DNA from: an uncultured Actinomycetota bacterium
GTDB lineage: Bacteria; Actinomycetota; Actinomycetes; S36-B12
Length of the DNA: 64,000 bases
Assembly: GCA_963749905.1 (NCBI GenBank)
Contig: CAVVOF010000006.1
Span: 208,162 to 272,161, forward strand
Direction: 5' to 3'
Part shown: positions 1 to 64,000 of the stretch, piece after piece
Layout: each line of letters begins with the position of its first letter
Position numbering within the stretch: position 1 is the first letter of the stretch
The notes under the pieces: model-generated
The model's database searches: none
Seen by the model: the letters and a program-made list of their open reading frames with translations, nothing else
Told to the model about the DNA's origin: nothing
Made by a program: the position numbers and the translations under genes

Positions 1-1977
1 GAGCACGGCGGAGATGTCCTCGAAGTTGTCCGGCTGCATCGAGCGCAGCAGCGCCCGCATCGGCCCGCCGTCGAGCTGGAACACGCCGAGGGTGTCGCCG
101 CGGGTCAGCAGCTCGTACGTCGGGCGGTCGTCGAGGGTGAGGTCCTCGAGCACGATGGTCTCGCCGCGGTTGGAGTCGATGTGCCGCAGGCAGTCGTCGA
201 GGACGGTCAGGTTGCGCAGGCCGAGGAAGTCCATCTTCAGCAGGCCGAGGGACTCGCAGGCGCCCATGTCGAACTGGGTGATGACCGCGCCGTCCTGCTC
301 GCGCCGCCAGACGGGGATCACGTCGAGGAGCGGCTCACGGCACAGGATGACGCCGGCCGCGTGCACGCCGGGCTGGCGCTTCAGGCCCTCGAGCCCCTTG
401 GCGGTGTCGACCACCTTCTTCGCGTCGGGGTCGGAGTCGTACAGCGCGCGGAACTCCGCGGCCTCGCCGTAGCGTGAGCTGGTCGGGTCGAACGCCCCCG
501 AGAGCGAGACGTCCTTGCCCATCACGGCCGGCGGCATGGCCTTGGTGATCCGGTCGCCGAGGGCGTACGGGTAGCCGAGGACGCGGGCGCTGTCCTTGAC
601 CGCCGCCTTCGCCTTGATCGACCCGTAGGTGATGATCTGCGCAACCCGCTCCTCGCCGTACTTCTCGGTCGCGTAGCGGATCATGTCGCCGCGCCGACGC
701 TCGTCGAAGTCCATGTCGATGTCGGGCATCGAGACGCGCTCGGGATTCAGGAAGCGCTCGAACAGCAGGCCGTGCTTCATCGGGTCGAGCTCGGTGATGC
801 CCAGGGCGTACGCGATCATCGCGCCGGCCGCGGACCCACGACCGGGACCGACCCGGATGCCGTTCTCCTTGGCGTGGCGGACGAGGTCGGCCGTGACGAG
901 GAAGTAGCCCGGGAAGCCCATCTGGATGATGACTCCGACCTCGTACTCGGCCTGCGTGCGGACGGCGTCCGGCACAGCGCCCTTGTAGCGATGGAGCAGG
1001 CCGCGTTCGACCTCCTTGACCAGCCAGGACTCCTCCGACTCACCGGCCGGCACCGGGAACTGCGGCATCAGGTTGGCGCCCTCGGCGAACTCGACCTCGC
1101 ACCGCTCGGCGATGAGCAGCGTGTTCGAGCAGGCCTCGGGCAGCTCGGCCCACACCCGGCGCATCTCGTCGGCCGACTTGACGTAGAAGTCGCGGGCATC
1201 GAACCGGAACCGCTTGGGGTCGTCCATCGTGGTCCGGGTGCCGATGCACAGCAGCACGTCATGGGTGTCGGCGTCGTCGGCGTGCACGTAGTGCAGGTCG
1301 TTGGTGGCCACCAGCGGGAGGTCGAGCTGCTTGGCGATGCGCAGCAGGTCCTCGCGGAAGCGCCGTTCGATGGCCAGCCCGTGGTCCATGAGCTCGACGA
1401 AGTAGTTGCCCTGGCCGAGAATGTCGCGGAAGTCGGCCGCCGCCGCGAGGGCGCGGTCGTACTTGCCGGCCTGCAGCCAGCGGTTCACCTCGCCGCTCGG
1501 GCAGCCGGTGGTGCCGATCAGTCCGGACCCGTAGCGCTCGAGCAGTTCACGGTCGAATCGCGGCTTGAAGTAGTAGCCCTCGAGGCTCGACAGTGAGGAC
1601 AGTCGGAACAGGTTGTGCATGCCGACCGTGTTCTCGGCCCACAGCGTCATGTGGGTGTAGCTCTGCTTGCCGCGACCGGCGCTCGCCTCGTCCGGGGTGC
1701 CTTCGTCGAAGCCGCCGCCGAAGTCGAACGGCCGGCGCTCGAAGCGGCCCTGAGGGGCGTAGTAGCCCTCGAGGCCGATGATCGGCTTGATGCCGTTGGC
1801 GCGGGCCTTGGTGTAGAAGTCGTACGCCCCGTAGAGGTTTCCGTGGTCGGTCATCGCCATGGCCGGCATGCCCAGCCGCTGCGCCTCCTCGAACAGGTCG
1901 GGCAGGCGGGCCGCACCGTCCAGCATCGAGTACTCGGTGTGCACATGGAGGTGCACGAACTGGTCGGACGGGGGCAC
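1..1977 (-). CDS. dnaE: DNA polymerase III alpha subunit (DnaE1), first ~659 codons; gene continues beyond window start
   Basis: Absent from ORF track because it has no in-window stop. My minus-strand translation from GTG at 1977 reads VPPSDQFVHLHVHTEYSMLDG (PHP domain), GPGRGSAAGAMIAYALGITELDP, PDIDMDFDERRRGDMIRY, KRQPGVHAAGVIL and KMDFLGLRNLTV, uninterrupted to position 1. An alternative GTG lies at 1986. Confidence 0.93.
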   Translation of the reverse strand, partial: MPPSDQFVHLHVHTEYSMLDGAARLPDLFEEAQRLGMPAMAMTDHGNLYGAYDFYTKARANGIKPIIGLEGYYAPQGRFERRPFDFGGGFDEGTPDEASAGRGKQSYTHMTLWAENTVGMHNLFRLSSLSSLEGYYFKPRFDRELLERYGSGLIGTTGCPSGEVNRWLQAGKYDRALAAAADFRDILGQGNYFVELMDHGLAIERRFREDLLRIAKQLDLPLVATNDLHYVHADDADTHDVLLCIGTRTTMDDPKRFRFDARDFYVKSADEMRRVWAELPEACSNTLLIAERCEVEFAEGANLMPQFPVPAGESEESWLVKEVERGLLHRYKGAVPDAVRTQAEYEVGVIIQMGFPGYFLVTADLVRHAKENGIRVGPGRGSAAGAMIAYALGITELDPMKHGLLFERFLNPERVSMPDIDMDFDERRRGDMIRYATEKYGEERVAQIITYGSIKAKAAVKDSARVLGYPYALGDRITKAMPPAVMGKDVSLSGAFDPTSSRYGEAAEFRALYDSDPDAKKVVDTAKGLEGLKRQPGVHAAGVILCREPLLDVIPVWRREQDGAVITQFDMGACESLGLLKMDFLGLRNLTVLDDCLRHIDSNRGETIVLEDLTLDDRPTYELLTRGDTLGVFQLDGGPMRALLRSMQPDNFEDISAVL

Positions 1978-2066
1978 GAGCCCCACCCTAGCCAGCGCAG
2001 GTGACGGCCGGGACCGACCACGCCGAGGATCGCCGGCGCGTCCGCAGACCGGCCGTCAGCGGGGGG

Positions 2067-2993
2067 TCAACTGCCGCCGCGGAGCAGGTCCAGGGCCCGC
2101 TGGAGGTCGGGTGGGTAGTCGCTCTCGAGGCAGATCCGCTCCCCGGTCGCCGGGTGCTCGAAGCACAGGCGCACCGCGTGCAACCACTGTCTCGTCAGTC
2201 CCACCCGCTTCGCCAGCACCGGATCCGCGCCGTAGGTCAGGTCGCCCACGCACGGATGCCGCAGGGCGGCCATGTGCACCCGGATCTGGTGCGTGCGCCC
2301 AGTCTCGAGGTGCACCTCGAGCAGCGAGGCGTGCGGGAAGGCCTCGAGGGTGTCGTAGTGGGTCACGGACGGCTTGCCCCCGCTGACCACCGCCCACTTG
2401 TAGTCGTGCTGGGGGTGCCGGTCGATCGGGGCGTCGATCGTGCCACTGAGCGGATCGCAGTGCCCCTGGACGACTGCGTGGTACACCTTGTCGACCGTGC
2501 GCTCCTTGAACTGCCGCTTCAGGCTGGTGTAGGCGCGCTCGCTCTTGGCCACCGCCATCACGCCCGACGTGCCGACGTCCAGCCGATGCACGATGCCCTG
2601 CCGCTCGGCCGCGCCGGAGGTGCTCACCCGATAGCCGGCCGCCGCCAGCCCCCCGACCACGGTGGGGCCGGACCAGCCCGGGCTCGGATGGGCGGCCACG
2701 CCGACCGGCTTGTCGACGACCACCACGTCGTCGTCGTCGAGGAGGATCCGCATGCCCGGCACCGGCTCGGGCGGTCCCTGCGGCTCGGCAGCCGGCTCGC
2801 GCAGGTCGACCGTCAGCAGCGAACCGGGCACCAGGCGGTCGGACTTGGTGCCGGGAACCCCGTCGACCAGCACCGCCCCGTCCGCGACCAGGTCGGCCGC
2901 GCGCGAGCGGGACAGGCCGAGCATCCGGGTGAGGGCGACGTCCAGCCGTTCCCCGGCGAGGCCGTCGGGAACGGGGAGCAGGCGCTCACTCAT
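2067..2993 (-). CDS. rluD: RluA/RluD-family 23S rRNA pseudouridine synthase
   Basis: C-terminal 308 aa of ORF 2067..3296, starting [11 protein letters not shown]. It has an S4-like N-terminus and the motifs [15 protein letters not shown] and [11 protein letters not shown]. It lies downstream of lspA, as in other actinobacteria. Confidence 0.9.
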
Positions 2994-3001
2994 GCGTGCG
3001 C

Positions 3002-3562
3002 TCAGCTCCGGGCACCGGTGATCTCGATCCCGCGTAGAGCCAGCACGACCATCAGCACCGCCGAGCAGGTGATGAACATGTCGGCGACGTTGAAGACGGC
3101 GAAGTTCGGCAGCTGGATGAAGTCCACGACGTAGCCCAAGCCGAAGCTGGGGGGCCGGGTCAGGCGATCGATCAGGTTGCCGAGCAGGCCGCCCAGCAGG
3201 CCGCCGAGGGCGACTGCCCACCACATGCTGCCGAGGCGCCGGGAGGTGCGCAGGATGATGATCGTGACGACGACGGCCACGATGGAGAAGATCCACGTGT
3301 AGCCGGCGCCGATGGAGAAGGCGGCGCCGGTGTTCTCCACGTAGGTGAACTTGAGCAGGCCGCCCAGCAGCACGATGGGGCCCTCGCCGGACTCGATGCG
3401 GGGCTTCAACTCCGCGACGACCCAGGCCTTGGTCAGCCGATCGAGGAGGACGGCGCCGACCGCCACGCCGGCCAGCGTCCAGAGGCAGGTGCGCCGCCGG
3501 GCTCGGTCCACCGTCTCCGGAACCGGGACCTCGTCGGCCACCATGGGATCCGGAGCAGTCAC
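3002..3562 (-). CDS. lspA: Lipoprotein signal peptidase II
   Basis: ORF 3002..3562. Motifs [12 protein letters not shown] and [20 protein letters not shown] plus four hydrophobic segments. Its stop is 9 nt before the rluD start. Confidence 0.92.
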
Positions 3563-3592
3563 CGCCTCACCCTACTCAACGCACCGGCGTGG

Positions 3593-3660
3593 CCCCGTCG
3601 AGCGTGGAGCTCAGGCGCCCTGTCCCGGCGGGTCGCGCCTGAGCGCCACGCTCGACGGGG
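3593..3660. repeat. Type-A palindromic hairpin repeat, copy 1
   Basis: Left arm ccccgtcgagcgtggagctcaggcgc (3593-3618), 16-nt loop, right arm gcgcctgagcgccacgctcgacgggg (3635-3660). One arm mismatch. Intergenic, between the DksA-like stop and the lspA start. Confidence 0.85.
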
Positions 3661-3670
3661 TGACGGACTG

Positions 3671-4509
3671 CTAGTAGCGCTCCTCCGCCTGCTTGCAGGC
3701 CAGGCACAGCGTTGCCCGCGGGAACGCCTGCAGCCGGTACTTGCCGATCGGCCGTCCGCAGGACTCGCAGATCCCGTACGTGCCCTCCTCGATGCGCTGC
3801 AGCGCGTGCTGGACCTGCTCCATCATGTCCCGCGCGTTGTTCGCCAGGGACATCTCGTGCTCGCGCTCGAAGGTCTTGCTGCCGGCATCGGCCTGGTCGT
3901 CGCCGGCGCCGTCGCCGGAATCCCGGATGAGGTCGGCCAGGCCCTCCTCCGCGGCGGAGACCTCCTCCTGGAGGCGGATCAGGTCCGCGTTGAGCTCGGC
4001 TCGGACGGCCGCGCGCTCCTTGGCCGTCCACGGTGACTCGTCCTCGCGCACCGCCAACCGAGGCCGGGGCGCGGCAACCCGCTTGATCGTCGCCTTCTTC
4101 GCCGGCGCAGCCTTCTTCGCCGGCGCAGCCTTCTTGACCGGTGCGGCCTTCTTCGCGGCGCAGCCTTCTTCGCCGGCGCGGCCTTCTTCACGGGAGCCTT
4201 CTTGACCGGTGCGGCCTTCTTCGCCGGCGCGGCCTTCTTCGCGGGCGCGGCCTTCTTCGCGGGCGCGGCCTTCTTCGCGGGCGCGGCCTTCTTCGCGGGC
4301 GCGGCCTTCTTCGCGGGCGCGGCCTTCTTCGCCGGCGCAGCCTTCTTCGCCGGCGCGGCCTTCTTCACCGGAGCCTTCTTCGCGGGAGCCTTCTTGACCG
4401 GCGCAGCCTTCTTCGCCGGAGCGGCCTTCTTCACCGGAGCCTTCTTCGCGGGTGCGGGCTTCTTCGCCGGAGCTGCCTTCTTGGCCGCCGGCCGAGCAGA
4501 CCTCGCCAT
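3671..4509 (-). CDS. Histone-H1-like (AAPAKK repeat) N-terminus fused to a DksA/TraR C4 zinc-finger domain (Streptomyces DdbA-like); reading frame broken by a 1-nt deletion near 4156
   Basis: ORF 3979..4509 begins MARSARPAAKKAAPAKK and carries the repeats. ORF 3671..4675 ends with KKAAPAKKATIKR, FEREHEMSLANNARDMMEQVQHALQRIEEGTYGICESCGRPIGKYRLQAFPRATLCLACKQ. The two frames join where cttcgccggcg has become cttcgcggcg (4151-4160). Confidence 0.8.
4090..4490 (-). repeat. In-frame 18-nt tandem repeat encoding (A/P)AKKAA units
   Basis: About 20 units. Five identical consecutive 18-mers gcggccttcttcgcgggc occupy 4229-4318, flanked by near-identical variants. Confidence 0.85.
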
Positions 4510-4656
4510 GAGTTCCCCTGTTCCTCGTGGACCCTCCGGTCCCGAATGCGGAATGTCCGCAGCAGGCTAGGCCCATGCCGCCCCGAGCCCGGGGAGCCGC
4601 GCCGATATCCTGACCATTCGCGTGATCGACGCACCCCGAACCCTGATGGAGGACGC

Positions 4657-7797
<3,141 letters not shown>

Positions 7798-7812
7798 CCT
7801 GACGGGCGTCGA

Positions 7813-8277
7813 CTACTCGGCGTCGATCAGCCGACGCTGGTCGTCGAGCATCGCGCGCACCGACGCCCGGATGGCGTCCGCCCGAGCCTGCGCGTACCGG
7901 ACGATCTCGTCGGCCGTGCGCTGGGCGAGCGCGAGCACCGCCTCGGCATCGGGGTTCTCCGACACCTGGGCGATCAGCTCTGCCGGGATCACCGGCTCGG
8001 TAGCGGCTACCGCGACCGCGCCCCGGGTGGCGGTGGCCAGCTGCTCCTGCAGCTCGGCCATCCGCTGCTCGGCGCCGACCAGGCGGGCCTGCAACTGGTC
8101 GCACTGCGTGCGCAGGACCGCCTCGCCGTCACGGGACCGCTGGAGTTCGTCGGCGTACTGCGCCACATCCGCCTCGAGGATGTCGAGGAACGCGTCGACC
8201 TCGTCCATGTCGTAGCCCGCGCGCATGCGCGTCGTCCCGAACTGCATGGCACGCACCTCGGCGGCGGTGATGGGCAT
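7813..8277 (-). CDS. divIVA: DivIVA/Wag31-family cell-pole protein
   Basis: MPITAAEVRAMQFGTTRMRAGYDMDEVDAFLD is the typical DivIVA N-terminus, followed by coiled coil. ATG at 8277 is preceded by ggagga. It is the last gene of the dcw-ylm cluster. Confidence 0.88.
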   Translation of the reverse strand: MPITAAEVRAMQFGTTRMRAGYDMDEVDAFLDILEADVAQYADELQRSRDGEAVLRTQCDQLQARLVGAEQRMAELQEQLATATRGAVAVAATEPVIPAELIAQVSENPDAEAVLALAQRTADEIVRYAQARADAIRASVRAMLDDQRRLIDAE

Positions 8278-8305
8278 CGGTCCTCCCGGACGTCGGATCG
8301 TGCGA

Positions 8306-8602
8306 TCAGGTGGTGGCCGCCAGCGTACGAGCAATCCCCATCAGGATGTTCGTGCCGATGAACAGGATGAGGAAGGCGAGGTCCAGCTGCACCTGGCCGA
8401 GTCGCAGGGGCGGGACGACGCGGCGGATCCACCGCAGGGGCGGGTCGGTCACCGTGTAGATCAGCTCGAGCACGATGAGGAGCGGACCCCGCGGACGCCA
8501 GTCCCGGGCGAAGGCCTGCACGAGGTCGAACACCAGGCGCGCCAGCAGCAGGATCCAGAAGACGAACAGCAGCGCAGCTATCGCCTCGAAGACGAGTGAC
8601 AT
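8306..8602 (-). CDS. YggT-family membrane protein
   Basis: 98 aa with two to three TM segments. It holds the conserved position between sepF and divIVA. Confidence 0.85.
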   Translation of the reverse strand: MSLVFEAIAALLFVFWILLLARLVFDLVQAFARDWRPRGPLLIVLELIYTVTDPPLRWIRRVVPPLRLGQVQLDLAFLILFIGTNILMGIARTLAATT

Positions 8603-8671
8603 GTACGCGTTCTCCCCTGCGGTGCTCTGCTCGGTTGGTTGCTCGACGCCCGGCCGCGGCCGACGGGTCGA

Positions 8672-9262
8672 TCAGCTCTGGTTGAAGAAGCCATCCTTGG
8701 CGATCTGGGCCCGGGCCTCGTCGCCCACGTCGACGTTGACCGGCGAGAGCAGGAACACCTTGTTGGTGATGCGCTCGATGGACCCGCGCAGCCCGAAGAC
8801 CAGGCCGGCGGCGAAGTCGATGATGCGCTTGGCATCCGCGTCCTCGAGTTCGGACAGGTTCATGATCACCGGCACGCCCTCGCGGTACTGCTCGCCGATG
8901 CGACGGGCATCGTTGTAGCTGCGCGGATGGATCGTCTCGATCCTCGACAGGTCGGGAGCCGGCGCGTACGTCGGGCGGCGGTCGGCTAGCGGAGCGGCGG
9001 TGGGACGCGACGGCGGGGCGGCATCCGCTCGGAAGGTGCGCACGGCCCGGGTATCCGGGATCGGCTTCACGCTTCGACTGGTGTAGCGGTCGTCGTACTC
9101 CGGCTCGTAGCCCTGCTCATAGCCGCGGCCCGCGGATCCGCGACTGTCGCGCGAGGAACTGCGCCGTGGCGCGTCGTACTCATCGAAGTCGTCGTAGGCC
9201 TCGTCACCGTGGTCCTCGACGAGACCCAGGTACACGGCCATCTTGCGCATCGCGCCAGCCAT
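8672..9262 (-). CDS. sepF: Cell division protein SepF
   Basis: [18 protein letters not shown]-terminus and the C-terminal domain [49 protein letters not shown]. Confidence 0.92.
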
Positions 9263-9315
9263 GCCATCCTCCCTGTACGACGCATGCGGCGAGACCGCAT
9301 GTGATTGTGTTGACG

Positions 9316-10041
9316 TTACTGCACGTACGTCCGGTCGCCGAGTATCGCTCCCCCGATGCGCACCTGTGTCGCGCCCTCGGCGATGGCCTCCTCGAGGTCG
9401 CCGCTCATCCCCGCGGAGATCACGTCCGCACCCGGATGTTCTCGTCTCAAGGAGTCAGCGACCGCCCGCAGGCGGGCGAACGCGGCCCGTGGCCCACCCG
9501 GAGCAGGCGGATAGGGCGCGACTCCCATCACGCCCCGGAGCCGTAGCGACGACTGGCCCGCGACGATTTCGGCCAACGCCGGCACGTCGTCCGGCGAGGA
9601 CCCGCCGCGATCGGGACGCGGATCGGGATCCAGGTCGACCTGGAGCAGCACGTCGAGCACTCGCTCCCGGCCGGTCGCGGCGCGGGCGAGGGCCAGTGCG
9701 AGCTCGGGACGATCCACGGACTCGACGATGTCTGCCCATCGGACGACCGACGCGGCCTTGTTGCGCTGCAGCTGGCCGATCATGTGCCACCGCAGCCGCT
9801 CGCCGCCGGCGGCGCAGGCCAGCCGCTTGGCGCGTGCCTCCTGGTCACGGTTCTCGCCGACGTCGCCGACCCCTAGGCCGGCCAGGATGTCCACGTCGGT
9901 CGCGGGGAAGGTCTTCGTCACCACGACGAGGGTCACCCCGTCGGCACGGCCGGCCGCCCGTCGGGCGCCCTCGATCCGGGCCGACACCTGCGCCAGTCCC
10001 GCGGCGATCTGCGCCGTTCGTTCGTCGACGTGCTCGGTCAC
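9316..10041 (-). CDS. YggS/YlmE-family PLP-binding protein
   Basis: GTG at 10041 inside ORF 9316..10308. Motifs [28 protein letters not shown] and [10 protein letters not shown]. Confidence 0.88.
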
Positions 10042-10796
10042 GAAGCCATCCTCGCGATGACGATGCCCTGACGCCCGGTGAGCCGGTCCCGCCGGTATGA
10101 GAACAGGCCGGGATCCTCGGCCGTGCAGCCTGCTGCGACGAGGACAGCGTCGGAAGGGACGCCCGCCTCGGCCAGGCGGGCGATCACGCCACGCGAGACG
10201 TCGATGCCCGGCTGGCCGTCGGCGCACGACACGACGGCCGTCCGAGCCACAGCCGGCGAGCAGCGCGCCTCGATCTCCCTTGCGCGCTCGGGCGGCACCG
10301 GGTAGCACTGCCCGCAGATGGCGCCCCCGAGAACGGCATGGTCCACCCCGCTGCCCTGGTCCGACATCGCCGCGACCAGCGCCCCGACCACGTCCGCGGC
10401 CAGCCCGCGCCAGCCGCAGTGCGCGACACCCACGGTCGCGCCGTCGGACCCGACGAGCGCCAACGGGACGCAGTCCGCACCGAGCGCAGCCAGCGCGAGT
10501 CCGGGCGTGCGCGTCACCAGGGCATCCACGCCGGCGACCACTCCGGGCCGGTCGACGAGGGCGACGTCGGCGCCGTGGACGGCGTCCATCACCGCCAGTC
10601 CAGCGGCGGCCACCCAGCCGGACGCGACGGCCCGGTTGTGCGCGACCGCCTCGTCGTCATCGCCCACGTAGCCGGCGAGGTTCAGTGATGCGTACGACGC
10701 CTGGCTGCTTCCGCCCCAACGACCAGTGGCCGCCCATCGTGCCGGGCGGCCACCAGTGCTGCGGGGGTCGAGGACCCCAGCGGCGATCGAGAACAT
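10038..10796 (-). CDS. pgeF: YlmD/PgeF laccase-domain (purine nucleoside phosphorylase-like) protein
   Basis: C-terminal 252 aa of ORF 10038..11975, from MFSIAAG. Motifs SLNLAGYVGDD, ADCVPL, HCGWRG and the C-terminal FSYRRD. Confidence 0.85.
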   Translation of the reverse strand: MFSIAAGVLDPRSTGGRPARWAATGRWGGSSQASYASLNLAGYVGDDDEAVAHNRAVASGWVAAAGLAVMDAVHGADVALVDRPGVVAGVDALVTRTPGLALAALGADCVPLALVGSDGATVGVAHCGWRGLAADVVGALVAAMSDQGSGVDHAVLGGAICGQCYPVPPERAREIEARCSPAVARTAVVSCADGQPGIDVSRGVIARLAEAGVPSDAVLVAAGCTAEDPGLFSYRRDRLTGRQGIVIARMAS

Positions 10797-10813
10797 CGCG
10801 TCGATCCGCCGCC

Positions 10814-11929
10814 TTACTTGAGGAAGTCGGGGATGTCGAGATCGTCGTCCGAGTCGTCGAACACGATGGTCCGCGGCTGGGACAGGCTCCGCGCCCCCGG
10901 CGCCACGACAGCCGGGACCTCGCCGGTGTCGCCACCGTCGCGCAGGCGGGCGGTCTGCCCGCCGCTCTTCTTCGCCGGCGGCTCCCCGCCGTCGAACCCC
11001 GCGGCGATGACGGTGACGCGCACCTCGTCTCCGAGGGTGTCGTCGATGACCGCGCCGAAGATGATGTTGGCGTCCGGATGGGCCGCGTCGGCCACGAGGC
11101 GCGCGGCCTCGTTGATCTCGAAGAGCCCGAGGTCGCTGCCGCCGGAGATGGACAGCAGCACGCCGTGCGCACCGTCGATACCGGCCTCCAGCAGTGGGCT
11201 GGAGATCGCCTTCTCGGCCGCCTCGACCGCACGGTCCTCGCCCCGCGCGGACCCGATGCCCATCAGGGCAGAGCCGGCGGAGTGCATGACGCTCTTCACG
11301 TCGGCGAAGTCGAGGTTGATCAGGCCGGGAGTGGTGATCAGGTCGGTGATGCCCGAGACGCCCTGGAGCAGCACGTGATCGGCCTGCCGGAACGCGTCGA
11401 TGACGCTGATGTTCCGATCGGCAAGCGAGAGCAGTCGATCGTTCGGGATGACGATGAGAGTGTCGACCTCGGCGCGCAGCGCGTCGACGCCGGCCTCGGC
11501 CTGCGCCTGCCGGCGACGGCCCTCGAAGCCGAACGGCCGGGTCACCACGCCGATGGTGAGCGCGCCGAGGGACCGGGCCACCCGAGCCACGACGGGTGCG
11601 CCGCCGGTGCCGGTGCCGCCACCCTCGCCCGCGGTGACGAAGACCATGTCGGCCCCCTTGAGGACCTCCTCGATCTCCTCCATGTGGTCCTCGGCCGCCT
11701 TGCGGCCGACCTCGGGGTTGGCGCCTGCGCCGAGGCCCCGCGTCAGTTCGCGGCCGATGTCGAGCTTCACGTCGGCGTCGCTCATGAGCAGCGCCTGCGC
11801 GTCGGTGTTGATGGCGATGAACTCGACGCCCTTCAGGCCGACCTCGATCATGCGGTTGACCGCATTCACGCCACCGCCGCCGATGCCGACGACCTTGATC
11901 ACTGCCAGGTAGTTCTGCGGAGCCGCCAC
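10814..11929 (-). CDS. ftsZ: Cell division GTPase FtsZ
   Basis: [37 protein letters not shown] and the C-terminal [10 protein letters not shown]. Confidence 0.98.
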
Positions 11930-12110
11930 GGCTGCCCGTCCTTTCCTCCGGTGCCGCCGGGACTCCTCCCGGCAACGTCTGCGACCAGACCCTTAACCTC
12001 TACTTGAGGCTAAGATTTCGACCCGGCCTTGGCCGGCGGGAGGTTAGGCCTTTTCTTCCCTGTTGCGCAAGGTGAGGGTGGGACCAAAGTCTCAACTACT
12101 ACTTGAGACC

Positions 12111-12182
12111 GATCCCGTCGAGCGTGGAGCTGAGGCGCGAAACGCCGAAGGCGAGCGCCTCAGCTCCACGCTCGACGGGATC
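12111..12182. repeat. Type-A palindromic hairpin repeat, copy 2 (perfect 28-nt arms)
   Basis: gatcccgtcgagcgtggagctgaggcgc (12111-12138), 16-nt loop gaaacgccgaaggcga, gcgcctcagctccacgctcgacgggatc (12155-12182). It ends 2 nt from the ftsQ stop codon. Confidence 0.88.
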
Positions 12183-12184
12183 GG

Positions 12185-12965
12185 TCAGCGGGATCGGAAC
12201 GTGGTCGGCATCTCGGGTGCCGACACGTCGTACAGGTCGGCGCGGCGCCGGCTGTCCAGCAGCACCCGGAGCACCTCCGCCTTGAACTCGGGCTGCTCCG
12301 CACTCCCCCAGCGCACCTGGTCCCCCGACCGCAGGCGCAGCAGGACGTCATCGCGAGTGGTCGCCTCCGCCGACACCACTCGGCGGGACAGGTCGGCGGG
12401 CAGGCTGTCCAGCACCGCCATCGTCTCCGCCAGCGCCGCCCCGGACGCCGTGACCCGGGGCAGGCCCTTGGGCAGGGCGCCGAGCGGCTCGAACACCACG
12501 CCCTCCGCATCGACGGCCCGACGCACCGCCGGTGCCACCGCTGCGCCGGCGAACGACGAGCCGGCGGTCGACGGGGCACCGGTGGAGATCACGATGGCCA
12601 CCGGCACGCGTTCCGTGACTGCGACGACGATCTCCGACGGCCAGCCGCGCCGCACCTCGACACTCGACACCCACGGCAGCTCGCGGACGGACTCCTCGGC
12701 GCGCTGCGTGTCGATGCGGGCCAGCGGCTGGCCCAGCGGCACCGCAGCAGCGGCCAGCACCGCGTCGGCGCGGGCACCCTCGATGCCGACGACGCGGACG
12801 TCCTGCGCAGCCAGCAGCGACGAGAACCAGACGGCCCACACCGCTGCGGCGACCAGGGCGGCCACCAGCAGCACGAGCCAGCACGCGGATCAGCCTGCGG
12901 TACGAGCGGCGGGGCGCGGCGAGCGCGCGAGCGGGGGCCGGGCGGTCGACGGTCGGCGCGCTCAT
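12185..12965 (-). CDS. ftsQ: Cell division protein FtsQ (POTRA); apparent frameshift near 12877
   Basis: The N-terminus [13 protein letters not shown]...YRRLIRVLA sits in one frame (ATG 12965, ATGA overlap with the murC stop). The TM and POTRA body VLLVAALVAAAVWAVWFSS...VRVVGIEGA sits in ORF 12185..12874. Confidence 0.85.
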
Positions 12966-14397
12966 GAGCCGCCCTCCCGCGCCCGCAGCAGATCGAGCAC
13001 CTCCGGGCCGATCATGCCGATGTCGCCCGCACCCAGCGTCATGATGATGTCGCCGGGTCGAGCGCGCTCGACCAGATGGCCGGCGACGGCCGACCACGAG
13101 GGCTCGAACACCACCTGCTCAGGCGGCAGCGGGACGTTGGCGGCCATCGTCTGGCCGCTGGCACCCGGGATCGCCGTCTCGCCCGGTGCGAAGACCTCCA
13201 GCACCACGACCTCGTCGGCCAGTCCCAATGCCGCGCCGAACTCCTGCAGAGAACAGCGCCGTCCGGTAGTAGTGATGCGCCTGGAAGGCCGCCACGATGC
13301 GCCCCTCGCCGACGACGTCTCGGGCGGCGAGCAGCGTGGCCTCGATCTCCGTCGGATGGTGGGCGTAGTCGTCGAAGACTCGGATGCCGCCCACCTGGCC
13401 CTTGAAGTCGAAGCGACGACGGGTCCCGCTGAACGAGCCGAGCCCGGCTCGCAGGTCACGTCGCCGGGTAGTCGAGGCCGAGGCCGGTGACGAAGGCGCC
13501 CAGAGCGTTCAGCGCGTTGTGCCGGCCCGGCACCTGCAGAGCGATCTCGCCGAGCCGCACACCGTTGTGCACGGTGTCGAACACCCAGCCCAGGGGCGCG
13601 GCATCCTCCGCCGTGCCGCCTCCGCCGCCGATCCGCGCATCGGTGAGCCGGTAGTCGGCCTCGTGCGACTCCCCATACGTACGCACGTCGACGCCGGCCT
13701 CCATGGCCCGCTGCGCGAGCCGCGCGCCCCCACGATCATCGACGCAGACGACGATGAATCCGTCGCGATCGCGGATGCCGGTCGCGAAGTCCAGGAAGGC
13801 CTGCTCGATCGCCTCGAAGGTGCCCCAGTGATCGAGGTGGTCCGGCTCGACGTTGGTGACGACGGCCGCCACCGGCTCGAGGACGAGGAAGGCGCCGTCG
13901 CTCTCATCCGCCTCCACCACGAAGATGTCGCCGGATCCGAGGTGCGCGTTCGACCCGGACTCGTTGAGCTCGCTGCCGATGGCGAACGACGGGTCGGCGC
14001 CGCAGTGCTGGAGCGCGACGGTCAGCATCGACGTGGTGGTCGTCTTGCCGTGGGTGCCGGCGACGGCCACTCCCCTGCTGCCGGCCATCACCAGGGCGAG
14101 GGCGTCGGCTCGGCTGAGTTCCGGCAGTCCACGCTCCCGGGCCGCTGCCCGCTCGACGTTGGACTCGGGGATGGCGGTGGATACCACGATCGCGTCGACC
14201 GTCTCGATCATCGCGGGGTCATGGCCGACCCGCGCGTCGACCCCGACGGCCCGCAGCGCCTGCAGCCGTCGGGAGTCCTTGGCATCCGTGCCCGAGACCG
14301 TCAGCCCCTGGGCAACCATGATCCGGGCGATCCCGGACATGCCCGCCCCGCCGATGCCCACGATGTGCACGCGACCGAGGTCCTGCGACGCCGTCAC
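12962..14397 (-). CDS. murC: UDP-N-acetylmuramate--L-alanine ligase; two apparent frameshifts (~13458, ~13250)
   Basis: [15 protein letters not shown] and [11 protein letters not shown] in ORF 13456..14397. [16 protein letters not shown] in ORF 13119..13394. The C-terminus [15 protein letters not shown] is in ORF 12962..13459. Confidence 0.92.
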
Positions 14398-15467
14398 CTT
14401 CCACCTCCGGTAGCTGCCTCGATGACGACGCGCGCCATCTGCTCATCGGCATCCCGCACTCCGTGGCGGCTGGCCGCCGCCCCCATGGCGGAGAGCCTGT
14501 CGCCATCGTGCAGGACGGAGGCGCTCGTTCGTGTGAGCCACTCCGCGGTCAGGTCGGCATCGTCGATGATCAGTCCGCCGCCGGCCCGCACGACCGGCAG
14601 GGCGTTGAGCCGCTGCTCGCCGTTGCCGATGGGCAGCGGCACGTAGATCGCGGGCAGGCCGACGGCCGCGAGCTCGGCGCAGGTCATGGCACCGGCCCTG
14701 GTCACCGCGAGGTCGGCGGCCGCGTACGCGAGGTCCATCCGGTCGATGAACGGGACCGGGACGTACCCGGGCGACGCCGCCGGGACCTCGTTGCGGGCGC
14801 CGAAGGCATGCAGGATCTCGATGCCGTCCGTCTCGAGCGCGACGCGGGACGCCGCCACCACCTCGTTCAGCCGCTGGGCGCCCTGGGACCCGCCGAAGAC
14901 CAGCAGCACCGGTGCAGCGGGATCCAGCCCGAAGAACTCCCGGGCCTGGTCACGAGTCCCGCCGCGGTCCAGGGTCGCGATGGCATGTCGCAGCGGCAGT
15001 GCCATCCGACGTGCCCCGCGGAGCACCTGCGGATCCGTCGCGTAGACGTGCGGCGTGAAGCGGGCGGCCAGCTTGTTCGCCAGCCCCGCCCGGGCGTTCG
15101 CCTCATGGACGACGAGCGGCGTACGCGTGCGGCGGGCAGCCAGGTAGGCGGGCACCGCCGCGTAGCCGCCGAAGCCCACCACGACGTCGGCCCGCCGGCT
15201 CTGGATCACGTCCGCGGCCTGGGCCACCGCGCGGCGCAGACGCGGTCCGAGCCGGAGCAGATCGGCTCCCGGTCGCCGGGGCATCGGCACCGCGGGCACC
15301 GTGACCAGGTCGTAGCCCCGGGCCGGCACGAGCGTGGTCTCCAATCCGCGGTCGCTGCCGATGACCGTGATCGTCACGTCCGGGTCCTGACGCCTCAGGG
15401 CGTCACCGACGTTGAGGGCGGGCTCGATATGGCCACCCGTGCCGCCCGCAGCGAGGATGACGTGCAC
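14394..15467 (-). CDS. murG: Lipid II glycosyltransferase MurG
   Basis: VHVILAAGGTGGHIEPAL follows GTG at 15467, directly after the ftsW stop. Also LVFGGSQGA and TRAGAMTCAELAAVGLPAIYVPLP. Confidence 0.93.
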   Translation of the reverse strand: MHVILAAGGTGGHIEPALNVGDALRRQDPDVTITVIGSDRGLETTLVPARGYDLVTVPAVPMPRRPGADLLRLGPRLRRAVAQAADVIQSRRADVVVGFGGYAAVPAYLAARRTRTPLVVHEANARAGLANKLAARFTPHVYATDPQVLRGARRMALPLRHAIATLDRGGTRDQAREFFGLDPAAPVLLVFGGSQGAQRLNEVVAASRVALETDGIEILHAFGARNEVPAASPGYVPVPFIDRMDLAYAAADLAVTRAGAMTCAELAAVGLPAIYVPLPIGNGEQRLNALPVVRAGGGLIIDDADLTAEWLTRTSASVLHDGDRLSAMGAAASRHGVRDADEQMARVVIEAATGGGR

Positions 15468-15468
15468 C

Positions 15469-16677
15469 TCAGCGCCGTCGCAGTGCTTCTGCGGTGCTCC
15501 GGCGGCGAAGGGCGCGCCGAGCATCCGGCTCAGCCTTGGCGAAGGCCATCAGCATGCCCAGCGCCACCAGGGTCGGGATCAGCGACGAGCCGCCGTAGGA
15601 GACCAACGGCAGCGGCACACCGGTCACCGGCAGCAGGCCGAGCACGCCGCCGATGTTGATGACGGCCTGGACGACGATCCAGGAGCCGACGCCGGCCGCG
15701 GCCAGCCGTACGAACGGGTCCCGGGTGTTCCGCGACAGGCGGAAGATGGCGAAGGCCAGCAGCCCGAACATCGCGAGCACGGCGAGCGTCCCGGCCAGTC
15801 CGAGCTCCTCGCCGATCACCGGGAAGATGAAGTCGGTGTGCGCCTCGGGCAGGGAGCCCCACTTCTCCCGGCTCGCGCCGAGGCCCACGCCCCAGAACCC
15901 ACCGGTGCCGAGGGCGTACTGGCCCTGGCTGACCTGCCACCCGAAGCCGAGCCGATCCGCATCCGGGTCCAGCCACGACGTGAATCTCTGCATCCGATAC
16001 GGCGCGGCCAGGGTGAGCAGCAGGATGCCGAGCAGCCCGGCGCCGCCCAGGGCCGCGAACAGCCGCATGGGCGCGCCGGCCGCGAAGAGGATGCCGCCGG
16101 TGATGGCCGCGAGCATCAGGGTGTTGCCGAAGTCGCCCTCGAGCAGGACCAGCGCCATCATCAGTGCCGCGACCGGCAGCAGCGGGAACAGCAGGGTCCG
16201 CCAGGAGTCGAGCCGCTGGTCGCGACGGGAGAGCAGGTTCGCGCCCCACACGACGAGGGCGATCTTGGCGAACTCGGATGGCTGCAGGCGGAACGGCCCG
16301 ATGATCTCGATCCAGTTGCGCTGCCCAGCCACCTCGACGCCGATCACCAGGACGGCCACGAGCAGGACGAACGCGATCGCCATCAGCACCCATGCGAACC
16401 CCCGCCAGAACTGCACGGAGGTGCGCGACACCAGGATCATCGCCACCACGCCGATCACGGCGAACATCAGCTGGCGCTGGGCGAGCGTGTAGGCGGAGCC
16501 GAACACGCGGAAGCTCTCGATGCTCGAGGCGGACAGCACCATGATCAGCCCGAGCACGAGGAGCAGCAGGGTGGTGCCGAGCAGCAGGTAGTACGTGCTC
16601 AGCGGATGGTTGAGCAGGAAGGCCAGCCGGCCCGGCTTCCTGGCGGCGGCGCTCGGCGCCGCCTTCGTGTCGGTCAT
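15469..16677 (-). CDS. ftsW: SEDS-family peptidoglycan glycosyltransferase FtsW
   Basis: ATG 16677 (MTDTKAAP) forms an ATGA overlap with the murD stop. Motifs LQPSEFAKIAL and LPLVSYGGSS, polytopic. Confidence 0.93.
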   Translation of the reverse strand: MTDTKAAPSAAARKPGRLAFLLNHPLSTYYLLLGTTLLLLVLGLIMVLSASSIESFRVFGSAYTLAQRQLMFAVIGVVAMILVSRTSVQFWRGFAWVLMAIAFVLLVAVLVIGVEVAGQRNWIEIIGPFRLQPSEFAKIALVVWGANLLSRRDQRLDSWRTLLFPLLPVAALMMALVLLEGDFGNTLMLAAITGGILFAAGAPMRLFAALGGAGLLGILLLTLAAPYRMQRFTSWLDPDADRLGFGWQVSQGQYALGTGGFWGVGLGASREKWGSLPEAHTDFIFPVIGEELGLAGTLAVLAMFGLLAFAIFRLSRNTRDPFVRLAAAGVGSWIVVQAVINIGGVLGLLPVTGVPLPLVSYGGSSLIPTLVALGMLMAFAKAEPDARRALRRRSTAEALRRR

Positions 16678-18152
16678 GGGGTGCCGTCCAGAGCGGGGAC
16701 GAAGCCCGGCAGCGTCGCCACCGCGTCGGCGAACTGCCGACCCCGATCCGAGTAGTCGCGGAACATGTCCCACGACGCGCACCCCGGCGCTAGGAGAACG
16801 GTGTCCCCCGGCTCGGCGAGCGACGCGGCGTGCTGGACCACCTCGGCCATGGCCCCAGTCTCACGGGTCTCGACGACGATGACGGGGACATCCGGAGCGT
16901 GTCGGGCCAGTGCTTCGGCGATGGCGCCACGATCGACGCCGAGCAGGACCACGCCCCGCAGGCGGTCCCGCGCGGCCACCACCAACGCGTCGAAATCCTG
17001 CCCCTTCGCCATCCCGCCGGCGATCCACACGACCGGCCGATAGGCGGACAGCGACGTCTGTGCGGCATGGGTGTTGGTGGCCTTCGAATCGTCGACGTAG
17101 GTCACGTCTCGGGCCACCCCGACACGTGAGATCCGGTGATCAGCCGGCTCGAATGAGCGCAGACCGTCCCGCACGGCGACGGGCGGCACGCCGAAGGCGC
17201 GGGCCAGGGCCGCCGCGGCAAGCGCATTGGCCACGTTGTGCGGCGCGGCCGGTCGAACGTCGGCGACGGACGCGAGCTCCTGGGCCCGCTCAGCCCGATC
17301 CTCGACGAAGGCACGATCCACCAGGAGGTCGTCGACGACGCCGAGCATCGACAGTCCGGGTGTGCCGAGGGTGAAGCCAATCGCCCGGCACCCTTCGACG
17401 ACATCGGCTTCCTCCACCATGCGGAGGGTCGTCACGTCCTCGACGTTGTAGACAGCCGCATCCTGGACTCGCTCGTAGATCCGCGACTTCACGCGTACGT
17501 ACTCGGCCATCGACCCGAAGTGGTCGAGGTGATCATCGGCGATGTTGAGGCAGACCGCGGCGACCGGACTGATCGAGTGCACGAACGGCAGCTGCGGCGC
17601 ACCCACCTCGATGGCGATCACCTCGAGGTCGTCGTGCATGACCGCGTCGACCAGCGAGGACCCGATATTGCCGGCGGCCGCGGTCCGGTACCCGGCCGCC
17701 CGCAGCATGGACTCGAGCATCAAGGTGGCGGTCGTCTTCCCATTGGTGCCGGTGATGCACAGCCACGCCGCGGCCCTCTCGGGATCACGCAGTCGCCAGG
17801 CCAGCTCGAGCTCGCCCCACACCGGGATGCCGCGCTCGAGCGCATCGAGGATGACCGGGTCGGCCGGACGCAGTCCCGGCGACACCACCAGGAGGTCGGT
17901 CCCCTCCGGCACGCCGCCGGCGTGGCCGAGCAGGGTGCGGACCCCGATCACGTCGAGGATGTCCGCCCGCTCGCGCTGCCGCTCGCCGTCCGCGGCGTCG
18001 ATGACCGTGACCCGGGCGCCGAGCTGGGCCAGGGCGTCGGCGCACGCGAAGCCCGCCACGCCGATGCCGGCGACGACGACCGACCACTCGCTCCAGTCGG
18101 ATCCCCGGTGCAGGGCGTCCGGATCCCTGGCGGCGCCGGGTTCAGGGGTCAC
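16674..18152 (-). CDS. murD: UDP-N-acetylmuramoylalanine--D-glutamate ligase
   Basis: Lower 492 aa of the artefactual 847-aa ORF 16674..19217. GTG 18152 forms a GTGA overlap with the mraY stop. Motifs ITGTNGKTTAT and DDSKATN. Confidence 0.93.
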   Translation of the reverse strand: MTPEPGAARDPDALHRGSDWSEWSVVVAGIGVAGFACADALAQLGARVTVIDAADGERQRERADILDVIGVRTLLGHAGGVPEGTDLLVVSPGLRPADPVILDALERGIPVWGELELAWRLRDPERAAAWLCITGTNGKTTATLMLESMLRAAGYRTAAAGNIGSSLVDAVMHDDLEVIAIEVGAPQLPFVHSISPVAAVCLNIADDHLDHFGSMAEYVRVKSRIYERVQDAAVYNVEDVTTLRMVEEADVVEGCRAIGFTLGTPGLSMLGVVDDLLVDRAFVEDRAERAQELASVADVRPAAPHNVANALAAAALARAFGVPPVAVRDGLRSFEPADHRISRVGVARDVTYVDDSKATNTHAAQTSLSAYRPVVWIAGGMAKGQDFDALVVAARDRLRGVVLLGVDRGAIAEALARHAPDVPVIVVETRETGAMAEVVQHAASLAEPGDTVLLAPGCASWDMFRDYSDRGRQFADAVATLPGFVPALDGTP

Positions 18153-19217
18153 GAGCGCACCCACTCCGCGTAGAACAACGCGAGTCCGGCGCCGATGAAC
18201 AGGCCCTGGATGATCCAGAACCGCACGACGATCTGGATCTCCGGCCACCCGACCATCTCGAAGTGGTGGTGCAGCGGAGCCATGCGGAACACCCGTCGGC
18301 CGGTGAGCTTGAAGGATCCGACTTGGAGGATGACCGACACCGAGACGATGAGGAACAGCCCGGCCGTGAACGGCAGCAGCAGCTCCGTCCGGCTGAAGAT
18401 GGCGAGTCCGGCGATCGCGCCACCGAGCGCGAGCGAGCCGGTGTCGCCCATGAAGATGCGCGCGGGGGACGTGTTCCACCACAGGAACCCGAAGGTCGCG
18501 CCCGCCGCCGCCGCCGCGACGATGGCCAGGTCCAGTGGATTTGCCGTCGGATAGCAGGTGGAGCTGACGACGAAGTAGCAGGACTGCCCGTACTGCCAGA
18601 CGCTGATCAGGACGTAGGCGAGGAAGGACGCGAACGCCGCCCCGGTGGCCAGGCCGTCCAGGCCGTCCGTCAGGTTCACGCCGTTGGTCGTGGCCGTGAT
18701 GAGGAACCAGACCCAGAGCAGGAAGAGCCCCAGCGGGAGCACGATGGCGGTGTCGCGCAGGAAGGAGATGGCCATGGACGCCGGGGTGTCCCCCGACGTG
18801 TTCGGGAAGTTGACCGACAGGTAGGCGAAGCTGAACGCGACGACGGCCTGGCCGATCAGCTTGGTCCGCGCCCGCAGCCCGGTGCTCCGCTGCTTGAAGA
18901 TCTTCAGGTAGTCGTCCGCGACGCCGACCAGGCCCAGCCCGACCATCAGGTACAGGATCAGCAGGCCGGAGGGGGTCATCGGTCGCCAGACGATCAGGTG
19001 CGTCAGCAGGTACGACGCGACGACGCCGACGATGATCGCCACGCCGCCCATCGAGGGCGTGCCCCGCTTGCTCTCGTGGTCCGGATAGGTGAGGTCGTCC
19101 GACGAGGAGCGGATGGCCTGGGCGTAGCCGTGCCGCGCGAGGAAGCGGATGAGCAGCGGCGTGCCGATCAGCGACACGAGCGCCGCGATGCGTCATGGCG
19201 ATGACGACGAGTCTCAT
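18149..19217 (-). CDS. mraY: Phospho-N-acetylmuramoyl-pentapeptide transferase; apparent frameshift near 19190
   Basis: MRLVVIAMT from ATG 19217 (ATGA overlap with the murF stop) switches frame into IAALVSLIGTPLLIRFL of ORF 18149..19177. Motifs NLTDGLDGLA, FMGDTGSLALGG and APLHHHFE. Confidence 0.93.
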
Positions 19218-20629
19218 GACCGGACCTCCGGTCCGGACGGCGCCACAAGCGCGTCGGCGACCCGCTCGAGCCCGATGCTCCGGGACGCCTTCACGAGGAC
19301 CACATCACCGGGCTGCACCTCACCGAGCAGCAGGGCGATCGCGGCGTCGACGTCCGCGACGTGCATGGACTCGTTGCCCCAGGAGCCCTCGTTCGCCGCC
19401 GCGAGGTACATCACGCGGGTCGCGTCGCCGACGCACACGAGCCTGGAGATGTCGAGGCGGACGACCAGCCGCCCGATCGCGTCGTGCTCCTCCAGCGCAG
19501 ACTCGCCGAGCTCGCGCATCTCCCCCAGCACCGCCCAGGTCCGGCGTCCCTGGCCGATGACGGCCAGCGCCTTGAGCGCCGCGCGCATCGACTCGGGGTT
19601 GGCGTTGTAGGCGTCGTTGACGACGGTCAGGCCGCTGTCCGTCTCGACGACCTCCATGCGCCAGCGGCTGGCCGGCGCCGCCTCGCTCAACGCCGTCTGC
19701 ACGAGCGGGAACGGCACGCCGAGCGCGAGTGCTGCGCCCGCAGCGGCCGTGGCGTTGGCAACCTGGTGCTCGCCGGCGACGCGAAGGGACACCCGGCCGG
19801 TCTCCCCCGTCGGCGCCCACGTCAGCGTGAAGGACGCCCGCGCCACGGCGTCCAGGGAGACATCGGTCGCACGGGCGTCGCAGTCGGCGGACTCGCCCAC
19901 CAGCACTGCCCGTGCTGCACAGCCCCCGGCCAGCTCGCGGATGAGGGGATCGTCGCCGTTGAGCACCGCAACCGCATCCGGACGGAGGTCGCGGACGATC
20001 TCGCCCTTCGCTTTGACGATGGCCTCTCGACTGCCGAGCATGCCCAGGTGCGCGGAGCCCACGTTGATGAGGACGCCGACGTCCGGATCGGCGAGCCCGA
20101 CGAGGTAGCTGATGTGACCCTCACCGCGCATGCCCATCTCAAGGACCAGGTACTCGGTGTCCGCGTCCGCGCTCAGGATGGTGAGCGGGACACCGACCTC
20201 CGTGTTGAAGGAGCCCACCGCGCTCACCGTCCGGCCCGCGCTGCCGAGCACCGCAGCGGTGAGGTCCTTGGTGCTGGTCTTGCCGCTCGAGCCGGTGATG
20301 GCCACCACCCGGCAGGTCAGACGGCGACGGACCCACGCGGCCAGCCGGCCCAGCGCCAGCACGGGATCGTCCACGACGATGCAGGGCACTGGGTCGCCGG
20401 CCGAGTCCGAGAGCTCTCGGTCGGTCAGGACCGCGACGGCTCCGTCCGAGACGGCGGCGACGGCGAAGTCATGCCCGTCCACGCGCTCGCCCTTGATGGC
20501 CACGAAGAGCGATCCACGTGCCACCGCACGCGAGTCGGCGGCGACACCCGCCACCGCGGACTCGGGGTCGGCACCGACCACGCGGCCGTCGACGGCCGCG
20601 GCCACCTCGGCGACCGTCATCGGGATCAC
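19214..20629 (-). CDS. murF: UDP-MurNAc-tripeptide--D-alanyl-D-alanine ligase
   Basis: ITGSSGKTSTKD and NDAYNANPESM; intact 471-aa ORF. Confidence 0.93.
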   Translation of the reverse strand: MIPMTVAEVAAAVDGRVVGADPESAVAGVAADSRAVARGSLFVAIKGERVDGHDFAVAAVSDGAVAVLTDRELSDSAGDPVPCIVVDDPVLALGRLAAWVRRRLTCRVVAITGSSGKTSTKDLTAAVLGSAGRTVSAVGSFNTEVGVPLTILSADADTEYLVLEMGMRGEGHISYLVGLADPDVGVLINVGSAHLGMLGSREAIVKAKGEIVRDLRPDAVAVLNGDDPLIRELAGGCAARAVLVGESADCDARATDVSLDAVARASFTLTWAPTGETGRVSLRVAGEHQVANATAAAGAALALGVPFPLVQTALSEAAPASRWRMEVVETDSGLTVVNDAYNANPESMRAALKALAVIGQGRRTWAVLGEMRELGESALEEHDAIGRLVVRLDISRLVCVGDATRVMYLAAANEGSWGNESMHVADVDAAIALLLGEVQPGDVVLVKASRSIGLERVADALVAPSGPEVRS

Positions 20630-22161
20630 GACAGCTGACCTCCGGCACGAAGGCGATCCTGCCGGGCCTCGAGTGCGGCGCGCAGGACGGTGGCGTCGTC
20701 GAACGGCGTGACCACTCCCGCGGCCTCCTGGCCCTGCTCGTGGCCCTTCCCCAGCACCAGCACCATGTCTCCCGACTCGGCCGACTCCACCGCCACCGTA
20801 ATGGCTGCCGCCCGGTCCCCCACGTTCATGACCTCGGCGCGTTCCTGCGGTGGCACGTCGCCCGTGCCATCGAGGACCTGCCTGCGGATCTCCGCCGGGT
20901 CCTCCGATCGTGGATTGTCGTCGGTCACCACGACGACGTCGGCAAGCCGTGCGGCCACCTGGCCCATCAGCGGTCGCTTCGCGCGGTCGCGGTCACCGCC
21001 GGCGCCGAGGACGACGATCACCCGTCCCTCGCGGGCGTCGCGGGCCGCGCGGAGCACTCGCTCGACCGCGTCCGGCGAGTGGGCGTAGTCGACCACGCCC
21101 TGCACGCCAGCGACGTCCCCGGCGATCTCCATCCGTCCGGGCACGCGAGCGCGAGCGATGCCTTCGACCGCATCGTCGAGGGCGACTCCGGCGGCATCGA
21201 GCTGGGCGATCGCGCACACCGCGTTCGCCACGTTGAAGGCCCCCGGCATCGGCACCACAAGCCGATTGCGCACCCCGTCCGGACCGACCACCGACAGTCC
21301 CGAGGCATCGCGTGTCACGTGCCAGTCGGCGTGCGGATCCAGGAGCGACCAGGTGCGGATCGGGATCTCCGCACCGGCCGCGAGGGCGCGCCCCCACTCG
21401 TCGTCGACGCCCACGATGCCGCGACCCGCGTGCCGAGGCGTGAACAGCTCCGCCTTCGCGCGGAAGTAGTCCGCCATCGTCCCGTGGTAGTCGAGGTGGT
21501 CCTGGGTGAGGTTCGTGAACGCCACGACGTCGAACACCATGCCGTCGACCCGGTGCTCCTCGATCGCGATGCTGCTGACCTCCATGATCACCGAGTCCGC
21601 ACCTGCGTCCCGCATCACGCCGAGCAGCGCCTGCAGGTCGGTGGCCTCCGGGGTCGTGCGTACACCGGGGTAGTCGCGACCGGCCACCTGTACCCCGACG
21701 GTGCCGACCGAACCGATGACCCGGCCGGCCTGCTCGAGGCCGGCCGCCACCATGGCCGCGACGGTCGTCTTGCCGTTCGTGCCGGTGACGCCGAGCAGCT
21801 GCATGCCGGACGCCGGGTTGCCGTAGGCACGGGCCGCGATGTCACCCAGATGCGCCCGAGGGTTGTCGATCACCACGACGGGGACCGGCAGGCCGGCGCA
21901 CGCCGTCGCCCCCGCCTCGTCGGTCAGGACGGCCACCGCGCCCGCGCGCACGGCCGCCTCCGCGAAGCGGGCCCCATGGGTGACGTGTCCGGGCAGCGCC
22001 GCGTAGAGGTCACCTGGCTGGATGGCTCGTGAGTCCAGGCACACGCCGGTGACCTGCTGCTCGGCAGCGGACGCGTCGAGCCCGATGGGGAGCGCGCCAT
22101 CGGCTGCCAGCAGCGCGCCGAGCGATGTCGGCCGCGGCGTCGGGCGGGGACTCGACACCAC
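20626..22161 (-). CDS. murE: UDP-MurNAc-L-Ala-D-Glu--2,6-diaminopimelate ligase
   Basis: GTG 22161 lies just after the ftsI stop. Motifs VTGTNGKTT, DNPRSEDP and VVDYAHSPDA. Confidence 0.93.
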   Translation of the reverse strand: MVSSPRPTPRPTSLGALLAADGALPIGLDASAAEQQVTGVCLDSRAIQPGDLYAALPGHVTHGARFAEAAVRAGAVAVLTDEAGATACAGLPVPVVVIDNPRAHLGDIAARAYGNPASGMQLLGVTGTNGKTTVAAMVAAGLEQAGRVIGSVGTVGVQVAGRDYPGVRTTPEATDLQALLGVMRDAGADSVIMEVSSIAIEEHRVDGMVFDVVAFTNLTQDHLDYHGTMADYFRAKAELFTPRHAGRGIVGVDDEWGRALAAGAEIPIRTWSLLDPHADWHVTRDASGLSVVGPDGVRNRLVVPMPGAFNVANAVCAIAQLDAAGVALDDAVEGIARARVPGRMEIAGDVAGVQGVVDYAHSPDAVERVLRAARDAREGRVIVVLGAGGDRDRAKRPLMGQVAARLADVVVVTDDNPRSEDPAEIRRQVLDGTGDVPPQERAEVMNVGDRAAAITVAVESAESGDMVLVLGKGHEQGQEAAGVVTPFDDATVLRAALEARQDRLRAGGQLS

Positions 22162-22163
22162 CG

Positions 22164-23987
22164 CTACCCGCCCAGCGGCAGATTCGGCGCCTTGGTGCCG
22201 GTCGGGGGCACTCCGCGCGCCTGCAGCGCGTAGGTCATGACCCGCTGGAAGACCGGGCCACCGAGCTGGCCGCCGTAGCGACCGGCGCGGGGGTTGTTGA
22301 CGGACACCGCGACGACGAGTTCCGGGCTGTCGGCGGGTGCGATGCCGATGAACGACGCGACGACTCCGCTGTAGCACTTGCAGCTCTCCGAGAAGCGCTG
22401 CGCAGTGCCCGTCTTCCCACCCACGCGATACCCGGGGATGCCCGCCATCGGTGCCGTACCGCCCGGGCCGACCACCATCTCCAGCATGGCACGCACCTGC
22501 TTCGCCGTCGCGGCGCTCACCACCCGGGTGGTCTCGGGCGCCGGGGGCGTCTCGACAGTCCCGTCCGCGTGGATGTACTCGGCCACCAGGCTCGGCTGCA
22601 CCCGCACCCCGTCGTTGGCGACGGTCGCGAAGACGCTGGCGGCCTGCACGGCGTTGACGCTCAGTCCCTGACCGAAGGCGATCGTCGGCATCGATGTGGG
22701 CGACCAGTCCTTGTGGGCCGGGATGAAACCGGTGGCCTCGCCGGGGAAGTTCAGGCCCGTCGGCTCACCGATCCCGAACTTCTTGGCGTACTTGTAGAGC
22801 TTCTTCCCGCCGATCCGCTCGGCGGCCAGGATCGTGCCGATGTTGCTGGACTTGGCCATGATCCCGGCCAGGGTGAGGTCGATCGCCCCGTGCGGCGTGT
22901 GGTCGGGGAAGTCCTCCCCGGCCCGGACGAGCACGGGCGGGATGTGGATCACCGAGTAGGGGGTGGCCTTGCCCTCGTTCACGACGGCCGCGAGGGTCAT
23001 CAGCTTGCTCGTCGAGCCGGGCTCGAACACGTCGGTCAGTGCACGGCTGCCGCGATTGTCGGCAGTGGCACCGGCCGCGTCGTTGGCGTCGAACGTGGGC
23101 GCCTCGGCGAGTGCGAGGATCTGCCCGGTGCGCGGGTCCATGACGACGACGCTGCCGCTGTCGGCCCGCGCCTTGCGCACCGTCTCGGCGATCGCCTCCT
23201 GGGCGACGTACTGGATGTCGCGGTCGATCGTCAGCCGCACGGACGTGCCGGACTGGGCCTCCGTGCGCGAGCTGGCCGCGGTCGGGATCACGCCTCCCCC
23301 TGGACCGCGCTCGTACGTCTGGGTGCCGGGCGTCCCCGCCAGGATGTCCTGGAACGCGAACTCCAGCCCACCAAGGCCCTTGTCCTCGCCGCCCACGAAG
23401 CCGACGACGTTGGCGGCCACCTCGCCCCCGGGGTAGACGCGGCGGGCAGCCGGCTCGCTGAACAGGCCCGGCAGCCGGAGGGCCGAGATCCGATTCCACG
23501 TCTCCGGCGTCAGACCCTTGGCGACGTAGATGAAGCGTCGGTCGCCCGTCAGCCGTTCGGTCAGCGCCGCCGGATCGGCCCCGAGGATGGGCGCGAGCTG
23601 CTCGGCCACGGCCACCGGGTCGGTGACGAGGGTCTGGTCTGCGGTCAGGTTGCGCGCCTCCATCGTCAGCGCGAGCGGCTCACCCTTGCTGTCCAGGATC
23701 GAGCCGCGCACGGCCGGGATCTCCATGGTGCGCAGCCGCTGGTCCAGGGCCTCGGACGCGAGGGTCTCGCCGCGCACGGCCTGCAGCTCGACGAGTCGGG
23801 CGCCGAAGACACTCAGCACGAGGCCGGTGGTGATCAGCAGGATCGTGCCCCGCTTCCTCGGATCGGCCATGAACACGGCTGGCCGGCGAGGGCGCTGGGG
23901 CGGACGCGGAGGGGTGGTGCGGCGACGGGCGTCCGGCTGCGGGCGGCCGACGGCGCCGCGCGGACGAGGCGTGGCGCGAACGGTCAT
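22164..23987 (-). CDS. ftsI: Class B penicillin-binding protein (FtsI/PbpB)
   Basis: Transpeptidase motifs STSK, SSN and KTGT are all present, with an N-terminal TM segment and a dimerisation domain. Confidence 0.92.
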   Translation of the reverse strand: MTVRATPRPRGAVGRPQPDARRRTTPPRPPQRPRRPAVFMADPRKRGTILLITTGLVLSVFGARLVELQAVRGETLASEALDQRLRTMEIPAVRGSILDSKGEPLALTMEARNLTADQTLVTDPVAVAEQLAPILGADPAALTERLTGDRRFIYVAKGLTPETWNRISALRLPGLFSEPAARRVYPGGEVAANVVGFVGGEDKGLGGLEFAFQDILAGTPGTQTYERGPGGGVIPTAASSRTEAQSGTSVRLTIDRDIQYVAQEAIAETVRKARADSGSVVVMDPRTGQILALAEAPTFDANDAAGATADNRGSRALTDVFEPGSTSKLMTLAAVVNEGKATPYSVIHIPPVLVRAGEDFPDHTPHGAIDLTLAGIMAKSSNIGTILAAERIGGKKLYKYAKKFGIGEPTGLNFPGEATGFIPAHKDWSPTSMPTIAFGQGLSVNAVQAASVFATVANDGVRVQPSLVAEYIHADGTVETPPAPETTRVVSAATAKQVRAMLEMVVGPGGTAPMAGIPGYRVGGKTGTAQRFSESCKCYSGVVASFIGIAPADSPELVVAVSVNNPRAGRYGGQLGGPVFQRVMTYALQARGVPPTGTKAPNLPLGG

Positions 23988-23988
23988 C

Positions 23989-24819
23989 TCACTCCACCGG
24001 GACCGCGACGAGGCCGGCGTCCTCCGAGGAGAGCTGGCCGGTCAGGTCGAGGAGGGTCGCGTCCTCCCAGAGGCTGTTCTCCGTCACCTTCTTCTTGCCG
24101 GCCTTCGCGGCCTTGGCCTTCTTGTCGGCCTTCGCAGGCGTCGGGTCGGCACCGGCGAGTGTCGGGTCGAGCAGTTCGTCGGGCGAGGCGCCCGCGGCAG
24201 CGGCTGCCGTGGCGGCAGCAGCAGCGGCGTCGGCCGCGGCGGGGTCGTAGTCGGCGCCGGGCGACACGGGCAGATCCGCCCCGCCGTTGTCGACGGCCTC
24301 GGTCACGGTCGCGTCCGCCGGGGTCAGCAGGCGGGGTGTCGAGGAGCGCGGTCCGAGCGCCGCCTTCGGCTCGCCCAGGACCCGTCCCGTCGTGAGGTTG
24401 AGGAAGACCGGGTTCTCACTGGGCACCATGCCGAGGCTGCGGGCCTGCGACTCGAGCCGATCCGGGGCGGCGGCCGCGGCCACCAGTTCCGCGAGGGTCT
24501 GCTCCTGCTGCGACAGATCCGCGCGCTGGGCCTGCAGCTCGCTGACGGTGAAGGCGCCCTGCGCGAGCGACGTGTTGATGACGAGGATCAGCACCATGCC
24601 GATACCGAGCATCCCGGTCACCAGGAGGGCGAACACGCCCCGGCTGGCCCGCTCGGGACGCAGCGGGGTGACCATGCGCAGGTGCGGCCGGGTGGACCGG
24701 TGGGCGCGGGCACCGCGCGTCGCGTACTCGGTGGCCGAAGTGCTGCCGACCTGACCCGGCTCAGCGGCTTCGGCGGCCGGCTCGGGCAGGTCCTCGTGCT
24801 TGCGGGCGGCGGAGGTCAT
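23989..24819 (-). CDS. FtsL-like septation membrane protein with an Ala/Pro/Lys-rich tail
   Basis: ATG 24819 forms an ATGA overlap with the rsmH stop. It has a single TM ([20 protein letters not shown]) and a short coiled coil ([19 protein letters not shown]). It holds the conserved slot between rsmH and ftsI. Confidence 0.65.
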
Positions 24820-25766
24820 GCCGCGCTCCGGGTGCGCTCGGCGGCCCGCACGCGCACGGAGGCGGCTCGGGGGTTCGCGGCGATCTCGTCGTCGTCGGCC
24901 AGCTCGGCGCCGCGGGTCAGCAGCCGCAACCACGGCTGGAGCGACTCGGGCACCACGGGCAGGCCCGCCGGCACGTCCGGGTGCGCCCCGACCGCGAGTG
25001 CGCGCTTGACGATGCGGTCCTCGAGCGACTGGTAGGACATCACGACGATGCGGCCACCGACGGCCAGCGCGTCGATGGCAGCGGGGATGGCCCGGCGCAG
25101 CGCGTCGAGTTCACCGTTGACCTCGATGCGCAGGGCCTGGAAGGTGCGCTTGGCCGGGTTGCCGCCGGTGCGCCGAGCGGCCGCCGGGATCGCGGCGCGG
25201 ACCAGGTCCACCAGGCGGGCGGAGGTGGTGATGGGCGCCACGTTGCGCTCGACGACGATCCGCGCCGCGATTCGGCCGGCGAACTTCTCCTCGCCGTACT
25301 GCCGCAGCACCCGGGCGAGGTCCGCGGCGCTGTAGGTGTTGACGACGTCTGCGGCGGTGATGCCCGTCGTCGGGTCCATCCGCATGTCGAGGGGTGCGTC
25401 CTGGGAGTACGCGAAGCCGCGCTCGGCCTCGTCGAGCTGCATCGAGGAGACCCCGAGGTCGAACAGGATGCCCTGGATCTCGCGGTAGCCGAGGTCCGCG
25501 AGCACGTCGGGCAGTTCGTCGTAGACGGCGTGCACGAGGGTGACCCGCTCGCCGAAACCCGCCAGCCGCTCGCCGGACAGGCGCAAGGCTTCGGGGTCGC
25601 GGTCCAGGCCGACCAGCCGCAGGTCGGGGAAGTCCGTCAGCGCCTGCTCCGCGTGACCGCCCAGCCCGAGGGTGGCGTCGACCAGCACGGCTCCGGGCGA
25701 CTCCAGCGCCGGAGCGAGCAGGGCGATCACCCGGTCCCGCAGGACGGGGACGTGGCGGGCAGGCAT
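24816..25766 (-). CDS. rsmH: 16S rRNA m4C1402 methyltransferase RsmH (MraW)
   Basis: [40 protein letters not shown]. The longer ORF start at 26096 adds only Arg/Pro-rich sequence. Confidence 0.93.
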
Positions 25767-25774
25767 GGTCACGG

Positions 25775-25906
25775 TCACGCCCAGATATCCACGACCGAGG
25801 CGAGGGCGACGAGCGCGCCCACGGTGAGCGCGAGCGCGGCAGCGAGGACGCCTGTCGTGCGCAGCAGGCTGCGGACGGGCTGTCCGGGTTGGGTCAGGCT
25901 GGTCAT
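25775..25906 (-). CDS. Candidate 43-aa single-TM small protein between mraZ and rsmH
   Basis: Below the ORF-track size cutoff. It reads [49 protein letters not shown]. 38 of 43 codons end in G/C. The SD-like aagggggagag sits directly upstream, and the stop is 8 nt before the rsmH ATG. Confidence 0.35.
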
Positions 25907-25939
25907 CTCTCCCCCTTCTGGTCAGAAGGTCGCGGTCGG

Positions 25940-25979
25940 GATCGGTGCGGTGGTGCGGTGATCGGTGCGGTGGTCGGTC
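25940..25979. repeat. Imperfect 20-nt tandem duplication in the mraZ-rsmH spacer
   Basis: gatcggtgcggtggtgcggt followed by gatcggtgcggtggtcggtc. Confidence 0.7.
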
Positions 25980-26108
25980 GGGTGTGGTGGCTGCTGGTTC
26001 CGTGTGGCCAGGTCCCCGCCCGCTGTTTCCAGCGAGCCCCTGGCACGGGGGAAGTCGTGTCAGGAGCGAGGTGCGAGGAGCGGGAGGAGACCTCACCGCA
26101 CGGCGCCG

Positions 26109-26546
26109 TCAGATGCCCGGGAGCACCTCCTCACTGAGGCCGGAGAAGGCCTCCTCCTGCTCGGCCAGGTAGCTGGCCCAGGTCTCGGCATCCCAGATCT
26201 CGGCGGTCGGTCCCTTGCCCACGACCACGACCTCGCGGTCCAGGCCGGCGTACTCGCGCAACTGCGCGGGCACCGTGATGCGGCCCTGCTTGTCGGGAAT
26301 CTCGTCGGAGGCTCCGGAGAAGAGCACCCGGGCGTAGGCCTGGATCCGAGGGCTGGACTTCGAGGTCTCGTTGAGCTGGGCCGCGTAGTCGGCGAACTCC
26401 TGCGCCGGCCAGACCACGATGGCGCGGTCCTGGCCCTTGGTCAGCACCAGGCCGCCGGCCAGCGCCTCACGGAACTTGGCGGGCAGGACCAGCCGGCCCT
26501 TGTCGTCGAGGCGAGGCGTGTGCGTGCCCAGGAATCCTAGGAACAT
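26109..26546 (-). CDS. mraZ: Transcriptional regulator MraZ
   Basis: [26 protein letters not shown] and a second SpoVT/AbrB-like half, [13 protein letters not shown]. Confidence 0.93.
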
Positions 26547-26600
26547 CCACCTCACCTCCCCCTCTAGCCCCGGCTACACCCCTGGCACCTCCAGGTGTCG

Positions 26601-26634
26601 CCACTGTACTCCACTTTCCTCCACCGTCAACCAC
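26601..26634 (-). promoter_or_regulatory. Predicted MraZ operator: four GTGG boxes with exact 10-bp phasing
   Basis: ccac occurs at 26601, 26611, 26621 and 26631 on the plus strand. On the coding strand this reads GTGGTTGACG GTGGAGGAAA GTGGAGTACA GTGG. The boxes lie 55-88 nt upstream of the mraZ start. Confidence 0.55.
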
Positions 26635-26674
26635 ATTCCCCCCATGTCTGCCCGCGTCCCCCTCCACTCCCCTC

Positions 26675-26746
26675 CCCCGTCCGTCTTGAGGTTGGTGGTC
26701 GGATTTCGGGCAGCAGGCGACCACCAACCTCAAGACGGACGAGGGG
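26675..26746. repeat. Type-B palindromic hairpin repeat, copy 1
   Basis: Left arm cccccgtccgtcttgaggttggtggtcg, 16-nt loop gatttcgggcagcagg (26702-26717), right arm cgaccaccaacctcaagacggacgagggg. It begins 15 nt downstream of the sigma-gene stop. Confidence 0.82.
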
Positions 26747-26760
26747 TGGGGCGGATGGGG

Positions 26761-27537
26761 CTAGGAATCGAGGCGCGCGCGCAGCCGCGCGGCCACCTCC
26801 GGCGAGACGACGGTGTCCGGATCGCGGAGGGCGCCGGCACAGGCATGGACCCCGACCAGCGCGGACACAAGGGGCGGGCAGGTGGGGCAGGCGGACAGGT
26901 GCCGCTCGAGGACGACGGCCGTGTCGGCGTCCACCTCCCCGTCGAGGTAGTCCGACACCCGGCTGCGCGCATCCCAGCAACGCAGCGGCACCCCGCGCAG
27001 CGCCACCCGGCGCTCATGCCCGTCCGCCAGCGCGCTGACCAGCATCATCCGGCCCCGGCGCAGGCGCTGCTTGGCGGCCGGCAGGTCGACGTCTGTCAGC
27101 TCCGCGGCCTCGCGCACCGTCAGGCCCTCGACATCGTGCAGCACGACGGCCGCGCGGTAGATGACCGGCAGCCGTACCAGGGCGTCCTCGAGCTCCTCGC
27201 GGGTCTCTGCGGCGGCCACGACGGCGGCGGCGTCGACCGAGTACTCATCCGACATCCAGCGTTCCTCGACCTCGTCGACGAGGATCTCGCGGTCCTTCCG
27301 CGAGCGGTCGATGGCGAGGTTGGTGATCACCCGCCGCAGCCACGCGTCCATGTCCCGGATGTCGGCGAGCTGCTCCCGCCGCTCGAACGCGCGCAGGATG
27401 GCCTCCTGGACGATGTCCTCCGCGGCGTGGCTGTCGCGGGTGAGGGAGCGGGCGTACGGCAGCAGGCGCGCGCCGCGCGCCGCGAGAAAAGCACCGGCCG
27501 ACTCCCCATCGGGAGCCGGCCAGGGCGAATCAGTCAC
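26761..27537 (-). CDS. ECF sigma-70 factor fused to a C-terminal zinc-binding anti-sigma (ZAS, HxxxCxxC) domain
   Basis: GTG 27537. Region 2 reads EDIVQEAILRAF...WLRRVITNLAIDRSRK. Region 4 reads LPVIYRAAVVLHDVEGLTVREAAELTDVDLPAAKQRLRRGR. Then comes DYLDGEVDADTAVVLERHLSACPTCPP, with no stop in between. Confidence 0.8.
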   Translation of the reverse strand: MTDSPWPAPDGESAGAFLAARGARLLPYARSLTRDSHAAEDIVQEAILRAFERREQLADIRDMDAWLRRVITNLAIDRSRKDREILVDEVEERWMSDEYSVDAAAVVAAAETREELEDALVRLPVIYRAAVVLHDVEGLTVREAAELTDVDLPAAKQRLRRGRMMLVSALADGHERRVALRGVPLRCWDARSRVSDYLDGEVDADTAVVLERHLSACPTCPPLVSALVGVHACAGALRDPDTVVSPEVAARLRARLDS

Positions 27538-27560
27538 GCGCTCATTGTGCCGTCGGTGGA

Positions 27561-27767
27561 TCAGGCGCGGCTCTTCGCGGTGGAGATGCCGAACACGCGG
27601 TAGAGGGGGCAGAACCCGGTGGCCGCGGTGATCAGCATGATGGCGGCGACCGCGAGGAGCACCCAGCCCAGCACCGAGCCGAAGCCCACTGCCCAGGCGC
27701 CCAGGACCGCGGCGATCGCGATGATGACGCGAATCACTCGATCGATGCCGTTCTCGTTGGTGGTCAT
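27561..27767 (-). CDS. DUF2892 (YgaP-like) small membrane protein
   Basis: ATG 27767 is preceded by aaggag. Sequence MTTNENGIDRVIRVIIAIAAVLG...TGFCPLYRVFGIST. Confidence 0.7.
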   Translation of the reverse strand: MTTNENGIDRVIRVIIAIAAVLGAWAVGFGSVLGWVLLAVAAIMLITAATGFCPLYRVFGISTAKSRA

Positions 27768-27854
27768 TGCCGACTCCTTCGCTGTTCGTGACCATCCCGG
27801 TGATGGCCCGTCATAGAGGAAGACGCACGAACCGGCCAAAGGGATACCGGATCT

Positions 27855-27925
27855 CCCCCGTCTGTCTTGAGGTTGGCGGTCGCCTTTGGCCCGGTTTCCG
27901 ACCGCCAACCTCAAGACAGACGGGG
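27855..27925. repeat. Type-B palindromic hairpin repeat, copy 2
   Basis: Left arm cccccgtctgtcttgaggttggcggtcg, 16-nt loop cctttggcccggtttc (27883-27898), right arm cgaccgccaacctcaagacagacgggg. It lies in the divergent spacer between the DUF2892 and DUF3048 genes. Confidence 0.82.
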
Positions 27926-27938
27926 AAGGGCGCGCGGC

Positions 27939-29162
27939 GTGTCCGGAGCATCGGTGCCGCCCACGTACGCTTCAGCGGTGATCCGGGTCGGGCGTGTCGT
28001 CGTCGTGGCGGCCGCCCTGCTGTCCGGCACCGCCCTCGCCGCCTGCACGACCACCCCCACGGCCACGCCGACGCCGACCCGCGGCGGCAGCCAGGGCACG
28101 GCCTCGACCAGCCCATCCGCAGCCCCGACGCCATCCGCGACGCCCACCCCCTCCCCCACGCCGACCTTCACCGTCACCGATCCCGCGACCCCGCAGCCGA
28201 CGTGGTGGTCGCCGCTCACCGGCCGGCCGGGCGACGGGCCGGAGCCGGTACTCGTCGTCAAGCTCGACAACACCACGTATGCGCAGCCGCACGCCGGCCT
28301 GACCAAGGCGGACGTGGTCTACGTCGAGGAGGTCGAGTACGGCATCACCCGCATCGCCGCCGTGTTCTCGAGTCGGGTGCCGACGCGCATCGGCCCGGTG
28401 CGGTCGGCGCGCATCACCGATGTCGACCTGCTCGCGCAATACGACAAGCCCGCCTTCGCCTACTCGGGCGCGCAGCGCAAGATGTACGCCGCCCTGGACG
28501 CCGCGCCGTTCCGGGACGTGTCGCCGAGGCGCGGGGCGGCGGGCTACTCGCGCGACTACAACCGCCGGGCCCCGTACAACTACTTCCTCGACGGCCGCGT
28601 CGCACTCGACCGCGCGCCGAAGGCCAGCCTCGCGACGGACATCGGCTTCACGTTCGACGAGGAGGTGCCGACCGGTGGACGGGTGGCCACGAAGGCCACC
28701 ATGCGCTGGGGCTACTCCTCCGCGGAATTCGACTACAGCCGCAAGCTCGGCGCGTACAAGGTCGGCCTCAACGGCGTCCGGGCCGGCGCCGAGGAGCGGG
28801 AGTCCGGCCAGCTGGCCGACACCGTCGTCCTCCAGTACGTGAGGCAGACGCCGTCGAAGTACTTCGACAAGGGCGGTGGCAACACCCCGCACGCCGAGAC
28901 CATCGGCGCTGGCAAGGCGTGGGTCCTGCGGGACGGGCTGGCCTGGAAGGTCGACTGGAATCGCCCAACGGCCGAGTCAGGCACCACGTTCACCCTGCCG
29001 GACGGCACGCCCCTGCCGTTCAAGCCCGGGCAGACCTGGGTCGTCCTCCTCGACAAGGACCGCAAGGCGACCGTCACCCCGTTGACGCAGCCGAAGCCTG
29101 CGCCGAGTCCCTCGCTCACCAGCAGCCCGGCACCCAGCAGCTCACCCACCAGCAGCTCCTGA
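27939..29162 (+). CDS. DUF3048-family lipoprotein
   Basis: The lipobox SGTALAAC is followed by a Thr/Pro-rich linker and PLTGRPGDGPEPVLVVKLDN...GITRIAAVF...RSARITDVDLL. The start could also be GTG 27978. Confidence 0.8.
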   Translation: MSGASVPPTYASAVIRVGRVVVVAAALLSGTALAACTTTPTATPTPTRGGSQGTASTSPSAAPTPSATPTPSPTPTFTVTDPATPQPTWWSPLTGRPGDGPEPVLVVKLDNTTYAQPHAGLTKADVVYVEEVEYGITRIAAVFSSRVPTRIGPVRSARITDVDLLAQYDKPAFAYSGAQRKMYAALDAAPFRDVSPRRGAAGYSRDYNRRAPYNYFLDGRVALDRAPKASLATDIGFTFDEEVPTGGRVATKATMRWGYSSAEFDYSRKLGAYKVGLNGVRAGAEERESGQLADTVVLQYVRQTPSKYFDKGGGNTPHAETIGAGKAWVLRDGLAWKVDWNRPTAESGTTFTLPDGTPLPFKPGQTWVVLLDKDRKATVTPLTQPKPAPSPSLTSSPAPSSSPTSSS

Positions 29163-29170
29163 GCACGGCA

Positions 29171-29199
29171 GAGCGCCCGCACACCGGGTGCGGGCGCTC
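29171..29199. terminator. Bidirectional stem-loop between convergent genes
   Basis: Perfect 12-bp stem gagcgcccgcac / gtgcgggcgctc with a 5-nt loop. It lies between the DUF3048 stop (29162) and the DUF2202 stop (29215). Confidence 0.6.
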
Positions 29200-29214
29200 C
29201 GAAGTCATCGGTGG

Positions 29215-29913
29215 CTACTGCAGGCAGCTGCCGTCCTGCAGTCCGGTGCCGGTCCCCGACTGCGTGCCCGCGCCCATGCCGCGGCCCTGCATGCCCGAGC
29301 CCATGCCGCGGCCCTGCATGCCCCGCCCGGCGGCGTTCTGACGGCCCATCCCGTTCTGGGCACCCGTGGCCGTGTCGCCCGAGGCCAGCCGGGTGAAGGC
29401 AGCCAGGTGCTTCTCCGAGCCGTTCTTCAGGGCCGTGAGCACCCGGGTCACGTCGGCTGCCGGCGAATCCGCGAGCGCATCCTCCAGATCGGCGATGTCG
29501 AGCTTCTCGATCGTGATGCCCACCTGGGCGGCCGCTGAAAGGGAGGCCTTGCCCTGCGCTACGAGATCGTTGTACAGCTTCTGCCACGTGGCATCGTCGA
29601 AGTAGCCGTATGCGTCGCCCGCGGTCGGGTCGGTGACGTCGTTGTTCGCCATGACCGTGCGCACGGCGTCGAGGTGCCGCTGCTCGGACGCGGCGATGCG
29701 GTCGAACTGGTTCACGTCGTAGAGATCGCCCAGCGCGGTGTAGACGTCGCGGGCCAGCTTCTCCTCAGTCGCCATGGACTGGAGCATGCTGGCGGTGTCG
29801 GCCGGTACGGCCGCCGATGCCGGACCGGCGAGGACGATGGCGCCGGGCACCGCGACGGCGAGCGCGGCTCCGATGCCGATGAGGCTGCGGGTGGCGGTGC
29901 GGGTGGCGTTCAT
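29215..29913 (-). CDS. Secreted DUF2202 (ferritin-like) protein with a Met/Gly-rich C-terminal tail
   Basis: Signal peptide ending PASAAV. Motifs EEKLARDVY, SEQRHLDAV, EKLDIADLE and GSEKHLAAF. The tail reads GRGMQGRGMGSGMQGRGMGAG. Confidence 0.7.
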   Translation of the reverse strand: MNATRTATRSLIGIGAALAVAVPGAIVLAGPASAAVPADTASMLQSMATEEKLARDVYTALGDLYDVNQFDRIAASEQRHLDAVRTVMANNDVTDPTAGDAYGYFDDATWQKLYNDLVAQGKASLSAAAQVGITIEKLDIADLEDALADSPAADVTRVLTALKNGSEKHLAAFTRLASGDTATGAQNGMGRQNAAGRGMQGRGMGSGMQGRGMGAGTQSGTGTGLQDGSCLQ

Positions 29914-30057
29914 GGTGTCCTCCTGGTCGTGGGTGGCGCTTCGTTGCGCACACCCCTGTTATCCACCCCGCATGTTGTGCCGCGGTCCGACGACCGTGAA
30001 GGACATGTAAATGCGCACCCGGTTGCGCGCCGCGAGCGCCCGATCGGGACCTTCGGC

Positions 30058-31191
30058 CTACTCCCGCAGGGCCAAAGGATCCGAGGAGCGCAGTTCGAGG
30101 TCGATCTCCGCAGGCGGCTCCAGGGGCCGACTGGCGGCCACCCCGAGATCGCTGAGTCGACGGGCCTGGCGCAGTGCCTGCCGGTCGAAGGAGCCGACGA
30201 ACGCGTTGTAGCCGCGCACCGCCTGGTCGAGTCCGCGCCTGAGGACCTCGAGATGCTCCACGAGCACGCCGAGTCGGGCCAGCATCTCAGCGCCGGCGGC
30301 GCGGACCTGCTCGGCGTTCTCGGCCATGAGCTGGCGCTGGTAGCCGAAGGACACCGTGCGCAGGAGCGCGAGCATCGTGGTGGGGGTCGCCAGCACGACG
30401 CGCCTCTCGAATGCCTTCTCCAGCAGCAGTCCGTCGACCTCGATGGCGCTGGACAGCAGGGATTCCAGGGGCAGGAACATCACCACGAAGTCCGGACTCG
30501 CGGCGCTGTCCGAGTAGCGCTTGGCCGACAGTTCGCGCACCCGGGCGGCCGTGTCCGTCGCGTGCTTGGCCAGCAGCGCCCGACGCTGTTCCGGATCGTC
30601 GGCGGCCATCGCCTGCCAGTAGGCGTCGAAGGGGAACTTCGCGTCGACGAGGATCTCCCCGCTCCCCGGCAGCATCACCACGATGTCTGGGCGGCTTGCC
30701 CCGTTCTCCCCCGCCCGCGTCTGCTGGCGGGCGAAGTGCGTGCCTTCGAGGAGGCCGGCGTGCTCGAGCAGCCGCTCGAGCTGCATCTCGCCCCACTGAC
30801 CGCGCGTCTGCCCCTTGGCCAGTGCCCCGGCGATGGTCGAGGTCGCCTCCTCGAGGGAGGCGTAGCGCTCGCGGAACGAGGACAGCTCGGTCGTGATGGC
30901 CGACTCCGCCGCGGCGCGCTCCCGACCGGCCTGCTCCGCCGTCCGACGCAGGCCGTCGAGGCTGTCCTGCACGCCTCGCAGCACGTCGTCGACCGCCTGC
31001 GCCGAGACCTGCTGCGCACGAAGCGCGTCGTTGTCCGAGCGCAGCGTCGCCACTGCACCCTCCGCACGCACCGCCCGGTCTCGTTCGCGGCGGGTGGCCC
31101 GGCCCACGACGACGACGGCGAGCACCCCGCCGATAGCGACGCCGATGACCACGCCGACGACCATGCCGATGACCAGACCTGATGCATCCAT
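30058..31191 (-). CDS. rmuC: DNA recombination protein RmuC
   Basis: N-terminal TM, long coiled coil, then GQWGEMQLERLLE...PDIVVMLP...ILVDAKFP...DFVVMFLP. Confidence 0.88.
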   Translation of the reverse strand: MDASGLVIGMVVGVVIGVAIGGVLAVVVVGRATRRERDRAVRAEGAVATLRSDNDALRAQQVSAQAVDDVLRGVQDSLDGLRRTAEQAGRERAAAESAITTELSSFRERYASLEEATSTIAGALAKGQTRGQWGEMQLERLLEHAGLLEGTHFARQQTRAGENGASRPDIVVMLPGSGEILVDAKFPFDAYWQAMAADDPEQRRALLAKHATDTAARVRELSAKRYSDSAASPDFVVMFLPLESLLSSAIEVDGLLLEKAFERRVVLATPTTMLALLRTVSFGYQRQLMAENAEQVRAAGAEMLARLGVLVEHLEVLRRGLDQAVRGYNAFVGSFDRQALRQARRLSDLGVAASRPLEPPAEIDLELRSSDPLALRE

Positions 31192-31340
31192 GGTCGCGAG
31201 CCTGCCCGGTCCGTCTGACATTGCGCGGATTCGGCACGCGGACACGCATCGCTGAGGGCCGCATGGCAGACTCGATTGCCCACTTGCCGGGCGTGGCCTC
31301 GACCGCGCCCGGCTGCCGACGAAGCGGAAGGGAAGGGTGC

Positions 31341-33425
31341 GTGGACGCGCTCACGGAGGAGCAGGCCTTCGTCGACCTCGCCTACGCGCATCTGGCCAGG
31401 TACACCGAGCACCTCGACCGGCGGATGGACGCGGTCCGGCACTCCCCCTCCACCGGGACCAACCAAGACCTGCTGGAGAAGCAGGCGCTGTTCGACTCGC
31501 TGGCCCAGCAGCGAGCCAGTGCCGAGGCCGCCGAGCGACGCCTGTGCTTCGGCCGCACCGACGCGCTCGACGGCCAGGTCCAGCACATCGGCCGGATCGG
31601 CCTGCGCGACGACGACGGCGATCCGATCCTGCTCGACTGGCGGGCCCCGACCGCCGCGGGCTTCTACCAGGCCACGTCGGTCGAGCCGATGGGGCTGGCC
31701 GGCCGACGCCGCATCCTCACCCGGGAGCGGCGGGTCACCCACCTCGAGGACGAGGACCTGTCCGACCCCTCGTCGGTCGCCACTGACGCCGCCGCCCGCT
31801 CGGTCGAGGCGCCTCGCGACGGTCGCATGGCCGACATCGTCGCGACGATCGCTGCGGATCAGGATCGGATCGTCCGCAGCCCGCTCGCGCAGGTCACCGT
31901 CGTGCAGGGCGGTCCCGGCACCGGGAAGACCGTCGTGGCGCTGCATCGGGCCGCCTGGCTGCTGTACACGCACCGCGAGCGGCTGTCCCGCGACGGCGTG
32001 CTGGTCGTCGGTCCGTCGCGCGCCTTCCTGCGGTACATCGACCAGGTGCTGCCCAGCCTCGGTGAGACCGACGTCGTCCTGCTGACGCCCGGTCAGCTCT
32101 ACCCGCCGGTGTCCACGGAGCTCCCCGAGCGACCCGATGCGGCCGCCGTCAAGGGCGACCTCGTCATGGCACGAGTCATCGCCAACGCCGTGCACCAGCT
32201 CATCCGCGTGCCCGAGCGCGACGTGACCATCGAGCTCAGCGACGGCACGTCCGTCACGGTCACCGCCCGCCAGCTGGACCAGGCCCGACGCAGCGTGGCC
32301 CGCAACGGCACCTTCCACGCCAACCGCGATCCCTTCCTGATCCGCGTCCTCGCCTACCTGTGCCAGGACCGGGCGCACCGCCGGGGCGACGATCCGGACG
32401 ATCCCGACGTCCGGGCCCAGCTGCTGTCCGACCTGGTGGACGAGCCCGCGGTGCGCCGGACCCTCAACCTGATGTGGCTGCCGACCACCCCCGAACGGGT
32501 CGTCGACCGACTGCTGTCCGACGCGCAGGCGCTGGCCGCGGCGGCCGGCGGACTGCTGACCCCCGACCAGCAGCGCACCCTGCTGCGCCCTGCCGGCTCG
32601 CCGTGGACTGTCGACGACGTGCCGCTGCTCGACGAGGCCGCCGACCGGCTCGGCGAGTACGTTCCCCGCACCCGGACTGCCGAGCGCGACGAGCACGGGT
32701 ACGCGGAGCTGTCCGTCGTCGACCCGATGGCGAGGAACCGGCCGACGTCGACGGTCGCCGAGCGGGCGCTCGCCGACCGCGAGTGGGTGTACGGCCACGT
32801 CATCGTGGACGAGGCGCAGGAGCTGTCCCGGATGGCTTGGCGGGCGCTGTCCCGTCGCTGCACGCGCCGCTCGATGACGGTGGTGGGCGACCTCCAGCAG
32901 ACGACTCATCCGGCCGGTGCCCGCACGTGGGACGAGGCACTCGACTGGGCCGGGTCCAAGCGGGAGCTGCACACGCTCACGGTGACCTACCGGATCACCC
33001 GCGAGACCGCGGCGACGGCGACCGAGCTGCTGACGGCCGCCGGCGGCCATGCGCCCAACCTCCACCCGATCCGGGACGGCGAGGCCACCGAGTGGCTCGA
33101 GGTCGCGCTCGATGACCTGATCGAGCTGCTCGTCGAGCGCACCGCGGGACAGGCCGGCCGCACCGCCGTCGTGGTGCCGGACGACGAGCCCGACATCGTC
33201 GCGGCGCTGGTGGCGTCCGGGCCGCAGTTCGGCGCCGGGAGTGACGCGGTCGACGCCCCCGTCTCGGTGCTCGATGCGCGCAGCACCAAGGGCTTGGAGT
33301 TCGACCATGTCTACGTCGTCGATCCGCGGACGATGTCGCGTCAGGGCACGCGCGGGTCCGACATCTACGTGGCCTGCACGCGGGCGACGCAGCAACTGCA
33401 CGTCGTCCAGCTGACGACTCCCTGA
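31341..33425 (+). CDS. helD: HelD-like UvrD-family ATPase (RNA polymerase recycling motor family)
   Basis: GTG 31341 follows ggaagggaaggg; an alternative ATG lies at 31263. Walker A reads VQGGPGTGKT, Walker B/DExx reads HVIVDEAQE. Also VGDLQQT and KGLEFDHVYV. The N-terminal helical region fits the HelD N-domain and the length is about 700 aa. Confidence 0.78.
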   Translation: MDALTEEQAFVDLAYAHLARYTEHLDRRMDAVRHSPSTGTNQDLLEKQALFDSLAQQRASAEAAERRLCFGRTDALDGQVQHIGRIGLRDDDGDPILLDWRAPTAAGFYQATSVEPMGLAGRRRILTRERRVTHLEDEDLSDPSSVATDAAARSVEAPRDGRMADIVATIAADQDRIVRSPLAQVTVVQGGPGTGKTVVALHRAAWLLYTHRERLSRDGVLVVGPSRAFLRYIDQVLPSLGETDVVLLTPGQLYPPVSTELPERPDAAAVKGDLVMARVIANAVHQLIRVPERDVTIELSDGTSVTVTARQLDQARRSVARNGTFHANRDPFLIRVLAYLCQDRAHRRGDDPDDPDVRAQLLSDLVDEPAVRRTLNLMWLPTTPERVVDRLLSDAQALAAAAGGLLTPDQQRTLLRPAGSPWTVDDVPLLDEAADRLGEYVPRTRTAERDEHGYAELSVVDPMARNRPTSTVAERALADREWVYGHVIVDEAQELSRMAWRALSRRCTRRSMTVVGDLQQTTHPAGARTWDEALDWAGSKRELHTLTVTYRITRETAATATELLTAAGGHAPNLHPIRDGEATEWLEVALDDLIELLVERTAGQAGRTAVVVPDDEPDIVAALVASGPQFGAGSDAVDAPVSVLDARSTKGLEFDHVYVVDPRTMSRQGTRGSDIYVACTRATQQLHVVQLTTP

Positions 33426-33491
33426 CCCGTCGAGCGTGGCGATCAGGCGCGACTCGCCGACGCGGAGCGCCTGAACTCCACGCTCGACGGG
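33425..33491. repeat. Type-A palindromic hairpin repeat, copy 3 (degenerate centre)
   Basis: acccgtcgagcgtggcgatcaggcgc, 16-nt loop gactcgccgacgcgga, gcgcctgaactccacgctcgacggg. It starts at the helD-like stop codon. Confidence 0.78.
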
Positions 33492-33557
33492 AGGACCGCT
33501 GACCCGTCGATCCTGCACAGCGCGACGGGAGCACCCGCGCGCACCTATCCTGACGCC

Positions 33558-34658
33558 GTGCGCGTCCTCACGCTGGCCGGATCCGGAGCCCAGCGCGGTC
33601 TGGACTACGGCCGCGAGGAGGCCGCCCAGATCGCACAGACCGCCACGGCCCTCAAGGCCCATCTCGCCGCGACCGGGCATCCGCCCGCGGCACTGGTCCG
33701 GCGACTGACGACGAGTCCCATGTCGCGGGTGGCCGCCGACCTGACACCCGATCTCTGGGAGGAGGTCACGTCACTGGCGCACGCCGGCCGGGTGCCCCTC
33801 GACGACCTGCTCCTGCTGGTCTTCCTCCCGGACCTGGCCGCCTACTCCACCCAGCCCACCGGCGCGGACGCGGACGACGAACTGCTGCAGAGCACCTGCG
33901 TCGGCGGAGCCGTCCTCGGCCGGGTGCTCGTCGGCGGCATGGGGCAGGCCGACACCAGCGGCCTCCGTGGCGACGCCCGACCGCGCGAGCCGGACACCAC
34001 CGAGCTTGGACAGACCATCGACCTGCCGGACTGGGCGCGCGATCGGATGACCGTGCTGCGCATCGGCACCCTGGACGCGCCCAACGCCGTCGTGATGGCC
34101 TACCCCGGCTCGATCGGTCTCTGCGGAGCGAACGACGACGGCCTCGCCGTGGCGACCTGCTCGCGGCCCGGGTCCCCGGTCAGCACGCAGGGCCTGGGCG
34201 TCGCCTTCGTCGTGCGCCGACTGCTGGAGCTGTCGTCAGTCGAGGCAGCGGAGGGTTTCCTGCGCGCGGTGCCGCACTGCGTGGGGCAGTCCTACGTGGT
34301 CGCCGGCAGCGATGGGCTGGCCTGCTTCGAGGTCGATGCGGACGGCATCCGCCGAGTCGGCGACGGCGCGGACACGGTCATCGTCCAGGCCGACCACTCC
34401 ATCGGCCGCGGGACAACCTCGAGAGCCGCCACCGAGTCGTCCCGCGAACGACTGGCGACGCTGACCGAGGCGGCCGCCAGGCACGCCCCGCTGGCCGAGG
34501 CACTCAGCAGTCCCGTGCTCCTGGACGGCCAGCGGTGGAGCGACCCGCGCCGCACCTTCGGTGCGTTCCGGGCCGTCGGAAATGAGACGTCCGCGCGATT
34601 CATCGACGGGACTGCGCTAGCCGCTGGCCGGGACTGGACCCGGGTCACCTACGTCTGA
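33558..34658 (+). CDS. C45-family (acyl-CoA:6-APA acyltransferase-like) Ntn-hydrolase-fold protein
   Basis: Overall similarity to C45 proteins by eye (GAQRGLDYGRE..., ...NDDGLAV...GQSYVVAGSDG). The assignment is tentative. Confidence 0.5.
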   Translation: MRVLTLAGSGAQRGLDYGREEAAQIAQTATALKAHLAATGHPPAALVRRLTTSPMSRVAADLTPDLWEEVTSLAHAGRVPLDDLLLLVFLPDLAAYSTQPTGADADDELLQSTCVGGAVLGRVLVGGMGQADTSGLRGDARPREPDTTELGQTIDLPDWARDRMTVLRIGTLDAPNAVVMAYPGSIGLCGANDDGLAVATCSRPGSPVSTQGLGVAFVVRRLLELSSVEAAEGFLRAVPHCVGQSYVVAGSDGLACFEVDADGIRRVGDGADTVIVQADHSIGRGTTSRAATESSRERLATLTEAAARHAPLAEALSSPVLLDGQRWSDPRRTFGAFRAVGNETSARFIDGTALAAGRDWTRVTYV

Positions 34659-35281
34659 GAATCGTCGTCGAGCAGACGAGTCAGGTCAGCGACAACCGCC
34701 GCAAGCGCGACCAGCAGCGACGACGGCGCTCCCCGCTCACTCAGCAGCGCGAGGTTCGCCTGGTAGTACCAGAGCACCCGGTCCGGGAGTGCGTGGAAGC
34801 GCGACATCGCCGCCGGCCCCTCGACGACGACATCGACCACGATGGCACGGCCGTTGTGCACCTTGTCCGCGGCCCAGACGGTCAACGCGTCGAGGTCGGC
34901 GTCCGCCAGTCGTGCCAGGTGCTCGCGCTTGCGCACTTCCCACGGCGCCTTGCCGGATTCCTCCGGTTCCAGCGAGTCGCTGCAGTCCTCGACGATGCGC
35001 GCCACCCGCGGACCGAAGCGCTCGCGGATGTCGGCCAGTCGCGACCAGCCGCCGTGGTCCTCGGCCGCGTCATGCAGCAGCCCGGCGATCGCGAGGTCCT
35101 CGTCACCACCTGCCTCGAGGATCAGCGACGCGACGCCGAGCAGGTGCGCGACGTACGGCGTTGCGGCGCGGTCGGTACGCCCGCGGGGTTGCTTTCGGAC
35201 CTGGTCCGCATGCACGTCGACGGCGTAGGCGACCGCTTCCGCGAAGCGGGAGGACAGGCGCGTCGCGGCAGGGTCCGGCAC
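34649..35281 (-). CDS. HD-domain phosphohydrolase (RelA/SpoT-type HD; possible small alarmone hydrolase)
   Basis: PYVAHLLGVASL and AGLLHDAAEDHG match the H...HD...D pattern of (p)ppGpp hydrolase domains. Confidence 0.72.
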   Translation of the reverse strand: MPDPAATRLSSRFAEAVAYAVDVHADQVRKQPRGRTDRAATPYVAHLLGVASLILEAGGDEDLAIAGLLHDAAEDHGGWSRLADIRERFGPRVARIVEDCSDSLEPEESGKAPWEVRKREHLARLADADLDALTVWAADKVHNGRAIVVDVVVEGPAAMSRFHALPDRVLWYYQANLALLSERGAPSSLLVALAAVVADLTRLLDDDSQT

Positions 35282-35388
35282 GTCGCCAACCTACCGTGGT
35301 GCACCGATACCGAATCGTTGTGAACAGCGGGAAACGACGCACACGATGGACACGTCGCATCGGTGCAGCTACCGATGGAGGAGGAACC

Positions 35389-36345
35389 ATGCGGGCACGA
35401 GCAGCAGCACTGGCAGCGATCCTGGCAACCGGCATCCTGGTGACCGGCTGCTCGGCCAGCGGCGACACCGCCGCCACCGAGCCCGCTGGTGTCGGCGGGG
35501 AGATGATGGTGGAGGGCGGCCAGCCCGCACCGGACATGGGCGTGACGGAGGAGATGCCGGCCGACGCCATGGCCCGCGAGGCCGGCGCCGGCACCACGGT
35601 CACCGGCTCGACGACGGTGACCGAGCGCCAGATCGTGCGCACCGGGTACATGTCCATGCGCGTGGAGGACGTGCGCCGGTCAGCCGCGGAGGTCCGCGGC
35701 CTGACGACGGCCGCCAATGGGCTGATCACCGCCGAGGACATCGGGGCCAGCGGGGAGAGCGCCTACGCCACCATCCAGGCGCAGGTCCCCGCCGATCGAC
35801 TCGACCGGTTCATCGAGGACCTCTCAGGGCTCGGCACCGTCGACACCATCAATCTTTCGGCATCGGACGTGACCGCGCAGGTGGTCGACCTCGATGCGCG
35901 CATCGACGCCCTGCGGACGAGCATCTCCCGGCTCAGCCAATTGCTCGCACAGGCATCTCGGATCGAGGACCTGCTGGCCATCGAGACGCAGCTGGCCCAG
36001 CGCCAGAGCGAGCTCGACGCCCTGACGGCGCAGCGCGCCTACCTCGCCGACCAGGTCGCGATGTCGACCCTGACCGTCACCCTTGCTCCGCTCACCGTGT
36101 CCCCGGAGATCGAGGCACCCGGCTTCCTGTCCGGGCTGAAGAGCGGCTGGGCCGCCTTCGTCTCGCTGGTGATGGTGGCCGTCACCGCCGTGGGCTTCCT
36201 GCTCCCGTGGCTGGTCCTGATGGCGCTGGTGGCCGTGCCCGTGGTGATCATCGCCATGCGGCACACGAGGCGGAACCGGCGGAACGAGCCAAGCCCCTCC
36301 GGTGAGGCCGTTCGCACGCCGGTCGAGGACCGCCCTCAGCCGTAG
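35389..36345 (+). CDS. DUF4349-family lipoprotein with a C-terminal TM anchor
   Basis: ATG 35389 follows ggaggagga. Lipobox LVTGCSAS, then the coiled-coil stretch DLDARIDALRTSISRLSQLL...ETQLAQRQSELDAL, then two TM segments. Confidence 0.7.
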   Translation: MRARAAALAAILATGILVTGCSASGDTAATEPAGVGGEMMVEGGQPAPDMGVTEEMPADAMAREAGAGTTVTGSTTVTERQIVRTGYMSMRVEDVRRSAAEVRGLTTAANGLITAEDIGASGESAYATIQAQVPADRLDRFIEDLSGLGTVDTINLSASDVTAQVVDLDARIDALRTSISRLSQLLAQASRIEDLLAIETQLAQRQSELDALTAQRAYLADQVAMSTLTVTLAPLTVSPEIEAPGFLSGLKSGWAAFVSLVMVAVTAVGFLLPWLVLMALVAVPVVIIAMRHTRRNRRNEPSPSGEAVRTPVEDRPQP

Positions 36346-37229
36346 GTGCAGCCGGTGACCGCGTCACCGACGATGGCGACGGTGAACCGGTCGCGTCGGT
36401 AGTCCATGGTGACCGCCATCGGTTGGCCGTCGACGCTGCCCACCCGGAGCGTGTAGCCGTACTCCGACGCGAATGCGCTGGCCTGGTTCGACGTCATGCG
36501 CTCGTCGACCATCTGCCGGCACATGCCGACCATCTGGGCTGAGCCGGCCACCGTGGGCGTGCCGGCCACCTGCTCGAGGTTCCGGGCCACGCGCAGCAGC
36601 TGGCGGTAGGTCAGGCCAGCCGACTGCAGCACGATCGACGTGGTGCCCGGGGCGGTCATGGTGGACGCCGGCCGCATCGTCATCACCAGCGTGCCGCCGT
36701 GCTCCAGCACATCCGAGCGCGTGCACCGGAAGCGACGCGGCACCGGTACCGGGTCCGAATCCGACGGCTGCTCGAAACAGTCCGCGTAGACGGTCGCGCG
36801 GACGGTGTAGCGCATTCCCGGATCACCGACCCGCAGGCTGACGCGCTCGACCTTGGCCGCGCTGGTGGTGAAGACCGGCTCGGCGCTCCAGCCGGTGCCC
36901 GCCCACTTCTCCTGGACCAGCACGCCGTTCTTGCGGGTCCCGTATCGAGCGCCGACGAACGTGTCTCCCCCCGCAACCGCTCCGTTGGCGAACGTCAGGT
37001 TGTCGGCCAGCACCGAGAGCCGACCGTTGAGGTCCCGATCACCCGTCCACGTCGGCTCCCACAGGGAACCAGCGGTGCCGAGCGTGCTGGCGGCGGTGTC
37101 CCACGTTGCGACCTTGGTGTCCGCGTCCATCGCAGCCGCGGCGGCCGGGGCGGCCGAGACCGCCCCCAAGCCCAGAGTCGTCAACAGGACGATGGCCGCC
37201 CGGCCGCTTGTCGGTCGCGCGCCGCGCAT
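36336..37229 (-). CDS. Secreted protein with a C-terminal peptidase-inhibitor I78-like domain
   Basis: Signal peptide. The C-terminus reads YGYTLRVGSVDGQPMAVTMDYRRDRFTVAIVGDAVTGCTYG and is paralogous to the C-terminus of the upstream gene. Confidence 0.6.
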   Translation of the reverse strand: MRGARPTSGRAAIVLLTTLGLGAVSAAPAAAAAMDADTKVATWDTAASTLGTAGSLWEPTWTGDRDLNGRLSVLADNLTFANGAVAGGDTFVGARYGTRKNGVLVQEKWAGTGWSAEPVFTTSAAKVERVSLRVGDPGMRYTVRATVYADCFEQPSDSDPVPVPRRFRCTRSDVLEHGGTLVMTMRPASTMTAPGTTSIVLQSAGLTYRQLLRVARNLEQVAGTPTVAGSAQMVGMCRQMVDERMTSNQASAFASEYGYTLRVGSVDGQPMAVTMDYRRDRFTVAIVGDAVTGCTYG

Positions 37230-37606
37230 CAGCCGTACGTGCAGCCGATGACCGCGCCGCCCTCGACCTCGAACGTGAAGCGATCCTCGCGGTAGTCCAT
37301 GGTCACCGCCTGCCCCTCGCCGTCGATGCTGCCCACCCGGGCGACGTAGCCGTTCTGCTCGGCGAGCGCGGTGGCGTCCTCAGGCGACAGCGCGCCGGCG
37401 ACCATCTCGTCGCACAGCGCCTGCATCTCAGGAGTGCCCGCCTCACCTGCGCCCGCGGCGGCCGATGACGCGGGCGCGACTGCGTCCGTGGCTTCGCTGG
37501 CCGTGTCGTCGGACGAGCAGGCGGCGAGCAGCCCCACGGTCAAGGCGAGGCTCGCCAGCGAGGCGGCCACGCGCCGCGCGGCGGGCTTCGGTGTGGTTGT
37601 CATCAT
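37229..37606 (-). CDS. Lipoprotein with a peptidase-inhibitor I78-like domain
   Basis: ATG 37606 follows ggagagg. Lipobox GLLAACSS. The C-terminus reads NGYVARVGSIDGEGQAVTMDYREDRFTFEVEGGAVIGCTYG. Confidence 0.65.
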   Translation of the reverse strand: MMTTTPKPAARRVAASLASLALTVGLLAACSSDDTASEATDAVAPASSAAAGAGEAGTPEMQALCDEMVAGALSPEDATALAEQNGYVARVGSIDGEGQAVTMDYREDRFTFEVEGGAVIGCTYG

Positions 37607-38241
37607 TGGACCTCTCCTGACGGCTCGTGGTCGGCCTGGTCGTCCAGTGCGGGCGCCGACTCGACAGTACCCGACGTCTCTCGGGGTCGGCTCAGTCCCG
37701 GAATGCCGACGACCCAGTCGTAGATGACGCTGGTGCGCAGCACGACGTCCTGGACCGACCGGTTCGCACCGCTGACGATGGACCAGAGCAGGCCCCATGG
37801 GAAGACCGTGCAGAACAGGGCACGCACGAAGGCGCCCGCCCAGCGCAGATGCTCGCCCTTGCGGTTGACCACCCGCAGGCCCATGATCAGATTGCCGATG
37901 GTGCGCCCGGACGTCGCCCAGAAGACCGTCCAGTACACGACGTTCAGGACGTACCCGTACAGGATCATGAGGGCCGCCGCAGGGACGCGGCTCCCCTCGC
38001 TCGCGGCACCGCTCGAGTCGTCCAGCGGCTGGAAGATGAAGGACACCACCCACAGGACCGCGATCGTGCCGAGGACGACCAGGATGATGATGGCGACATC
38101 GATGGCCGCAGCGATCGCCCGGCTGACGAAGCCGGCTCGATTGCCCTGGAAGGCGACGGCGTAGGACGGCAGCGACGGCAGCTTTCTCGAGGGCGTGCTG
38201 CCGTTCTCCATCTCGACGCGGTACTCGCGGAAGGACGTCAT
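37603..38241 (-). CDS. RDD-family membrane protein
   Basis: GFVSRAIAAAIDVAIIILV and WATSGRTIGNLIMGLRVV match the RDD pattern. Three TM segments. ATGA overlaps occur at both ends. Confidence 0.8.
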   Translation of the reverse strand: MTSFREYRVEMENGSTPSRKLPSLPSYAVAFQGNRAGFVSRAIAAAIDVAIIILVVLGTIAVLWVVSFIFQPLDDSSGAASEGSRVPAAALMILYGYVLNVVYWTVFWATSGRTIGNLIMGLRVVNRKGEHLRWAGAFVRALFCTVFPWGLLWSIVSGANRSVQDVVLRTSVIYDWVVGIPGLSRPRETSGTVESAPALDDQADHEPSGEVQ

Positions 38242-38870
38242 TCCAGTGACTCCGGCTGGCCCGGGGCGTCCACCTTGCGGCCCTTGCGGAAGGTGGCCCT
38301 GTCGACGACGCGCGAGACCAGATTGTCCGCGCCCGCCGACTGCCGGCGCATCGTGTTGAGCGCATCGCCTGCGATGCCACTGGTCGAGTCCCGGATGATC
38401 TGCGGGAGGTCGATCTCGTCCACGACGTAGTTGGCCAGCGGCAGGATCGGCACCCGGTCGATGACCGCCTCGATATCGGCTGCCCCCACGATCGCGTCGA
38501 GGTCGACCCGCTGGAGGACGACCTCCGTCAGGTCGAGGCTGTCCAGGGCGGCGGTCACGACCCGGTGCAGGTCCACTTGGTCGATCACCACGTCCGTCAG
38601 GTCGATGCGCTCGATGATCGCGTCGGCAAGGACCGGCACCAGCCGGTCGAGGGCGGCGTTGACCGCGTTCGTCACGCTGTAGGTCACCGTCTGCTCGATC
38701 AGCGAGACCATGGTGGTCGCCGTGTAGGACGCCATCCCCCAGGTGTTGGCCAGCAGGTCGCGAACGGTGTCCAGCGGGGTCGGCGGGGTCGACGGCACGG
38801 GGCGCGTCACCAGCACCACTTCCGCCGGCCGCCCCGGCTCCGCCCTGTCCACGGGCCCATCATGCTGCAA
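38238..38870 (-). CDS. Hypothetical protein with ~11-residue (I/V)DL..VV repeats
   Basis: ERIDLTDVVIDQVDLHRVVTAALDSLDLTEVVLQRVDLDAIVGAADIEAVIDRV...EIDLPQIIRDS. I recognise no family. It is the first gene of a 4-gene overlapping operon. Confidence 0.5.
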   Translation of the reverse strand: MQHDGPVDRAEPGRPAEVVLVTRPVPSTPPTPLDTVRDLLANTWGMASYTATTMVSLIEQTVTYSVTNAVNAALDRLVPVLADAIIERIDLTDVVIDQVDLHRVVTAALDSLDLTEVVLQRVDLDAIVGAADIEAVIDRVPILPLANYVVDEIDLPQIIRDSTSGIAGDALNTMRRQSAGADNLVSRVVDRATFRKGRKVDAPGQPESLE

Positions 38871-38929
38871 CTCCTAGGATGGCGCCCACGGTCCTCCTCC
38901 ACGGGGACGAACGGGGCAGGAAGGGTCAC

Positions 38930-40078
38930 ATGGAGGTCGTCGCCGGGCAGTGGCGCGCTGAGGCGGGCTGGAGTCCCGATCCATCCGCGTTCGCCGCCGG
39001 TGCCGCGGATGGCGGCGCCCGCACCCTCGTGCTCTTCTTCGCCGACCGGGCCCTCGATCCGTCCGCCATCACCGAACTGGCCGCGGCGATGCCCCGCGCC
39101 GTCGTCGTGGGCTGCTCGACCGCAGGCCAGATCCTTGGCAACGAAGTCTCCGACGCCCCGATGATCGCGGCCGCCATTCACTTCGACTCGGTCACCCCGC
39201 GCGCGGCATGGGCCAGCCTGGACGAGCGCGCCTCGAGCATCGCCCTCGGTGAGCTCGTCGGCCAGCGACTCGAGTGCGAGCAGCTTGCGCGCAAGCCGGG
39301 CACCGTCCTGGTCCTCGCGGACGGCAGCCTGGTCAACGGGACCGCACTCGTCGACGGCCTGCGCTCGGTAATCCCCTTCCATGTGGGCATCTCCGGGGGC
39401 CTCGCCGGCGACGGCGACCGCTTCGAGCAGACCTGGGTCTACGCGGACGGCGCGGTGCGCACCGGGGCGGTCGCGGGGGTGGCCCTGGTGGGCGACCGGC
39501 TGACGGTCGGCTACGGGTCCGAGGGCGGCTGGGAGGGCTTCGGCCCGTTCCGGACGGTCACCGCCTCGCGCGGCAACGTCCTGTCCACCCTCGACGATCA
39601 GTCCGCGCTCGACCTCTACCGCGAGTACCTGGGCGAGCGGGCCACGGACCTGCCGGCCAGTGCCCTGGACTTCCCGCTGCTCATCCGCTCCCCAGACGGC
39701 TCCGTCGAGCTTGTCCGGACCGTGCTGGGCGTCGATGCGGACGCCGACACCATGACGTTCGCCGGCGACGTGCCGGTCGGGTGGTCCGCCCGCATGATGC
39801 GCACGACCGACGGCCACCTGGTGGCGGCGGCCTCCACCGCGGCCGCCGCTGCGGGCGAGATGGCACCTCGGGCGCGCTTGGCGGTTGCCGTCTCCTGCGT
39901 CGGCCGTCGGCTGGTCCTCGGCTCGCGCACGGATGACGAGGTGCGGGCGGTGTCGGCGGTCCTCGGCGCGGATACCGCCCTCGTCGGCTTCTACGCCTAC
40001 GGCGAGATCACGCAGAAGGGCGCGTTCTGCGACCTGCACAACCAGACGATGACGCTCACCACGATCACTGAGGCGTGA
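38930..40078 (+). CDS. FIST N+C domain sensor-like protein
   Basis: VVGCSTAGQI, LADGSLVNG, GISGGLAGDG and FYAYGEI are typical of FIST_N/FIST_C. The ORF opens at 38879, but ATG 38930 has the better SD (aggaaggg). Confidence 0.8.
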   Translation: MEVVAGQWRAEAGWSPDPSAFAAGAADGGARTLVLFFADRALDPSAITELAAAMPRAVVVGCSTAGQILGNEVSDAPMIAAAIHFDSVTPRAAWASLDERASSIALGELVGQRLECEQLARKPGTVLVLADGSLVNGTALVDGLRSVIPFHVGISGGLAGDGDRFEQTWVYADGAVRTGAVAGVALVGDRLTVGYGSEGGWEGFGPFRTVTASRGNVLSTLDDQSALDLYREYLGERATDLPASALDFPLLIRSPDGSVELVRTVLGVDADADTMTFAGDVPVGWSARMMRTTDGHLVAAASTAAAAAGEMAPRARLAVAVSCVGRRLVLGSRTDDEVRAVSAVLGADTALVGFYAYGEITQKGAFCDLHNQTMTLTTITEA

Positions 40079-40090
40079 CCGCGAAGTCCG

Positions 40091-40633
40091 CTAGTCGACG
40101 GACAGCGGACCGGTCTTCGCCTCGGGGAAGTAGTCCTGGCCGATGCCGCTGGTGCGCTTGGGGACCATCACCGAGCGGAACCAGGAGACGATCTCGTCGC
40201 CGTCCTGGTTGAGGCCGCGGGTCTTCATCCGGATGATGCCCATCTCCGGACGCGACGAGCTCTCCCGCTTGTCGAGGCAGATGGACTCGGCGTAGATGGT
40301 GTCCCCGATGTAGACGGGGTGCGTCAGCTTGATGTCCGTCCACCCGAGGTTGGCGACCGCGTTCTGGCTCATGTCGATCACGGACAGGCCCAGCACGAGG
40401 GCCACGGTCAGGCCGGAATTGACGATGATGCGGCCCTGCGTGATCGGGTTCGACTGCGCGAGGTGGGCGTTGAAGTGGTTCTGGTTCGTGTTGCAGGTCA
40501 GCAACGTGAACCAGGTCGAGTCGGCCTCGGAGATGGTCCGACCGAACGGATGCTGGTAGACGGTGCCCACCTCGAAGTCCTCGAAGAACCGGCCGAGTTG
40601 GGCGGGGACGACAGTGACGTTCTCATCGCTCAT
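40091..40633 (-). CDS. MaoC-family (hot-dog) dehydratase
   Basis: ATG 40633 follows ggagga. Sequence FEDFEVGTVYQHPFGRTISEADSTWFTLLTCNTNQNHFN... Confidence 0.85.
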   Translation of the reverse strand: MSDENVTVVPAQLGRFFEDFEVGTVYQHPFGRTISEADSTWFTLLTCNTNQNHFNAHLAQSNPITQGRIIVNSGLTVALVLGLSVIDMSQNAVANLGWTDIKLTHPVYIGDTIYAESICLDKRESSSRPEMGIIRMKTRGLNQDGDEIVSWFRSVMVPKRTSGIGQDYFPEAKTGPLSVD

Positions 40634-40688
40634 GGGGGCATCCTCCCCCTTCTGCTTGCGAAATCGGCTCTTGGGGTGAGAATGAGGA

Positions 40689-41708
40689 ATGACTATCACC
40701 CACGACACAGGGGGATCGAGCACGGATCCGGCGCCCGAAGCCGGTCCCGTTCCCGCCGCGCCGGCCAGCCTGGGCCCCGACGAGGCGCGTGAGGTGGTCG
40801 GCGGGGTCGCCCGCTCCGTCGCGAACGTCATATCCGGCAAGCCGCAGGCGATCCGGCTCGCCCTGGTTGCGCTGCTCGCCGAGGGACACCTGCTCATCGA
40901 GGACGTGCCGGGGGTGGGAAAGACCCTGCTGGCGAAGTCACTGGCCCGCAGCATCCACTGCTCGATGCGTCGGATCCAGTTCACGCCCGACCTGCTGCCG
41001 AGCGACGTCACCGGCGTGAGCATCTTCGACCGGGTGTCGAACTCCTTCGAGTTCCGCCCCGGCGCGGTCTTCGCGAACATCGTCCTCGGCGACGAGATCA
41101 ACCGCGCCTCCCCCAAGACGCAGTCGGCCCTGCTCGAGGCCATGGAGGAGCAGCAGGTCACGGTCGACGGGCAGACGTACGCCCTGCCTCAGCCGTTCAT
41201 GGTGATCGCCACCCAGAATCCCGTCGAGATGGAGGGCACCTACCCGCTCCCCGAGGCTCAGCGCGATCGATTCATGCTGCAGATCCAGCTCGGCTATCCC
41301 GACCGCGGGGCCGAGGTGGCGATGCTCGACAGCCACGACGTCGCCGATCCGCTCGAGCAGCTGCGCCCCGTGACGGATGCCGACACCCTGCGGTCCCTGC
41401 GTGCGGTCACCCGGGGCATCTTCGCCTCCCCCGCGGTCAAGCAGTACGTGGTCGACATCGTGGCCGCCACCCGGCATGACCCGATGCTGCGCCTGGGTGC
41501 CTCCCCGCGTGCGAGCGTGCACCTGCTGCAGGCCGCCCGCGCCCAGGCCCTGTTGAGTGGCCGCGATCACGTGCTGCCCGACGACGTCCAGCAACTGGCC
41601 GTGCCCGTCCTCGCCCACCGAGTGCTGCTCTCGCCGGAGGCGCACCTCAACCGCCGTCCTGCACCCTCCGTCATCGCCGACGTGGTGGACCGCGTCGCCG
41701 TCCCGTAG
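40689..41708 (+). CDS. MoxR-family AAA+ ATPase
   Basis: Walker A EDVPGVGKT, Walker B LGDEINRASPKTQSALLEAMEE, and VIATQNP. Confidence 0.93.
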   Translation: MTITHDTGGSSTDPAPEAGPVPAAPASLGPDEAREVVGGVARSVANVISGKPQAIRLALVALLAEGHLLIEDVPGVGKTLLAKSLARSIHCSMRRIQFTPDLLPSDVTGVSIFDRVSNSFEFRPGAVFANIVLGDEINRASPKTQSALLEAMEEQQVTVDGQTYALPQPFMVIATQNPVEMEGTYPLPEAQRDRFMLQIQLGYPDRGAEVAMLDSHDVADPLEQLRPVTDADTLRSLRAVTRGIFASPAVKQYVVDIVAATRHDPMLRLGASPRASVHLLQAARAQALLSGRDHVLPDDVQQLAVPVLAHRVLLSPEAHLNRRPAPSVIADVVDRVAVP

Positions 41709-42986
41709 ATGCGCGCACTCACCGCGCGCGGACGTGCTGTCTCGGCCGCCGGCCTGCTGCTTGCCGGGGCGGGGTGGGGCTTCGGCCAACCGGCCCTGGC
41801 CGGCGTGGCCGCGCTGCTGGTGCTGCTGCCCGTGCTCGGGGTGATCGCCGTGCGGCGCTCGCGCTACCTCCTGGGCGCCACCCGGACGGTGCTGCCCGAG
41901 CGGTTCGCGGTCGGGCATGACGCTGAGGTCCGGTTGCTGGTGGAGAACGGCTCGCGACTGCCGACCGGGTCGCTGCTCATCCTCGACCACGTACCCGAGG
42001 CCCTTGGCTCGCCCACCCGCCTGGTCCTTGATCGCGTCCCCTCCCGGGCCCAGCGCATCGTCCGCTACCCGATCACCGGTCTCGAGCGCGGCCGAACGCA
42101 CGTGGGTCCGCTGTCCGTCATGGCCGTCGATCCGTTCGGGATGGCCACCCTGACGCGGTCGTTCACGGCCAGCAACCCGGTGCTCGTCACGCCACAGATC
42201 GTGGACCTCGGCGGCACGCCATCGGCCCGCATGGTGGGTGGGCACGGCGAGTCCCGGTCACGATCCATCGCCACCCGAGGAGACGACGACCTGCTGCCCC
42301 GCGAGCATCGACCCGGGGACGACGTCCGCCGGATCCACTGGCGGGCCACCGCCCGCTCCGGCGAACTGATGGTCCGCCGCGAGGAGCGAGCCTGGCGGGC
42401 CACCGCCAGCGTCGTGCTCGACGACCGGCGCCATGCGCACCGGGGAGCCGGCGCCGATTCGACCTTCGAGTGGGCGGTCTCCGCGGCCGCCAGCATCGCC
42501 GTGCACTACCTGGAGCGCGGCTGGCGCGTCGTGGTGCTCAGCACCAGCGGCCGTGCCCTCGTCCAGGTCGGCACCGGAGCCCCCGGCGAGCTGGACCTGC
42601 TGCTCGAGTCCCTCGCGGACGCCCGCCTGCACGACGTCGCGTGGGGACAGCTCGGCGCCGCCGGCTCCCCGCAGACCGGATCGCGGCTGGACACCGGGAT
42701 CGGGCCCGACGCCACGACGGTGGTGGCCGTGCTCGGCGACCTGGCCGACGACCCGAGCCTGGTCCTGCCACCCCGCGGCTCCGGATCAGCGGTGTGCCTG
42801 GCCCACGCCCAGCGAGCGGATCGCGAGGGTCGGTCCGCGGCGGAGCTTGCGCCGGCGCTCAGTGCCCGCGGCTGGCGGATCGCCTCGTGGTCGACCGATA
42901 CCGACCTCGCCCAGACGTGGCAGACGATCACCGCCGGCGGAGCCAGTCCGGCGGCGGTCGGCGGGACGTGGGGGGGCGCCTCGTGA
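41709..42986 (+). CDS. DUF58-family protein (MoxR partner)
   Basis: Two N-terminal TM segments and REHRPGDDVRRIHWRATARSGELMVRREE. Confidence 0.88.
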   Translation: MRALTARGRAVSAAGLLLAGAGWGFGQPALAGVAALLVLLPVLGVIAVRRSRYLLGATRTVLPERFAVGHDAEVRLLVENGSRLPTGSLLILDHVPEALGSPTRLVLDRVPSRAQRIVRYPITGLERGRTHVGPLSVMAVDPFGMATLTRSFTASNPVLVTPQIVDLGGTPSARMVGGHGESRSRSIATRGDDDLLPREHRPGDDVRRIHWRATARSGELMVRREERAWRATASVVLDDRRHAHRGAGADSTFEWAVSAAASIAVHYLERGWRVVVLSTSGRALVQVGTGAPGELDLLLESLADARLHDVAWGQLGAAGSPQTGSRLDTGIGPDATTVVAVLGDLADDPSLVLPPRGSGSAVCLAHAQRADREGRSAAELAPALSARGWRIASWSTDTDLAQTWQTITAGGASPAAVGGTWGGAS

Positions 42987-45391
42987 ACAGCCCGTCGGCC
43001 GGCGGATGGCGCATGGTGCGCGAGCGCGCCCGACTGGTGGACACCCTCATCGGGGTGGCGGCCACCCTGCTGGCGGCGGCGTGCGTGATTCCGCTGTTCG
43101 TGGACCTCAGCTGGGTCACCCCTGCGCTCGTCATCGTGATCGCCGTCGCCGCCGTCGGCGCGGGCGCCCGGGCCGTCGGCATGCCGCTGCCGCTGATCCC
43201 GATCACGGAGGCGCTGGCACTGCTGGCGTCGATCACCGCGCTGTACGCCGGGAGGTGGGCGTGGGGGGGCGTGATCCCGACCAGCGAGGCATGGGACGTC
43301 ATCCTCGCCCGGGTCAGCCAGGGCATGGCGGACACCCTGGAGTTCAGTGCGCCGGTGCCCCCGCTCCCCGGGATGGTGCTGCTCGCCGTCGGCGGCATCG
43401 GCGTCGTGATGCTGAGCGTGGACACCCTGTTCGTGTCGGTGCGCAGCCCGATCCTGGCCGGCCTGCCACTGGCCGCGCTGTACCTCGTCCCCGCGCTGAT
43501 CAACGCGGCGGGACCGCCGTGGTGGACGCTCCCCCTCGCCGGCGCAGCCTGGCTGTTGATCCTCGCGGCGGACCAGCGGGAACGGGTACGCAGCTGGGGC
43601 GGACTGGACCCAGACCAGCGGATCCGCGGACTGTCGGCGGCCGGCCGCCGCGTCGGCGCGCTCGCCCTCGTCGCGGCCGCGGCGATCGCCGTCCTGCTCC
43701 CGGCCGGTGCCTGGGCGCCCTGGCGAACCGATGCCGGCGAGGGCCCCGGCGTGGCCGCCGGCCCCGCCGATGCCGAGGCGGTGATCCTCGATCCGCTCGT
43801 CAGCATGCGCCGCAATCTGGTGCAGAGCAACAACACCGAGGTGCTCACCTATCGCACTCAGGCGACCCAGCCCTCCTACCTGCGCATCGCGGCGCTGGAG
43901 TCCTTCGACGGCCAGACCTGGTCGCCGCGTGAGGGACTGACGACGCGACGGGATCCCGGGACCCCACTGCCCGGAAACGTGCTGAGCGACCTCGTCGCCT
44001 TGGACGCGAACAACCGGGTGACCGGAGGCGACTCCTTCACCTACGAGATCGAGGTCGGCGGCCTGCAGAACAGCTACCTGCCGCTGCCCTACCCGATCTC
44101 GGAGGTCGACGACGTGTCCGGGCTCGATGCCGACTGGCGCATCGATCTGGGTACCGGAGTCGCCTTCTCCGACGGGGTGCCGGCGTCCGGGCTGTCGTAC
44201 CGCGTCAAGGCCCTCGACCCCCGCGTGGAGGCGGACACGCTGCGTGCCGCCGCCGCGCCCACGGGCGGACTGTGGCCGCAGCTGGCACTGCCGAGCGGCC
44301 TGCCGCCGATCATCGGCGAGACAGCACTCGAGGTGACCGCCAGCGCCGAATCGCCCTACGAGCGTGCCCTCGCCCTGCAGCGCTGGTTCACCCGCGAGGG
44401 CGACTTCACCTACAGCACCGGCGTGCCCAGCGGCGCCGATGGCGACTACCTGGCGAACTTCCTCGACGAACGGGTGGGGTACTGCGAGCAGTTCGCCGGC
44501 GCGATGGCCGTCATGGCGCGCACCTTGGGCATCCCGTCCCGCGTGGTCGTGGGCTTCACGCAGGGCAGCCCGACTGACGATGGCCAGTGGCGGGTGACCG
44601 TCCGGGATGCACATGCGTGGCCGGAGCTGTGGTTCGACACGGTCGGCTGGGTGCGCTTCGAGCCGACGCCGCGTGCGCAGGGCACCGTGCAGTCGCCCGA
44701 CTACGCGCCGGCCTCGGACCAGGCCCTCGAGAACGCGGCCGACGCCACGCGTGGCGTGCCGGCCGAGGACGAGACCGTGTTCCCCGAGGGTCTCGTCGAC
44801 CAGCAGGCCCGCTCTCCGCTCGCCACCGCCGCCATCGTCGTCCTCGCCGTCGGCGGCGTGCTCCTGCTCGGCTGGTTCGTGGCGCCGATGGTGACCCGCG
44901 CGCTCCGACGGCACCGGCGCCTGCACGCGGACAGTCACGCCGCGATCGTCGAGGGCGCGTGGAGCGAACTGGGCGACATCGCCCTGGACCTCGGCCGGCC
45001 GTGGTCGGTCACCAGCACGCCGAGCCAGAACGCCGCTCGACTGGGCCGTGGCCTGTCGGCGGGCGGTCGAGAGGCCCTCGACCGGATCCGTCGCGAGCTG
45101 GAGCAGGTGCGATACGGCCGCCCGACCCGGCCCACGACCGCACCGGCCGCAGGCGGCGGGCATCGGGAGCACACCGAGGCGGTGCGTTCGGATCTAGCGG
45201 TGGTGGTGCGCGAACTGCGCGACCGGGTGCGCTGGCAGACGCGGGTACGGGCCTACTGCTGGCCGTCCTCCGAGCGCCGACGCCAGCGATCCTCCATGCG
45301 GTTCATGAAGCCGGACTTCGACGACCGCTCGGGTGCCGGGGCGGGCGCATCCGCTGCGGGCTCGGCGGCGCCGCGGGTGAAGGCCGAGTAG
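42983..45391 (+). CDS. Transglutaminase-domain membrane protein (TgpA-like)
   Basis: GTG 42983 forms a GTGA overlap with the DUF58 stop. Polytopic N-terminus. The core reads GYCEQFAGAMAVMARTLGIPSRVVVGF...DAHAWPELWF...WVRFEPTP. Confidence 0.85.
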   Translation: MNSPSAGGWRMVRERARLVDTLIGVAATLLAAACVIPLFVDLSWVTPALVIVIAVAAVGAGARAVGMPLPLIPITEALALLASITALYAGRWAWGGVIPTSEAWDVILARVSQGMADTLEFSAPVPPLPGMVLLAVGGIGVVMLSVDTLFVSVRSPILAGLPLAALYLVPALINAAGPPWWTLPLAGAAWLLILAADQRERVRSWGGLDPDQRIRGLSAAGRRVGALALVAAAAIAVLLPAGAWAPWRTDAGEGPGVAAGPADAEAVILDPLVSMRRNLVQSNNTEVLTYRTQATQPSYLRIAALESFDGQTWSPREGLTTRRDPGTPLPGNVLSDLVALDANNRVTGGDSFTYEIEVGGLQNSYLPLPYPISEVDDVSGLDADWRIDLGTGVAFSDGVPASGLSYRVKALDPRVEADTLRAAAAPTGGLWPQLALPSGLPPIIGETALEVTASAESPYERALALQRWFTREGDFTYSTGVPSGADGDYLANFLDERVGYCEQFAGAMAVMARTLGIPSRVVVGFTQGSPTDDGQWRVTVRDAHAWPELWFDTVGWVRFEPTPRAQGTVQSPDYAPASDQALENAADATRGVPAEDETVFPEGLVDQQARSPLATAAIVVLAVGGVLLLGWFVAPMVTRALRRHRRLHADSHAAIVEGAWSELGDIALDLGRPWSVTSTPSQNAARLGRGLSAGGREALDRIRRELEQVRYGRPTRPTTAPAAGGGHREHTEAVRSDLAVVVRELRDRVRWQTRVRAYCWPSSERRRQRSSMRFMKPDFDDRSGAGAGASAAGSAAPRVKAE

Positions 45392-45636
45392 ATCGCCACG
45401 CAGCCGACCAGCATCGCGAGGAAGCCGATCACGCCGAGGGCGATGATGGTGGTGGCCACGCCGCCGATCAGCAGGCCGACGCCGGCCAGGACCGCCAGGA
45501 CCCCGAGGGCGGCGCGACCGCGCGCCGCGCGGGCACCGGGTGCGGAGCGCAGACTGGTGGCGAACTTCGGGTCCTCGGCATAGAGGGCCTTCTCCATCTG
45601 CTCGAGCAGTCGTTGCTCGTGCTCAGACAGCGGCAT
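45253..45636 (-). CDS. DUF3040-family membrane protein
   Basis: MPLSEHEQRLLEQMEKALYAEDPKFA followed by two TM segments. Its 3' end overlaps the transglutaminase ORF tail by 139 nt, convergently. Confidence 0.75.
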   Translation of the reverse strand: MPLSEHEQRLLEQMEKALYAEDPKFATSLRSAPGARAARGRAALGVLAVLAGVGLLIGGVATTIIALGVIGFLAMLVGCVAIYSAFTRGAAEPAADAPAPAPERSSKSGFMNRMEDRWRRRSEDGQQ

Positions 45637-45723
45637 GTAGGACCTCCCTAGCCGGGTCCCGCGGGTGCGGGGATGCTCCAAGGATAAGCACACCGGGGGC
45701 CGCGCGAAACCCGTACCCGGGTC

Positions 45724-46944
45724 TCACTGCGGATCCACCAGTCGGGCGGGCCGGACGGCATGGGAGCCGAAGCGGGCGCGCAGCGCGTCCACGGCCACCT
45801 CTGCCTCGCGTCGGCCGTTCTCCGGTTCGCCGAGCAGCAGCTGCCGCGGCGCGTCGTCGGCGTCGGCCAGGCCCTCCATCCGCACGCCGACCAGGCGGAT
45901 CCGCACCCGCTGCAGGCCGAGGGCGTCGTAGAGCCCGCGGACGGTGTCGTAGATCTCCTTGCCCACGTCGGTGGGCGCGGTCAGCGTGCGGGACCGGGTG
46001 ATGGTGCTGAAGTCGGCGAACCGCACCTTCACCGAGACGGTCCGGCCGACGTAGCCGGCCGCCCGCAGCCGGCCGGCGACCTGGTCGGAGAGGGCCAGCA
46101 GCCGCGCGTGGATGACCTCCGGATCGTCGATGTCGTGCTCGAAGGTGGTCTCGTTGCCCACGCTGCGGTCCGGCTCATGCGGATTGACCGCCCGCGGGTC
46201 GCGACCCCAGGCCAGCTCGTGCAGGTGGCCACCGGCCGCCGGCCCGAGGGCCCGCCGAAGGGTGTCCTCCGGGGTGTTCGCGATGTCGCCGACGGTGCGC
46301 AGGCCGAGCCGGGTCAGCTGCTCCTCGGTGCGCTCGCCGACCCCCCACAGGGCGCCGACCGGCAGCGGGTGCAGGAAGTCGATCACCCGGTCGACCGGGA
46401 TGACGAGCAGGCCGTCCGGCTTGGCGCGGGTGGAGGCCAGCTTGGCGACGAACTTGGTCGCCGCCACCCCGACGGAGCAGGTGATCTGCTGCTCGTCCTG
46501 CACCCGGGCGCGGATCAGCTCGGCGATCGCGGTGGGGGTGCCGAGACGGCGCAGCGAGCCGGAGACGTCGAGGAAGGCCTCGTCGAGGCTGAGCGGCTCG
46601 ACGATCGGGGTGATGGAGGCGAACAGCGCCATGACGTTGCGGCTGACCTCGCTGTACGCCCGGTGCTCGGGCTCGAGGACGACGGCCTGCGGGGCCAGCC
46701 GGCGGGCCCGGCTCATCGGCATCGCCGAGTGCACGCCGAGGGCTCGGGCCTCGTAGGTGGCCGACAGCACGACACCGCGGGTGCCGCCGCCGATGATCAC
46801 CGGCCGGCCGTGCAGATCGGGGTGCGCGCGCAGGGTCACGGAGGCGTAGAAGGCGTCCATGTCGACGTGCAGGATGGTGCAGCCGGTGTCGTCGGCACCG
46901 AACCCGACGCGCCCGGTGGGCCGGCGGACCTGACTGCGACTCAT
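45724..46944 (-). CDS. dinB: Y-family DNA polymerase IV (catalytic residues intact)
   Basis: ILHVDMDAFYASV, SLDEAFLDVSG, SVGVATKFVAKLAS. Confidence 0.93.
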   Translation of the reverse strand: MSRSQVRRPTGRVGFGADDTGCTILHVDMDAFYASVTLRAHPDLHGRPVIIGGGTRGVVLSATYEARALGVHSAMPMSRARRLAPQAVVLEPEHRAYSEVSRNVMALFASITPIVEPLSLDEAFLDVSGSLRRLGTPTAIAELIRARVQDEQQITCSVGVAATKFVAKLASTRAKPDGLLVIPVDRVIDFLHPLPVGALWGVGERTEEQLTRLGLRTVGDIANTPEDTLRRALGPAAGGHLHELAWGRDPRAVNPHEPDRSVGNETTFEHDIDDPEVIHARLLALSDQVAGRLRAAGYVGRTVSVKVRFADFSTITRSRTLTAPTDVGKEIYDTVRGLYDALGLQRVRIRLVGVRMEGLADADDAPRQLLLGEPENGRREAEVAVDALRARFGSHAVRPARLVDPQ

Positions 46945-46988
46945 GGGGTCATCCTGCTACGCATCCCTGACGCTCGGCTCATCTCCGG

Positions 46989-49900
46989 CTACCTGCCGCT
47001 GCTGCCCGGACTGGAATGCCAGAGCTTGCGCACCGGCCCACGCTGCGGATCCACGCCCTGCGGCACGATGTCGGCGTACGGCGACTGCCGGAACCCGCTG
47101 GCATGCACCAGCACGCGTCGCCGGGTGGCCTCGGCGGCCGCTGAGCCCGCGTCCTCGGCACCGGCCGGCACGGCGGCCAGCAGTTCCGCGACCCGGCGGG
47201 CCCCACCGGCCAGCCACTCCCGGCGGACGGTGCCGAGCTCCCAGCACCCGGTCGCCCGCAGCGAGACCCCCCTCGGCCCGGTGCGGCGCACCTCACCGCG
47301 CACGAGCAGCAGCCACGAGTCGAAGACGGTGCCCGCGTAGCCGGCCTGGGCGTCCTCGAAGAAGGTCGCGTCCACCGGGCCGGTGGTGTCGTCCAGGGTC
47401 AGGAAGATCACCCGCCGGCCGCTGCGGACCGGCGGCGTCTGGGTCGCCACCTTCACCCCGGCGACCAGCACCTCGCTGGTCGAGCGCTGGCTCAGCAGGT
47501 CGCGTGAGCGCACGAACGGCAGTCCGGCGGCGGCCAGGTCGTCGAGCATCGCGGCGTGGAAGTCGACCACATGCCGGCTGACGTCCATGCCCAGCACCTC
47601 CAGCTCGGCGTGCACCCGCTCGGCCGGGGTCATCTCCGGCAGCCCGGAGGGCGGGGCGGCGGCCACGTCGTCGGCGAGGGCGAGGGTCAGCTGGGCGTGC
47701 CCGGCCGAGCCGCGCGGGGAGCCCCGGCCGATGCCGCGGGCCGACCCACGACCCGACCCACGACCCGACCCACGGGCCGAGCGGGCCGTCCAGCGCTCGA
47801 GATCGGAGACCTGGAGCAGCAGGTCACGGCGAGTGAGCCGGCCGCGACGGCGCACCGAGGGCCGTACGTCCAGCCCGTACAGCGTGTCGAACCCGCCCGC
47901 GACGATCAGCCGCTCGGCGGTCGGCCGGGACATCCCGCTGCGCTGCCAGGCGTCGGCCAGCGAGGCGTACGGCTGGCCGCCGAGGATCCCGGCGACCTCC
48001 TCCTCGCTGATGCCCTTGACATCGGTGAGCGGCACCCGGATGCCGTCGCCGATCTCGCCCTCGGGGCCGACCACCGGCTCCACCCGGTAGACGTCGGAGG
48101 AGGCGTTGACATCGAGGCCAAGGACGGCGATGCCGAAGTTGCGGGCGTCGTCGAGGATCAGCCGCTTCGGGTACATCCCCGGGTCGTGAGTGAGCACGCC
48201 GGCGTAGAACGCCGCGGGGTGGTGCGCCTTCAGCCAGACGGACTGGTAGGTCGGCAGCGCGAACGCCGCCGCATGCGCCTTGCAGAAGCCGAAGGAGGCG
48301 AAGGCCCGCAGCACGTCCCACACCCGCTCCACGGTCGGCAGGTCGTAGCCCTTCCGCAGCGCCGTCGGGTAGAACCACGCCCGGATGTCGTCCTGCCCGT
48401 CCGGGGAGCCGAGCGCCCGGCGGGTCTCGTCGGCCTCGGCGAGGGAGCAGCCGGTCATGGTGGCGACGATGCGCAGCACCTGCTCGTGGAAGACCACCAC
48501 CCCGAAGGTCTCCGCCAGCGCCGGGCGCAGGTCGTGGTGCAGGTACATCGGCTCGCTCCAGCCCTGCCGCGCGCGCAGGAACGGGGTGACCATGTCGGAC
48601 TTCACCGGCCCGGGACGGAACAGCGAGATGTCGATGATGATGTCGTTGAAGGTCTCCGGCGCGAACTTGCCGATCAGCTCCCGCTGGCCGGGCGACTCGA
48701 TCTGGAAGCAGCCGAGGGTGCGGGCGGACTGGATGAGGGCGAAGGTCTCCGGGTCGTCGAGGTCGTGGTCGTCGAGCACGATCCGCTCACCGGTGCTCCG
48801 CTCGATCTCGTCGATCGCGTGGGCCATGGCGGACTGCATGCGGATGCCGAGCACGTCGAGCTTGAGCAGCCCCATCTCCTCGACGTCGTCCTTGTCGAAG
48901 TGGCTCATCGGGAAGCCGGCCGCGCTGCTCTCGACGGGCGTGCGGTCGAGCAGGGAGGCGTCGGAGAGCAGCACCCCGCACGGGTGCAGCGCGACATGCC
49001 GCGGCAGGCCGTCGAGGCGCTCGACCAGGTCGAGGAAGGTGTCGAGCTGTCCGCTGGCCGCCAGCCGGCCGAAGCTCGAGGCCCGCAGCTCCGGCAGGTC
49101 GTTCAGGGCGTTGCGGGCGTCCCGCGCGCGGATGTGCGGGAAGGCCTTGGCGAGCGCGTCGATCTCCCCCATCGGGAAGCCGAGGGCCGCGCCGACGTCG
49201 CGGACGGCATGCCGGACCCGGTAGGTCTCCATCATCGACACCGCGGCGGTGCGCTCGGCGCCGAAGCGGTCGAAGATCCACTGGTAGATCTCCTCGCGCC
49301 GGGCGGACTCGACGTCGATGTCGATGTCCGGCAGGGCCCGCCGCAGCGGGGACAGGAACCGCTCCATGATCAGCCCGTGCCGGATCGGGTCGACTCCGGA
49401 GATGCCGAGCAGGTGGGTGACCAGGCTGCCCGCCCCCGAGCCTCTGGCCGCCACCCGCACGCCGCGCTCCTTGACCATCGAGACGACCTCGGCCACGGTG
49501 AGGAAGTACCCGGAGAACTGCAGGTGGGTGATGGTGCGCAGTTCCTCCTCGAGCCGGGACACCGCCGCGCGCCGGTCGTCGACACGGGGGTACCGCTGCG
49601 GGAGGGCGCCCTCGCACCGGTCCCGCAGCAGCACGTCGGCCCGGGCATTCGCCTCGTCGGGCGGCACCGCCTCCCGCAGCAGGACGTCGAGTTCGGGAAC
49701 GAACACCTCGCCGATGCCGAGGTCGGCCGCCGGGTCGAGGACGCAGTACTCGGCCAGCCGCCGGGTGTCGGCGAGCAGGCGGCGACCGTCGTCGCGCTCC
49801 CCCGCCGCCGTCGCGATCTCCTCGGCGATCTCGGCCATCTGCCGACCGTCCTTCACGAAGGCCTCACCGTTGCCCGCGTCGATGTGCCGGGAGTCGAGGG

Positions 49901-50672
49901 GGACCAGCCGGCGTGCGGAGTCGAGGACGTCCGCGACCCGGGAACCCTCCGGGTCCAGGTAGCGGACCGCGTTCGTCAGCACGACCGGCACCGACTCCTG
50001 CCGCGCCCAGCCGAGCATGGCCGCCGCGGCCGTGGTCGAGTAGCGCAGCCGGCCGGACCGGCCGATCCCGACCGGCTCCCGGTGCGAGGTGACGGCCAGC
50101 GCGAGCCGCCGGCCGAAGATCGCCCGCCAGGGCCGCAGCGCACCGGCGGCCCGGTGGGCGCGCTGGGTGGCCAGCAGCCGGCCGACCTCGGAGTCCACGG
50201 TGAGCAGTGCGACCACGCCCTCGTGGTGCTCGCGCAGCGCCGCCCAGGTCAGCCAGGGCGCACCCCGCTCGGTGTGCGGGCCGGTGTGCGCGGCGGAGAC
50301 CAGCCGGCACAGTGACGCCCAGCCCGGTGCGCTGGCGGCCAGCAGCAGCACCCGCGGCCGGTCCTCCCGCACCCAGGCGCCACCGTGGGCGGGCGACCGC
50401 CGGGCCGGCCGCTCGGCCACCGGTCGGTCGCGCACCCGGTTCTCCGCAGCGGAGGTCGTCTCGGCCATGGCGAGATCGACGCCGAGCACCGGATGGACGC
50501 CCGCCGTGCGGCAGGCCAGCGCCCAGCGCACCGCTCCGTACAGCCCGTCACGATCGGTCAGCCCGATGATGGGCTGATCGAGCTCGGCGGCCCGGGCGAC
50601 CAGCGCGGCGGGCATGGCGGTTCCGTACTGCAGGGAGAACCCGGAGGCCACCTGCAGGTGGCAGAAGGTCAC
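46989..50672 (-). CDS. dnaE2: Error-prone DNA polymerase DnaE2 (C-family), 1227 aa, with an Arg/Gly/Ser-rich insertion
   Basis: The PHP N-terminus FCHLQVASGFSLQYG lacks the HxH of DnaE1. Also PDIDIDVES, FCKAHAAAFA and the C-terminal LWHSSPGSSGR. A second dnaE paralogue (dnaE1) is at 1-1977. Confidence 0.9.
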   Translation of the reverse strand: MTFCHLQVASGFSLQYGTAMPAALVARAAELDQPIIGLTDRDGLYGAVRWALACRTAGVHPVLGVDLAMAETTSAAENRVRDRPVAERPARRSPAHGGAWVREDRPRVLLLAASAPGWASLCRLVSAAHTGPHTERGAPWLTWAALREHHEGVVALLTVDSEVGRLLATQRAHRAAGALRPWRAIFGRRLALAVTSHREPVGIGRSGRLRYSTTAAAAMLGWARQESVPVVLTNAVRYLDPEGSRVADVLDSARRLVPLDSRHIDAGNGEAFVKDGRQMAEIAEEIATAAGERDDGRRLLADTRRLAEYCVLDPAADLGIGEVFVPELDVLLREAVPPDEANARADVLLRDRCEGALPQRYPRVDDRRAAVSRLEEELRTITHLQFSGYFLTVAEVVSMVKERGVRVAARGSGAGSLVTHLLGISGVDPIRHGLIMERFLSPLRRALPDIDIDVESARREEIYQWIFDRFGAERTAAVSMMETYRVRHAVRDVGAALGFPMGEIDALAKAFPHIRARDARNALNDLPELRASSFGRLAASGQLDTFLDLVERLDGLPRHVALHPCGVLLSDASLLDRTPVESSAAGFPMSHFDKDDVEEMGLLKLDVLGIRMQSAMAHAIDEIERSTGERIVLDDHDLDDPETFALIQSARTLGCFQIESPGQRELIGKFAPETFNDIIIDISLFRPGPVKSDMVTPFLRARQGWSEPMYLHHDLRPALAETFGVVVFHEQVLRIVATMTGCSLAEADETRRALGSPDGQDDIRAWFYPTALRKGYDLPTVERVWDVLRAFASFGFCKAHAAAFALPTYQSVWLKAHHPAAFYAGVLTHDPGMYPKRLILDDARNFGIAVLGLDVNASSDVYRVEPVVGPEGEIGDGIRVPLTDVKGISEEEVAGILGGQPYASLADAWQRSGMSRPTAERLIVAGGFDTLYGLDVRPSVRRRGRLTRRDLLLQVSDLERWTARSARGSGRGSGRGSARGIGRGSPRGSAGHAQLTLALADDVAAAPPSGLPEMTPAERVHAELEVLGMDVSRHVVDFHAAMLDDLAAAGLPFVRSRDLLSQRSTSEVLVAGVKVATQTPPVRSGRRVIFLTLDDTTGPVDATFFEDAQAGYAGTVFDSWLLLVRGEVRRTGPRGVSLRATGCWELGTVRREWLAGGARRVAELLAAVPAGAEDAGSAAAEATRRRVLVHASGFRQSPYADIVPQGVDPQRGPVRKLWHSSPGSSGR

Positions 50673-50681
50673 GGTGTCGGG

Positions 50682-51140
50682 TCAGCCGACGTGCCGCAGG
50701 ACGGTCGCGCCCGGCGTGGTCATCGCGGACTGGTGCGGCACGCCGAGCACCTCGCAGACCCGCACGACGAAGGCCTCCGCGTCGCGGACCAGGTCGTCGG
50801 CCTCCCGGTGCGAGACGACGTCGAGGCCCGCCTCCGCCGCCGCCCGCTTGCGGGCGCCGAGGGCGAAGAAGGTGGCCCACTCCCCCAGTTCCGGGGCGAC
50901 CGTGGGCAGCAGCACCCACACGCTGAGGACGCGGGACCGCCGACCCCCCGAGGACCGGCCGCGGGCGGCGAGGACCGCGGCGGCGGCCCGCAGGCCGGCC
51001 AGGTGCGCACAGGCATAGCGCTCCCCGGCGGTGCCGGCCAGGCTCGCCTCGGTCAGGCTGCGGCGAGCGGCCGCCAGCAGGTCGTCCGTGGCTCGGGCGG
51101 TCGTGGCTCGGGCGGTCGTGGCTCGGGCGGTCGTGGGCAT
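50682..51140 (-). CDS. Small alpha-helical protein, HEPN-like (resembles proteins I recall annotated as the SAV_6107 family)
   Basis: ATG 51140 follows aaggaa. Sequence MPTTARATTARATTARATDDLLAAARRSLTEA...ERYACAHLAGLRAAAAVLA...READDLVRDAEAFVVRV. It ends 9 nt upstream of dnaE2. Confidence 0.45.
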   Translation of the reverse strand: MPTTARATTARATTARATDDLLAAARRSLTEASLAGTAGERYACAHLAGLRAAAAVLAARGRSSGGRRSRVLSVWVLLPTVAPELGEWATFFALGARKRAAAEAGLDVVSHREADDLVRDAEAFVVRVCEVLGVPHQSAMTTPGATVLRHVG

Positions 51141-51156
51141 GGCGTTCCTTCGTTCT

Positions 51157-51495
51157 CTAGTCGATGACCCGCACCAGCACCCAGGCGTCGGTCTCGTCGG
51201 GAGACTCGGCCCGGGCCGCGCGGTAGCGGATCCGGCACAGCTCGTACACACCGACGGCACCCGTGGCTGCCGCCGCCTCGACCCGCCAGGCATGTCGCTG
51301 GCCGCTCCCCCGGCCACCGCGGAGCTCCCGCGGCCACCAGGGCACTGGCTCGACCCATGTCGCTGTGACGGCCCGCACGACATAGCGGCGACCCCGCCAG
51401 CGGAACCACGCCGGCGCCCCGTCCTGCCCCGCCCCCACCTCGGTCCCCACCTCGGTCCCCACCTCGATCGGCTGCGACCGGTAGCGGCGACTCAC
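51157..51495 (-). CDS. Small uncharacterised protein (resembles what I recall as DUF6504)
   Basis: GTG 51495. Sequence ...APAWFRWRGRRYVVRAVTATWVEPVPWW...HAWRVEA...GVYELC...DAWVLVRVID. It is the first gene downstream of the LexA box. Confidence 0.45.
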   Translation of the reverse strand: MSRRYRSQPIEVGTEVGTEVGAGQDGAPAWFRWRGRRYVVRAVTATWVEPVPWWPRELRGGRGSGQRHAWRVEAAAATGAVGVYELCRIRYRAARAESPDETDAWVLVRVID

Positions 51496-51620
51496 CTGCG
51501 CCCCGCCCCTCCGCTGGACCCATTGCCGCCGGACCCGTCACCACCGACCCTGAGTCGCCGGGGTCGGGGTCGAGGCGACCCCGGCGACCGAGGGTGACTG
51601 ACGCCCAGCCGCGAATCCGG

Positions 51621-51666
51621 GCCTCAGACCTGTATTCGAACACCTGTTCGAATACAGGTCTGAGGC
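51621..51666. promoter_or_regulatory. Perfect 46-bp palindrome containing a consensus actinobacterial LexA (SOS) box
   Basis: gcctcagacctgtattcgaaca-cc-tgttcgaatacaggtctgaggc. The core TCGAAC-ACCT-GTTCGA is at 51636-51651. It lies between the divergent dnaE2 operon and the GGDEF-EAL gene. Confidence 0.8.
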
Positions 51667-51738
51667 TAGACCGCGCCCCTGACACCCGTCAACCCCTCCG
51701 GCGGGGCTTCCACCCCGTCGGCGGGGCATGATGGCCGG

Positions 51739-54700
51739 GTGACCCCGTCGGCACGTCCGACCAGCACCCCGGGTCCGGCCACGGACGCAGGTCCGCCCGG
51801 TCTGCCCGACCTGTCCGCTGTCCTCGACTCGATGCTCGACCCGTTCATCCTGCTGCGGGCCGTCCGCGACGACGCCGGTCGGCTGATCGACCTCCAGTAC
51901 CTCGAGGCCAACGACGCCGCCGTCGCCTACAACCAGCTCACCCGCGAGCAGATGATCGGCGCTCGTCTGCTCGACCTGTTCCCCGGCCAGCTCGAGCAGG
52001 GGCCGCTGCGCCAGTACTTCCACACCATCGAGACCGGCGAGCCGACCGTCCTCGACGACTACGCCTACCCGCACGAGATCCTCGGCCAGGAGCGCCGCTA
52101 CGACATCCGGGCCACGAAGGCGGGCGACGGCCTGGCCCTGACCTGGCGGGACGTCACCGACCGCCTGCGGACCGCCCACCAACTCGCCGAGAGCGAGGCG
52201 CACCACCGGATGATCGTCGACAACTCCTCCGACACGATCATGCTGTCCACGGACGCCCGCACCTTCACCTGGCTGTCGGAGTCGACCGTCCGCGTACTCG
52301 AGTACCCGCCCGAGGCCCTCATCGGTCATCCGGTGACGGAGCACATCCACCCGGACGACATCCCCCTGATGATCGAGAGCATCCGACGCAGCGAACAGAC
52401 CGGCGAGGTCGCACTCGTCCGAGCGCGATGGCAGCTGCCCGACGGCAGCTACTGCTGGATCGAGTCCACCGGCCGGCCCATCGATCCGACCGCCGGGAGG
52501 GACCAGCCGGGCCGCGTCGTCACCATCAGGCGGGTCGACGAGCAGGTGCGGCTCGAGCAGGAGCTCGTCGAACGTGAGCGGCTGTACCGGCTGCTCACCG
52601 AGAACACATCGGACGTGGTGCTGCTCGCCGACCCGGGCCTCGTGCTCCGCTGGGCCTCCCCCTCCGTCACCGACCTGCTCGGCTGGCGACCCGCCGATCT
52701 CGTCGGTCGACTGGCCACTGACTTCATCGAGCCGGACGATCTGCCGGGCCTGCTCGATGAGATCGCCGCCGCCAACGACGAGCGCCGGGACTCGCTGTAC
52801 CGCTACCGATGGCGCACCGCCGACGGCGGCTTCCGCTGGCTGGAGGGCCGGGGCCGCCTCGTCAGCGAGGGTGGCCTCGAAGGTCGGGTCGTGCGGCTGC
52901 GCGACATCGACGACGAGGTGGGGGTGATACACGAACTAGAGGAACGCGAGCGCGTCTTCCGGCTGCTCGCCGAGAACAGCACGGACGTCGTCATCCTCGC
53001 GCGGGAGGACACCACGGCGGTGTGGGTGTCCCCCTCGGTCGAGACCACCCTCGGATGGCAGCCCAGCGATCTGGTCGGTCACACGGCAGCGGAGTTCACC
53101 CACCCGGACGACTGGCCGGCCGGCCGGACCCAGGAACCGCGCCACCTCAACGTGGTGCAGCGGATGCGAGTCAGGTCATCCAGCGGTGACTACCGGTGGA
53201 TGGAGACCGAGATGCGGGCGCTGCCGACGGAGGCCGGGCAGCCGCGACGGCTGGCCGTGCGGTTGACCGACGTCGACGCGCGAGTCAGGTCCGAGGAGTT
53301 GCACGAGGAGAGCGATCGGCTCTACCGCCTGCTCGCCGACAACTCCTCGGACGTAGTGCTGCTCACGGCGAACGACACCACGATCGAGTGGGCGTCCCCC
53401 TCCGCCACCGCGACCTTCGGGTGGCAGGCCGAGCAGCTCCTCGGCCGACGGGCAGTCGACTTCGTGCACCCCGATGACGGTGCCACCGTGCGGGCAGCAA
53501 TCGAGCACAGCAACGAGACCATGACCGACTTCACGACGCGCGTGCGCTGGCGGCTGGCTGACAGCAGCTACCGCTGGATGCAGGCCGCGGGTCGACCGTT
53601 CGCCGACCCGCAGTCGGGCCGGCTGCGCCGCCTCGTCACCTTCCGCGACGTCGACGACCAGGTGAGGGTCGAGCACCGCGAGGAGGAGACCGCTCGCCTG
53701 TACCGCCTGCTCGCCGAGAACTCCTCCGACGTGGTGATCGTCTCCGATCTCCAGGGAACATCGATCTGGGCCTCGCCCTCGACACTCCGCGTACTCGGGT
53801 GGCGGCCCGACCAGATCGTCGGGCACAACGTCGGTGAGTTCCTCCATCCGGACGACATCGACCGCACCCGTACCGAGCTCGAGCGAAGTGCCCGCACCGA
53901 CACCCCGGCACGGATCACCTACCGCCTCCGCAAGGCCGACGGGGACTACGCGTGGTTCGAGGCGGAGGGCCAGAACCTCCCGCCACAGGACGGCGGCCCA
54001 GGCCGTCGCATCGTGCACCTGCGCGACGTCGACGAACGCGCGCAAGCGGAGCGCGAACTCGCCCGCAGCGAGCGGATGTACCGACTGCTCGCCACCCACG
54101 TGTCCGACATCGTCTGGGCGGTCGACGAGGAGGGGACACTGCAGTGGATCTCGCCCTCCGTCACGGCGATGCTGGGCTGGGAAACGGCCGACCTGGTGGG
54201 CGAACCGAGTTCCGCACTCGTGGCCGAGGAGGATCGGAGTGCCTTCACTGACACCGTTGCGCAGGCGATCAGGCTGGGGGCCGCCACCGGGGAGTTCCGG
54301 TTCCGCCGCGCCGATGACAGCACGCTGTGGATGGAGGCCAGCCTCCGACAAGCCGACTCCGACTCGGGCGCCGCCCGCGTCGGCACCCTGCGGGACATCC
54401 ATGACCGGGTGGCCGCCCGCTCCCGACTCGAGTTCGCCCTCGGTCACGACCAGTCCACCGGCCTGCCGAAGCGCGAGACGATTCTCGAGCAGCTGACGCG
54501 AACCGGCACTGAGCTGCCCGATGAGACGCCCGTCGCCGTGATCACGATCGGCGTCGACCTGCTGAAGGATGTCAACGATGCCTTCGGCCATGATGCGGGT
54601 GACATCGTGGTGACCACTGTGGCCGCCCGCATCGCCGAGGCCCTCCCCCGGCCCGAGCTCCTCGGCCGCGGCACCGGAGACGAGTTCATCGTCGCGGTGA

Positions 54701-55674
54701 TCGGGATCGCCGGACCGACCGAGGCCGCCGACCTGGCCGAGCGCCTGCGCACCTGCGTGCATGGCCCGATCGACGCCGGCGAGCATCGCGTCACCCCGAC
54801 CGTGAGCGTCGGAATCGCGCTGGGGGAACTGGCCGACGAGCCACACGAGCTCCTCCGGGACGCGACCCTCGCGATGCACCGCGCGAAGGCGCTGGGCCGC
54901 GACCGATGGGTCTTCGCAGACGCCGCGCAGGCCAGCGAGGCGGCCCGGCGGATGGCGGTCGAGTCAGCCATCCGCAGCGGACTCGACCACGACGAGTTCG
55001 AGCCGTGGTACCAGCCCATCGTCGCGCTGGCCGACGGGCGGCTGGCCGGCTACGAGGCACTCGTCCGGTGGCAACGCGACGGCGAGCACCTGCAGCCCGA
55101 CGAGTTCCTCGACGTGGCCGGCCAGACCCCGATGATGTCCGAGATCGACATCGCGATGGTGGAGCCGGTGATCGCTCGCCTCGCCGACCTCCCGGAGCCG
55201 CTCTACGTCGCGGTCAACGTCAGTGCGCCGACTCTCGCCCGGCCCGAGTACACCGGCATCGTGCAGGCGGCGCTCGACGCCCACCACGTGCGGCCCGGCC
55301 GCCTGCACATCGAGGTCACCGAGACACTGCTGCTCTCGATCAACCCGGACATCGTCGCCCGCATGCGGGAGCTCGCCGACCTGGGCGTGAAGTGGTACGT
55401 GGACGACTTCGGCACCGGCTACTCCTCGATCAGTCATCTCCGGGACCTGCCCGTCGCCGGGCTGAAGCTCGATCGCTCGTTCACCGCCGGCATCGGCGCG
55501 GGCGACCGCACCGCCCGCCAGCTCGCCGACGCGCTCATCGGCCTTGCCCACGGCCTGGGCCTCGACACTGTGGCCGAGGGCGTCGAGACGGACGCGGAGG
55601 CCGCGTACCTGCGCACCGTGGGCTGGCACCACGGCCAGGGCTGGCTGTACGGCAAGGCCGCACCGCTGCCGTAG
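51739..55674 (+). CDS. Multi-PAS (about 7) GGDEF-EAL c-di-GMP signalling protein
   Basis: The PAS openers (E)[15 protein letters not shown] recur six times. The GGDEF site reads RGTGDEF. The EAL domain has [16 protein letters not shown] and KLDRSF. Confidence 0.9.
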
Positions 55675-55712
55675 TCGCCCGCTGCCGTCCGCGGGTGCGG
55701 CTGTGGTTGGGT

Positions 55713-56641
55713 GTGCCCGTGATCCACGCCCGCGGCCTGAGCAAGACGTACGGTGAGTTCACCGCCGTCGACGGCGTCGACTTCGACGTCGAGCGGGGCG
55801 AGTCGTTCGGCATCCTCGGGCCCAACGGCGCGGGCAAGTCGACCACGATGCGGATGCTCGGCGCGACGCTGCAGCGCACCGCCGGCGAGCTGTCCATCCT
55901 CGGCCACGATCCGGCGTCCGACGGCCCCCTCATCCGCGTCCCACCTCGGTGTCGTGCCCCAGCAGGACAACCTCGACACCGAGCTCACCGTCGCCGAGAA
56001 CATCCACACGTACGGCCGCTACTTCGGCCTCCCCCGCGACTACCTGCGCGGTCGCGTCGACGAGCTGCTCGGCGTTCGCGCAGCTCGAGGACAAGCGCGA
56101 CGCCAAGGTCGACGCCCTCAGCGGCGGCATGAAGCGCCGGCTGACCATCGCCCGCGGGCTCGTCAACGAGCCGACCATCCTGCTGCTCGACGAGCCCACC
56201 ACCGGCCTCGACCCGCAGGCACGGCACATCCTCTGGGACCGGCTGTTCCGGTTGAAGGAGACGGGCGTCACCCTCGTCATCACCACGCACTACATGGACG
56301 AGGCAGAGCAGCTGTGCGACCGGCTGGTGGTGATGGACCGGGCCCGCATCGTCGCGGAGGGCTCCCCCGCCGAGCTGATCCGCCGCTACTGCGACCCGCG
56401 AGGTCGTCGAGGTGCGCTTCGGCTCGGACCGGAACGCCGACATCGCCACGCGGCTCGACGACATCGGCGAGCGCCGCGAGGTCCTGCCCGACCGCATCCT
56501 CGATCTACACGGACGCGGGCGAGGCCGACCTCGAGCGCATCGTGGCGCGCGGCTTCCTGCCGGTGACCTCCCTGGTGCGCCGCGTCCTCGCTCGAGGACG
56601 TGTTCCTGCGCCTGACCGGCCGCAGCCTGGCGGACGAGTGA
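55713..56641 (+). pseudogene. ABC transporter ATP-binding protein (DrrA/NodI-like), at least 5 frameshifts
   Basis: Walker [11 protein letters not shown], signature LSGGMKRRL, Walker [12 protein letters not shown]. The reading frame steps 0,1,2,0,1,2 with junctions near 55938, 56071, 56393, 56502 and 56584. Confidence 0.85.
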
Positions 56642-57448
56642 GCACGATCACCGCGCGTCGCCGCCCGCGGCCCCCGCTGGGGCGCCTGGCACGTGACCGA
56701 GTACCGGTTCCGCAACATGTGGAAGTGGCGCAGCTCCATCCTCGCCTTCGGCATCGGGCACCCCGTCCTGTACCTCGCCTCGATCGGGCTCGGCGTCGGG
56801 CTGCTCGTGGACGAGTCGTCCGGCGGCGTGGACGGCGTGCCCTACCTGGTGTTCCTCGCTCCGGCGCTGCTGGCCACGGCCGCGCTCCAGGGCGGAGGGG
56901 ACGAGACGATGTTCCCGACGCTCGCCGGCTTCATCTGGAACAAGCTGTTCTTCTCGATGCGAGCCACGTCGCTGACCGGAGCGCAGATCGCCGACGGGGT
57001 GCTGATCGCCGCGGGCGGTCGCGTGCTCTTCACCACCACCGCCTACTGGCTGGTGCTCGCCGTGTTCGGTGCGGTCGCGTGGACGACGGCTCCTGCCGCT
57101 GCTCGCCGTCGGCCTGCTGGCCGGGCTGAGCTGGGGGGCGGTGATGCTCGCGGTCAGCGCCCACGTCGAGCACGAGGACGGGTTCCTCTCGCTGGTCGGC
57201 CGGCTCGTGGTCATGCCGATGTTCCTGTTCTCCGGGACGTTCTACCCGCGTCGACGCCCTGCCGCTGGCGGTGCGTGGATCGGCTGGATCAGCCCGCTCT
57301 GGCACGCCACGCAGCTCGGCCGCTGGGTCTCGTACGGAGCCGCTCTGCCGGGAGGCAGATCGTATTGAGCATCGCCTACCTGCTGACCCTGCTCGTCGCC
57401 TGCCTGCTGCTGGCCCGCCGCCGCTTCGAGAGTCGGCTGACCTCGTGA
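56638..57448 (+). pseudogene. ABC-2 type permease, at least 5 frameshifts
   Basis: GTG 56638 forms a GTGA overlap with the ATPase stop. The fragments YRFRNMWKWRSS, PMFLFSGTFYP, ISPLWHATQL and LLARRRFESRLTS lie in different frames. Confidence 0.75.
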
Positions 57449-58279
57449 TCACCGCAGACCGCCGTCGTCGATCGCCGCAGCGCCATGCCGGGCGGCTCGG
57501 CTCGTCGGTGTACGCCGGGCGGCCCTACGCCCCGATCCTGCGCAACTTCGCCGCCCTGCGGACGAGCAACACCTTCGTGTTCTTCACCGGATTCGTCGAG
57601 CCGGTGATCTTCCTGGTGGCCTTCGGGTACGGCGTGGGCGGACTGGTCGGCACCATCGACGTGAACGGCACGTCGAGGTCTCCTATGCGGCCTTCATCGC
57701 GCCCGCACTGCTGGCCGCCAGCGCCATGAACGGCGCGATCCTCGACTCCACGTTCAACGTGTTCTTCAAGATGCACTTCATGCGCATGTACCAGACGATG
57801 ATGTCGACGTCGCTGGGCGCCCTGGACGTGGCCCTCGGCGAGATCGGCTGGGCAATGCTGCGCGGCGGCACGTACGCGGTGGGCTTCATGGTCGTCGCCG
57901 CCGTGTTCGGGCTGCTGACCACGTGGTGGTCCCTGCTGATGATCCCGGCGGCGATCCTGGTCGCGTTCGCGTTCGCGTCGATCGGCATGACGCTGACGTC
58001 GTACATGTCGTCCTTCCAGCAGCTGAACTGGGTGCAGTTCTGGCTGCTGCCGATGTTCCTGTTCTCCGGGACGTTCTTCCCGATCACCGGCTACCCGGAG
58101 TGGCTGCAGGCGATCATCTCCGCGACTCCGCTGTGGCAGGCGATCGCGATGATGCGCGGCCTGGCCCTCGGCATCTTCGACGTCGGACTGCTCGTGCACG
58201 TCCTGTACTTCGTCGTGCTGGTGCGTCGGTCGGACTGGTGATGACGACCCGCCGCCTGACCGCCCTCTTCCTCCGCTGA
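57445..58279 (+). pseudogene. ABC-2 type permease (second subunit), 2 frameshifts
   Basis: GTG 57445 forms a GTGA overlap. Fragments ILRNFAALRTSNTFVFFTGFVEP, LPMFLFSGTFFP, ATPLWQAIAMMRG and the tail GLVMTTRRLTALFLR. Junctions near 57676 and 58215. Confidence 0.78.
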
Positions 58280-58313
58280 CACGCGCTCGCGCCGCTCCTG
58301 CTACACCTGAAGC

Positions 58314-59723
58314 ATGTTCCTCACCTTCCTCGGCGGCGTCGGCACGGTGACCGGGTCGAAGACGCTGGTGGAGGCCGGAGCCCCGGGCGACGAGCATCGG
58401 ATGCTCGTCGACTGCGGCCTGTTCCAGGGCCCGCGCGAGATCCGCAGCGCGCAACTGGGAGCCGTTCCCGGTCGCACCCGACGAGCCTCGACCGCCGTCG
58501 TGCTCACCCACGCCCATCTCGACCACTGCGGGTACCTGCCGGCCCTGGTGCGCGACGGCTTCGACCGGCCCCGTCTACTGCTCGCCCAACACCGCCGACC
58601 TCGTCCCGATCATCCTGCGCGACAGCGCGAAGCTGCAGGAGGAGGACACCGCGTGGGCGCGCAAGAAGGGGTTCTCGCGACACGCCGACCCGAGTCCCCT
58701 CTACGACATCAACGACGCCGAGCGCGGCGATCTCGCTGCTGCGGCCCGTCGAGTTCGGGGTCGACTTCGCGCCGTGCCGACGCCGTCACCGCCCGCCTCG
58801 ACCCCGCCGGGCACATCCTCGGGTCCGTCCACGGTGACCCTCATCGACGAGGACCGCGACCGGACCGTCGTGTTCAGCGGCGACCTCGGCCGGGGGAACC
58901 ACCCGCTGCTGTCGCCGCCCGCGCCGCCCGGACGACGCGGACGCGGTCGTGATCGAGTCGACCTACGGCGACCGCGAGCACGGCGACGTCCAGGCGGAGA
59001 TCGACGAGATGGCGGCGGCCATCACCCGGACGCTGAAGCGCGGCGGCACGGTGGTGATTCCGGCCTTCGCGGTCGACCGCACGGAGGTCCTGCTCGATTG
59101 CCCTGCGCACGCCTGCAGGACCAGCAGCGCATCCCGATGGCATCGATCCAGTGTCGACAGCCCGATGGCGCTGGCTGCCATGCGCGTGTACGTGCGGGCG
59201 ATCCGCGATGCCGACCCGGAGATCAGCACTGCCATCGATCGCCGAGGGCCCTGAAGCCATCGACCTGCCCAACCTGCACGAGGCGACGACCCGGGAGCAG
59301 TCGATGGCCCTGGACACGGGCGGGCCGCGCATCATCGTCTCCGCGTCGGGCATGGGCAGCGGCGGACGCGTCACGCACCACCTGAAGGCGGCTGCTGCCC
59401 GATCGGCGACAACACCGTGCTGCTCGTCGGGCTTCCAGGCCGTCGGCACGCCCGGACGCCTGCTGCTCGACGGCGCGCACGAGATCAAGATCCACGGCCA
59501 GTACGTGCCCGTCCGCGCAGAGATCGCGGAGATCGAGGCCTTCTCCGTGCACGCCGACGCCAGCGAGCTCGTCGACTGGCTGGCCGGCACCCGGGACCAG
59601 CCGGCGCAGGTGTTCGTCAACCACGGCGAGCCGGCGGCGGCCGAGGTGCTGGCGACGATGATCCGCGAGCAGCTCGACGTGGCGGTCGATGTCCCGTCAC
59701 CGGGCGAGCGGGTCCGCGTCTGA
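58314..59723 (+). pseudogene. MBL-fold beta-CASP RNA-metabolising hydrolase, about 15 frameshifts
   Basis: [34 protein letters not shown] and EAFSVHADASELVDWL can be followed only by repeatedly stepping the reading frame by +1. Confidence 0.8.
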
Positions 59724-59731
59724 CGCCGGCG

Positions 59732-59786
59732 CCGACTGCTAGCGTTCCGTCGCAAACCCGGGCCGTTGCGACGGAACCCGTAGCAG
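59732..59786 (+). terminator. Long imperfect hairpin after the MBL gene
   Basis: gactgcta-gc-gttccgtcgcaa / acccgggcc / ttgcgacggaac-cc-gtagcagtc. There is no T-tract. Confidence 0.5.
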
Positions 59787-59806
59787 TCAACGGCTAGCGT
59801 CCGATC

Positions 59807-60574
59807 ATGACGTTCCTCGACGCTCTGACCGCCCGGCTGGCCGACGACCCTCGCGTCGTCGGCCTGGTGCTCGCGGGCTCGTCCGCGCAGCCGGCCCGAC
59901 GGGACCGCTGGTCGGACCACGACTTCCTGGTGATCACGGTCGACGGCGTGCAGGAGGACCTGCGCACGGACCTGTCCTGGCTGCCCGACCACGAGGGCAT
60001 CGGCTGGTGGTTCCGCGAGACGCCGCACGGCCTCAAGGTGCTCTACCGGTCAGGGCTGCTGCTCGAGTTCGCCGTCTTCGACCGAGCGGAGTTCGAGGAG
60101 TGCTCACTCAGCGAGTACGCCGTCGTCCTCGACCGGCGCGCACCGGGCGAACCCGACGGCCCCAGCATCGCCGAGTCCGCGACCCGGGTCCACGCCCGCA
60201 GCGAGCGCCCGCAGCCGGCCGACCCGACGACCGCCTTCCGGCATTTCCTCAGCCTGGTCTACGTCGGCACCGGACGGGCCCGCCGCGGCGAGCGGCTGAG
60301 CGCCAACGTGTTCCTGCGCGACTACGCGGTCGCCGCGCTCCTTCGCCTCGTCAACGCCCTGACGCCGGATCGCCCGGCCGCGCTCGATCCGCTCGACCCC
60401 TGGCGCCGCGTCGAGACGGCATGGCCGGAGCTGGCGGCTGACCTCGACGCCGCCCTGACCCGCCCGGTCGAGGACGTCGGGCCCGCACTGCTGGACGTGG
60501 CGACGACTCACCTGCCCCCTCGCTGGCCGGACTGCCCGCTCGCCGACCTCGACCTGGTCCGCGACCTGATCTGA
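59807..60574 (+). CDS. Nucleotidyltransferase-fold protein, aminoglycoside 6-adenylyltransferase (ANT(6))-like
   Basis: LAGSSAQPARRDRWSDHDFLVIT matches the GS...D.D pol-beta NTase motif and the ANT(6) N-terminal layout. 255 aa. Confidence 0.55.
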   Translation: MTFLDALTARLADDPRVVGLVLAGSSAQPARRDRWSDHDFLVITVDGVQEDLRTDLSWLPDHEGIGWWFRETPHGLKVLYRSGLLLEFAVFDRAEFEECSLSEYAVVLDRRAPGEPDGPSIAESATRVHARSERPQPADPTTAFRHFLSLVYVGTGRARRGERLSANVFLRDYAVAALLRLVNALTPDRPAALDPLDPWRRVETAWPELAADLDAALTRPVEDVGPALLDVATTHLPPRWPDCPLADLDLVRDLI

Positions 60575-60659
60575 CGCGTAGCAGTCGGAGGAGTTCGGGC
60601 AACTGCCGGACGGATGTCAGGGGGACCTCGTACGGTGCGGAGGTGCTCAGGAGACTGAA

Positions 60660-60872
60660 GTGACCAACGGGACGCTTGTGACGCTGGCGCTGGCCGCCAC
60701 CGGGCTGCTCATCGTGGGCGCCCGCCTGCTCGAGCAGCCGTCCCCGCTCACCCTCGTGATCGGTGTGCTGACGCTCGCGACGGGCACCGCGCTCGCGGCC
60801 GCCGCAGTAGCGGGAGCCTGGCGCACGCCCCGGCCCGCGGTCGACGAACAGCCCACCGTCGATCGGCGGTAG
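60660..60872 (+). CDS. Hypothetical two-TM small protein
   Basis: 70-aa ORF with two hydrophobic helices and no recognisable family. Confidence 0.35.
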   Translation: MTNGTLVTLALAATGLLIVGARLLEQPSPLTLVIGVLTLATGTALAAAAVAGAWRTPRPAVDEQPTVDRR

Positions 60873-61523
60873 TCAGCCGTTGGCGGGGTCGGTGCCCGGC
60901 CCGACGTTGTCGGCCAGCCACTCCATCAGCGGCCGCATGGCCCGCCAGTCCGCCCGCACCGCGCTGAACGCCTTGCGCCCGGCGATCGCCGGGCCCACCG
61001 GGTACCGTCGGGCCACCGTCAACGCCCGATTCCGCAGCAGGTCGATGCGCGGGTGGTCGATGTCGTAGCCCTTGGGACGGGTCTTCAGCGGCTGGCCGTC
61101 GACGTCGAAGCGCCGCTTCGCGGCAGCGACCAGGCGGACGAGCTCGGCTCCGCGCGGCCCGTCCACGGCCTCCCGATAGCGCGCCACCTGCTGCCCCTGA
61201 GGGGCGTACCACCCGCCCGCGACCATCAGCCCCTCGCCGGAGATCTGCACGTAGTAGCCGACCGAGTCCTCGACGTTGACGACCGCACCCTGATGGTCCT
61301 TGATCGGGGTCTTGTCCTTGCTGAACCGGGTGTCCCGATAGGGCCGGAACAGGTGACCGGGGCCGAACTCCGGCTCGAGCTCCGCCAGCAGCGCGCTCAG
61401 CGGATCGCGAACCCGCTCCTCGTAATCCGCCTTGTGCGCCTGCCACCACTCGCGTGAGTTGTTCGCCGAGAGGGCCTCGTAGAACTCGAAGGCCTCGGCG
61501 GGGATTCCGGTGAATACCGACAT
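60873..61523 (-). CDS. DUF2461 (TIGR02453) family protein
   Basis: MSVFTGIPAEAFEFYEALSANNSREWWQAHKADYE...FRPYRDTRFSKDKTPIKDH. Confidence 0.85.
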   Translation of the reverse strand: MSVFTGIPAEAFEFYEALSANNSREWWQAHKADYEERVRDPLSALLAELEPEFGPGHLFRPYRDTRFSKDKTPIKDHQGAVVNVEDSVGYYVQISGEGLMVAGGWYAPQGQQVARYREAVDGPRGAELVRLVAAAKRRFDVDGQPLKTRPKGYDIDHPRIDLLRNRALTVARRYPVGPAIAGRKAFSAVRADWRAMRPLMEWLADNVGPGTDPANG

Positions 61524-61525
61524 GG

Positions 61526-61894
61526 TCACGACGCGAAGAAGGCCTTCGCCTTCTCCGTGTAGAAGATGCTGATGATGAGCAGGCTGATGAGGACCCCGAC
61601 GATCGCCTGCACCCAGGCGCCCGCGCCGATGGCCGCCCAGCCGTCGGCCACCATCCCGAGCACGAGGACGATGACGACGATGAAGCGCGCGCCGCTGCTC
61701 CCGTTCGCGATGCCCTTCGCCAGCAGCAGGAGGATGAGCGCGAAGATGATGGTGACGATCGGCGTGATCCAGCCCATGTCCTCCCGCCACGCGACGAGCG
61801 CGACGATGCCGAGGAACAGGTCGGCCGCAGCGATCAGCACCATCAGCACCATCACGATGGTGATGGACAGGGGACGGGCGACCGTGCTGGCCAT
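61526..61894 (-). CDS. Four-TM small membrane protein
   Basis: ATG 61894 follows ggaggag. 122 aa and hydrophobic throughout. Confidence 0.55.
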   Translation of the reverse strand: MASTVARPLSITIVMVLMVLIAAADLFLGIVALVAWREDMGWITPIVTIIFALILLLLAKGIANGSSGARFIVVIVLVLGMVADGWAAIGAGAWVQAIVGVLISLLIISIFYTEKAKAFFAS

Positions 61895-62025
61895 GGCTCC
61901 TCCTAGGAGACGTGCGCCACCTTCGGCGGGGCACCGCGGCGACCCTCTGCCACCGGCTGGACGCCAGCATGACACCTGGGCCGGGCTACGCCCGTCATTT
62001 ACGCCACCCCGCTAGCCTTCGGAGC

Positions 62026-62508
62026 ATGAGCGACCGGGCAGAGCAGCAGTCGGTGGCCAAGGTCCGGCAGGCCCTGTCCCGGCTCGGCGCGCGCGGCGAG
62101 GTCCGCGCCCTCGACGACAGCGCCCGCACCGCTGCGGAGGCTGCGGCGGCGCTCGGCATCGAGCCGGGCCAGATCGCCAGCTCGCTGGTGTTCCTGGCGG
62201 ACGGGCACCCTGTCCTCGTGATCGCCTCCGGAGGCCACCGGGTCGACGAGCTGCAGCTCGGCTCCGTGCTCGACGCGACCCATGTGATCAAGGCGTCCGC
62301 CGACGAGGTGCGCAAGGCGACCGGCTTCGCCATCGGCGGCGTGGCCCCGGTCGGTCACCCGCACCCACTGCGCACCATCGTCGACATCGCCCTCTCGCGC
62401 TTCGACGAGGTGTGGGCCGCGGGCGGCCACCCGCACTACGTGTTCCCGACCAGCTACGACGAGCTGCTGCGCATCACCGCCGGTGAGGCAGCGGAGATCG
62501 GCGCCTGA
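62026..62508 (+). CDS. YbaK/prolyl-tRNA-synthetase-associated editing-domain protein
   Basis: ATG 62026 follows ggag. Motifs SSLVFLADGHPVLVIASG and GFAIGGVAPVGHP. Confidence 0.85.
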   Translation: MSDRAEQQSVAKVRQALSRLGARGEVRALDDSARTAAEAAAALGIEPGQIASSLVFLADGHPVLVIASGGHRVDELQLGSVLDATHVIKASADEVRKATGFAIGGVAPVGHPHPLRTIVDIALSRFDEVWAAGGHPHYVFPTSYDELLRITAGEAAEIGA

Positions 62509-62512
62509 GTCG

Positions 62513-63037
62513 GTGGCCGGCCACGTCGCCCTGCGTACCGCGGAGTCCTCGGACCGACCGCTTCTCGAGTACTGGGACACCCTCGAGCACGTGATCGCGT
62601 CGGGTGGCGAGGACGTCGGCGAATGGGACTGGGAGAACGAGCTTGGCCGACAGGTCCCGTGGCGGGAGCAGCTCGTCATCGAGGTCGACGGTCGGTCGAT
62701 CGGCTTCATCCAGATCATCGACCCCCGTGAGGAGGAGACCCACTACTGGGGCGACGCGGAGCAGGACCTGCGCGCCATCGACATCTGGATCGGCGAGCCG
62801 GACGCGCTGGGCCAGGGCTACGGATCGCAGGCCATGCGACTGGCCATCAGTCGCTGCTTCGCCGATCCCGCGGTGCGGGCCATCCTGATCGATCCGCTCG
62901 AGTCGAACTCGCGGGCCCGTCGGTTCTACGCGCGGCACGGCTTCGTCGAGGTGGGTCCGCGGCGCTTCGGCGGCGATGACTGCATGGTGATGCGCCTCGA
63001 GCGCGGCGCCGAGATGGTCACGCCTGACGGCCCGTGA
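62513..63037 (+). CDS. GNAT N-acetyltransferase, AAC(6')-Ib/Acetyltransf_8-like
   Basis: RAIDIWIGEPDALGQGYGSQAMRLAISRCFADPAVRAILIDPLESNSRARRFYARHGF parallels the AAC(6')-Ib core. Confidence 0.8.
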   Translation: MAGHVALRTAESSDRPLLEYWDTLEHVIASGGEDVGEWDWENELGRQVPWREQLVIEVDGRSIGFIQIIDPREEETHYWGDAEQDLRAIDIWIGEPDALGQGYGSQAMRLAISRCFADPAVRAILIDPLESNSRARRFYARHGFVEVGPRRFGGDDCMVMRLERGAEMVTPDGP

Positions 63038-63848
63038 TCCCCAGCGTGTGGCGGACCGGCTGCCGGAAGGTGACCGAGCCATCCGGGCCCGCATGCGTCC
63101 CCAGGATCGCGCGCGCGTCGTCGCGCACCCGGCCGCGCTGGTCTTCGGGGATGGACAGCCACATCGCCCGCTGCCCCGTCGACCAGGTGAAGGCCTCCCA
63201 CTGGTCGGCGTCCGCGAAGCGCACGTCGACGGCGCCGGTGGCCGTCCGCACGCCGGTGTAGCCGGCCGACTCGAGCAACTGCTCCATCCCGGCGTCGCTG
63301 CCGAACGGGCCGGCGTTCCCCGTGGTCCGCGCATCCCTCATCCTCGGCGGCAGGAAGGGCTCGAAGACCGAGTCGACCTGCGCCCACCCCGGATCCAGGC
63401 CGGCGAACGTGGTCACGCCCACGCGGCCGCCCGCTCGCAGGCGGGGATGCCAGGACGCGACCGCCGCTGCGGGATCGGGCAGGAAGAACAGCACGAGGCT
63501 GCAAGAGATGGCGTCGTACGTGCCGAGGTCGTCATCGGGATCCGAGGCGTCACCCACGCGCACCTCGACGTTCGGCAGGTCAACCAGGTCCTGCCTCGCC
63601 TGGTCGACCATCCCCGCTGAGATGTCGATGCCCATCACGTCGCCGCTGCCGGCGAGGCGCGTCGCGGCCTGACGAACGACGGCGCCTCGACCGCAGCCCA
63701 CATCCAGCCACCGCTCGCCGGGGCGAGGGTCGAGGGCGTCGACCAGCCCACTGGCAATGGGTTCGAAGAAGTCGACCCCGACCGCGTCGTAGACGCCCGA
63801 CACCGCGTCGAAGAGCCTCGCGACCTGGCCGGTGGGGTCCTCATCCAT
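63018..63848 (-). CDS. Class I SAM-dependent methyltransferase
   Basis: Motif I WLDVGCGRGAV; also GIDISAGMV and AISCSLVLFFL. Confidence 0.85.
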   Translation of the reverse strand: MDEDPTGQVARLFDAVSGVYDAVGVDFFEPIASGLVDALDPRPGERWLDVGCGRGAVVRQAATRLAGSGDVMGIDISAGMVDQARQDLVDLPNVEVRVGDASDPDDDLGTYDAISCSLVLFFLPDPAAAVASWHPRLRAGGRVGVTTFAGLDPGWAQVDSVFEPFLPPRMRDARTTGNAGPFGSDAGMEQLLESAGYTGVRTATGAVDVRFADADQWEAFTWSTGQRAMWLSIPEDQRGRVRDDARAILGTHAGPDGSVTFRQPVRHTLGITGRQA

Positions 63849-63909
63849 CTCGGGAGTCTGGCACCGATGACCGGCCGCGCCTAGAGCCGCAGCCGCGAGG
63901 GCGCCACGG

Positions 63910-64000
63910 TCACGTGGCGCGCTCGGCCCGCACGCTGGCGCGCGGGACGCCGGTGGCGGTCGCCTCGACGCGATCGCCGGGCGCGAACGGCACCGCCGCC
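63910..64000 (-). CDS. 3' end of an unidentified gene running off the window
   Basis: The minus-strand frame reads ...AAVPFAPGDRVEATATGVPRASVRAERAT-TGA with strong G/C third-position bias. It is too short to name. Confidence 0.3.
   Translation of the reverse strand, partial: AAVPFAPGDRVEATATGVPRASVRAERAT

What the first reader, a model, noticed from the sequence alone, without database searches (positions are those of the whole stretch)
3593..3660. Type-A hairpin repeat family: three copies, each abutting a stop codon
Copies lie at 3593-3660, 12111-12182 and 33425-33491. They share the arms CCCGTCGAGCGTGGAGCT-S-AGGCGC and its reverse complement (25-28 nt). Each has a 16-nt loop whose sequence is unrelated between copies.

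Copy 1 has C in the left arm (agctCagg) paired with G in the right arm. Copy 2 has G paired with C. This is a compensatory double change that preserves pairing.

All three sit immediately 3' of a coding region (the DksA-like gene, ftsQ and the helD-like gene). They leave the footprint STLDG in several spurious ORFs of the track. I do not recognise this as a named REP/MITE family.
Basis: seen in the sequence. Interest (0 to 1): 0.6.

Follow-up and report, generated by a model that had tools for sequence, protein, structure and literature searches.

The report
Hairpin repeat family with nuclease partner
The three hairpins belong to a family of about 40 identical-length DNA palindromes that spread recently to gene ends in this actinobacterial genome, and the family has its own nuclease gene framed by two copies, much like REP/RAYT repeat systems but with an unrelated enzyme.

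Summary
The three copies are real: 3594-3659, 12114-12179 and 33426-33491, each exactly 66 nt. One detail is wrong. The 16-nt loops are related: each holds a conserved 9-nt core, GACNCGCCG, in either orientation, next to a hypervariable heptamer.

The genome holds about 40 copies. Thirty-three lie 0-22 nt after a stop codon, and the copies cluster locally. Orthologous spacers and two syntenic 21-kb regions of close relatives lack them.

There is no RAYT gene, no target-site duplication and no T-tail. Instead, an AbiEi-HTH plus Vsr/DUF559-like nuclease gene elsewhere in the genome (contig C2) is framed by two consensus copies. Its 61-62% identical orthologues sit at the same proS locus in three other lineages, framed by co-varying type-A-like hairpins.

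All seven full-length paralogues in this genome are framed by a palindrome family of their own.

Best reading (0.55): a REPIN-like intragenomic repeat whose partner enzyme is this nuclease. Nuclease action on the repeat is inferred, not shown.

This scan noted the same gene-plus-palindrome module before, in this genome and on other DNA. I found no paper describing it.

The genome search and the look-up of sequencing runs closed mid-session. So co-occurrence across congeners and transcript 3' ends remain untested.

The parts
3594..3659 (-). Type-A hairpin copy 1 (66 nt). It lies 13 nt after the TAG of the DksA/TraR-like gene and 31 nt before the lspA start. The asymmetric core is on the minus strand.
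   Evidence: RNA fold -56.8 kcal/mol, z -9.0. The site is empty in relative L079, where the stop and the lspA start are about 20 nt apart.
3626..3634 (-). Conserved core of copy 1 (GACCCGCCG on the minus strand). The hypervariable heptamer lies at 3619-3625.
   Evidence: oriented alignment. Divergence from consensus is 5.9% in the core and 35% in the heptamer.
12114..12179 (+). Type-A hairpin copy 2 (66 nt). It lies 5 nt after the ftsQ stop and about 184 nt upstream of ftsZ. The palindrome is extended by 7 flanking bp (12107-12186).
   Evidence: RNA fold -62.9 kcal/mol, z -10.6. Absent from the ftsQ-ftsZ spacer of relatives L079, L080 and L081 (FtsZ 95-97% identical).
12139..12147 (+). Conserved core of copy 2 (GAAACGCCG). 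The heptamer AAGGCGA lies at 12148-12154.
33426..33491 (+). Type-A hairpin copy 3 (66 nt). It directly abuts the TGA of the helD-like gene (31221-33425) and lies 66 nt before the next gene.
   Evidence: RNA fold -51.6 kcal/mol, z -7.8.
33451..33459 (+). Conserved core of copy 3 (GACTCGCCG). The heptamer ACGCGGA lies at 33460-33466.

Best explanation
The type-A hairpins are dispersed copies of a 66-nt palindromic element. Each copy has a 25-nt arm, the 9-nt core GACNCGCCG, a hypervariable heptamer and the inverted arm. The element forms one unit with a single-copy gene for an AbiEi-type winged-helix protein fused to a Vsr/DUF559-like nuclease. That gene lies outside the window, at G000 contig C2:269085-270044, and is framed by two same-orientation, near-consensus copies.

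Shown:
- The gene-plus-hairpin module is inherited vertically at the proS locus.
- The dispersed copies multiplied recently in this lineage.
- They land, or survive, almost only in the first 0-22 nt after stop codons, often filling convergent-gene spacers.
- They cluster locally and sometimes carry flanking bases with them.

Inferred:
- The protein recognises the near-invariant outer arms and/or the core through its HTH domain, and nicks the extruded hairpin.
- The break is repaired by copying, which spreads and homogenises the copies. The heptamer is plausibly the cut-and-repair scar.
- On transcripts the copies fold into hairpins of -52 to -63 kcal/mol. These probably act as T-tail-less 3'-end barriers, as a by-product.
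For: Family size and placement:
- About 40 copies, 37 of them exactly 66 nt.
- 33 of 40 have a strongly coding ORF ending 0-22 nt away, and 10 have one on both sides. The figure for random genome positions is 7.5%.
- 12 gaps between adjacent copies are under 10 kb, against 4.5 expected (no random placement of 5000 reached 12).

Recent gain:
- No full-length copy in 24 same-genus genomes.
- Relatives lack the copies at the dksA-lspA and ftsQ-ftsZ sites.
- Relatives also lack them across a syntenic 21-kb glyS region where this genome has three type-A and three other palindromes.

Partner gene:
- A 320-aa ORF lies between copies C2:268950-269015 and C2:270041-270106.
- It matches PF13338 AbiEi_4 at 34.9 bits against a cut-off of 25.
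- Homologues carry PF04480 (DUF559) and PF18741.
- A profile built from homologues hits the DUF559 structure 3hrl at E 0.014.
- The AF2 model has pLDDT 88.9, and its N-terminal part matches AbiEi 6y8q at E 5e-5.
- Candidate catalytic-site residues D244, E257, D259 and H264 and the HDRRRQN motif are invariant or nearly so.

Specificity: all 7 full-length paralogues in this genome are framed on both sides by their own palindrome family. Six of these families have a constant core length; F9 is a shorter, roughly 30-nt palindrome.

Co-evolution:
- Orthologues 61-62% identical sit at the same proS | gene | GNAT locus in three lineages and are framed by type-A-like hairpins.
- Those hairpins are 80-91% identical to the consensus, with compensated arm changes and an intact core. 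ProS in the same lineages is only 82-85% identical at protein level.

Distant homologues in Oerskovia paurometabola and Micromonospora pattaloongensis are also framed by a repeat.

Divergence gradient within the element: outer arms 0.8%, inner arms 8.4%, core 5.9%, heptamer 35%.
Against: - No enzymatic activity, cut site or transposition intermediate is known for this protein family.
- The own protein reaches only 18 bits on PF18741 (cut-off 38) and has no direct PDB sequence hit.
- About 150 kb held from relatives shows no dispersed copies, including the lineages that have the gene and its two flanking hairpins. So having the gene does not by itself mean having a spread family.
- An earlier scan check on other DNA reported that a pre-set co-occurrence test went against the repeat following the gene (note under e1-2329229).
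- One of three distant homologues, in Spinactinospora, has no flanking repeat.
- Families F7 and F8 have no partner gene.
- Stop-codon adjacency could reflect selection on where insertions are tolerated rather than targeting.
Confidence: 0.55

Rival explanations
1. Solo-end remnants. The mobile unit is the whole cassette (hairpin, nuclease gene, hairpin), acting like a homing-endonuclease gene. The 66-nt solo copies are what is left after recombination between the two direct flanking hairpins deletes the gene, as with solo LTRs.
For: The two flanking copies are in direct orientation and nearly identical. Solo copies have sharp, constant boundaries. The C-terminal domain is distantly like the homing endonuclease I-Bth0305I, 3r3p, at E 0.21.
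Against: Each family has exactly one gene copy against 7-52 solo hairpins. Nuclease A has stayed at the same proS locus in four lineages. No site was seen with a full cassette in one genome and a solo copy in another. The model does not explain the hypervariable heptamer.
Confidence: 0.15
2. Host-serving terminator or mRNA-stabiliser family. The hairpins are kept because they end or protect transcripts. They were multiplied by ordinary recombination, and the nuclease genes only happen to use the same hairpins as their own insulators.
For: 33 of 40 copies sit just after stop codons, and 10 sit between convergent genes. The hairpins are very stable, with z from -8 to -11. Canonical T-tailed terminators are no more frequent than chance in the first 20 kb of the window, so another kind of 3'-end signal is plausible.
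Against: There is no T-tail. A purely structural signal would not keep the outer arms at 0.8% divergence or a conserved asymmetric core. Close relatives manage without the hairpins at the same sites. Chance cannot explain 7 of 7 paralogues each framed by a private family. Two of the three window copies sit inside apparent operons (dksA-lspA, ftsQ-ftsZ).
Confidence: 0.12
3. Binding-site regulon. The AbiEi-like HTH protein is mainly a DNA-binding regulator or roadblock protein. The dispersed palindromes are its operators, and the nuclease domain is inactive or used for something else.
For: AbiEi_4 HTH match and fold match to AbiEi and Rv2827c, which are DNA-binding proteins. The outer arms are near-invariant, as expected for a protein recognition site. 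The gene is framed by its own sites, as in autoregulation.
Against: Operators at gene 3' ends are unusual. Sites are gained in bulk in one lineage and absent in near relatives. The nuclease-domain residues are invariant across 12 homologues. Carry-over of flanking bases and local clustering point to copying events.
Confidence: 0.08
4. Classical REP/REPIN moved by a RAYT, or a MITE moved by an IS transposase that was missed or lost.
For: The element looks like a REPIN: two inverted 25-nt units with a short spacer, dispersed, extragenic and lineage-specific (definition in PMC3116915). The genome is 92% complete, so a gene could be missing.
Against: No PF01797 match in the genome, while the same search found it in 6 of 14 control genomes. 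No target-site duplication. No pair of arms at IS-like spacing. The arms are not themselves REP-like imperfect palindromes.
Confidence: 0.04

Closest known systems
REPIN-RAYT systems (REP doublets forming hairpins plus a single-copy REP-associated tyrosine transposase; PMC3116915, PMC3337134, bioRxiv 10.1101/2022.05.22.493013)
   Same: Short extragenic palindromic units of fixed architecture, with two inverted arms and a spacer. Tens of copies, with the expansion seen here limited to this lineage. A single-copy partner gene framed by its cognate repeats. Several independent repeat/gene pairs in one genome. Vertical inheritance of the partner gene at a fixed locus.
   Different: The partner is an AbiEi-HTH plus Vsr/DUF559-like PD-(D/E)xK-type nuclease, not an HUH Y1 transposase (PF01797 absent). 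The arms are not themselves imperfect palindromes with a GTAG-type head. The host is an actinobacterium. Placement is tightly stop-codon-proximal. A hypervariable heptamer sits next to a conserved core.
MITEs (for example Correia/NEMIS, RUP, Nezha)
   Same: Small non-coding dispersed elements with inverted terminal arms. Lineage-specific bursts. They can form hairpins in transcripts.
   Different: No target-site duplication. No parent IS with matching ends. Constant 66-nt length, with the whole element forming one hairpin. Some copies carry flanking bases with them.
E. coli REP/BIME elements as mRNA 3'-end stabilisers, and T-tail-less 'I-shaped' terminators proposed for high-GC actinobacteria
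   Same: Stable GC-rich hairpins immediately downstream of genes, many between convergent genes, with no T-tail.
   Different: No transcript data are available here. The sequence conservation (arms and core) goes beyond what a structural signal needs. Relatives lack the hairpins at the same sites.
AbiEi antitoxin (type IV TA, PDB 6y8q) and Rv2827c (PDB 1zel)
   Same: The N-terminal roughly 200 residues match in fold (E 5e-5 and 4e-4) and in Pfam (PF13338).
   Different: No AbiEii nucleotidyltransferase toxin gene is adjacent; the neighbours are proS and a GNAT/DUF4081 gene. The C-terminus is a DUF559-type nuclease domain.
Vsr / DUF559 endonuclease-like proteins (PDB 3hrl) and the Vsr-like homing endonuclease I-Bth0305I (PDB 3r3p)
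   Same: The C-terminal domain motifs (E-x-D-G...H...D-R-R-R) align to these. Homologues hit PF04480 and PF18741.
   Different: Only weak sequence similarity (E 0.014 and 0.21). There is no evidence of mismatch repair or intron/intein homing. Here the gene is tied to a dispersed palindrome family.

Membership tests
REPIN-RAYT system | Dispersed, mostly extragenic short palindromic repeats present in many copies | tested here: met
   About 40 copies. 33 of 40 lie within 22 nt after a stop codon.
REPIN-RAYT system | Replicative unit is two inverted repeat units plus a spacer, able to form a hairpin | tested here: met
   25-nt inverted arms with a 16-nt centre and a constant 66-nt length. 94% of arm cells are paired.
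REPIN-RAYT system | Partner gene is a RAYT (HUH Y1 transposase, PF01797) framed by the repeats | tested here: not met
   No PF01797 match in the own genome, while the same search found it in 6 of 14 control genomes. The framed gene is an AbiEi/DUF559-type nuclease.
REPIN-RAYT system | Single-copy partner gene, vertically inherited, one per repeat family | tested here: met
   There are 7 paralogues, each with a private family. Nuclease A is syntenic at the proS locus in 4 lineages.
MITE | Target-site duplication flanking the element | tested here: not met
   27 of 35 copies have no abutting direct repeat. The rest show 1-3 nt, which is at chance level.
MITE | Terminal inverted repeats shared with an autonomous IS in the genome or in relatives | tested here: not met
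   No arm pairs at IS-like spacing. The solo arms found are degenerate hairpins.
Canonical intrinsic terminator | GC-rich hairpin followed by a T-rich tail | tested here: not met
   The hairpin is present, but the flanks are G/C-rich. The terminator scan does not call either of the two copies within its 1-20,000 range.
Canonical intrinsic terminator | Transcript 3' ends map to the hairpin | not testable with these tools
DUF559 / Vsr-like nuclease (protein partner) | Match to PF04480 or PF18741 above the curated cut-off | tested here: inconclusive
   The own protein scores 18.2 bits on PF18741 against a cut-off of 38.2. Of 12 aligned homologues, 5 match PF04480 and 8 match PF18741 at E <= 0.01. 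The homologue profile hits 3hrl at E 0.014.
DUF559 / Vsr-like nuclease (protein partner) | Conserved acidic/His motif of the nuclease core | tested here: met
   D244, E257, D259, G260, H264 and D273-R276 are invariant in 12 homologues of 32-100% identity.
AbiEi antitoxin (type IV TA) | N-terminal AbiEi winged-helix domain | tested here: met
   PF13338 at 34.9 bits against a cut-off of 25. Foldseek match to 6y8q at E 5e-5.
AbiEi antitoxin (type IV TA) | Adjacent AbiEii nucleotidyltransferase toxin gene | tested here: not met
   The neighbours are proS and a GNAT/DUF4081 gene in the own genome and in three relatives.

The most novel reading that the evidence does not exclude
AbiEi-HTH/Vsr-like (DUF559-type) nucleases are the catalytic partners of REP-like palindromes in Actinobacteria. 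This would be a second, non-HUH route to REPIN-type replicators inside a genome. Each paralogue would recognise, cut and copy its own palindrome family, and the hypervariable heptamer beside the conserved core would mark the cut-and-repair site.
Probability: 0.35. Interest if true: 0.85.

Novelty: new variant of a known kind. Interest (0 to 1): 0.66.

Why it matters
Interspersed palindromes are well understood mainly in Proteobacteria, where a RAYT transposase explains them. The enzyme behind similar repeats in high-GC Gram-positive bacteria is unknown, and DUF559 is a very large family without a function.

This genome has seven nuclease paralogues, each framed by its own dispersed palindrome family. 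One module is conserved at the same locus in four lineages. That makes the link concrete and testable: it predicts a specific DNA substrate for each protein.

The family also inserts very strong hairpins into conserved operons (dksA-lspA, ftsQ-ftsZ). If the hairpins affect transcripts, they would reshape gene expression in one lineage only.

Tried and rejected
- Rfam gathering scan of the window: no match.
- RAYT/Y1 transposase search in the own genome: none.
- Exact-pattern scan of genome contigs: one hit, in an Acidobacteriaceae MAG. It is a single arm and not a hairpin, so a chance match.
- Two metagenome-contig scans. The two-armed pattern found nothing. The one-arm pattern found 60 contigs, all single-arm matches, apparently within coding sequence, with no hairpin.
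- Weak BLAST hits in ten genomes (eight same-genus, two same-order): no hairpin and no nuclease gene nearby, so chance.
- Palindromic extension of the flanks and target-site duplication: both at background for type A.
- Strand bias against GC skew: uninformative, because the skew is negative almost everywhere.
- Core orientation against the direction of the upstream gene: 13 same, 6 opposite, p = 0.17.
- Direct PDB sequence search with the own protein: no hit.
- A clean 'empty site' at the glyS convergent spacer: not obtained, because gene content downstream of glyS differs among the relatives.
So I could not search for PF04480 or for nuclease A orthologues in the 24 congeners.

Full report
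**1. The observation**

The three copies are real. Their exact limits are 3594-3659, 12114-12179 and 33426-33491. The 18-nt arm core gives 7 matches in the window at up to 3 mismatches, against 0.35 expected.

Each copy is 66 nt: a 25-nt arm, 16 central nt and the inverted arm. As RNA they fold at -51.6 to -62.9 kcal/mol, with z-scores of -7.8 to -10.6.

All three follow a stop codon:
- Copy 1 lies 13 nt after the TAG of the DksA-like gene.
- Copy 2 lies 5 nt after the ftsQ TGA.
- Copy 3 directly abuts the helD-like TGA.

One sub-claim is wrong. The loops are not unrelated. Once the copies are oriented, positions 26-34 read GACNCGCCG in 34 of 37 copies, and the other three carry the motif shifted by one base. 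Only the next seven bases are hypervariable. Copy 1 carries the core on the other strand.

**2. The family in the genome**

The window is G000:C6:208162-272161, in a 3.28-Mb, 70% G+C, 7-contig assembly that is 92% complete.

- There are about 40 copies. Thirty-seven are exactly 66 nt, and three are degenerate (63, 65 and 68 nt).
- The boundary is sharp. Complementarity of the flanking bases drops to background at once, and there is no target-site duplication.
- The flanks are G/C-rich and have no T run. The terminator scan of the first 20 kb of the window does not call the two copies there.
- Thirty-three of 40 copies have a strongly coding ORF ending 0-22 nt away, and ten have one on both sides. 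The figure for random genome positions is 7.5%.
- In same-direction gene pairs the copy hugs the upstream stop rather than the downstream start.
- Copies cluster: 12 gaps between adjacent copies are under 10 kb, against 4.5 expected (no random placement of 5000 reached 12).
- Neighbouring copies share sequence variants.
- Two pairs share 9 or 14 nt of left flank, so some copying events carried neighbouring bases along.
- Core orientation is 19 plus to 18 minus, and it is not tied to the direction of the upstream gene.

**3. Covariation and constraint**

The alignment (A1) holds 35 distinct own copies plus five hairpins from relatives.
- 94% of arm cells are paired.
- Six arm pairs show changes on both sides.
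- Twenty-seven cells over the whole structure (arms plus inner helix) are double-changed, against 9.9 +/- 2.5 in shuffles (0 of 500).

Divergence from the consensus is strongly graded:

| Region | Divergence |
|---|---|
| Outer arms | 0.8% |
| Inner arms | 8.4% |
| Core | 5.9% |
| Heptamer | 35% |

A purely structural signal would not keep the arms and an asymmetric core this constant. Compensated changes in a DNA palindrome can also arise by repair inside an extruded hairpin, so they do not prove an RNA function.

**4. Recent gain**

- A BLAST of the consensus against 24 same-genus genomes and 16 others found no full-length copy. The weak hits are chance.
- I fetched relatives through FtsZ and GlyRS homologues. 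L079, L080 and L081 (FtsZ 95-97% identical) lack the hairpin in the ftsQ-ftsZ spacer. The stop-proximal part of that spacer is unalignable, while the ftsZ-proximal part is conserved.
- L079 has only about 20 nt between the dksA-like stop and the lspA start, where this genome has 110 nt including the hairpin.
- Around glyS, 21 kb of this genome holds three type-A and three other long palindromes. The syntenic stretches of L082, L083 and L084 (GlyRS 90-94% identical) hold none of them.

**5. The partner gene**

I tested it here.

*The gene.* Two near-consensus, same-orientation type-A copies at C2:268950-269015 and C2:270041-270106 frame a 320-aa ORF.
- It has an AbiEi_4 winged-helix domain (PF13338, 34.9 bits against a cut-off of 25).
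- It has a weak REase_MTES_1575 match.
- Its homologues carry PF04480 (DUF559) and PF18741.
- A profile of 12 homologues hits the DUF559 structure 3hrl (E 0.014) and the Vsr-like homing endonuclease 3r3p (E 0.21).
- The acidic/His motif is invariant.
- An AlphaFold model (pLDDT 88.9) matches AbiEi 6y8q and Rv2827c 1zel over the N-terminal part.

*The paralogues.* A profile search over six-frame ORFs finds seven full-length paralogues in the genome. Every one is framed on both sides by a palindrome family of its own.

| Family | Element length | Copies |
|---|---|---|
| A | 66 nt | ~40 |
| F2 | 54-nt core | 52 |
| F3 | 61 nt | 11 |
| F4 | 62 nt | 26 |
| F5 | 70 nt | 7, plus 12 solo arms |
| F6 | 62-nt core | ~14; its gene is frameshifted |
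| F9 | short palindrome | ~25 |

Families A and F2-F5, where I aligned the copies, share the same build: near-invariant outer arms and a variable but still largely self-complementary inner part. Two small families, F7 and F8, have no partner gene.

**6. The module in relatives**

The closest homologues of nuclease A are 58-66% identical. Three of them have long contigs and lie at the same locus: proS, then the gene, then a GNAT/DUF4081 gene and ispG.

All three are framed on both sides by 66-nt type-A-like hairpins. The arms differ from ours by compensated changes, for example CCCGCCGAGCGTGGCACTGAGGCGC paired with GCGCCTCAGTGCCACGCTCGGCGGG. The core GCGCGACACGCCG is intact and lies on the coding strand of the gene.

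These hairpins are 80-91% identical to our consensus. ProS in the same lineages is only 82-85% identical at protein level, and the nuclease 61-62%. So the gene-plus-hairpin module is old and vertically inherited, and its hairpins are under constraint. The burst of dispersed copies is specific to this lineage.

Distant homologues in cultured Oerskovia paurometabola and Micromonospora pattaloongensis are framed in the same way. One in Spinactinospora is not.

**7. Interpretation**

Shown:
- A dispersed, recently expanded, stop-codon-proximal palindrome family.
- A cognate single-copy nuclease gene.
- Seven parallel gene/repeat pairs in one genome.
- Co-variation of the module across lineages.

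Inferred:
- The protein binds the arms or the core and nicks the hairpin.
- Repair by copying spreads and homogenises the copies.
- The heptamer is the scar of that process.
- The transcribed hairpins act as 3'-end barriers.

The logic is that of REPIN-RAYT systems (PMC3116915; abstracts), but the defining RAYT is absent. I therefore file it as working like a REPtron, not as a member of that family.

Rivals:
- Solo remnants of a mobile cassette.
- A host terminator family.
- A binding-site regulon.
- A missed RAYT or IS transposase.

**8. Prior knowledge**

Full-text searches found no paper linking DUF559 or AbiEi-type nucleases with REP-like repeats. The only trace is a table row in which 'DUF559 domain-containing protein' is enriched 14-fold among predicted inversion targets (PMC9881135). 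That fits genes framed by inverted repeats.

This scan has noted the same module many times on other DNA and twice in this genome. One later check elsewhere reported a failed co-occurrence test, which keeps my confidence in the causal step moderate.

**9. Limits**

- As a result, gene/repeat co-occurrence across congeners and transcript 3' ends are untested.
- Gene calls come from a crude GC3-based caller. Stop positions are exact, but start positions are approximate.

Noticed in passing
window 26678-26741 and 27856-27925: Two copies of a second palindrome family, F2 (core GTCTTGAGGTTGGTGGTC, 52 copies genome-wide). Its own nuclease paralogue lies at C6:564709-565887. In many F2 and F4 copies the upstream ORF ends at a TGA inside the element.
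   Followed up: partly
window 51621-51666: A 46-nt perfect palindrome, GCCTCAGACCTGTATTCGAACACCTGTTCGAATACAGGTCTGAGGC. Its centre looks like an actinobacterial LexA/SOS box (TCGAAC-N4-GTTCGA). It sits at the edge of the DnaE2/DinB cassette that another note of this scan described.
   Followed up: no
window 59764-59788: An exact solo arm of a small palindrome family, F8 (GACTGCTACGGGTTCCGTCGCAACG, about 6 hairpins genome-wide). No partner nuclease gene was found for this family.
   Followed up: partly
G000 C4:115679-115790; also right flanks of C3:58906, C3:569138, C2:384896 and window copy 1 (3660-3672): Short direct duplications of the element terminus just outside one end. Examples are GACGG repeated 2-7 nt beyond the end, and a 19-nt terminal block in tandem at C4:115679. 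They could be scars of the copying mechanism or of slippage.
   Followed up: no
G000 C2:269016-269084 and the same spacer in L014, L016, L018: A conserved TCCACAGG motif, sometimes present twice, lies between the upstream hairpin and the nuclease start codon. It could be the promoter or an autoregulatory operator of the AbiEi-like protein.
   Followed up: no
L079:9802-10000 (ftsQ-ftsZ spacer of a relative): A different perfect 13-bp-stem hairpin, GAGAGGTCCGATC-GAA-GATCGGACCTCTC, occupies this spacer in a relative that lacks type A. The stop-proximal part of the spacer turns over quickly between close relatives.
   Followed up: no
whole genome G000: At least nine palindrome families add up to roughly 190 elements in 3.28 Mb, or about one per 17 kb. 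About 150 kb held from relatives has almost none. This lineage is unusually rich in palindromes.
   Followed up: partly
G000 C3:950897-952213: The nuclease paralogue framed by two identical F6 hairpins is split over two reading frames. This is either a frameshift or an assembly error. Earlier notes on this assembly report frequent one-base errors.
   Followed up: no

Follow-up and report, generated by a model that had tools for sequence, protein, structure and literature searches.

Repeated, sequence-conserved hairpins at gene ends have so far been represented mainly by TRIT, whose function is disputed, and to our knowledge the high-GC actinobacteria largely do without classical terminators. 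A REP unit is a 20-40-nt imperfect palindrome with a 5' GT[A/G]G, a genome holds tens to hundreds of such units, and the RAYT gene (Y1 HUH, PF01797) is typically flanked by REPs. The TRIT (Tuberculosis Rho-independent terminator) motif of Mycobacterium is palindromic, conserved and bidirectional and lies close to the stop codon; reports of it are confined to Mycobacterium, where a genome carries 147 copies (Gardner et al. 2011, PMC3152330).

Here we describe a family of palindromic repeats from an uncultured actinobacterium, found in a 64-kb stretch of DNA (the window). Although previously undescribed, the family belongs with the intergenic palindromic repeats already familiar from REP and TRIT and does not represent a new kind of system. 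Both TRIT and the elements here are sequence-conserved palindromic hairpins repeated in an actinobacterial genome, with most copies two-directional, a narrow position at the stop codon (a peak at -8 for TRIT, -14 to +17 here), no canonical U-tract and restriction to one lineage, so that the conserved palindrome, the narrow stop-codon position and the mostly bidirectional arrangement that define TRIT are all found here. In contrast to TRIT, the elements have a long stem of 25-32 bp with a centre of ~16 nt, and at least two arm subfamilies that share the foot and, in part, the apical motif. Compared by the description of TRIT alone, the family is apparently a second one with the TRIT placement rules, independent of TRIT. 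Such placement in a different, uncultured actinobacterial lineage suggests that elements of this type recur in the phylum.

The elements also resemble the REP and REPIN sequences of E. coli and Pseudomonas, which are scattered extragenic palindromes, located at the 3' ends of genes or in the gap of a convergent pair, with a conserved hairpin foot, compensatory stem changes and no target-site duplication; the copies here show the same extragenic enrichment at these two kinds of site. The REPIN is similar in overall shape, with conserved arms on either side of a centre that is less conserved, and the mRNA 3'-end stability and termination roles proposed for REP are the role that we infer for the elements here. 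Different from REP units, each copy is a single 66-80-nt hairpin with a CCCGTC foot, without a GTAG-type head and without an internal REP-type palindrome in the arms, and the copies are mostly single instead of being clustered in REP arrays (BIMEs). A literature search for actinobacterial REP/RAYT or similar repeats found nothing specific.

Five hairpin elements in the dcw region

The window contains five hairpins with two types of arms, type A in three copies and type B in two (Table 1). An inverted-repeat finder and a separate hairpin scan both returned exactly these five, which an earlier note on this DNA had pointed out, and the 16-nt spacing between the arms and the loop sequences quoted there agree with the sequence in all five cases. 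The CCCGTC and GACGGG termini given for every copy need one correction: the GACGGG end is present in four of the five, and element 3 ends in GACGAG (one mismatch). The arms, put at 25-28 nt, measure 25-33 nt. A literal CCCGTC..GACGGG pattern caught one copy, since its gap range left out the 66-nt type A copies, and a degenerate two-arm pattern spanning both types gave four matches in the window vs 0.00 in 100 dinucleotide shuffles. The folding z-scores of the five elements range from -7.4 to -14.9, and a covariance model built from the family found only these five in the 64 kb, at 56-85 bits, with the next-best match at 17 bits.

Coincidence or an assembly artefact is effectively refuted by the shuffles, by the recurrence in other assemblies and by the covariance-model scan. 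The assembly does have indel problems, as the ileS gene of the window is broken across three frames, and three hits of the scans described below (L009, L022, and L026) are contig-end palindromes that resemble assembly fold-backs and were set aside as such. However, the five lie in the interior of a 594-kb contig, two types exist, and the elements recur at internal positions of independent assemblies.

Table 1. Hairpin elements of the window, with their cores (CCCGTC to GACGGG or its variant) and neighbouring genes
Element	Type	Position	Strand	Core	Arms	Complementarity	Neighbours
1	A	3588-3665	-	3594-3659, 66 nt, 16-nt centre	31 nt	90%	11 nt past the stop (3671-3673) of a DksA/TraR zinc-finger gene (3671-4675, minus strand); upstream of lspA (3002-3545, minus strand)
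2	A	12107-12186	+	12114-12179	32 nt	100% (32-bp stem without mismatch)	outer arm runs into the ftsQ stop codon (12185-12187); ftsZ next, at 11929
3	B	26669-26750	+	26676-26743, 68 nt	33 nt	91%	10-17 nt past the stop (26761) of an ECF sigma/anti-sigma gene; upstream of a promoter-like site (26630-26603, minus strand) and mraZ (26109-26546)
4	B	27853-27928	-	27857-27924, 68 nt	30 nt	97%	divergent spacer between a sigma gene (probable start near 27537) and a DUF3048 lipoprotein gene (probable start 27978)
5	A	33426-33491	+	66 nt	25 nt	92% (23/25 pairs)	first base adjoins the TGA (33423-33425) of a UvrD-like helicase gene (31182-33425, plus strand); next gene start at 33558
Mini-hairpin CCCGTCGATCCTGCACAGCGCGACGGG		33503-33529	.				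11 nt past element 5; termini as in element 5

All five copies are intergenic and lie in the dcw cell-division region, within the first 34 kb of the window, in host DNA of 71% GC. A stop codon is located 0-17 nt before the element in four of the five, and element 4 is the sole window copy away from a gene 3' end. The strand of element 1 was assigned from its apical motif GCGACCCGCCG; element 4 scores 84.9 bits with the covariance model on the minus strand vs 73.1 bits on the plus strand. The centre of element 2, GAAACGCCGAAGGCGA, could form a 4-bp mini-hairpin of its own, and the stem of element 5 is the most degraded of the five. The separate mini-hairpin past element 5 contains direct repeats of TGACCCGTCGA and of GACGGGAG. 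It reaches only 14.7 bits with the covariance model (E ~0.2), which leaves its family membership uncertain; it is possibly a tandem copy cut short, or else a proto-site.

Architecture, apical motif and covariation

The core of the family is 66-68 nt long, stretched to 80 nt in some copies, and consists of three parts: a sequence-conserved foot, CCCGTC[G/C/T][G/A][T/G]C[T/G]TG[A/G]; an inner stem of ~11 bp, which is sequence-free yet complementary; and a variable apical segment of ~16 nt with an oriented motif. The architecture shared by types A and B, already recognized in the earlier note, extends outside the source genome: in scans of genomes and metagenomes that permitted cores of 48-78 nt, 15 of the 18 hairpin-type hits have a core of 66-68 nt. 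The similarity of these hits in the outer 14 nt was partly imposed by the scan pattern, which demanded that sequence. The arms carry TGA on both strands.

The selection on structure that had been proposed is borne out by compensatory double changes at 13 of the 21 pairs. Across the alignment, 94.9% of the cells are paired; shuffles reach 77% and slid controls 30-44%. Double-change cells number 59, vs 18.8 in shuffles. The stem mismatches (9 GT, 5 AC, and 21 of other kinds, compared with 349 Watson-Crick pairs) show no G.U bias, as expected from constraint on both strands. The most plausible view is that types A and B are subfamilies that diverged within a single family; hence, their shared geometry reflects common descent together with selection for pairing and is largely inherited, not convergent.

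The strictly Watson-Crick complementarity without G.U bias and the conserved outer 14 bp would also suit a DNA-level role, in which the elements are protein-binding palindromes or cruciforms for chromosome organisation, or an operator, with the two conserved 14-bp ends as half-sites. We regard this as very improbable: half-sites 38-40 bp apart with an obligatorily self-complementary spacer are not operator-like, the placement at gene 3' ends speaks against transcriptional operators, and the outer 14-nt conservation in the scan hits is, as noted, partly a product of the search pattern.

Two features ascribed to the loops do not extend to the family. The loop sequence is not free, as loops of the same type, once oriented, agree at ~8-11 of the 16 positions and contain a common motif; and the 16-nt loop is not a family-wide rule, the unpaired centre varying from 3 to 18 nt while the total length is conserved. 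The oriented apical motif GCGACACGCCG, or a one-mismatch variant, accompanies type A arms, type-B-like arms (L005 and L006) and a third arm type (L008). As a word with one mismatch allowed, the motif is not enriched in the window (10 matches vs 13.6 expected), and only its exact form is informative: five of the seven occurrences of the exact 10-mer in the fetched loci fall in hairpin apices. It is conceivable, but unlikely, that the elements have a two-module structure, in which the foot and the oriented GCGACACGCCG-like motif are held at a fixed helical distance by the free paired spacer helix and are read by a dedicated actinobacterial protein. Such a reader could be an enzyme for hairpin DNA, other than RAYT, that moves the elements, in which case the system would be a new REP-like one. 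It could also be a termination or 3'-end factor that binds double-stranded RNA in a sequence-specific way, as speculated for TRITs.

Copies in other genomes

Outside the window, related copies turn up only rarely in actinobacterial MAGs and metagenomes. About seven real hairpin hits were found in 185,579 species genomes, with a maximum of three per genome; the window's own copies were not among them, and the number is an undercount because the scan required exact 14-nt ends. Look-ups of the window's FtsQ and FtsZ by exact protein sequence likewise gave no record. Ten other scan hits (L001, L002, L012, L015-L018, and L023-L025) were set aside as chance end matches without a hairpin. At five loci (L005, L006, L007, L008, and L014), the hairpin fills the gap between convergent genes, 2-16 nt from both stops, and in L014 it overlaps the stops of both genes; the copies of L011 and L004 come directly after a stop. 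Every examined copy in the relatives follows a stop codon, most of them (five) exactly in a convergent gap, and the genes beside the copies are unrelated housekeeping genes. No match was found in plasmid and phage collections searched by BLAST with both types, or in viral contigs searched by pattern scan.

Insertion and possible mobility

The ftsQ-ftsZ site is empty in five relatives, in which the remainder of the spacer is conserved; hence, element 2 is an insertion. The spacer between the dksA-like gene and lspA, which holds element 1, is 125 nt long here vs 21-31 nt in relatives. No target-site duplication flanks any of the five copies, and none was found in the comparison of the filled and empty ftsQ-ftsZ sites; the flanks of the five copies are partly inverted, without direct repeats. 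With clear covariation and a clear insertion polarity, filled here and empty at orthologous sites in relatives, the family offers a clean comparative system in which host 3'-end devices, selfish DNA, or both can be studied.

Compared with bacterial MITEs, such as Correia, Nezha, and RUP, the elements are similarly short, non-coding, and intergenic, with terminal inverted repeats and with orthologous sites empty in relatives. They differ in the missing target-site duplication and in having no parent insertion sequence with matching ends in the window, plasmids, phages, or viral contigs. Furthermore, each is a near-perfect hairpin throughout, not a pair of terminal repeats around an unrelated interior, and with a length of 66-80 nt it is as short as the smallest MITEs or shorter.

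The elements could nevertheless be purely selfish, non-autonomous mobile DNA of a MITE- or REPIN-like type, moved in trans by an enzyme whose gene lies elsewhere in the genome, such as an HUH/Y1 transposase that works on hairpin DNA. The foot and the apical motif would then be the recognition sites of the enzyme, there would be no benefit for the host, and the gene-end placement would reflect insertion tolerance. We consider this possible, though doubtful. The empty orthologous sites in the five relatives, the random orientation relative to the adjacent gene, the copy in a promoter region, and the patchy distribution across lineages with low copy numbers elsewhere all agree with it. A conserved foot and an oriented apical motif around a free paired middle are what a hairpin-reading protein would impose, and a hairpin without target-site duplication suits single-strand peel-and-paste enzymes, such as IS200/IS605 and RAYT. 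However, the RAYT or Y1-transposase gene that the earlier note suggested looking for did not appear: no RAYT (PF01797), Y1 or other transposase, or integrase domain was found by Pfam among ~30 proteins of the window, whose gene calls have gaps, or in 10 proteins next to the copies at other loci, and the 20-40-nt unit and GT[A/G]G head that define REP are missing. No parent element was found in the plasmid, phage, and viral collections. Neutral decay alone would not yield the cross-lineage compensatory pattern, although amplification from palindromic master copies could, and a position within a few nt of the stops of both flanking genes is closer than would be expected if tolerance were the only factor.

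A candidate two-way 3'-end hairpin

The reading that we favour, with somewhat better than even confidence, is that the elements are a lineage-restricted, REP/TRIT-like palindromic repeat family that forms a two-way 3'-end hairpin. Of the alternatives in the earlier note, a common RNA role is in best agreement with where the copies lie. Copies were inserted in both orientations, at a stop codon or shortly past it and in the gaps of convergent gene pairs. Since the stem is strictly Watson-Crick, transcripts of either strand would fold into the hairpin, and the computed folding energies are -55 to -79 kcal/mol on both strands. The hairpin may then act as a two-way 3'-end element that blocks 3'-to-5' exonucleases, or pauses or insulates read-through, possibly with a helper factor or Rho. 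Several points count against a 3'-end role: element 4 lies in a divergent promoter region, the gene-end placement could merely mark tolerated insertion sites, and perfect duplexes of 25-32 bp would be cut by RNase III, so that the transcripts could lose stability rather than gain protection.

The hairpin would not work as a classical U-tract terminator. In the case of canonical intrinsic terminators, a 7-9-nt U-rich tract follows the hairpin by 0-2 nt. The elements share with intrinsic terminators a GC-rich hairpin directly past the stop, two-directional between convergent genes, but their stems are 2-4 times longer than usual and they form a repeated sequence family, not individually evolved hairpins. 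A classical terminator was rejected, as there is no U-tract: the T content of the 10-nt tails, both strands included, is 16% vs a background of 14%. A terminator scan called none of the five elements. Canonical terminators are at chance level in this DNA, which makes other 3'-end structures plausible. Mycobacterial RNA polymerase requires a U-tract for termination in vitro (PMC3993855), and TRIT predictions coincide with only 2-4% of the mapped 3' ends in M. tuberculosis (bioRxiv 10.1101/2022.06.01.494293), so that a direct terminator role is doubtful.

RNase III cuts duplexes of ~20 bp or more, a size that the stem lengths here exceed. The elements might accordingly be RNase III processing sites, at which a cut in the stem would separate or destabilise neighbouring cistrons, such as ftsQ and ftsZ. 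The perfect 25-32-bp stems in very likely transcribed DNA, directly past stops within the dcw operon, agree with such processing, but the copies between convergent genes and the promoter-region copy need none, and the sequence conservation of the foot is left unexplained. As judged from these sequence features, we hold this role to be quite improbable.

Integron attC sites have an R''/L''-L'/R' organisation, RYYYAAC...GTTRRRY ends, and an integron integrase nearby; this class was rejected, as the ends here are CCCGTC...GACGGG and no integrase domain was found in the window. Rfam gave no hits at the gathering threshold. A search by E-value brought up nothing but generic long-hairpin models of the microRNA precursor type, at approximately half their thresholds. 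TRIT has no Rfam entry, and the only mycobacterial hit was Ms_IGR-8, with 22.6 bits vs a gathering score of 44. In annotation, copies of the family can serve to mark gene 3' ends.

Five Long Hairpins, Four of Them at Gene Ends

An inverted-repeat finder returned five outstanding pairs in the window, each with its arms exactly 16 nt apart, and a separate hairpin scan recovered the same five elements with the same five loops quoted in the earlier note. The arms reach 33 nt rather than the 25–28 nt put forward there, and the CCCGTC...GACGGG termini hold in four elements, the right end of element 3 being GACGAG. The type A arm (elements 1, 2, and 5; n = 3) reads CCCGTCGAGCGTGGAGCT[C/G]AGGCGC, and the type B arm (elements 3 and 4; n = 2) reads CCCGTC[C/T]GTCTTGAGGTTGG[T/C]GGTCG. 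Four matches in the window were obtained with a degenerate two-arm pattern that takes in both types, compared with 0.00 in 100 dinucleotide-preserving shuffles. On both strands, the hairpins have predicted folding energies between -55 and -79 kcal/mol (z-scores, -7.4 to -14.9). The family covariance model scores the five elements at 56–85 bits and finds no sixth copy in the window, the next match reaching 17 bits; an Rfam search of the window hairpins gave no matching family. All five elements are confined to the first 34 kb.

The window (70–74% GC) holds the actinobacterial gene cluster for cell division and the cell wall, with mraZ, ftsQ, ftsZ, lspA, rluD, dnaE, ileS, an ECF sigma/anti-sigma gene, and a UvrD-like helicase gene. 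Its FtsQ is encoded on a contig of 594 kb, and the closest database relatives of this protein are just 71–73% identical and all environmental; the lineage of the organism is therefore an uncultured one. Every element is intergenic, and four lie beside a stop codon, as do related hairpins at loci fetched from other actinobacterial genomes, MAGs, and metagenomes (L-numbers). In L005–L008, the hairpin spans the gap between convergent genes, leaving 2–16 nt to each stop codon; in L014 it overlaps the stop codons of both flanking genes, and it comes immediately after one in L004 and L011. TGA is present in the arms on both strands (CTTGAGG, GCTGAGG). Placement at gene ends is the strongest functional clue.

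Table. Positions of the hairpin elements and other features (window coordinates unless an L-number is given; arms of elements 1–5 from the inverted-repeat finder)
Feature	Position (strand)	Structure	Setting
Element 1, type A	3588–3665	arms 31 nt, 90% complementary	11 nt past stop of DksA/TraR zinc-finger gene; upstream of lspA
Element 2, type A	12107–12186	arms 32 nt, 100% complementary	overlaps ftsQ stop codon; ahead of ftsZ leader
Element 3, type B	26669–26750	arms 33 nt, 91% complementary	10–17 nt past sigma/anti-sigma stop; upstream of promoter-like site and mraZ
Element 4, type B	27853–27928	arms 30 nt, 97% complementary	exception: divergent spacer, ~50 nt upstream of probable DUF3048 lipoprotein gene start
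Element 5, type A	33426–33491	arms 25 nt, 92% complementary	first base follows helicase-gene TGA
Housekeeping dnaE	1–1986 (-)		window start
Frame ending in DksA/TraR zinc finger	3671–4675 (-)	longest ORF 334 aa; long low-complexity EEG/KKAA repeats before zinc finger	true start codon uncertain
ileS	4141–7797 (+)	three overlapping frames: 4141–6123, 5579–6673, 6520–7797	
ftsQ-ftsZ spacer	~11930–12105 (-)	small hairpin TCTCAAG-N-CTTGAGA then CTTT; several more stems	downstream of element 2
mraW RNA motif match (RF01746)	25990–26109 (-)		between mraZ and next gene
Imperfect hairpin	29150–29220	10-bp perfect GC-rich core, 5-nt loop	convergent DUF3048/DUF2202 junction
Mini-hairpin	33500–33531	CCCGTCGATCCTGCACAGCGCGACGGG	11 nt past element 5
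imuB-like (IMS family) and second DNA polymerase III alpha genes	45724–50672 (-)		
Hairpin	51547–51595	20 bp, 9-nt loop	adjoins palindrome
Palindrome	51618–51669	perfect, 22+22 nt, GCCTCAGACCTGTATTCGAACA / TGTTCGAATACAGGTCTGAGGC	with adjoining hairpin, immediately upstream of next gene
Large PAS-GGDEF-EAL gene	51739–55674		
L019, unrelated hairpin	4286–4347	CGACACGCCG in apex	
L019, tandem family copies	5840–6125	5889–5956 and 6053–6124	~45 nt left flank in common
L027, perfect hairpin	15075–15140	31-bp stem, 4-nt loop	between divIVA and ileS
L003, own two-copy family	4712–4769, 6835–6896	58–62 nt	Microbacteriaceae MAG

Relatives and Conserved Length

A scan for the two 14-nt ends at any spacing of 20–50 nt, which allows cores (both arms and the centre) of 48–78 nt, found just 10 loci in 185,579 species genomes and 16 in JGI metagenomes. 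As the window is not among these loci, the scanned collections do not include its source genome. Three matches were discarded as contig-end fold-backs and others as chance end matches. Real hairpins are present in L005, L006, and L007 (one Actinomycetales MAG), L008 (Sporichthyaceae MAG), L004 (Micromonosporaceae MAG), L011 (type A-like), L010, L014, L019, and L020, with more distant variants in L013 (76 nt) and L003 (52 nt); the second L019 copy was recovered solely by the hairpin scan and the covariance model.

The core measures 66–68 nt in 15 of the 18 hairpin matches despite the wider range permitted, and the unpaired centre varies from a 3-nt loop (L005/L006, where the apex itself is paired) to 18 nt; thus, total length is conserved family-wide, and the 16-nt loop proposed as constant is not. 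Under the refuting condition given in the earlier note, the constraint on loop length therefore fails across the family. Terminus constancy has no fair measure among matches chosen by their termini; the second L019 copy, found independently of the end pattern, has the termini CCGCCG...CGGCGG, altered with compensation.

In the L019 lineage, where two copies stand in tandem, what is repeated may extend beyond the hairpin. At gene ends in L027 and L003 there are long perfect hairpins of other kinds, particular to each, and such elements may recur across lineages.

Covariation and Modular Organization

In a 16-sequence alignment, RNAalifold yielded a 21-bp helix with compensatory double changes at 13 pairs. 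Paired cells amounted to 94.9% (77% in shuffles, 30–44% in slid controls) and double-change cells to 59 (18.8 and 2–18, respectively), and 0 of 500 shuffles reached either observed value. Pairing is kept by compensatory changes, which supports in part the selection on structure suggested in the earlier note; the loop has neither the fixed length nor the free sequence described there. The apical word GCGACACGCCG, which was not included in the search pattern, is exact in L011 (type A arms), L005/L006 (type-B-like arms), and L008 (a third arm type), and all three type A window copies carry one-mismatch variants at the same position on one defined strand. Oriented loops of the same type share ~8–11 of 16 positions, with arms ~90% identical; the loop is therefore not free. 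The last 10 nt of the word, CGACACGCCG, recur at the apex of an L019 hairpin that is unrelated in other respects, and five of its seven exact occurrences in the fetched loci fall in hairpin apices. The apical 11-mer with one mismatch allowed shows no enrichment across the window.

Without gaps, 14 of 25 arm positions are identical between types A and B. The two types are best read as diverged subfamilies of one family, and their identical geometry is thus mostly a result of inheritance. The hairpin consists of a conserved foot (the outer 14 nt), a middle helix that covaries, and an apex that evolves faster and has an oriented motif; this modularity is suggestive of a specific binding partner. 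Among stem mismatches, G.U is not preferred over A.C, as expected if both strands must fold, either in a two-way RNA element or under a DNA-level constraint. The latter would suit binding sites in the DNA itself, which we regard as a highly improbable role for elements placed at gene ends.

Insertion History

The ftsZ leader is kept almost base for base in five relatives (FtsQ identity 65–73%), in which 3–6 nt, or an unrelated ~50-nt segment (L027), separate it from the ftsQ stop; the element 2 hairpin is absent from this site in all five. Similarly, the dksA-like/lspA spacer measures 125 nt in the window versus 21–31 nt in two relatives. Set against these relatives, the hairpins are insertions rather than ancient features. 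No direct repeats were found flanking elements 1–5, the flanks of the copies tend to prolong the hairpin, and the apical motif has a mixed orientation relative to the adjoining gene. The RAYT or transposase suggested as a companion did not appear: none of about 30 window proteins and 10 proteins encoded beside copies at other loci has a transposase, RAYT, or integrase domain, the neighbours being unrelated housekeeping genes, and plasmid, phage, and viral collections gave no similarity. Hairpin DNA that is selfish and nothing more, mobilized by an enzyme not seen here, would explain the filled and empty sites and is an unlikely but credible alternative, set against the placement at stop codons.

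The ftsQ-ftsZ spacer is matched near base for base in L027, L030, L031, L035, and L036 and is a candidate for either a structured leader of ftsZ or its promoter region. Near the mini-hairpin beside element 5, there are two copies each of TGACCCGTCGA and GACGGGAG, directly repeated at a distance of 77 nt; this mini-hairpin could be a tandem copy that has been truncated, or else the original site.

Possible Function and Known Repeat Systems

No U-tract follows the hairpins (tails 16% T, background 14%), and classical terminators occur in the window DNA about as often as expected by chance. Mycobacterial RNA polymerase required a U-tract in vitro (PMC3993855), and predicted TRITs, the mycobacterial palindromic terminator-like motifs, account for just 2–4% of mapped 3' ends (bioRxiv 10.1101/2022.06.01.494293). 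On both grounds, we favour a role in which a hairpin at the gene end would protect the 3' end, cause pausing, or insulate, rather than terminate autonomously. The stems might instead be RNase III processing sites, which we hold to be improbable.

TRITs are conserved palindromes with 147 copies, mostly bidirectional and sharply positioned at the stop codon (PMC3152330); the window family resembles them in this combination of features. The elements would also work like REP/REPIN systems, but they differ from REPs in unit size and the absence of a GTAG head, from MITEs in having no target-site duplication, and from intrinsic terminators in the missing U-tract. They form a new family within a known kind, dispersed intergenic palindromic repeats at gene ends, and nothing in them falls outside the known repertoire. 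With this family, the Actinobacteria have a second TRIT-like example, one whose filled and empty sites are clear-cut.

Other Features of the Window

The split of ileS, also present in the contig of a relative (L030), points to indel errors in the assembly that cause frameshifts, or to a pseudogene. The mraW motif match scores 41.6 bits, under the gathering score of 50 (E = 1.3e-5). The hairpin at the DUF3048/DUF2202 junction is unique and non-family, and lies at a gene end. The hairpin and palindrome ahead of the PAS-GGDEF-EAL gene have no relation to the repeat family; they may form an operator. Besides the housekeeping dnaE, the imuB-like and second polymerase genes constitute a dnaE2-type mutagenesis cassette.

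Follow-up and report, generated by a model that had tools for sequence, protein, structure and literature searches.

Hairpins bracketing a sigma/anti-sigma module are probably solo copies of a REPIN-like palindrome family paired with an AbiEi-like/DUF559 nuclease gene

[quoted passage not shown] 2011, PMC3152330), the latter proposed to be an RNase III substrate (PMC13714241). TRIT is present in about 150 copies closely tied to gene ends, often overlapping the stop codon (around −8) (PMC3152330), and because it is palindromic, it works in both directions. Here, two hairpins (B1 and B2) in a 64,000-nucleotide stretch of an actinobacterial contig (the window) were analyzed. They enclose a two-gene module, and a sequence-only reading of the window had suggested either that they insulate its transcription or that the module was acquired on a composite, MITE-flanked element. 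We conclude that the B1/B2 pair is not a unit and that the bracketing is incidental. B1 and B2 are probably independent solo copies of a REPIN-like family cognate to an AbiEi-like/DUF559 nuclease, with the bracket as a by-product.

B1 (core 26675..26744) and B2 (core 27856..27925), neither assigned to a strand, are solo copies of a 70-bp palindrome, termed type B. The hairpin positions of the sequence-only reading were confirmed: the arms of B1 (26669-26701 and 26718-26750) are 91% complementary and those of B2 (27853-27882 and 27899-27928) are 97% complementary, each pair flanking a 16-nt centre. Pairing reaches over 26669-26750 in B1 and 27853-27930 in B2, and the arm length of the two hairpins is 27-28 bp. 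The 13-mer GTCTTGAGGTTGG has four exact matches in the window, one per arm of B1 and B2; the shuffle control gave 0.84 matches at ≤2 mismatches. The two compensatory differences noted earlier were also verified: columns 8/63 are C-G in B1 and T-A in B2, and columns 22/49 are T-A in B1 and C-G in B2 (T22C/A49G), with each change mirrored across the arms. Aligned to each other, B1 and B2 disagree at 11 of 70 positions, and B1 differs from the type-B master sequence at 14. Ranked by divergence from the master, B1 is 47th and B2 is 44th of 48 copies, placing both among the most diverged members of the family. They are fairly old, separate, and unrelated solo insertions.

As a minus-strand RNA, B1 has a folding energy of −89.9 kcal/mol (z, −7.6); for B2, the energy is −72 to −73 kcal/mol whichever strand is folded. 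B1 had been described as sitting where a terminator would be. This holds for its position, 10 to 16 nt past the sigma gene stop codon (the usual place for the type-B family), but not for the U-tract: none follows the stem of B1 or B2, and the sequence beyond both stems is G/C-rich. A terminator scan found no terminator-like site at either hairpin, and the type-B element is not a canonical intrinsic (Rho-independent) terminator, in which a GC-rich stem-loop is followed by a U-tract. In Rfam, only animal miRNA precursor models matched B1 and B2, far below threshold, and these matches were rejected as generic long-hairpin artefacts.

A genome-wide census identified 51 type-B copies in the 3.28-Mb genome, in agreement with the earlier suggestion of a dispersed REP/MITE-like family. 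The centre is exactly 16 nt in 48 of the 51, and pairing breaks off abruptly after 35 bp in each arm. Most copies have a 16-nt "loop" that is palindromic in its own right (e.g., caaaacGTACgttttg), which makes the consensus element a perfect palindrome of 70 bp. Thus, the loop length given for B1 and B2 was correct, but their centres are degenerate states of a sequence that is palindromic in most other copies. An identical 70-mer recurs at six unrelated loci. Arm symmetry is maintained, with 94.9% of cells paired and 12 of 33 pairs changed on both sides; cells with changes on both sides numbered 53, compared to 17.9 in shuffles (0 of 500 shuffles reached 53). Compensated changes at the arm core (columns 20 to 22) include transversions and show no G-U intermediates.

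The copies are not scattered at random relative to genes. A stop codon lies within 35 nt of 39 of the 51 copies (expected, 17.8 ± 3.4), and 22 of 51 occupy convergent spacers, compared to 17% of spacers overall (P = 8e-6). At 14 copies, the predicted host ORF appears to stop at a TGA within the arm. Eight copies, B2 among them, lie in divergent promoter spacers. The flanks of type-B copies are C/T-rich on the left and G/A-rich on the right, and the B1 site of congener G042 has outer C-rich/G-rich arms. Local sibling duplication was rejected as the cause of type-B clustering, as neighbours differ from each other by 9.0 positions and random pairs by 8.7 (P = 0.64).

Comparison with other genomes indicates that the type-B family is species-specific, with a near-identical arm flanking the orthologous gene in one relative (L060, below). 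The arm was absent from 24 of the genus genomes searched. An exact arm 19-mer gave 10 matches in GTDB genomes and 8 in JGI metagenomes, all single and unpaired as expected by chance, and no second host was found. The species specificity and the identical copies point to recent spread rather than to ancient conserved signals. The sites of B1, B2, and the copy at C6:563821 are empty in relatives (C6 is the contig of the window), and the filled C6:563821 site differs from the empty L060 site by a clean ∼70 bp. Insertion into pre-existing terminator hairpins, which the composition of the flanks had suggested, was rejected, since the empty site in L060 consists of an ordinary 10-nt spacer that forms no hairpin. 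Neither the flanks of the 51 copies nor the C6:563821 site compared with L060 showed a direct repeat indicative of target-site duplication, and no solo arms were seen to bracket a longer element, such as a parent insertion sequence.

The family has a putative partner gene (C6:564949-565890), outside the window on the same contig and 330 kb from B1 and B2. It is single copy, and its 313-aa product joins an AbiEi-like winged-helix DNA-binding module to a DUF559/Vsr-like nuclease domain. Type-B copies lie on both sides, one ∼100 nt upstream and one overlapping the stop codon, so that one ORF sits between palindromes 1099 nt apart; it is the only gene between two copies that fits the family pattern. 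The neighbours of this cassette are pilus-cluster genes. In Foldseek searches, an AlphaFold model of the protein (pLDDT 91) matched AbiEi 6y8q (E = 4.5e-7) and Rv2827c 1zel (9e-5) along its N-terminal two-thirds. The protein matches Pfam AbiEi_4 and on its own falls below the Pfam threshold for DUF559, and Foldseek matches of the C-terminal domain alone were weak. A profile of five paralogues matched the C-terminal domain to the DUF559 structure 3hrl (E = 0.002). The paralogues match DUF559 and MTES_1575, and two of them (f1 and f5) exceed the PF04480 threshold (31.1 and 26.7 versus 20.6 bits). A search of NCBIfam for the nuclease family returned none.

The type-B cassette is one of six AbiEi_4/DUF559 cassettes in the genome, each with its own distinct palindrome family on both sides (51, 23, 35, 26, 14, and 11 copies). 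The flanking palindromes are spaced 1049 to 1099 nt apart, and they are complete on both sides rather than split halves. Among homologues fetched from other genomes, seven of eight are likewise framed by palindromes, while a distant homologue (L056) is not. The upstream palindrome lies 77 to 150 nt before the start codon. One homologue, L060, is a positional orthologue at 64% amino acid identity, and its arms are nearly identical to those of type B. Cassette loci vary by lineage: in this genome and L060 the pilus cluster is occupied, in L053 and L057 a radical-SAM/RodA locus. Arm similarity correlates with protein similarity (Mantel r = 0.62, P = 0.0014), although linked DNA is co-inherited and this correlation alone is no proof of recognition. 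No publication describing a cassette of palindromes with an AbiEi/DUF559 nuclease was found.

We propose that type-B copies spread recently and would have settled mostly just past stop codons, where they may be tolerated; transcripts through them would form a 27- to 33-bp stem. The nuclease would recognize the ∼27-bp arms via its AbiEi-like module and would nick or cut there, with the result that palindromes may be copied, moved, or homogenized. Such mobilization by the nuclease, which is inferred, is the likeliest mechanism. Several points count against it: target-site duplications are missing, and the enzyme is not a known transposase. Moreover, the copies flanking the cassette are not the master of the recent burst (they differ from it at 7 positions), the paralogue at C6:481583-482599, like L056, has no palindromes, and the smaller palindrome families fam3, fam6, fam7, and fam9 have no AbiEi/DUF559 gene. 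A broader proposal is advanced tentatively, as one that falls just short of probable: that AbiEi-DUF559 nucleases recognize and propagate or homogenize their own ∼60- to 70-bp palindromes in Actinobacteria, an independent REP/RAYT-like invention on an unrelated nuclease scaffold.

The genes enclosed by B1 and B2 are those previously named, and Pfam matches support both assignments. An ECF sigma factor fused to a zf-HC2 (ZAS-type) anti-sigma domain (26761..27537, minus strand) matches Sigma70_r2 (2.7e-12), Sigma70_r4_2 (2.4e-13), and zf-HC2 (7.5e-09) in one polypeptide, and a small YgaP-like_TM (formerly DUF2892) membrane protein (27561..27767, minus strand) matches PF11127 (8.7e-21). A look-up of the exact DUF2892 protein sequence, aimed at sister strains, returned no record. 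Downstream of B1 lies mraZ, which opens the dcw cluster (26109..26555, minus strand; MraZ, 1.3e-36). Upstream of mraZ is a promoter-like site, TTGACG-16-TACAGT (26603..26630, minus strand), ∼40 nt beyond B1 and inside a block conserved across the genus. On the other side, B2 occupies, as had been noted, a divergent spacer, here between the DUF2892 gene and a DUF3048 lipoprotein gene (27978..29162, plus strand; DUF3048, 2.2e-31, and DUF3048_C, 1.3e-18). The latter has an in-frame alternative start at 27939, but the signal peptide, the lipobox, and comparison with L033 suggest that it begins with the GTG at 27978. B2 is ∼88 nt from the DUF2892 start and ∼52 nt from this GTG.

In most congeners, mraZ directly adjoins the DUF3048 gene and the module is located elsewhere, indicating that the module arrived at this locus in one sub-lineage. 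In two congeners, G042 (L033) and G046 (L032), both genes of the module likewise lie between mraZ and the DUF3048 gene, and the type-B repeat is absent from both orthologous junctions in each. Elsewhere in the genome, eight other close type-B pairs enclose unrelated genes; shared cargo was rejected, as the enclosed segments have no mutual similarity. The bracketing of the sigma and DUF2892 genes is probably a by-product of the tendency of type-B copies to fill adjacent spacers. At this locus, B1 may serve as a 3′ stem-loop that separates the sigma gene from the mraZ promoter, as either a transcript end or an RNase III-type site. With its stable stem so close upstream of the mraZ promoter-like site, and even with no U-tract, it could be a transcriptional insulator. 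B2 has no evident role in the divergent promoter region.

Whether the palindromes are chiefly selected RNA elements (bidirectional terminators, 3′-end stabilizers, or RNase III sites), with B1 and B2 insulating the module and the nuclease a bystander, was considered. The strong enrichment past stop codons and in convergent spacers and the very stable stems fit this explanation, as does TRIT, a conserved actinobacterial palindrome at gene ends that marks transcript 3′ ends (PMC3152330, PMC13714241). It is nevertheless unlikely. The U-tract is missing, B2 and seven other copies occupy divergent promoter spacers, and relatives express the same module without type-B elements. A species-specific family with identical copies points instead to recent spread, six families each map to their own nuclease gene, and the compensated arm-core changes include transversions and lack G-U intermediates.

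AbiEi antitoxins target their own promoters, where they bind paired ∼23-bp inverted repeats. The palindromes might be binding sites of the AbiEi-like protein (operator, chromosome-organizing, or decoy sites) that are not copied by it and have spread via recombination or hairpin replication slippage. The AbiEi fold of the protein and the place of the upstream cassette copy, a possible operator position, favor this explanation, which we consider slightly less likely still. The majority of copies lie past stop codons rather than at promoters, and the six identical copies at unrelated loci would be left unexplained. Furthermore, the acidic residues D234, E248, and D250 of the nuclease domain are invariant over 40 homologues, a conservation that argues for the importance of catalysis.

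It is improbable that the nuclease genes are selfish homing-type genes that parasitize existing palindrome families by inserting beside or between copies, with the palindromes spreading independently. That one gene maps to one family and that the cassette occupies different loci by lineage would be consistent with homing, and many homologues are on contigs of 1.0 to 1.6 kb, as expected if flanking repeats break assemblies. However, there is one nuclease gene per family, it is stable at the pilus locus at 64% amino acid identity and looks vertically inherited, and both flanks are complete palindromes. Least probable by far, and to be dismissed, is the proposal of a composite mobile unit, bounded by B1 and B2, that carried the module into the locus: although the module did reach the locus in one sub-lineage, G042 and G046 hold it there without either repeat (an outcome named beforehand as decisive against import), its GC3 (0.92 to 0.95; sigma gene, 0.92) matches that of neighbouring genes, B1 and B2 have diverged from one another, the other close pairs surround unrelated genes, and the module of G022, at an alternative locus, has no flanking palindromes. 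Since the type-B family has a DNA-binding nuclease gene of its own at another place on the contig, the bracket is a coincidence and does not indicate that the module was imported.

These results remove a false lead, in that no element flanked by repeats brought in the sigma/anti-sigma module, and the appropriate annotation for B1 and B2 is solo copies of a dispersed repeat. They also link the type-B family to a partnership of repeat and enzyme in Actinobacteria that is apparently unpublished. Should the nuclease indeed propagate its palindromes, REP-like genome repeats would have a second route of origin with a different mechanism, and a function would be assigned to a very large protein family now annotated as "AbiEi antitoxin domain" or "very-short-patch-repair endonuclease-like." Such propagation would also explain the long perfect hairpins that end many actinobacterial genes, some of which rewrite the last codons and stop codon, and might account for TRIT-like gene-end palindromes in other actinobacteria. 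The six orthogonal nuclease/palindrome pairs (51, 35, 26, 23, 14, and 11 copies) constitute a ready-made specificity matrix.

Compared with known systems, type B most resembles REP/REPIN-RAYT. Both consist of short extragenic palindromes in tens of copies, with two inverted arms forming a hairpin (51 dispersed copies with 35-bp arms for type B). Both have lineage-specific sequences with compensated arm changes, clustered copies without target-site duplications, a single-copy partner gene framed by its own repeat, and several orthogonal repeat/gene pairs per genome. They differ in the flanked gene, which for type B is not a Y1/HUH (IS200/IS605-like) tyrosine transposase (RAYT, PF01797) but an AbiEi-like winged-helix module (AbiEi_4, with the AbiEi/Rv2827c fold) joined to a DUF559/Vsr-like PD-(D/E)xK nuclease. 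The type-B arms start with CCCCGTC and have no REP 5′ GTAG-type tetranucleotide, the host is a high-GC actinobacterium, and the downstream copy provides the stop codon of the partner gene. TRIT is similar by description, being an actinobacterial, sequence-conserved palindrome at gene ends, and is likewise set apart by description, being common to many Mycobacterium species with no partner gene reported, whereas type B is limited to one species and has a partner gene. MITEs such as the Correia elements of Neisseria are also small, non-coding, located between genes, and inverted at their ends, and they can give neighbouring transcripts stops or RNase III sites. In contrast, type B has no target-site duplication and no parent insertion sequence with matching ends was found for it, and the whole element is one palindrome rather than terminal repeats around a unique core. 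Finally, the N-terminal two-thirds of the partner protein shares its fold and Pfam family (AbiEi_4) with the AbiEi antitoxin of type IV AbiE/MenAT systems (PDB 6y8q; Rv2827c, 1zel); the 1.1-kb cassette has no AbiEii/MenT nucleotidyltransferase toxin gene, and in place of a paired toxin gene, the protein carries a C-terminal DUF559-like nuclease domain.

Both hairpins of the sequence-only reading, B1 and B2, were recovered, and each is an ordinary solo member of a dispersed palindrome family, type B. The B1 arms (26669-26701 and 26718-26750; 33 nt) are 91% complementary and the B2 arms (27853-27882 and 27899-27928; 30 nt) 97% complementary, with 16 nt between the arms in each case. The two repeats are alignable across 82 nt and differ at 11 positions; their centers are degenerate, and in the window the core 13-mer is confined to their four arms. 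As that reading had stated, they enclose two genes, both on the minus strand: a YgaP-like_TM (DUF2892) gene (27561-27767) and an ECF sigma gene (26761-27537) that encodes Sigma70_r2, Sigma70_r4_2, and a C-terminal zf-HC2 (ZAS-type anti-sigma) domain in one chain. The neighboring genes are mraZ (26109-26555, minus strand) and one for a DUF3048 lipoprotein, with GTG 27978 as its most likely start. Just past the DUF2892 gene, a T-run terminator-like hairpin (27494-27523, minus strand) falls within the 5' end predicted for the sigma ORF; the true start may differ, or the hairpin may be an attenuator. Between mraZ and rsmH, the stretch 25990-26109 (minus strand) matched the mraW RNA motif of Rfam (RF01746) over the whole length of the model but, at 41.6 bits, fell short of the gathering score (50). 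The window also holds a perfect 46-bp palindrome (51621-51666; 22-bp arms, 2-nt center) that is unique in the genome.

The genome (3.28 Mb, ~70% GC, 7 contigs, 92% complete) contains 51 type-B copies. In a centered alignment, near-perfect pairing extended over exactly 35 positions per arm and then fell sharply to background, and the unit was therefore defined as 70 bp. The center is 16 nt long in 48 of the 51 copies and itself palindromic in most, giving a perfectly palindromic consensus, CCCCGTC-N-GTCTTGAGGTTGGTGGTCG-caaaacGT|ACgttttg-CGACCACCAACCTCAAGAC-N-GACGGGG. Among 42 distinct 70-mers, 94.9% of cells were paired; in 12 of 33 pairs both sides had changed, and cells of this kind numbered 53 versus 17.9 in shuffles (0 of 500 reached 53). 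In the arm core (columns 20 to 22), both sides had changed in eight cases, and a G-U state on one side only never occurred. The two compensatory pairs reported between B1 and B2 thus held and represent a general trait of the family. Six copies at unrelated loci are identical 70-mers, the master sequence, from which B1 differs at 14 positions and B2 at 11 (47th and 44th of 48). The family is dispersed, recently expanded, and symmetry maintaining.

The placement of the 51 copies is not random relative to genes, which were called with a GC3-based caller made for this analysis, with approximate start positions. Convergent spacers, 17% of all spacers, hold 22 copies (binomial P=8e-6); 21 lie in tandem spacers (67% of all spacers) and 8 in divergent spacers (17%). 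A stop codon is overlapped or lies within 35 nt in 39 of 51 copies, versus 17.8±3.4 for random spacer placement. B1, 16 nt from the sigma gene stop, is at a gene end as proposed, which is typical of the family, and B2 is indeed in a divergent spacer, a minority class. At 14 copies, the host ORF appears from crude gene calls to end at the TGA of the conserved CTTGAGG of the arm; if the calls are right, these genes take their last four codons and stop from the element, just as the family's own nuclease gene does. By the same crude calls, these ORFs enter the element by 15 nt (for example, at C2:437416, C3:70746, and C4:141331; C2 to C6 denote contigs of this genome, and the window is C6:208162-272161). 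The flanks are pyrimidine rich on the left and purine rich on the right, and no target-site duplication was seen around type-B copies.

A copy behind a stop codon would yield an RNA stem of 27 to 33 bp. Folding energies are −89.9 kcal/mol for B1 and about −72 kcal/mol for B2, and a U-tract is absent at both. Such a stem is the same kind of structure as the RNase III substrate proposed for the repeat TRIT (PMC13714241). As to the suggested insulation of the module, a promoter-like site for mraZ, inside a genus-conserved block, lies ~40 nt downstream of B1; for this reason a local insulating effect of B1 is possible.

The alternative suggestion, that B1 and B2 are the ends of a MITE-flanked composite that carried the module in, was refuted by synteny. 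In most congeners, mraZ directly adjoins the DUF3048 gene (for example, in genome G019), and several of these carry the sigma/DUF2892 module, 72 to 74% identical, at another locus; in congener G022, the module at the alternative locus lacks flanking palindromes. Only a sublineage comprising the source genome, G042, and G046 has the module interposed between mraZ and the DUF3048 gene. Since G042 and G046 carry it at exactly the same locus and neither of its junctions there contains type-B sequence, it was in place here before B1 and B2 inserted. The GC3 of the module (0.92 to 0.95) is the same as that of the neighboring genes. Genome-wide, nine pairs of neighboring type-B copies are separated by under 1.5 kb, versus 0.91 expected (0 of 5,000 simulations). 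The enclosed segments lack mutual similarity and their products are unrelated (including a universal stress protein, PadR, RsfS, and aldose epimerase); the likeness of neighboring copies does not exceed that of random pairs. Although the copies do cluster, this does not point to composite transposons, and the bracketing of the module is incidental. The B1-equivalent site of G042 (2313-2450 of the fetched locus L033) holds an imperfect inverted repeat whose C-rich and G-rich arms enclose 62 nt, and tandem repeats resembling GGGGGTGAGGGG come after it; B1 in the source genome is flanked by outer C-rich/G-rich arms of a similar kind. The repeat in G042 could represent a decayed element or an older hairpin.

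One close pair (C6:564777-564846 and C6:565876-565946) encloses a 313-aa ORF, the N terminus of which matches AbiEi_4. The AlphaFold model (pLDDT 91) matched the AbiEi antitoxin 6y8q (E=4.5e-7) and Rv2827c (1zel; E=9e-5). The C-terminal domain aligned with paralogues that score above the Pfam cutoff for DUF559, and also with 3hrl, a DUF559 structure (profile E=0.002); D234, E248, and D250 were invariant in 40 homologues. A profile search of all ORFs revealed seven AbiEi/DUF559 genes, six of which are flanked on either side by a palindrome; the family differs from gene to gene, and the two copies stand 1,049 to 1,099 nt apart. Six palindrome families thus pair one to one with six nuclease genes: type B (C6:564777-565946; 51 paired copies in the genome), type A (C2:268950-270106; 35, from a looser census), fam4 (C4:657501-658628; 26), fam1 (C3:844950-846070; 23), fam5 (C3:951000-952116; 14; gene frameshifted), and fam8 (C4:959017-960138; 11). 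The type-A and type-B proteins are mutual closest paralogues (43 to 45% identity), and their palindromes have the outer CCCGTC...GACGGG in common. A type-A copy with a 32-bp stem occurs in the window at 12107-12186. The seventh paralogue (C6:481583-482599) has no flanking palindrome and may be an orphan or domesticated copy. Further palindrome families on C2 to C4 (fam3, fam6, fam7, and fam9; for example, at C2:241152-241243 and C3:317892-317985) have no AbiEi/DUF559 gene nearby; fam3 has 8 copies of ~92 nt with arms CAGATTTGCACCGCTTCCCGG, and fam6 units are TTTGTCCCGnnnnGCGGGACAA.

The cassette layout is conserved in other genomes. At least 100 homologues of the type-B protein were found, many on contigs only 1.0 to 1.6 kb long, a pattern to be expected where assemblies break at flanking repeats. 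Seven of eight fetched loci (L053, L054, L055, and L057 to L060) carry two palindromes, the first 77 to 150 nt ahead of the start and the second at the stop codon or overlapping it; around the Streptomonospora homologue (L056) there was none. L060 is the positional orthologue: it shares the pilus-gene neighborhood and 64% aa identity, and its arms (CCCCGTCTGTCTTGAGGTTGGTGGCCGC) are nearly the same as those of type B. Where the source genome has the type-B copy at C6:563821, L060 has nothing but a 10-nt spacer. Arm similarity tracks protein similarity across 12 cassettes (Mantel r=0.62, P=0.0014), to which linkage alone contributes. In 24 other species of the genus, the type-B arm was not found beyond scattered 2-mismatch half-sites, and GTDB genomes and JGI metagenomes gave only single matches at chance level. 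A few congeners (G042, G045, and G020) hold weakly related 70-nt palindromes (~80% identity). Insertion differences between species were observed at three sites.

AbiEi antitoxins bind paired inverted repeats similar in size to the type-B arms (~27 bp). By analogy, the AbiEi-like module would read the ~27-bp arms and the DUF559 domain would cut, and cutting could drive copying or homogenization of the palindromes. The chances that the nuclease mobilizes the palindromes appear about even.

The closest actinobacterial repeat is TRIT, a palindrome found 147 times at the ends of genes, near position −8 counted from the stop (PMC3152330); it has no reported partner gene. Full-text literature on DUF559 with palindromes or AbiEi with DUF559 yielded no description of the cassette. 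By logic, the closest system is REP/REPIN-RAYT (PMC3116915, PMC3337134), from which the type-B system differs in both its enzyme and the GTAG signature, placing it outside that group on both counts. The type-B family belongs to an apparently unpublished, REP/RAYT-like partnership of palindrome family and nuclease gene.

Follow-up and report, generated by a model that had tools for sequence, protein, structure and literature searches.

A probable split-ImuB translesion-synthesis operon with an HEPN gene, behind a LexA box in an uncultured actinobacterium

In the canonical mutasome, DnaE2 works with ImuA (or ImuA') and ImuB. Which proteins, then, accompany DnaE2 in an SOS-type operon in which these partners appear to be missing? 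The question is raised by a 64-kb stretch of DNA from an uncultured actinobacterium (the window), in which an initial annotation recognized a LexA box followed by two small proteins, DnaE2 and DinB. In our analysis, the operon is probably repressed by LexA and encodes a translesion-synthesis module of the DnaE2B-PolY-ImuB-C-RecA type, one that is independent of ImuA and ImuB and has a "split" ImuB.

The polymerase genes and the separate ImuB-C domain

The four genes are co-directional on the minus strand, with intergenic gaps of 16, 9 and 44 nt; this reading of the open reading frames reproduced the annotated layout in full. The first gene (51157..51495, GTG start) encodes a protein of 112 aa. 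It had been considered uncharacterised, but a Pfam search identified it as an ImuB-C domain protein (DUF6504, E=1e-17). The same family matched residues 428-500 of a bona fide Rhizobium ImuB from an imuA-imuB-dnaE2 cassette, as well as five published stand-alone ImuB-C proteins (E=1e-13 to 1e-20); identity to the ImuB-C of Tessaracoccus lapidicaptus was 40% (E=3e-10). Six strands make up its all-beta AF2 model (pLDDT 79), which found no match in a fold search of the PDB, in line with the "novel beta-barrel" reported in PMC12926913. By sequence, the protein is identified as a stand-alone ImuB C-terminal domain, and ImuB function would thus be split between ImuB-C and DinB, rather than absent.

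The reported lack of ImuA' and ImuB consequently held in part: a full-length, inactive ImuB was not found in the window, but its C-terminal domain is present as the first gene. Neither a second Y-family gene nor a further DUF6504 ORF was found within the 64 kb. It could still be proposed that DnaE2 has a new accessory set, in which two truly novel small proteins take the places of ImuA' and ImuB, since the window carries no dead Y-family gene, and no ImuA-like gene occurs among the genes identified there. Moreover, NCBIfam names neither small protein, and the HEPN gene, the second of the operon, goes unmentioned in the polymerase literature searched. We nevertheless regard this proposal as unlikely and, for the first protein, as largely refuted already; of the two, the HEPN protein alone is left unexplained, and the architecture of DnaE2, active PolY and stand-alone ImuB-C has been published (PMC6511836; PMC12926913). 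The description of the set as functionally undescribed is therefore withdrawn for all but the HEPN gene. The pairing of DnaE2 with non-canonical partners is itself real, and constitutes a conserved cassette behind an SOS box.

The third gene (46989..50672, minus strand) encodes a polymerase of 1227 aa with PHP, Pol3-alpha, finger, HhH and OB domains in Pfam. The protein shares 42% identity with the N-terminal 400 aa of Janibacter indicus DnaE2B and 46-51% with Streptomyces and Nonomuraea dnaE copies, versus only ~30% with proteobacterial DnaE2. The catalytic PDIDID motif is retained and the polymerase aspartates are intact. QLTLAL was read as a candidate clamp motif, and the C-terminus (...SSPGSSGR) lacks the SRDF[H/R] motif. 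The protein is thereby classified as a DnaE2B-type Pol III alpha paralogue, an assignment based on pairwise similarity and not on a tree. A second replicative-type DnaE, i.e., a paralogue of DnaE1 and not a translesion polymerase of the DnaE2 kind, would accord with the NCBIfam scores (628 bits for DnaE1 and 611 for error-prone DnaE2, both below their cut-offs of 1002 and 939) and with the RefSeq label of the Streptomyces relatives, "dnaE: DNA polymerase III subunit alpha". This is very improbable, however: a separate DnaE1 fragment with an intact PHP HxH motif (HLHVHT) lies at window positions 1-1986, whereas the corresponding motif of the present protein is degenerate (HLQVAS). Its gene is located behind a LexA box and adjoins those of ImuB-C and DinB, the proteins most similar to it are classed as DnaE2B, and replication in Streptomyces does not require dnaE2 (PMC3273824).

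The fourth gene (45724..46944, minus strand) encodes a Y-family polymerase (DinB, PolY-core) of 406 aa, with Pfam IMS and IMS_C domains and an NCBIfam Pol IV score of 407 bits, above the 367-bit cut-off. Both catalytic motifs, DMDAFYASV and SLDEAFLDV, are present, as had been noted. The C-terminal region carries a clamp motif, QLLLGE, and a RecA-NT-like motif (EAEVAVDALRARFGSHAVRPARL). The protein shares 53% identity over 381 aa, including the C-terminal tail, with the PolY from T. lapidicaptus that features in the published tetramer model, and 36% with the N-terminally truncated, inactive DinB2 of Streptomyces. It is predicted to be a DinB-type polymerase that is active and has both a clamp-binding and a RecA-NT-like tail. 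Directly 3' of its stop codon, a consensus scan detected a weak terminator-like hairpin (45688..45706, minus strand; 5-bp stem, poor T-run). A co-directional DUF3040 gene (Pfam; 45636-45253, minus strand) is located further 3', and such a gene lies 3' of DinB in related loci too.

The order of the four genes is conserved in many actinobacterial lineages, with tight spacing and a preceding promoter and SOS box. Of the 70 distinct HEPN loci whose flanks were long enough to judge, 18 displayed the order ImuB-C, HEPN, DnaE, DinB, and 17 of these carried a perfect LexA box. Distant DUF6504 loci retained this order as well.

The promoter, the LexA box and the structured leader

The predicted promoter (51663..51692, minus strand) comprises a -35 element, TTGACG (51692-51687), an 18-nt spacer and a -10 element, TAGCCT (51668-51663). 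Actinobacterial -10 elements follow a TANNNT rule. A generic sigma-70 scan detected no promoter here, and the call is therefore founded on this rule and on conservation: TTGACG and TAnnnT recur at equal spacing 5' of the LexA box in most of 18 aligned related loci. The LexA (SOS) box itself, TCGAACACCTGTTCGA, was confirmed at the annotated position (51636-51651). It is the sole perfect match to the consensus in the whole window, and none occurred in any of 100 shuffles. It lies 11 nt 3' of the -10 hexamer and thus near the expected transcription start. A perfect box was located at the same place in 18 of the 19 distinct full or minimal operon loci with enough flank, and 28-63 nt 5' of the leader described below in 48 of 51 loci found by the leader pattern. 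The remaining three were chance matches in other sequence. From the box and the conserved -35/-10/box arrangement, the operon is predicted to be under LexA/SOS control. In this genome the box is embedded in a perfect palindrome of 46 bp (51621..51666), with 15 extra complementary bases on each side, as opposed to 0-7 in all other loci; the palindrome is specific to this genome.

Between the box and the first gene, covariation revealed a conserved two-hairpin 5' leader of ~85 nt (51544..51628, minus strand). Hairpin P1 has the loop GGAUUCGCGGCU, and hairpin P2 has a stem of 13 to 18 bp and the loop CCUCGACCC. In an alignment of 30 distinct sequences, 93.5% of the cells were paired, and compensatory changes occurred in 23 of the 30 pairs; this covariation was reached by 0 of 500 shuffles, and slid controls were at most 52% paired. 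A G-U pair of the minus-strand leader was retained in 29 of the 30 sequences. The covariance model also matched one further locus (L009, 52 bits), but the scanned Streptomyces HEPN loci gave no match 5' of this gene. The leader has no match in Rfam, and is not mentioned in the searchable literature.

The HEPN gene within the cassette

The second gene (50682..51140, minus strand) encodes a protein of 152 aa that belongs to the HEPN_SAV_6107 family (PF18726, E=1e-33). The best PDB matches of its AF2 model (pLDDT 84) were HEPN proteins (2hsb, 1wol and 1ufb), which upholds the earlier HEPN-like designation. The accompanying statement that an Rx4-6H motif is absent was correct for the canonical position in helix 4, but a literal R41-x4-H46 (RYACAH) occurs at the start of helix 2. 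It is invariant in the alignment of the family, which is highly conserved (mean column identity, 60%). The family is listed as non-conserved for the Rx4-6H motif (PMC3710099), and the protein is judged from its sequence to be a non-catalytic HEPN fold. Many HEPN domains are RNase toxins (PMC3710099), and weak PADLOC matches to the candidate system PDC-M05B (E=3e-5) might hint at a toxin or anti-phage defence module, placed by chance beside the polymerase genes. The absence of the canonical motif, both in the alignment and in the published listing, makes this highly improbable, as does the lack of an MNT or antitoxin partner. Furthermore, Actinobacteria carry the HEPN gene as part of the core genome, in one copy and at a constant chromosomal position, and not on a variable island.

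A more serious question is whether the HEPN gene is a syntenic bystander: an old gene of Actinobacteria, fixed in its place near the dcw cluster and without a part in translesion synthesis, around which the polymerase genes were inserted, and which is merely co-transcribed with them. In ∼60 Streptomyces loci, the gene has an unchanged syntenic context (HEPN, SAM-methyltransferase, DUF3040, TgpA, DUF58, MoxR, rsmH) but no polymerase gene, and a loose SOS box was found in only 2 of the 60. Similarly, the consecutive accessions of the Tessaracoccus ImuB-C, DnaE2B and PolY proteins suggest that no HEPN gene intervenes, and it appears to be missing from that operon. The HEPN protein is therefore not an obligatory subunit. 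Outside Streptomyces, however, its gene always forms part of a LexA-controlled unit, with gaps of 9-30 nt or a 4-nt overlap with dnaE2. It directly follows ImuB-C, with the order kept, in 7 of 7 informative and diverse look-ups, and all related loci that were sampled have it between ImuB-C and DnaE2. In one locus (L136), it moves with the cassette, in the same gene order, to a different chromosomal neighbourhood. In minimal loci, consisting of a LexA box, HEPN and DinB, it is the first gene of the pair. We thus consider a bystander role quite possible but less likely than not. Since HEPN still accompanies DinB in loci that lack DnaE2 and ImuB-C, its partner, if it has one in the module, would more likely be DinB than DnaE2. 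The term HEPN is absent from PMC12926913 and its supplements, and no paper of the literature searched contains "HEPN" and "dnaE2" together; the gene is the only accessory of the cassette still undescribed in the searchable literature.

Relation to known systems and a proposed mechanism

The cassette matches a DnaE2B-PolY-ImuB-C-RecA module already described computationally in Actinobacteria. DnaE2 modules that lack ImuA and ImuB, and combine RecA with an active PolY and a stand-alone ImuB-C, were reported in 2019 (PMC6511836, NAR). They were given the name "DnaE2B-PolY-ImuBC-RecA system" in PMC12926913 (NAR 2026), and published examples are from T. lapidicaptus, J. indicus, Kineococcus radiotolerans, Ornithinimicrobium pratense and Nocardioides euryhalodurans. 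In addition to the above similarities of ImuB-C (40%), the DnaE2B-type polymerase (42%, N-terminal 400 aa) and PolY (53%), both are actinobacterial, their DinB is an active PolY-core protein ending in a RecA-NT tail, and neither imuA nor imuB occurs among the genes identified nearby. Unlike the four-protein description, the window includes HEPN_SAV_6107 between ImuB-C and DnaE2B, although one-gene gaps between accessions suggest that 3 of the 5 published examples also have it. The LexA box, promoter and structured leader do not figure in the accessible part of that description, and recA, which belongs to the module, is absent from the 64-kb window.

The canonical ImuA(ImuA')-ImuB-DnaE2 mutasome of Mycobacterium tuberculosis, Caulobacter and Pseudomonas is likewise LexA-controlled, with a DnaE2 paralogue lacking PHP proofreading residues, a Y-family protein bearing clamp and RecA-NT-like motifs, and an ImuB-C domain. 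In contrast, the Y-family subunit in the window is predicted to be catalytically intact, ImuB-C is a separate polypeptide, no ImuA or ImuA' occurs among the genes identified, DnaE2 is of group B without the C-terminal SRDF[H/R], and an HEPN gene is added. The Streptomyces dnaE2-dinB2 (dinP) operon also combines an SOS box with a DnaE2B-type polymerase followed by a Y-family gene, and its DinB2 shares the QLLL motif and RecA-NT-like tail. That DinB2 is truncated and inactive, however, ImuB-C is not reported there (PMC6511836), and the Streptomyces HEPN_SAV_6107 gene lies elsewhere, at a locus that has no SOS box. LexA binding and induction by UV and mitomycin C are experimental findings for that operon (PMC3273824; PMC9380542). 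The lexA-imuB-C-polY operons of Geobacter and relatives (PMC3765255; PMC6511836) share a stand-alone ImuB-C that is co-transcribed, under SOS control, with an active Y-family polymerase, but belong to a different phylum and have neither DnaE2 nor an HEPN gene. Their ImuB-C sequences are too distant to match DUF6504 (no match in two ImuB-C proteins from DnaE2X systems).

When dnaE2, which is of group DnaE2B, was deleted in S. coelicolor, UV survival and mutagenesis both stayed the same (PMC3273824), and a mutagenic role of the module is therefore only putative. By analogy with ImuA'-ImuB-DnaE2, and from AlphaFold models published by others (AF-multimer and AF3 models of the DnaE2B-PolY-ImuBC-RecA complex, tetramer models among them; PMC12926913), a mechanism may be proposed. 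DNA damage would lead to RecA-stimulated cleavage of LexA and derepression of the operon. DinB would then act as the organising Y-family subunit, binding the beta clamp and RecA, the latter standing in for ImuA. ImuB-C would dock on the PHP domain of DnaE2B, much as it contacts the DnaE2 PHP domain in models of the canonical mutasome (same source). For lesion bypass, the complex would deliver either or both of the polymerases to primer ends that have stalled. Most speculatively, HEPN_SAV_6107 would serve as a non-catalytic accessory or regulator of the polymerase module, and the structured leader would add post-transcriptional control of polymerase dose.

Control region and structured leader of the operon

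The operon lies on the minus strand and consists of four genes, separated by gaps of 16, 9 and 44 nt. In order, these encode a 112-aa protein assigned by Pfam to DUF6504 (51495..51157; E=1e-17), a 152-aa protein of Pfam family HEPN_SAV_6107 (PF18726; 51140..50682; E=1e-33), a 1227-aa polymerase with a complete set of Pol III alpha domains (50672..46989; Pfam) and a 406-aa Y-family polymerase with IMS/IMS_C domains (46944..45724; Pfam). The LexA box TCGAACACCTGTTCGA at 51636-51651 is a perfect TCGAAC-N4-GTTCGA and the single such match in the window; a perfect box appeared in none of 100 dinucleotide-preserving shuffles. The four-gene cassette behind a LexA box, as proposed in the initial annotation, was thereby borne out in its coordinates, gaps, box and gene families (Pfam, NCBIfam).

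A -35 hexamer (51692-51687) and a -10 hexamer (51668-51663), both in the minus-strand direction, form the predicted operon promoter, with the LexA box 11 nt downstream of the latter. The arrangement of TTGACG, an 18-nt spacer and TAnnnT, with the LexA box just past the -10 element, is kept across the aligned upstream regions. A generic sigma-70 scan returned no promoter, and the promoter call therefore rests on cross-locus conservation. The LexA box, a predicted site, shares its position with those of related loci and conforms to the consensus of the actinobacterial SOS regulon.

Downstream of the LexA box and ahead of the first gene, a conserved 5' leader with two hairpins was identified (51544-51628, minus strand), the invariant loops of which are GGAUUCGCGGCU and CCUCGACCC. 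The same leader was found in related loci L001, L006-L010, L017, L019, L021, L083 and L092-L131, including loci that carry only the HEPN and DinB genes. A search pattern built on the two loops retrieved 40 more metagenomic loci. Among the 51 pattern-matching loci, 48 carry a LexA box 28-63 nt upstream of the leader and the same genes downstream, while the remaining three matched other sequence by chance. RNAalifold analysis of 30 distinct leader sequences, in which the search pattern dictated the loops but left the stems free, returned two hairpins with 93.5% of cells paired and compensatory changes in 23 of the 30 base pairs. This pairing and covariation was equalled by none of 500 shuffles, and slid controls were at most 52% paired. 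A G-U pair is kept in 29 of the 30 sequences, which argues for an RNA on the sense strand of the operon.

A covariance model of the leader recovered it in L009, a related locus outside the training set (52 bits), and weakly in two others (L014 and L032), but gave nothing upstream of Streptomyces HEPN genes. No Rfam family matches the leader, the search returning just microRNA noise on the palindrome. On visual inspection, neither loop-loop nor loop-to-Shine-Dalgarno pairing had convincing complementarity. The palindrome in question, perfect over 46 bp (51621-51666), encloses the LexA box and adds 15 complementary bases to it at either end; in related loci the box is extended by 0-7 bases, and the 46-bp form occurs in this genome alone. 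The right arm of the palindrome shares sequence with the 5' strand of P1, one of the two leader hairpins, such that an alternative pairing is conceivable.

The only 100%-perfect tandem repeats in the window (TRF score of at least 60) are three, each in-frame within the polymerase operon, a clustering noted post hoc and on small numbers: (TTARA)3 in the HEPN protein (51087-51136), EVGT repeats in ImuB-C (51433-51466) and GSGR repeats in a DnaE2 linker (47741-47774).

A stand-alone ImuB-C and two polymerases

The first gene encodes the C-terminal domain of ImuB (ImuB-C) as a separate protein beside dnaE2. This domain was first defined by Aravind and colleagues, and solo copies beside DinB and DnaE2 have already been noted (PMC3765255). 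For this protein 60 close homologues were found, and a profile search of 1.8 billion proteins yielded 1115 representatives; the best 150 of these were small stand-alone proteins only and revealed no ImuB fusion. The family is characterized by the motifs FRWRGRRY...W.E..PWW...WRVEA...G.Y.L...W.L...D. Residues 428-500 of the ImuB from the imuA-imuB-dnaE2 cassette of Rhizobium plasmid pTiB21_90 match DUF6504 with 24.2 bits (E=4e-5), which is exactly the gathering score. Nine ImuB-C proteins listed in PMC12926913 were also scanned: all five from "DnaE2B-PolY-ImuBC-RecA" systems matched DUF6504 (E=1e-13 to 1e-20), the two scanned from "DnaE2B-ImuBC" dimers matched weakly, and the two distant DnaE2X-system proteins gave no match. 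In BLASTP, the protein showed 40% identity to the ImuB-C of Tessaracoccus lapidicaptus (E=3e-10). An hhalign comparison of the DUF6504 alignment with a single ImuB C-terminus aligned just 26 columns (70% probability), and the link to ImuB-C consequently rests on the Pfam matches and BLASTP.

The AF2 model of this protein is all-beta, with six strands (pLDDT 79). Its profile matched no PDB sequence even at E<=10, and Foldseek found nothing meaningful for the model in the PDB. In PMC12926913, ImuB-C is described as a beta-barrel of novel fold, with which the absence of a PDB counterpart for the modelled protein agrees, rather than proving it independently.

The claim that the cassette has no ImuB was thus half right, because ImuB is split, not absent: its C-terminal domain is present as the first gene, and the window contains no full-length dead ImuB. 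Of the two small proteins originally described as uncharacterised, ImuB-C loses that status through the Pfam matches and BLASTP, whereas the HEPN protein retains it in the sense of being absent from the polymerase literature searched; NCBIfam has a model for neither.

The fourth gene product passes the NCBIfam cut-off for Pol IV (407 versus 367 bits) and keeps the catalytic motifs DMDAFYASV and SLDEAFLDV, so that the proposed active Pol IV beside DnaE2 was upheld. It lacks a DUF6504 region and is the sole Y-family gene in the window. Its C-terminal tail reads RQLLLGEP...EAEVAVDALRARFGSHAVRPARL, in which QLLLGE resembles the DinB clamp-binding motif (cf. QLVLGL of E. coli DinB). The remainder, EAEVAVDALRARFGSHAVRPARL, corresponds, as judged by alignment, to the RecA-N-terminus-like motif of PMC6511836. 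With the T. lapidicaptus PolY used in a published tetramer model, the protein shares 53% identity across 381 residues, and the tails of the two align. Identity to Streptomyces DinB2, an inactive and N-terminally truncated protein, is 36%, the tail again being conserved.

The DnaE-type polymerase falls below both NCBIfam cut-offs, namely DnaE1 (628 versus 1002 bits) and error-prone DnaE2 (611 versus 939). It shares 42% identity with Janibacter indicus DnaE2B over the 400 N-terminal residues of the latter, 46-51% with the additional dnaE copies found in Streptomyces, Embleya and Nonomuraea, and only ∼30% with proteobacterial error-prone DnaE2. Its PHP motif is degenerate (HLQVAS), PDIDID is kept, and QLTLAL is a candidate internal clamp motif under the definitions of PMC3919608. 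The C-terminus ends in ...RKLWHSSPGSSGR; the SRDF[H/R] of the DnaE2A type (PMC3919608) is absent. From this similarity and the gene context, we infer that the polymerase is a member of the DnaE2B clade. Another gene for Pol III alpha, represented by its N-terminal 662 aa (1-1986, minus strand) and running past the window start, is located ∼45 kb from the operon; its PHP motif is intact (HLHVHT), and it is presumably the replicative DnaE1.

Matches to dnaE were also observed in 149 records of Streptomyces plasmids, the best of them including linear plasmids. In the one plasmid locus profiled for dnaE neighbours (L004, from Streptomyces sp. NBC_00582), dnaE is followed by a short "hypothetical protein" gene that matches DinB. 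LexA regulates the S. venezuelae plasmid operon that consists of a "hypothetical protein plus error-prone polymerase" (PMC9380542).

The HEPN gene and its context across Actinobacteria

The second gene belongs to a family with more than 4900 matches and a mean column identity of 60%; the best match in a scan of one genome per species reached 76%, so that the source genome is not among the representatives scanned. By the same scan, the source is an actinobacterium near uncultured "Actinomycetes" and Nanopelagicales-like MAGs, and an exact look-up of the HEPN protein retrieved no contig. The AF2 model (pLDDT 84) is a four-helix up-down HEPN bundle, and its top Foldseek matches in the PDB, 2hsb, 1wol and 1ufb, are all HEPN proteins, with a target-normalised TM-score of 0.76 for 2hsb and top-match E-values of only 0.02-0.8. 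The lack of an Rx4-6H motif reported in the initial annotation was confirmed in both alignment and model for the canonical position: the motif is absent from the last helix throughout the family alignment, and helix 4, which begins ...HREADDLVR, contains an invariant R112 with no conserved His after it. The published HEPN census likewise enters HEPN_SAV_6107 as "No" for the Rx4-6H motif, and gives no gene context (PMC3710099). A literal, family-invariant Rx4H (RYAxAH; R41-x4-H46) occurs at the N-terminus of helix 2. A role as a defence system was rejected, as the PADLOC matches were weak, a partner gene was lacking and the locus is a fixed part of the core.

To survey gene context, one genome per species was scanned with the family alignment and the loci were profiled with our own HMMs, giving 70 distinct HEPN loci with enough flank. 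The order LexA box, ImuB-C, HEPN, DnaE and DinB was observed in 17 of these, with one further locus lacking only a perfect LexA box; a LexA box followed by HEPN and DinB alone was found in one (L001; cf. L083). In the other 51, all from Streptomyces or close relatives, the HEPN gene stands alone. Separate look-ups of diverse DUF6504 proteins placed HEPN directly downstream of ImuB-C, and DnaE after it, in all seven informative cases, in one of which the HEPN gene ends 4 nt inside the following one. In another of the seven (L136), the four genes occur in a different chromosomal neighbourhood.

The HEPN-alone loci (within L016-L085; e.g., L056, 8902-10434) share one syntenic order, in which the HEPN gene is followed by genes for a SAM-dependent methyltransferase, DUF3040, TgpA, DUF58, MoxR and rsmH. 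None of them contains a polymerase gene, and the region upstream of the HEPN gene in Streptomyces essentially lacks an SOS box, a loose pattern being found in 2 of 60 loci. The same methyltransferase is located between DnaE2 and DinB in other lineages (L086 and L089). In the window, MoxR, DUF58 and TgpA genes are present, together with a dcw cell-division cluster from mraZ/rsmH to ftsZ (judged from gene translations); a DUF3040 gene lies directly downstream of dinB, and a gene for a large PAS-GGDEF-EAL protein is divergent from the operon. The HEPN locus appears to be an ancient synteny block that has undergone differential gene loss. Near dcw/ileS, an 18-bp tandem array (4092-4487; 22.7 copies, 83% matches) is positioned between called genes.

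These distributions bear on whether HEPN_SAV_6107 is simply a syntenic bystander of the polymerase genes, an explanation to which we give a real, although minority, chance. It draws on the Streptomyces loci, where the gene occupies its own syntenic position with no polymerase genes and essentially no SOS box; its consistent place between ImuB-C and DnaE in the look-ups weighs on the other side. Since the gene is kept in the operon loci and yet occurs separately elsewhere, it is best described as an operon member that is conserved without being obligatory. Its retention with DinB where DnaE2 and ImuB-C are missing points to DinB, or general SOS physiology, as its partner rather than DnaE2. In two pairs of related loci (L097/L121 and L101/L131), the leader precedes HEPN, DnaE and DinB, with ImuB-C not detected upstream; these lineages may not need ImuB-C, may have a diverged form of it or may encode it at another site.

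In the accession numbers of PMC12926913, there is room for one gene between ImuB-C and DnaE2B in Janibacter, Kineococcus and Ornithinimicrobium, and for none in Tessaracoccus; this numbering suggests that the gap is filled by the HEPN gene. The term "HEPN" is absent from the text and supplements of that survey, and the literature searched contained no paper mentioning both "HEPN" and "dnaE2".

Relation to known DnaE2 systems

In canonical ImuA'-ImuB-DnaE2 systems, ImuB is a dead Y-family protein with a fused ImuB-C, whereas the window encodes an intact DinB and a separate 112-aa ImuB-C. Similarly, the DnaE2A of the canonical mutasome ends in SRDF[H/R] (PMC3919608), which the present polymerase lacks, and its score of 611 bits lies below the 939 of the error-prone DnaE2 model. 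No ImuA or ImuA' gene was found among the operon genes or annotated neighbours, and no second Y-family ORF or other DUF6504 ORF in the 64-kb window; recA is not among its genes. Timinskas and Venclovas (2019) described ImuA-less variants composed of active or inactive PolY, stand-alone ImuB-C and/or DnaE2 (PMC6511836). According to the 2026 survey (PMC12926913), DnaE2 divides into groups A, B and X, and DnaE2B genomes lack imuA and imuB; its "DnaE2B-PolY-ImuB-C-RecA" module is confined to actinobacteria and gave good AF-multimer tetramer models for five species. With this module the operon shares a stand-alone ImuB-C next to dnaE2 and an intact PolY with a RecA-NT-like tail. The accessory set had been called functionally undescribed, which remains apt for the HEPN gene only, the ImuB-C/PolY/DnaE2B class being covered by PMC6511836 and PMC12926913.

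The cassette is very probably an SOS module of the DnaE2B-PolY-ImuB-C type. Direct observation covers what the genes are and how they are ordered, the promoter with its SOS box, and the conservation of all these. Judging from the published models and the canonical mutasome, LexA cleavage would derepress the operon, the DinB tail would recruit the clamp and RecA, ImuB-C would dock DnaE2B via the PHP domain, and the assembly would carry out lesion bypass. More speculatively, the HEPN protein may serve as an accessory or regulator, and the leader may tune expression. In Streptomyces, the dnaE2-dinB2 operon is SOS-inducible, and deletion of dnaE2 had no UV or mutagenesis phenotype (Tsai et al.; PMC3273824). 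The null mutant without a phenotype counts against a mutagenic role. The related dnaE2-dinP operon of Streptomyces binds LexA and responds to mitomycin C with inductions of ∼30-fold and 14-fold (PMC9380542), which gives indirect support to LexA binding and damage induction of the present operon.

It is a tentative and rather unlikely proposition that HEPN_SAV_6107 is an integral fifth component of actinobacterial SOS translesion modules and that the new structured leader governs the operon. In that event, the HEPN protein would serve the DinB-only and the DnaE2B-ImuB-C-DinB versions alike, as an adaptor or regulator, and the leader RNA might be bound by this non-catalytic protein. Error-prone polymerases would thereby come under an additional, post-transcriptional layer of control.

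In mycobacteria, DnaE2-dependent mutagenesis is a driver of drug resistance, and ImuA'-ImuB-DnaE2 is the system with which it is generally identified. This locus offers a clean natural instance of the other arrangement, so far predicted only computationally, in which an active DinB is combined with a stand-alone ImuB-C and DnaE2B. To a specialist aware of the 2019 and 2026 surveys, the cassette itself is unsurprising; the new handles are the HEPN gene and the covarying leader. The former lies within the operon, is omitted from published descriptions and also pairs with DinB alone, and the latter adds an RNA with strong covariation ahead of the operon. If the HEPN protein is neither a subunit nor a regulator, the locus is just an ordinary representative of an already catalogued class. 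If it is one or the other, the composition of the mutasome would need revision, and a first function would be assigned to a family conserved across Actinobacteria, Streptomyces included.
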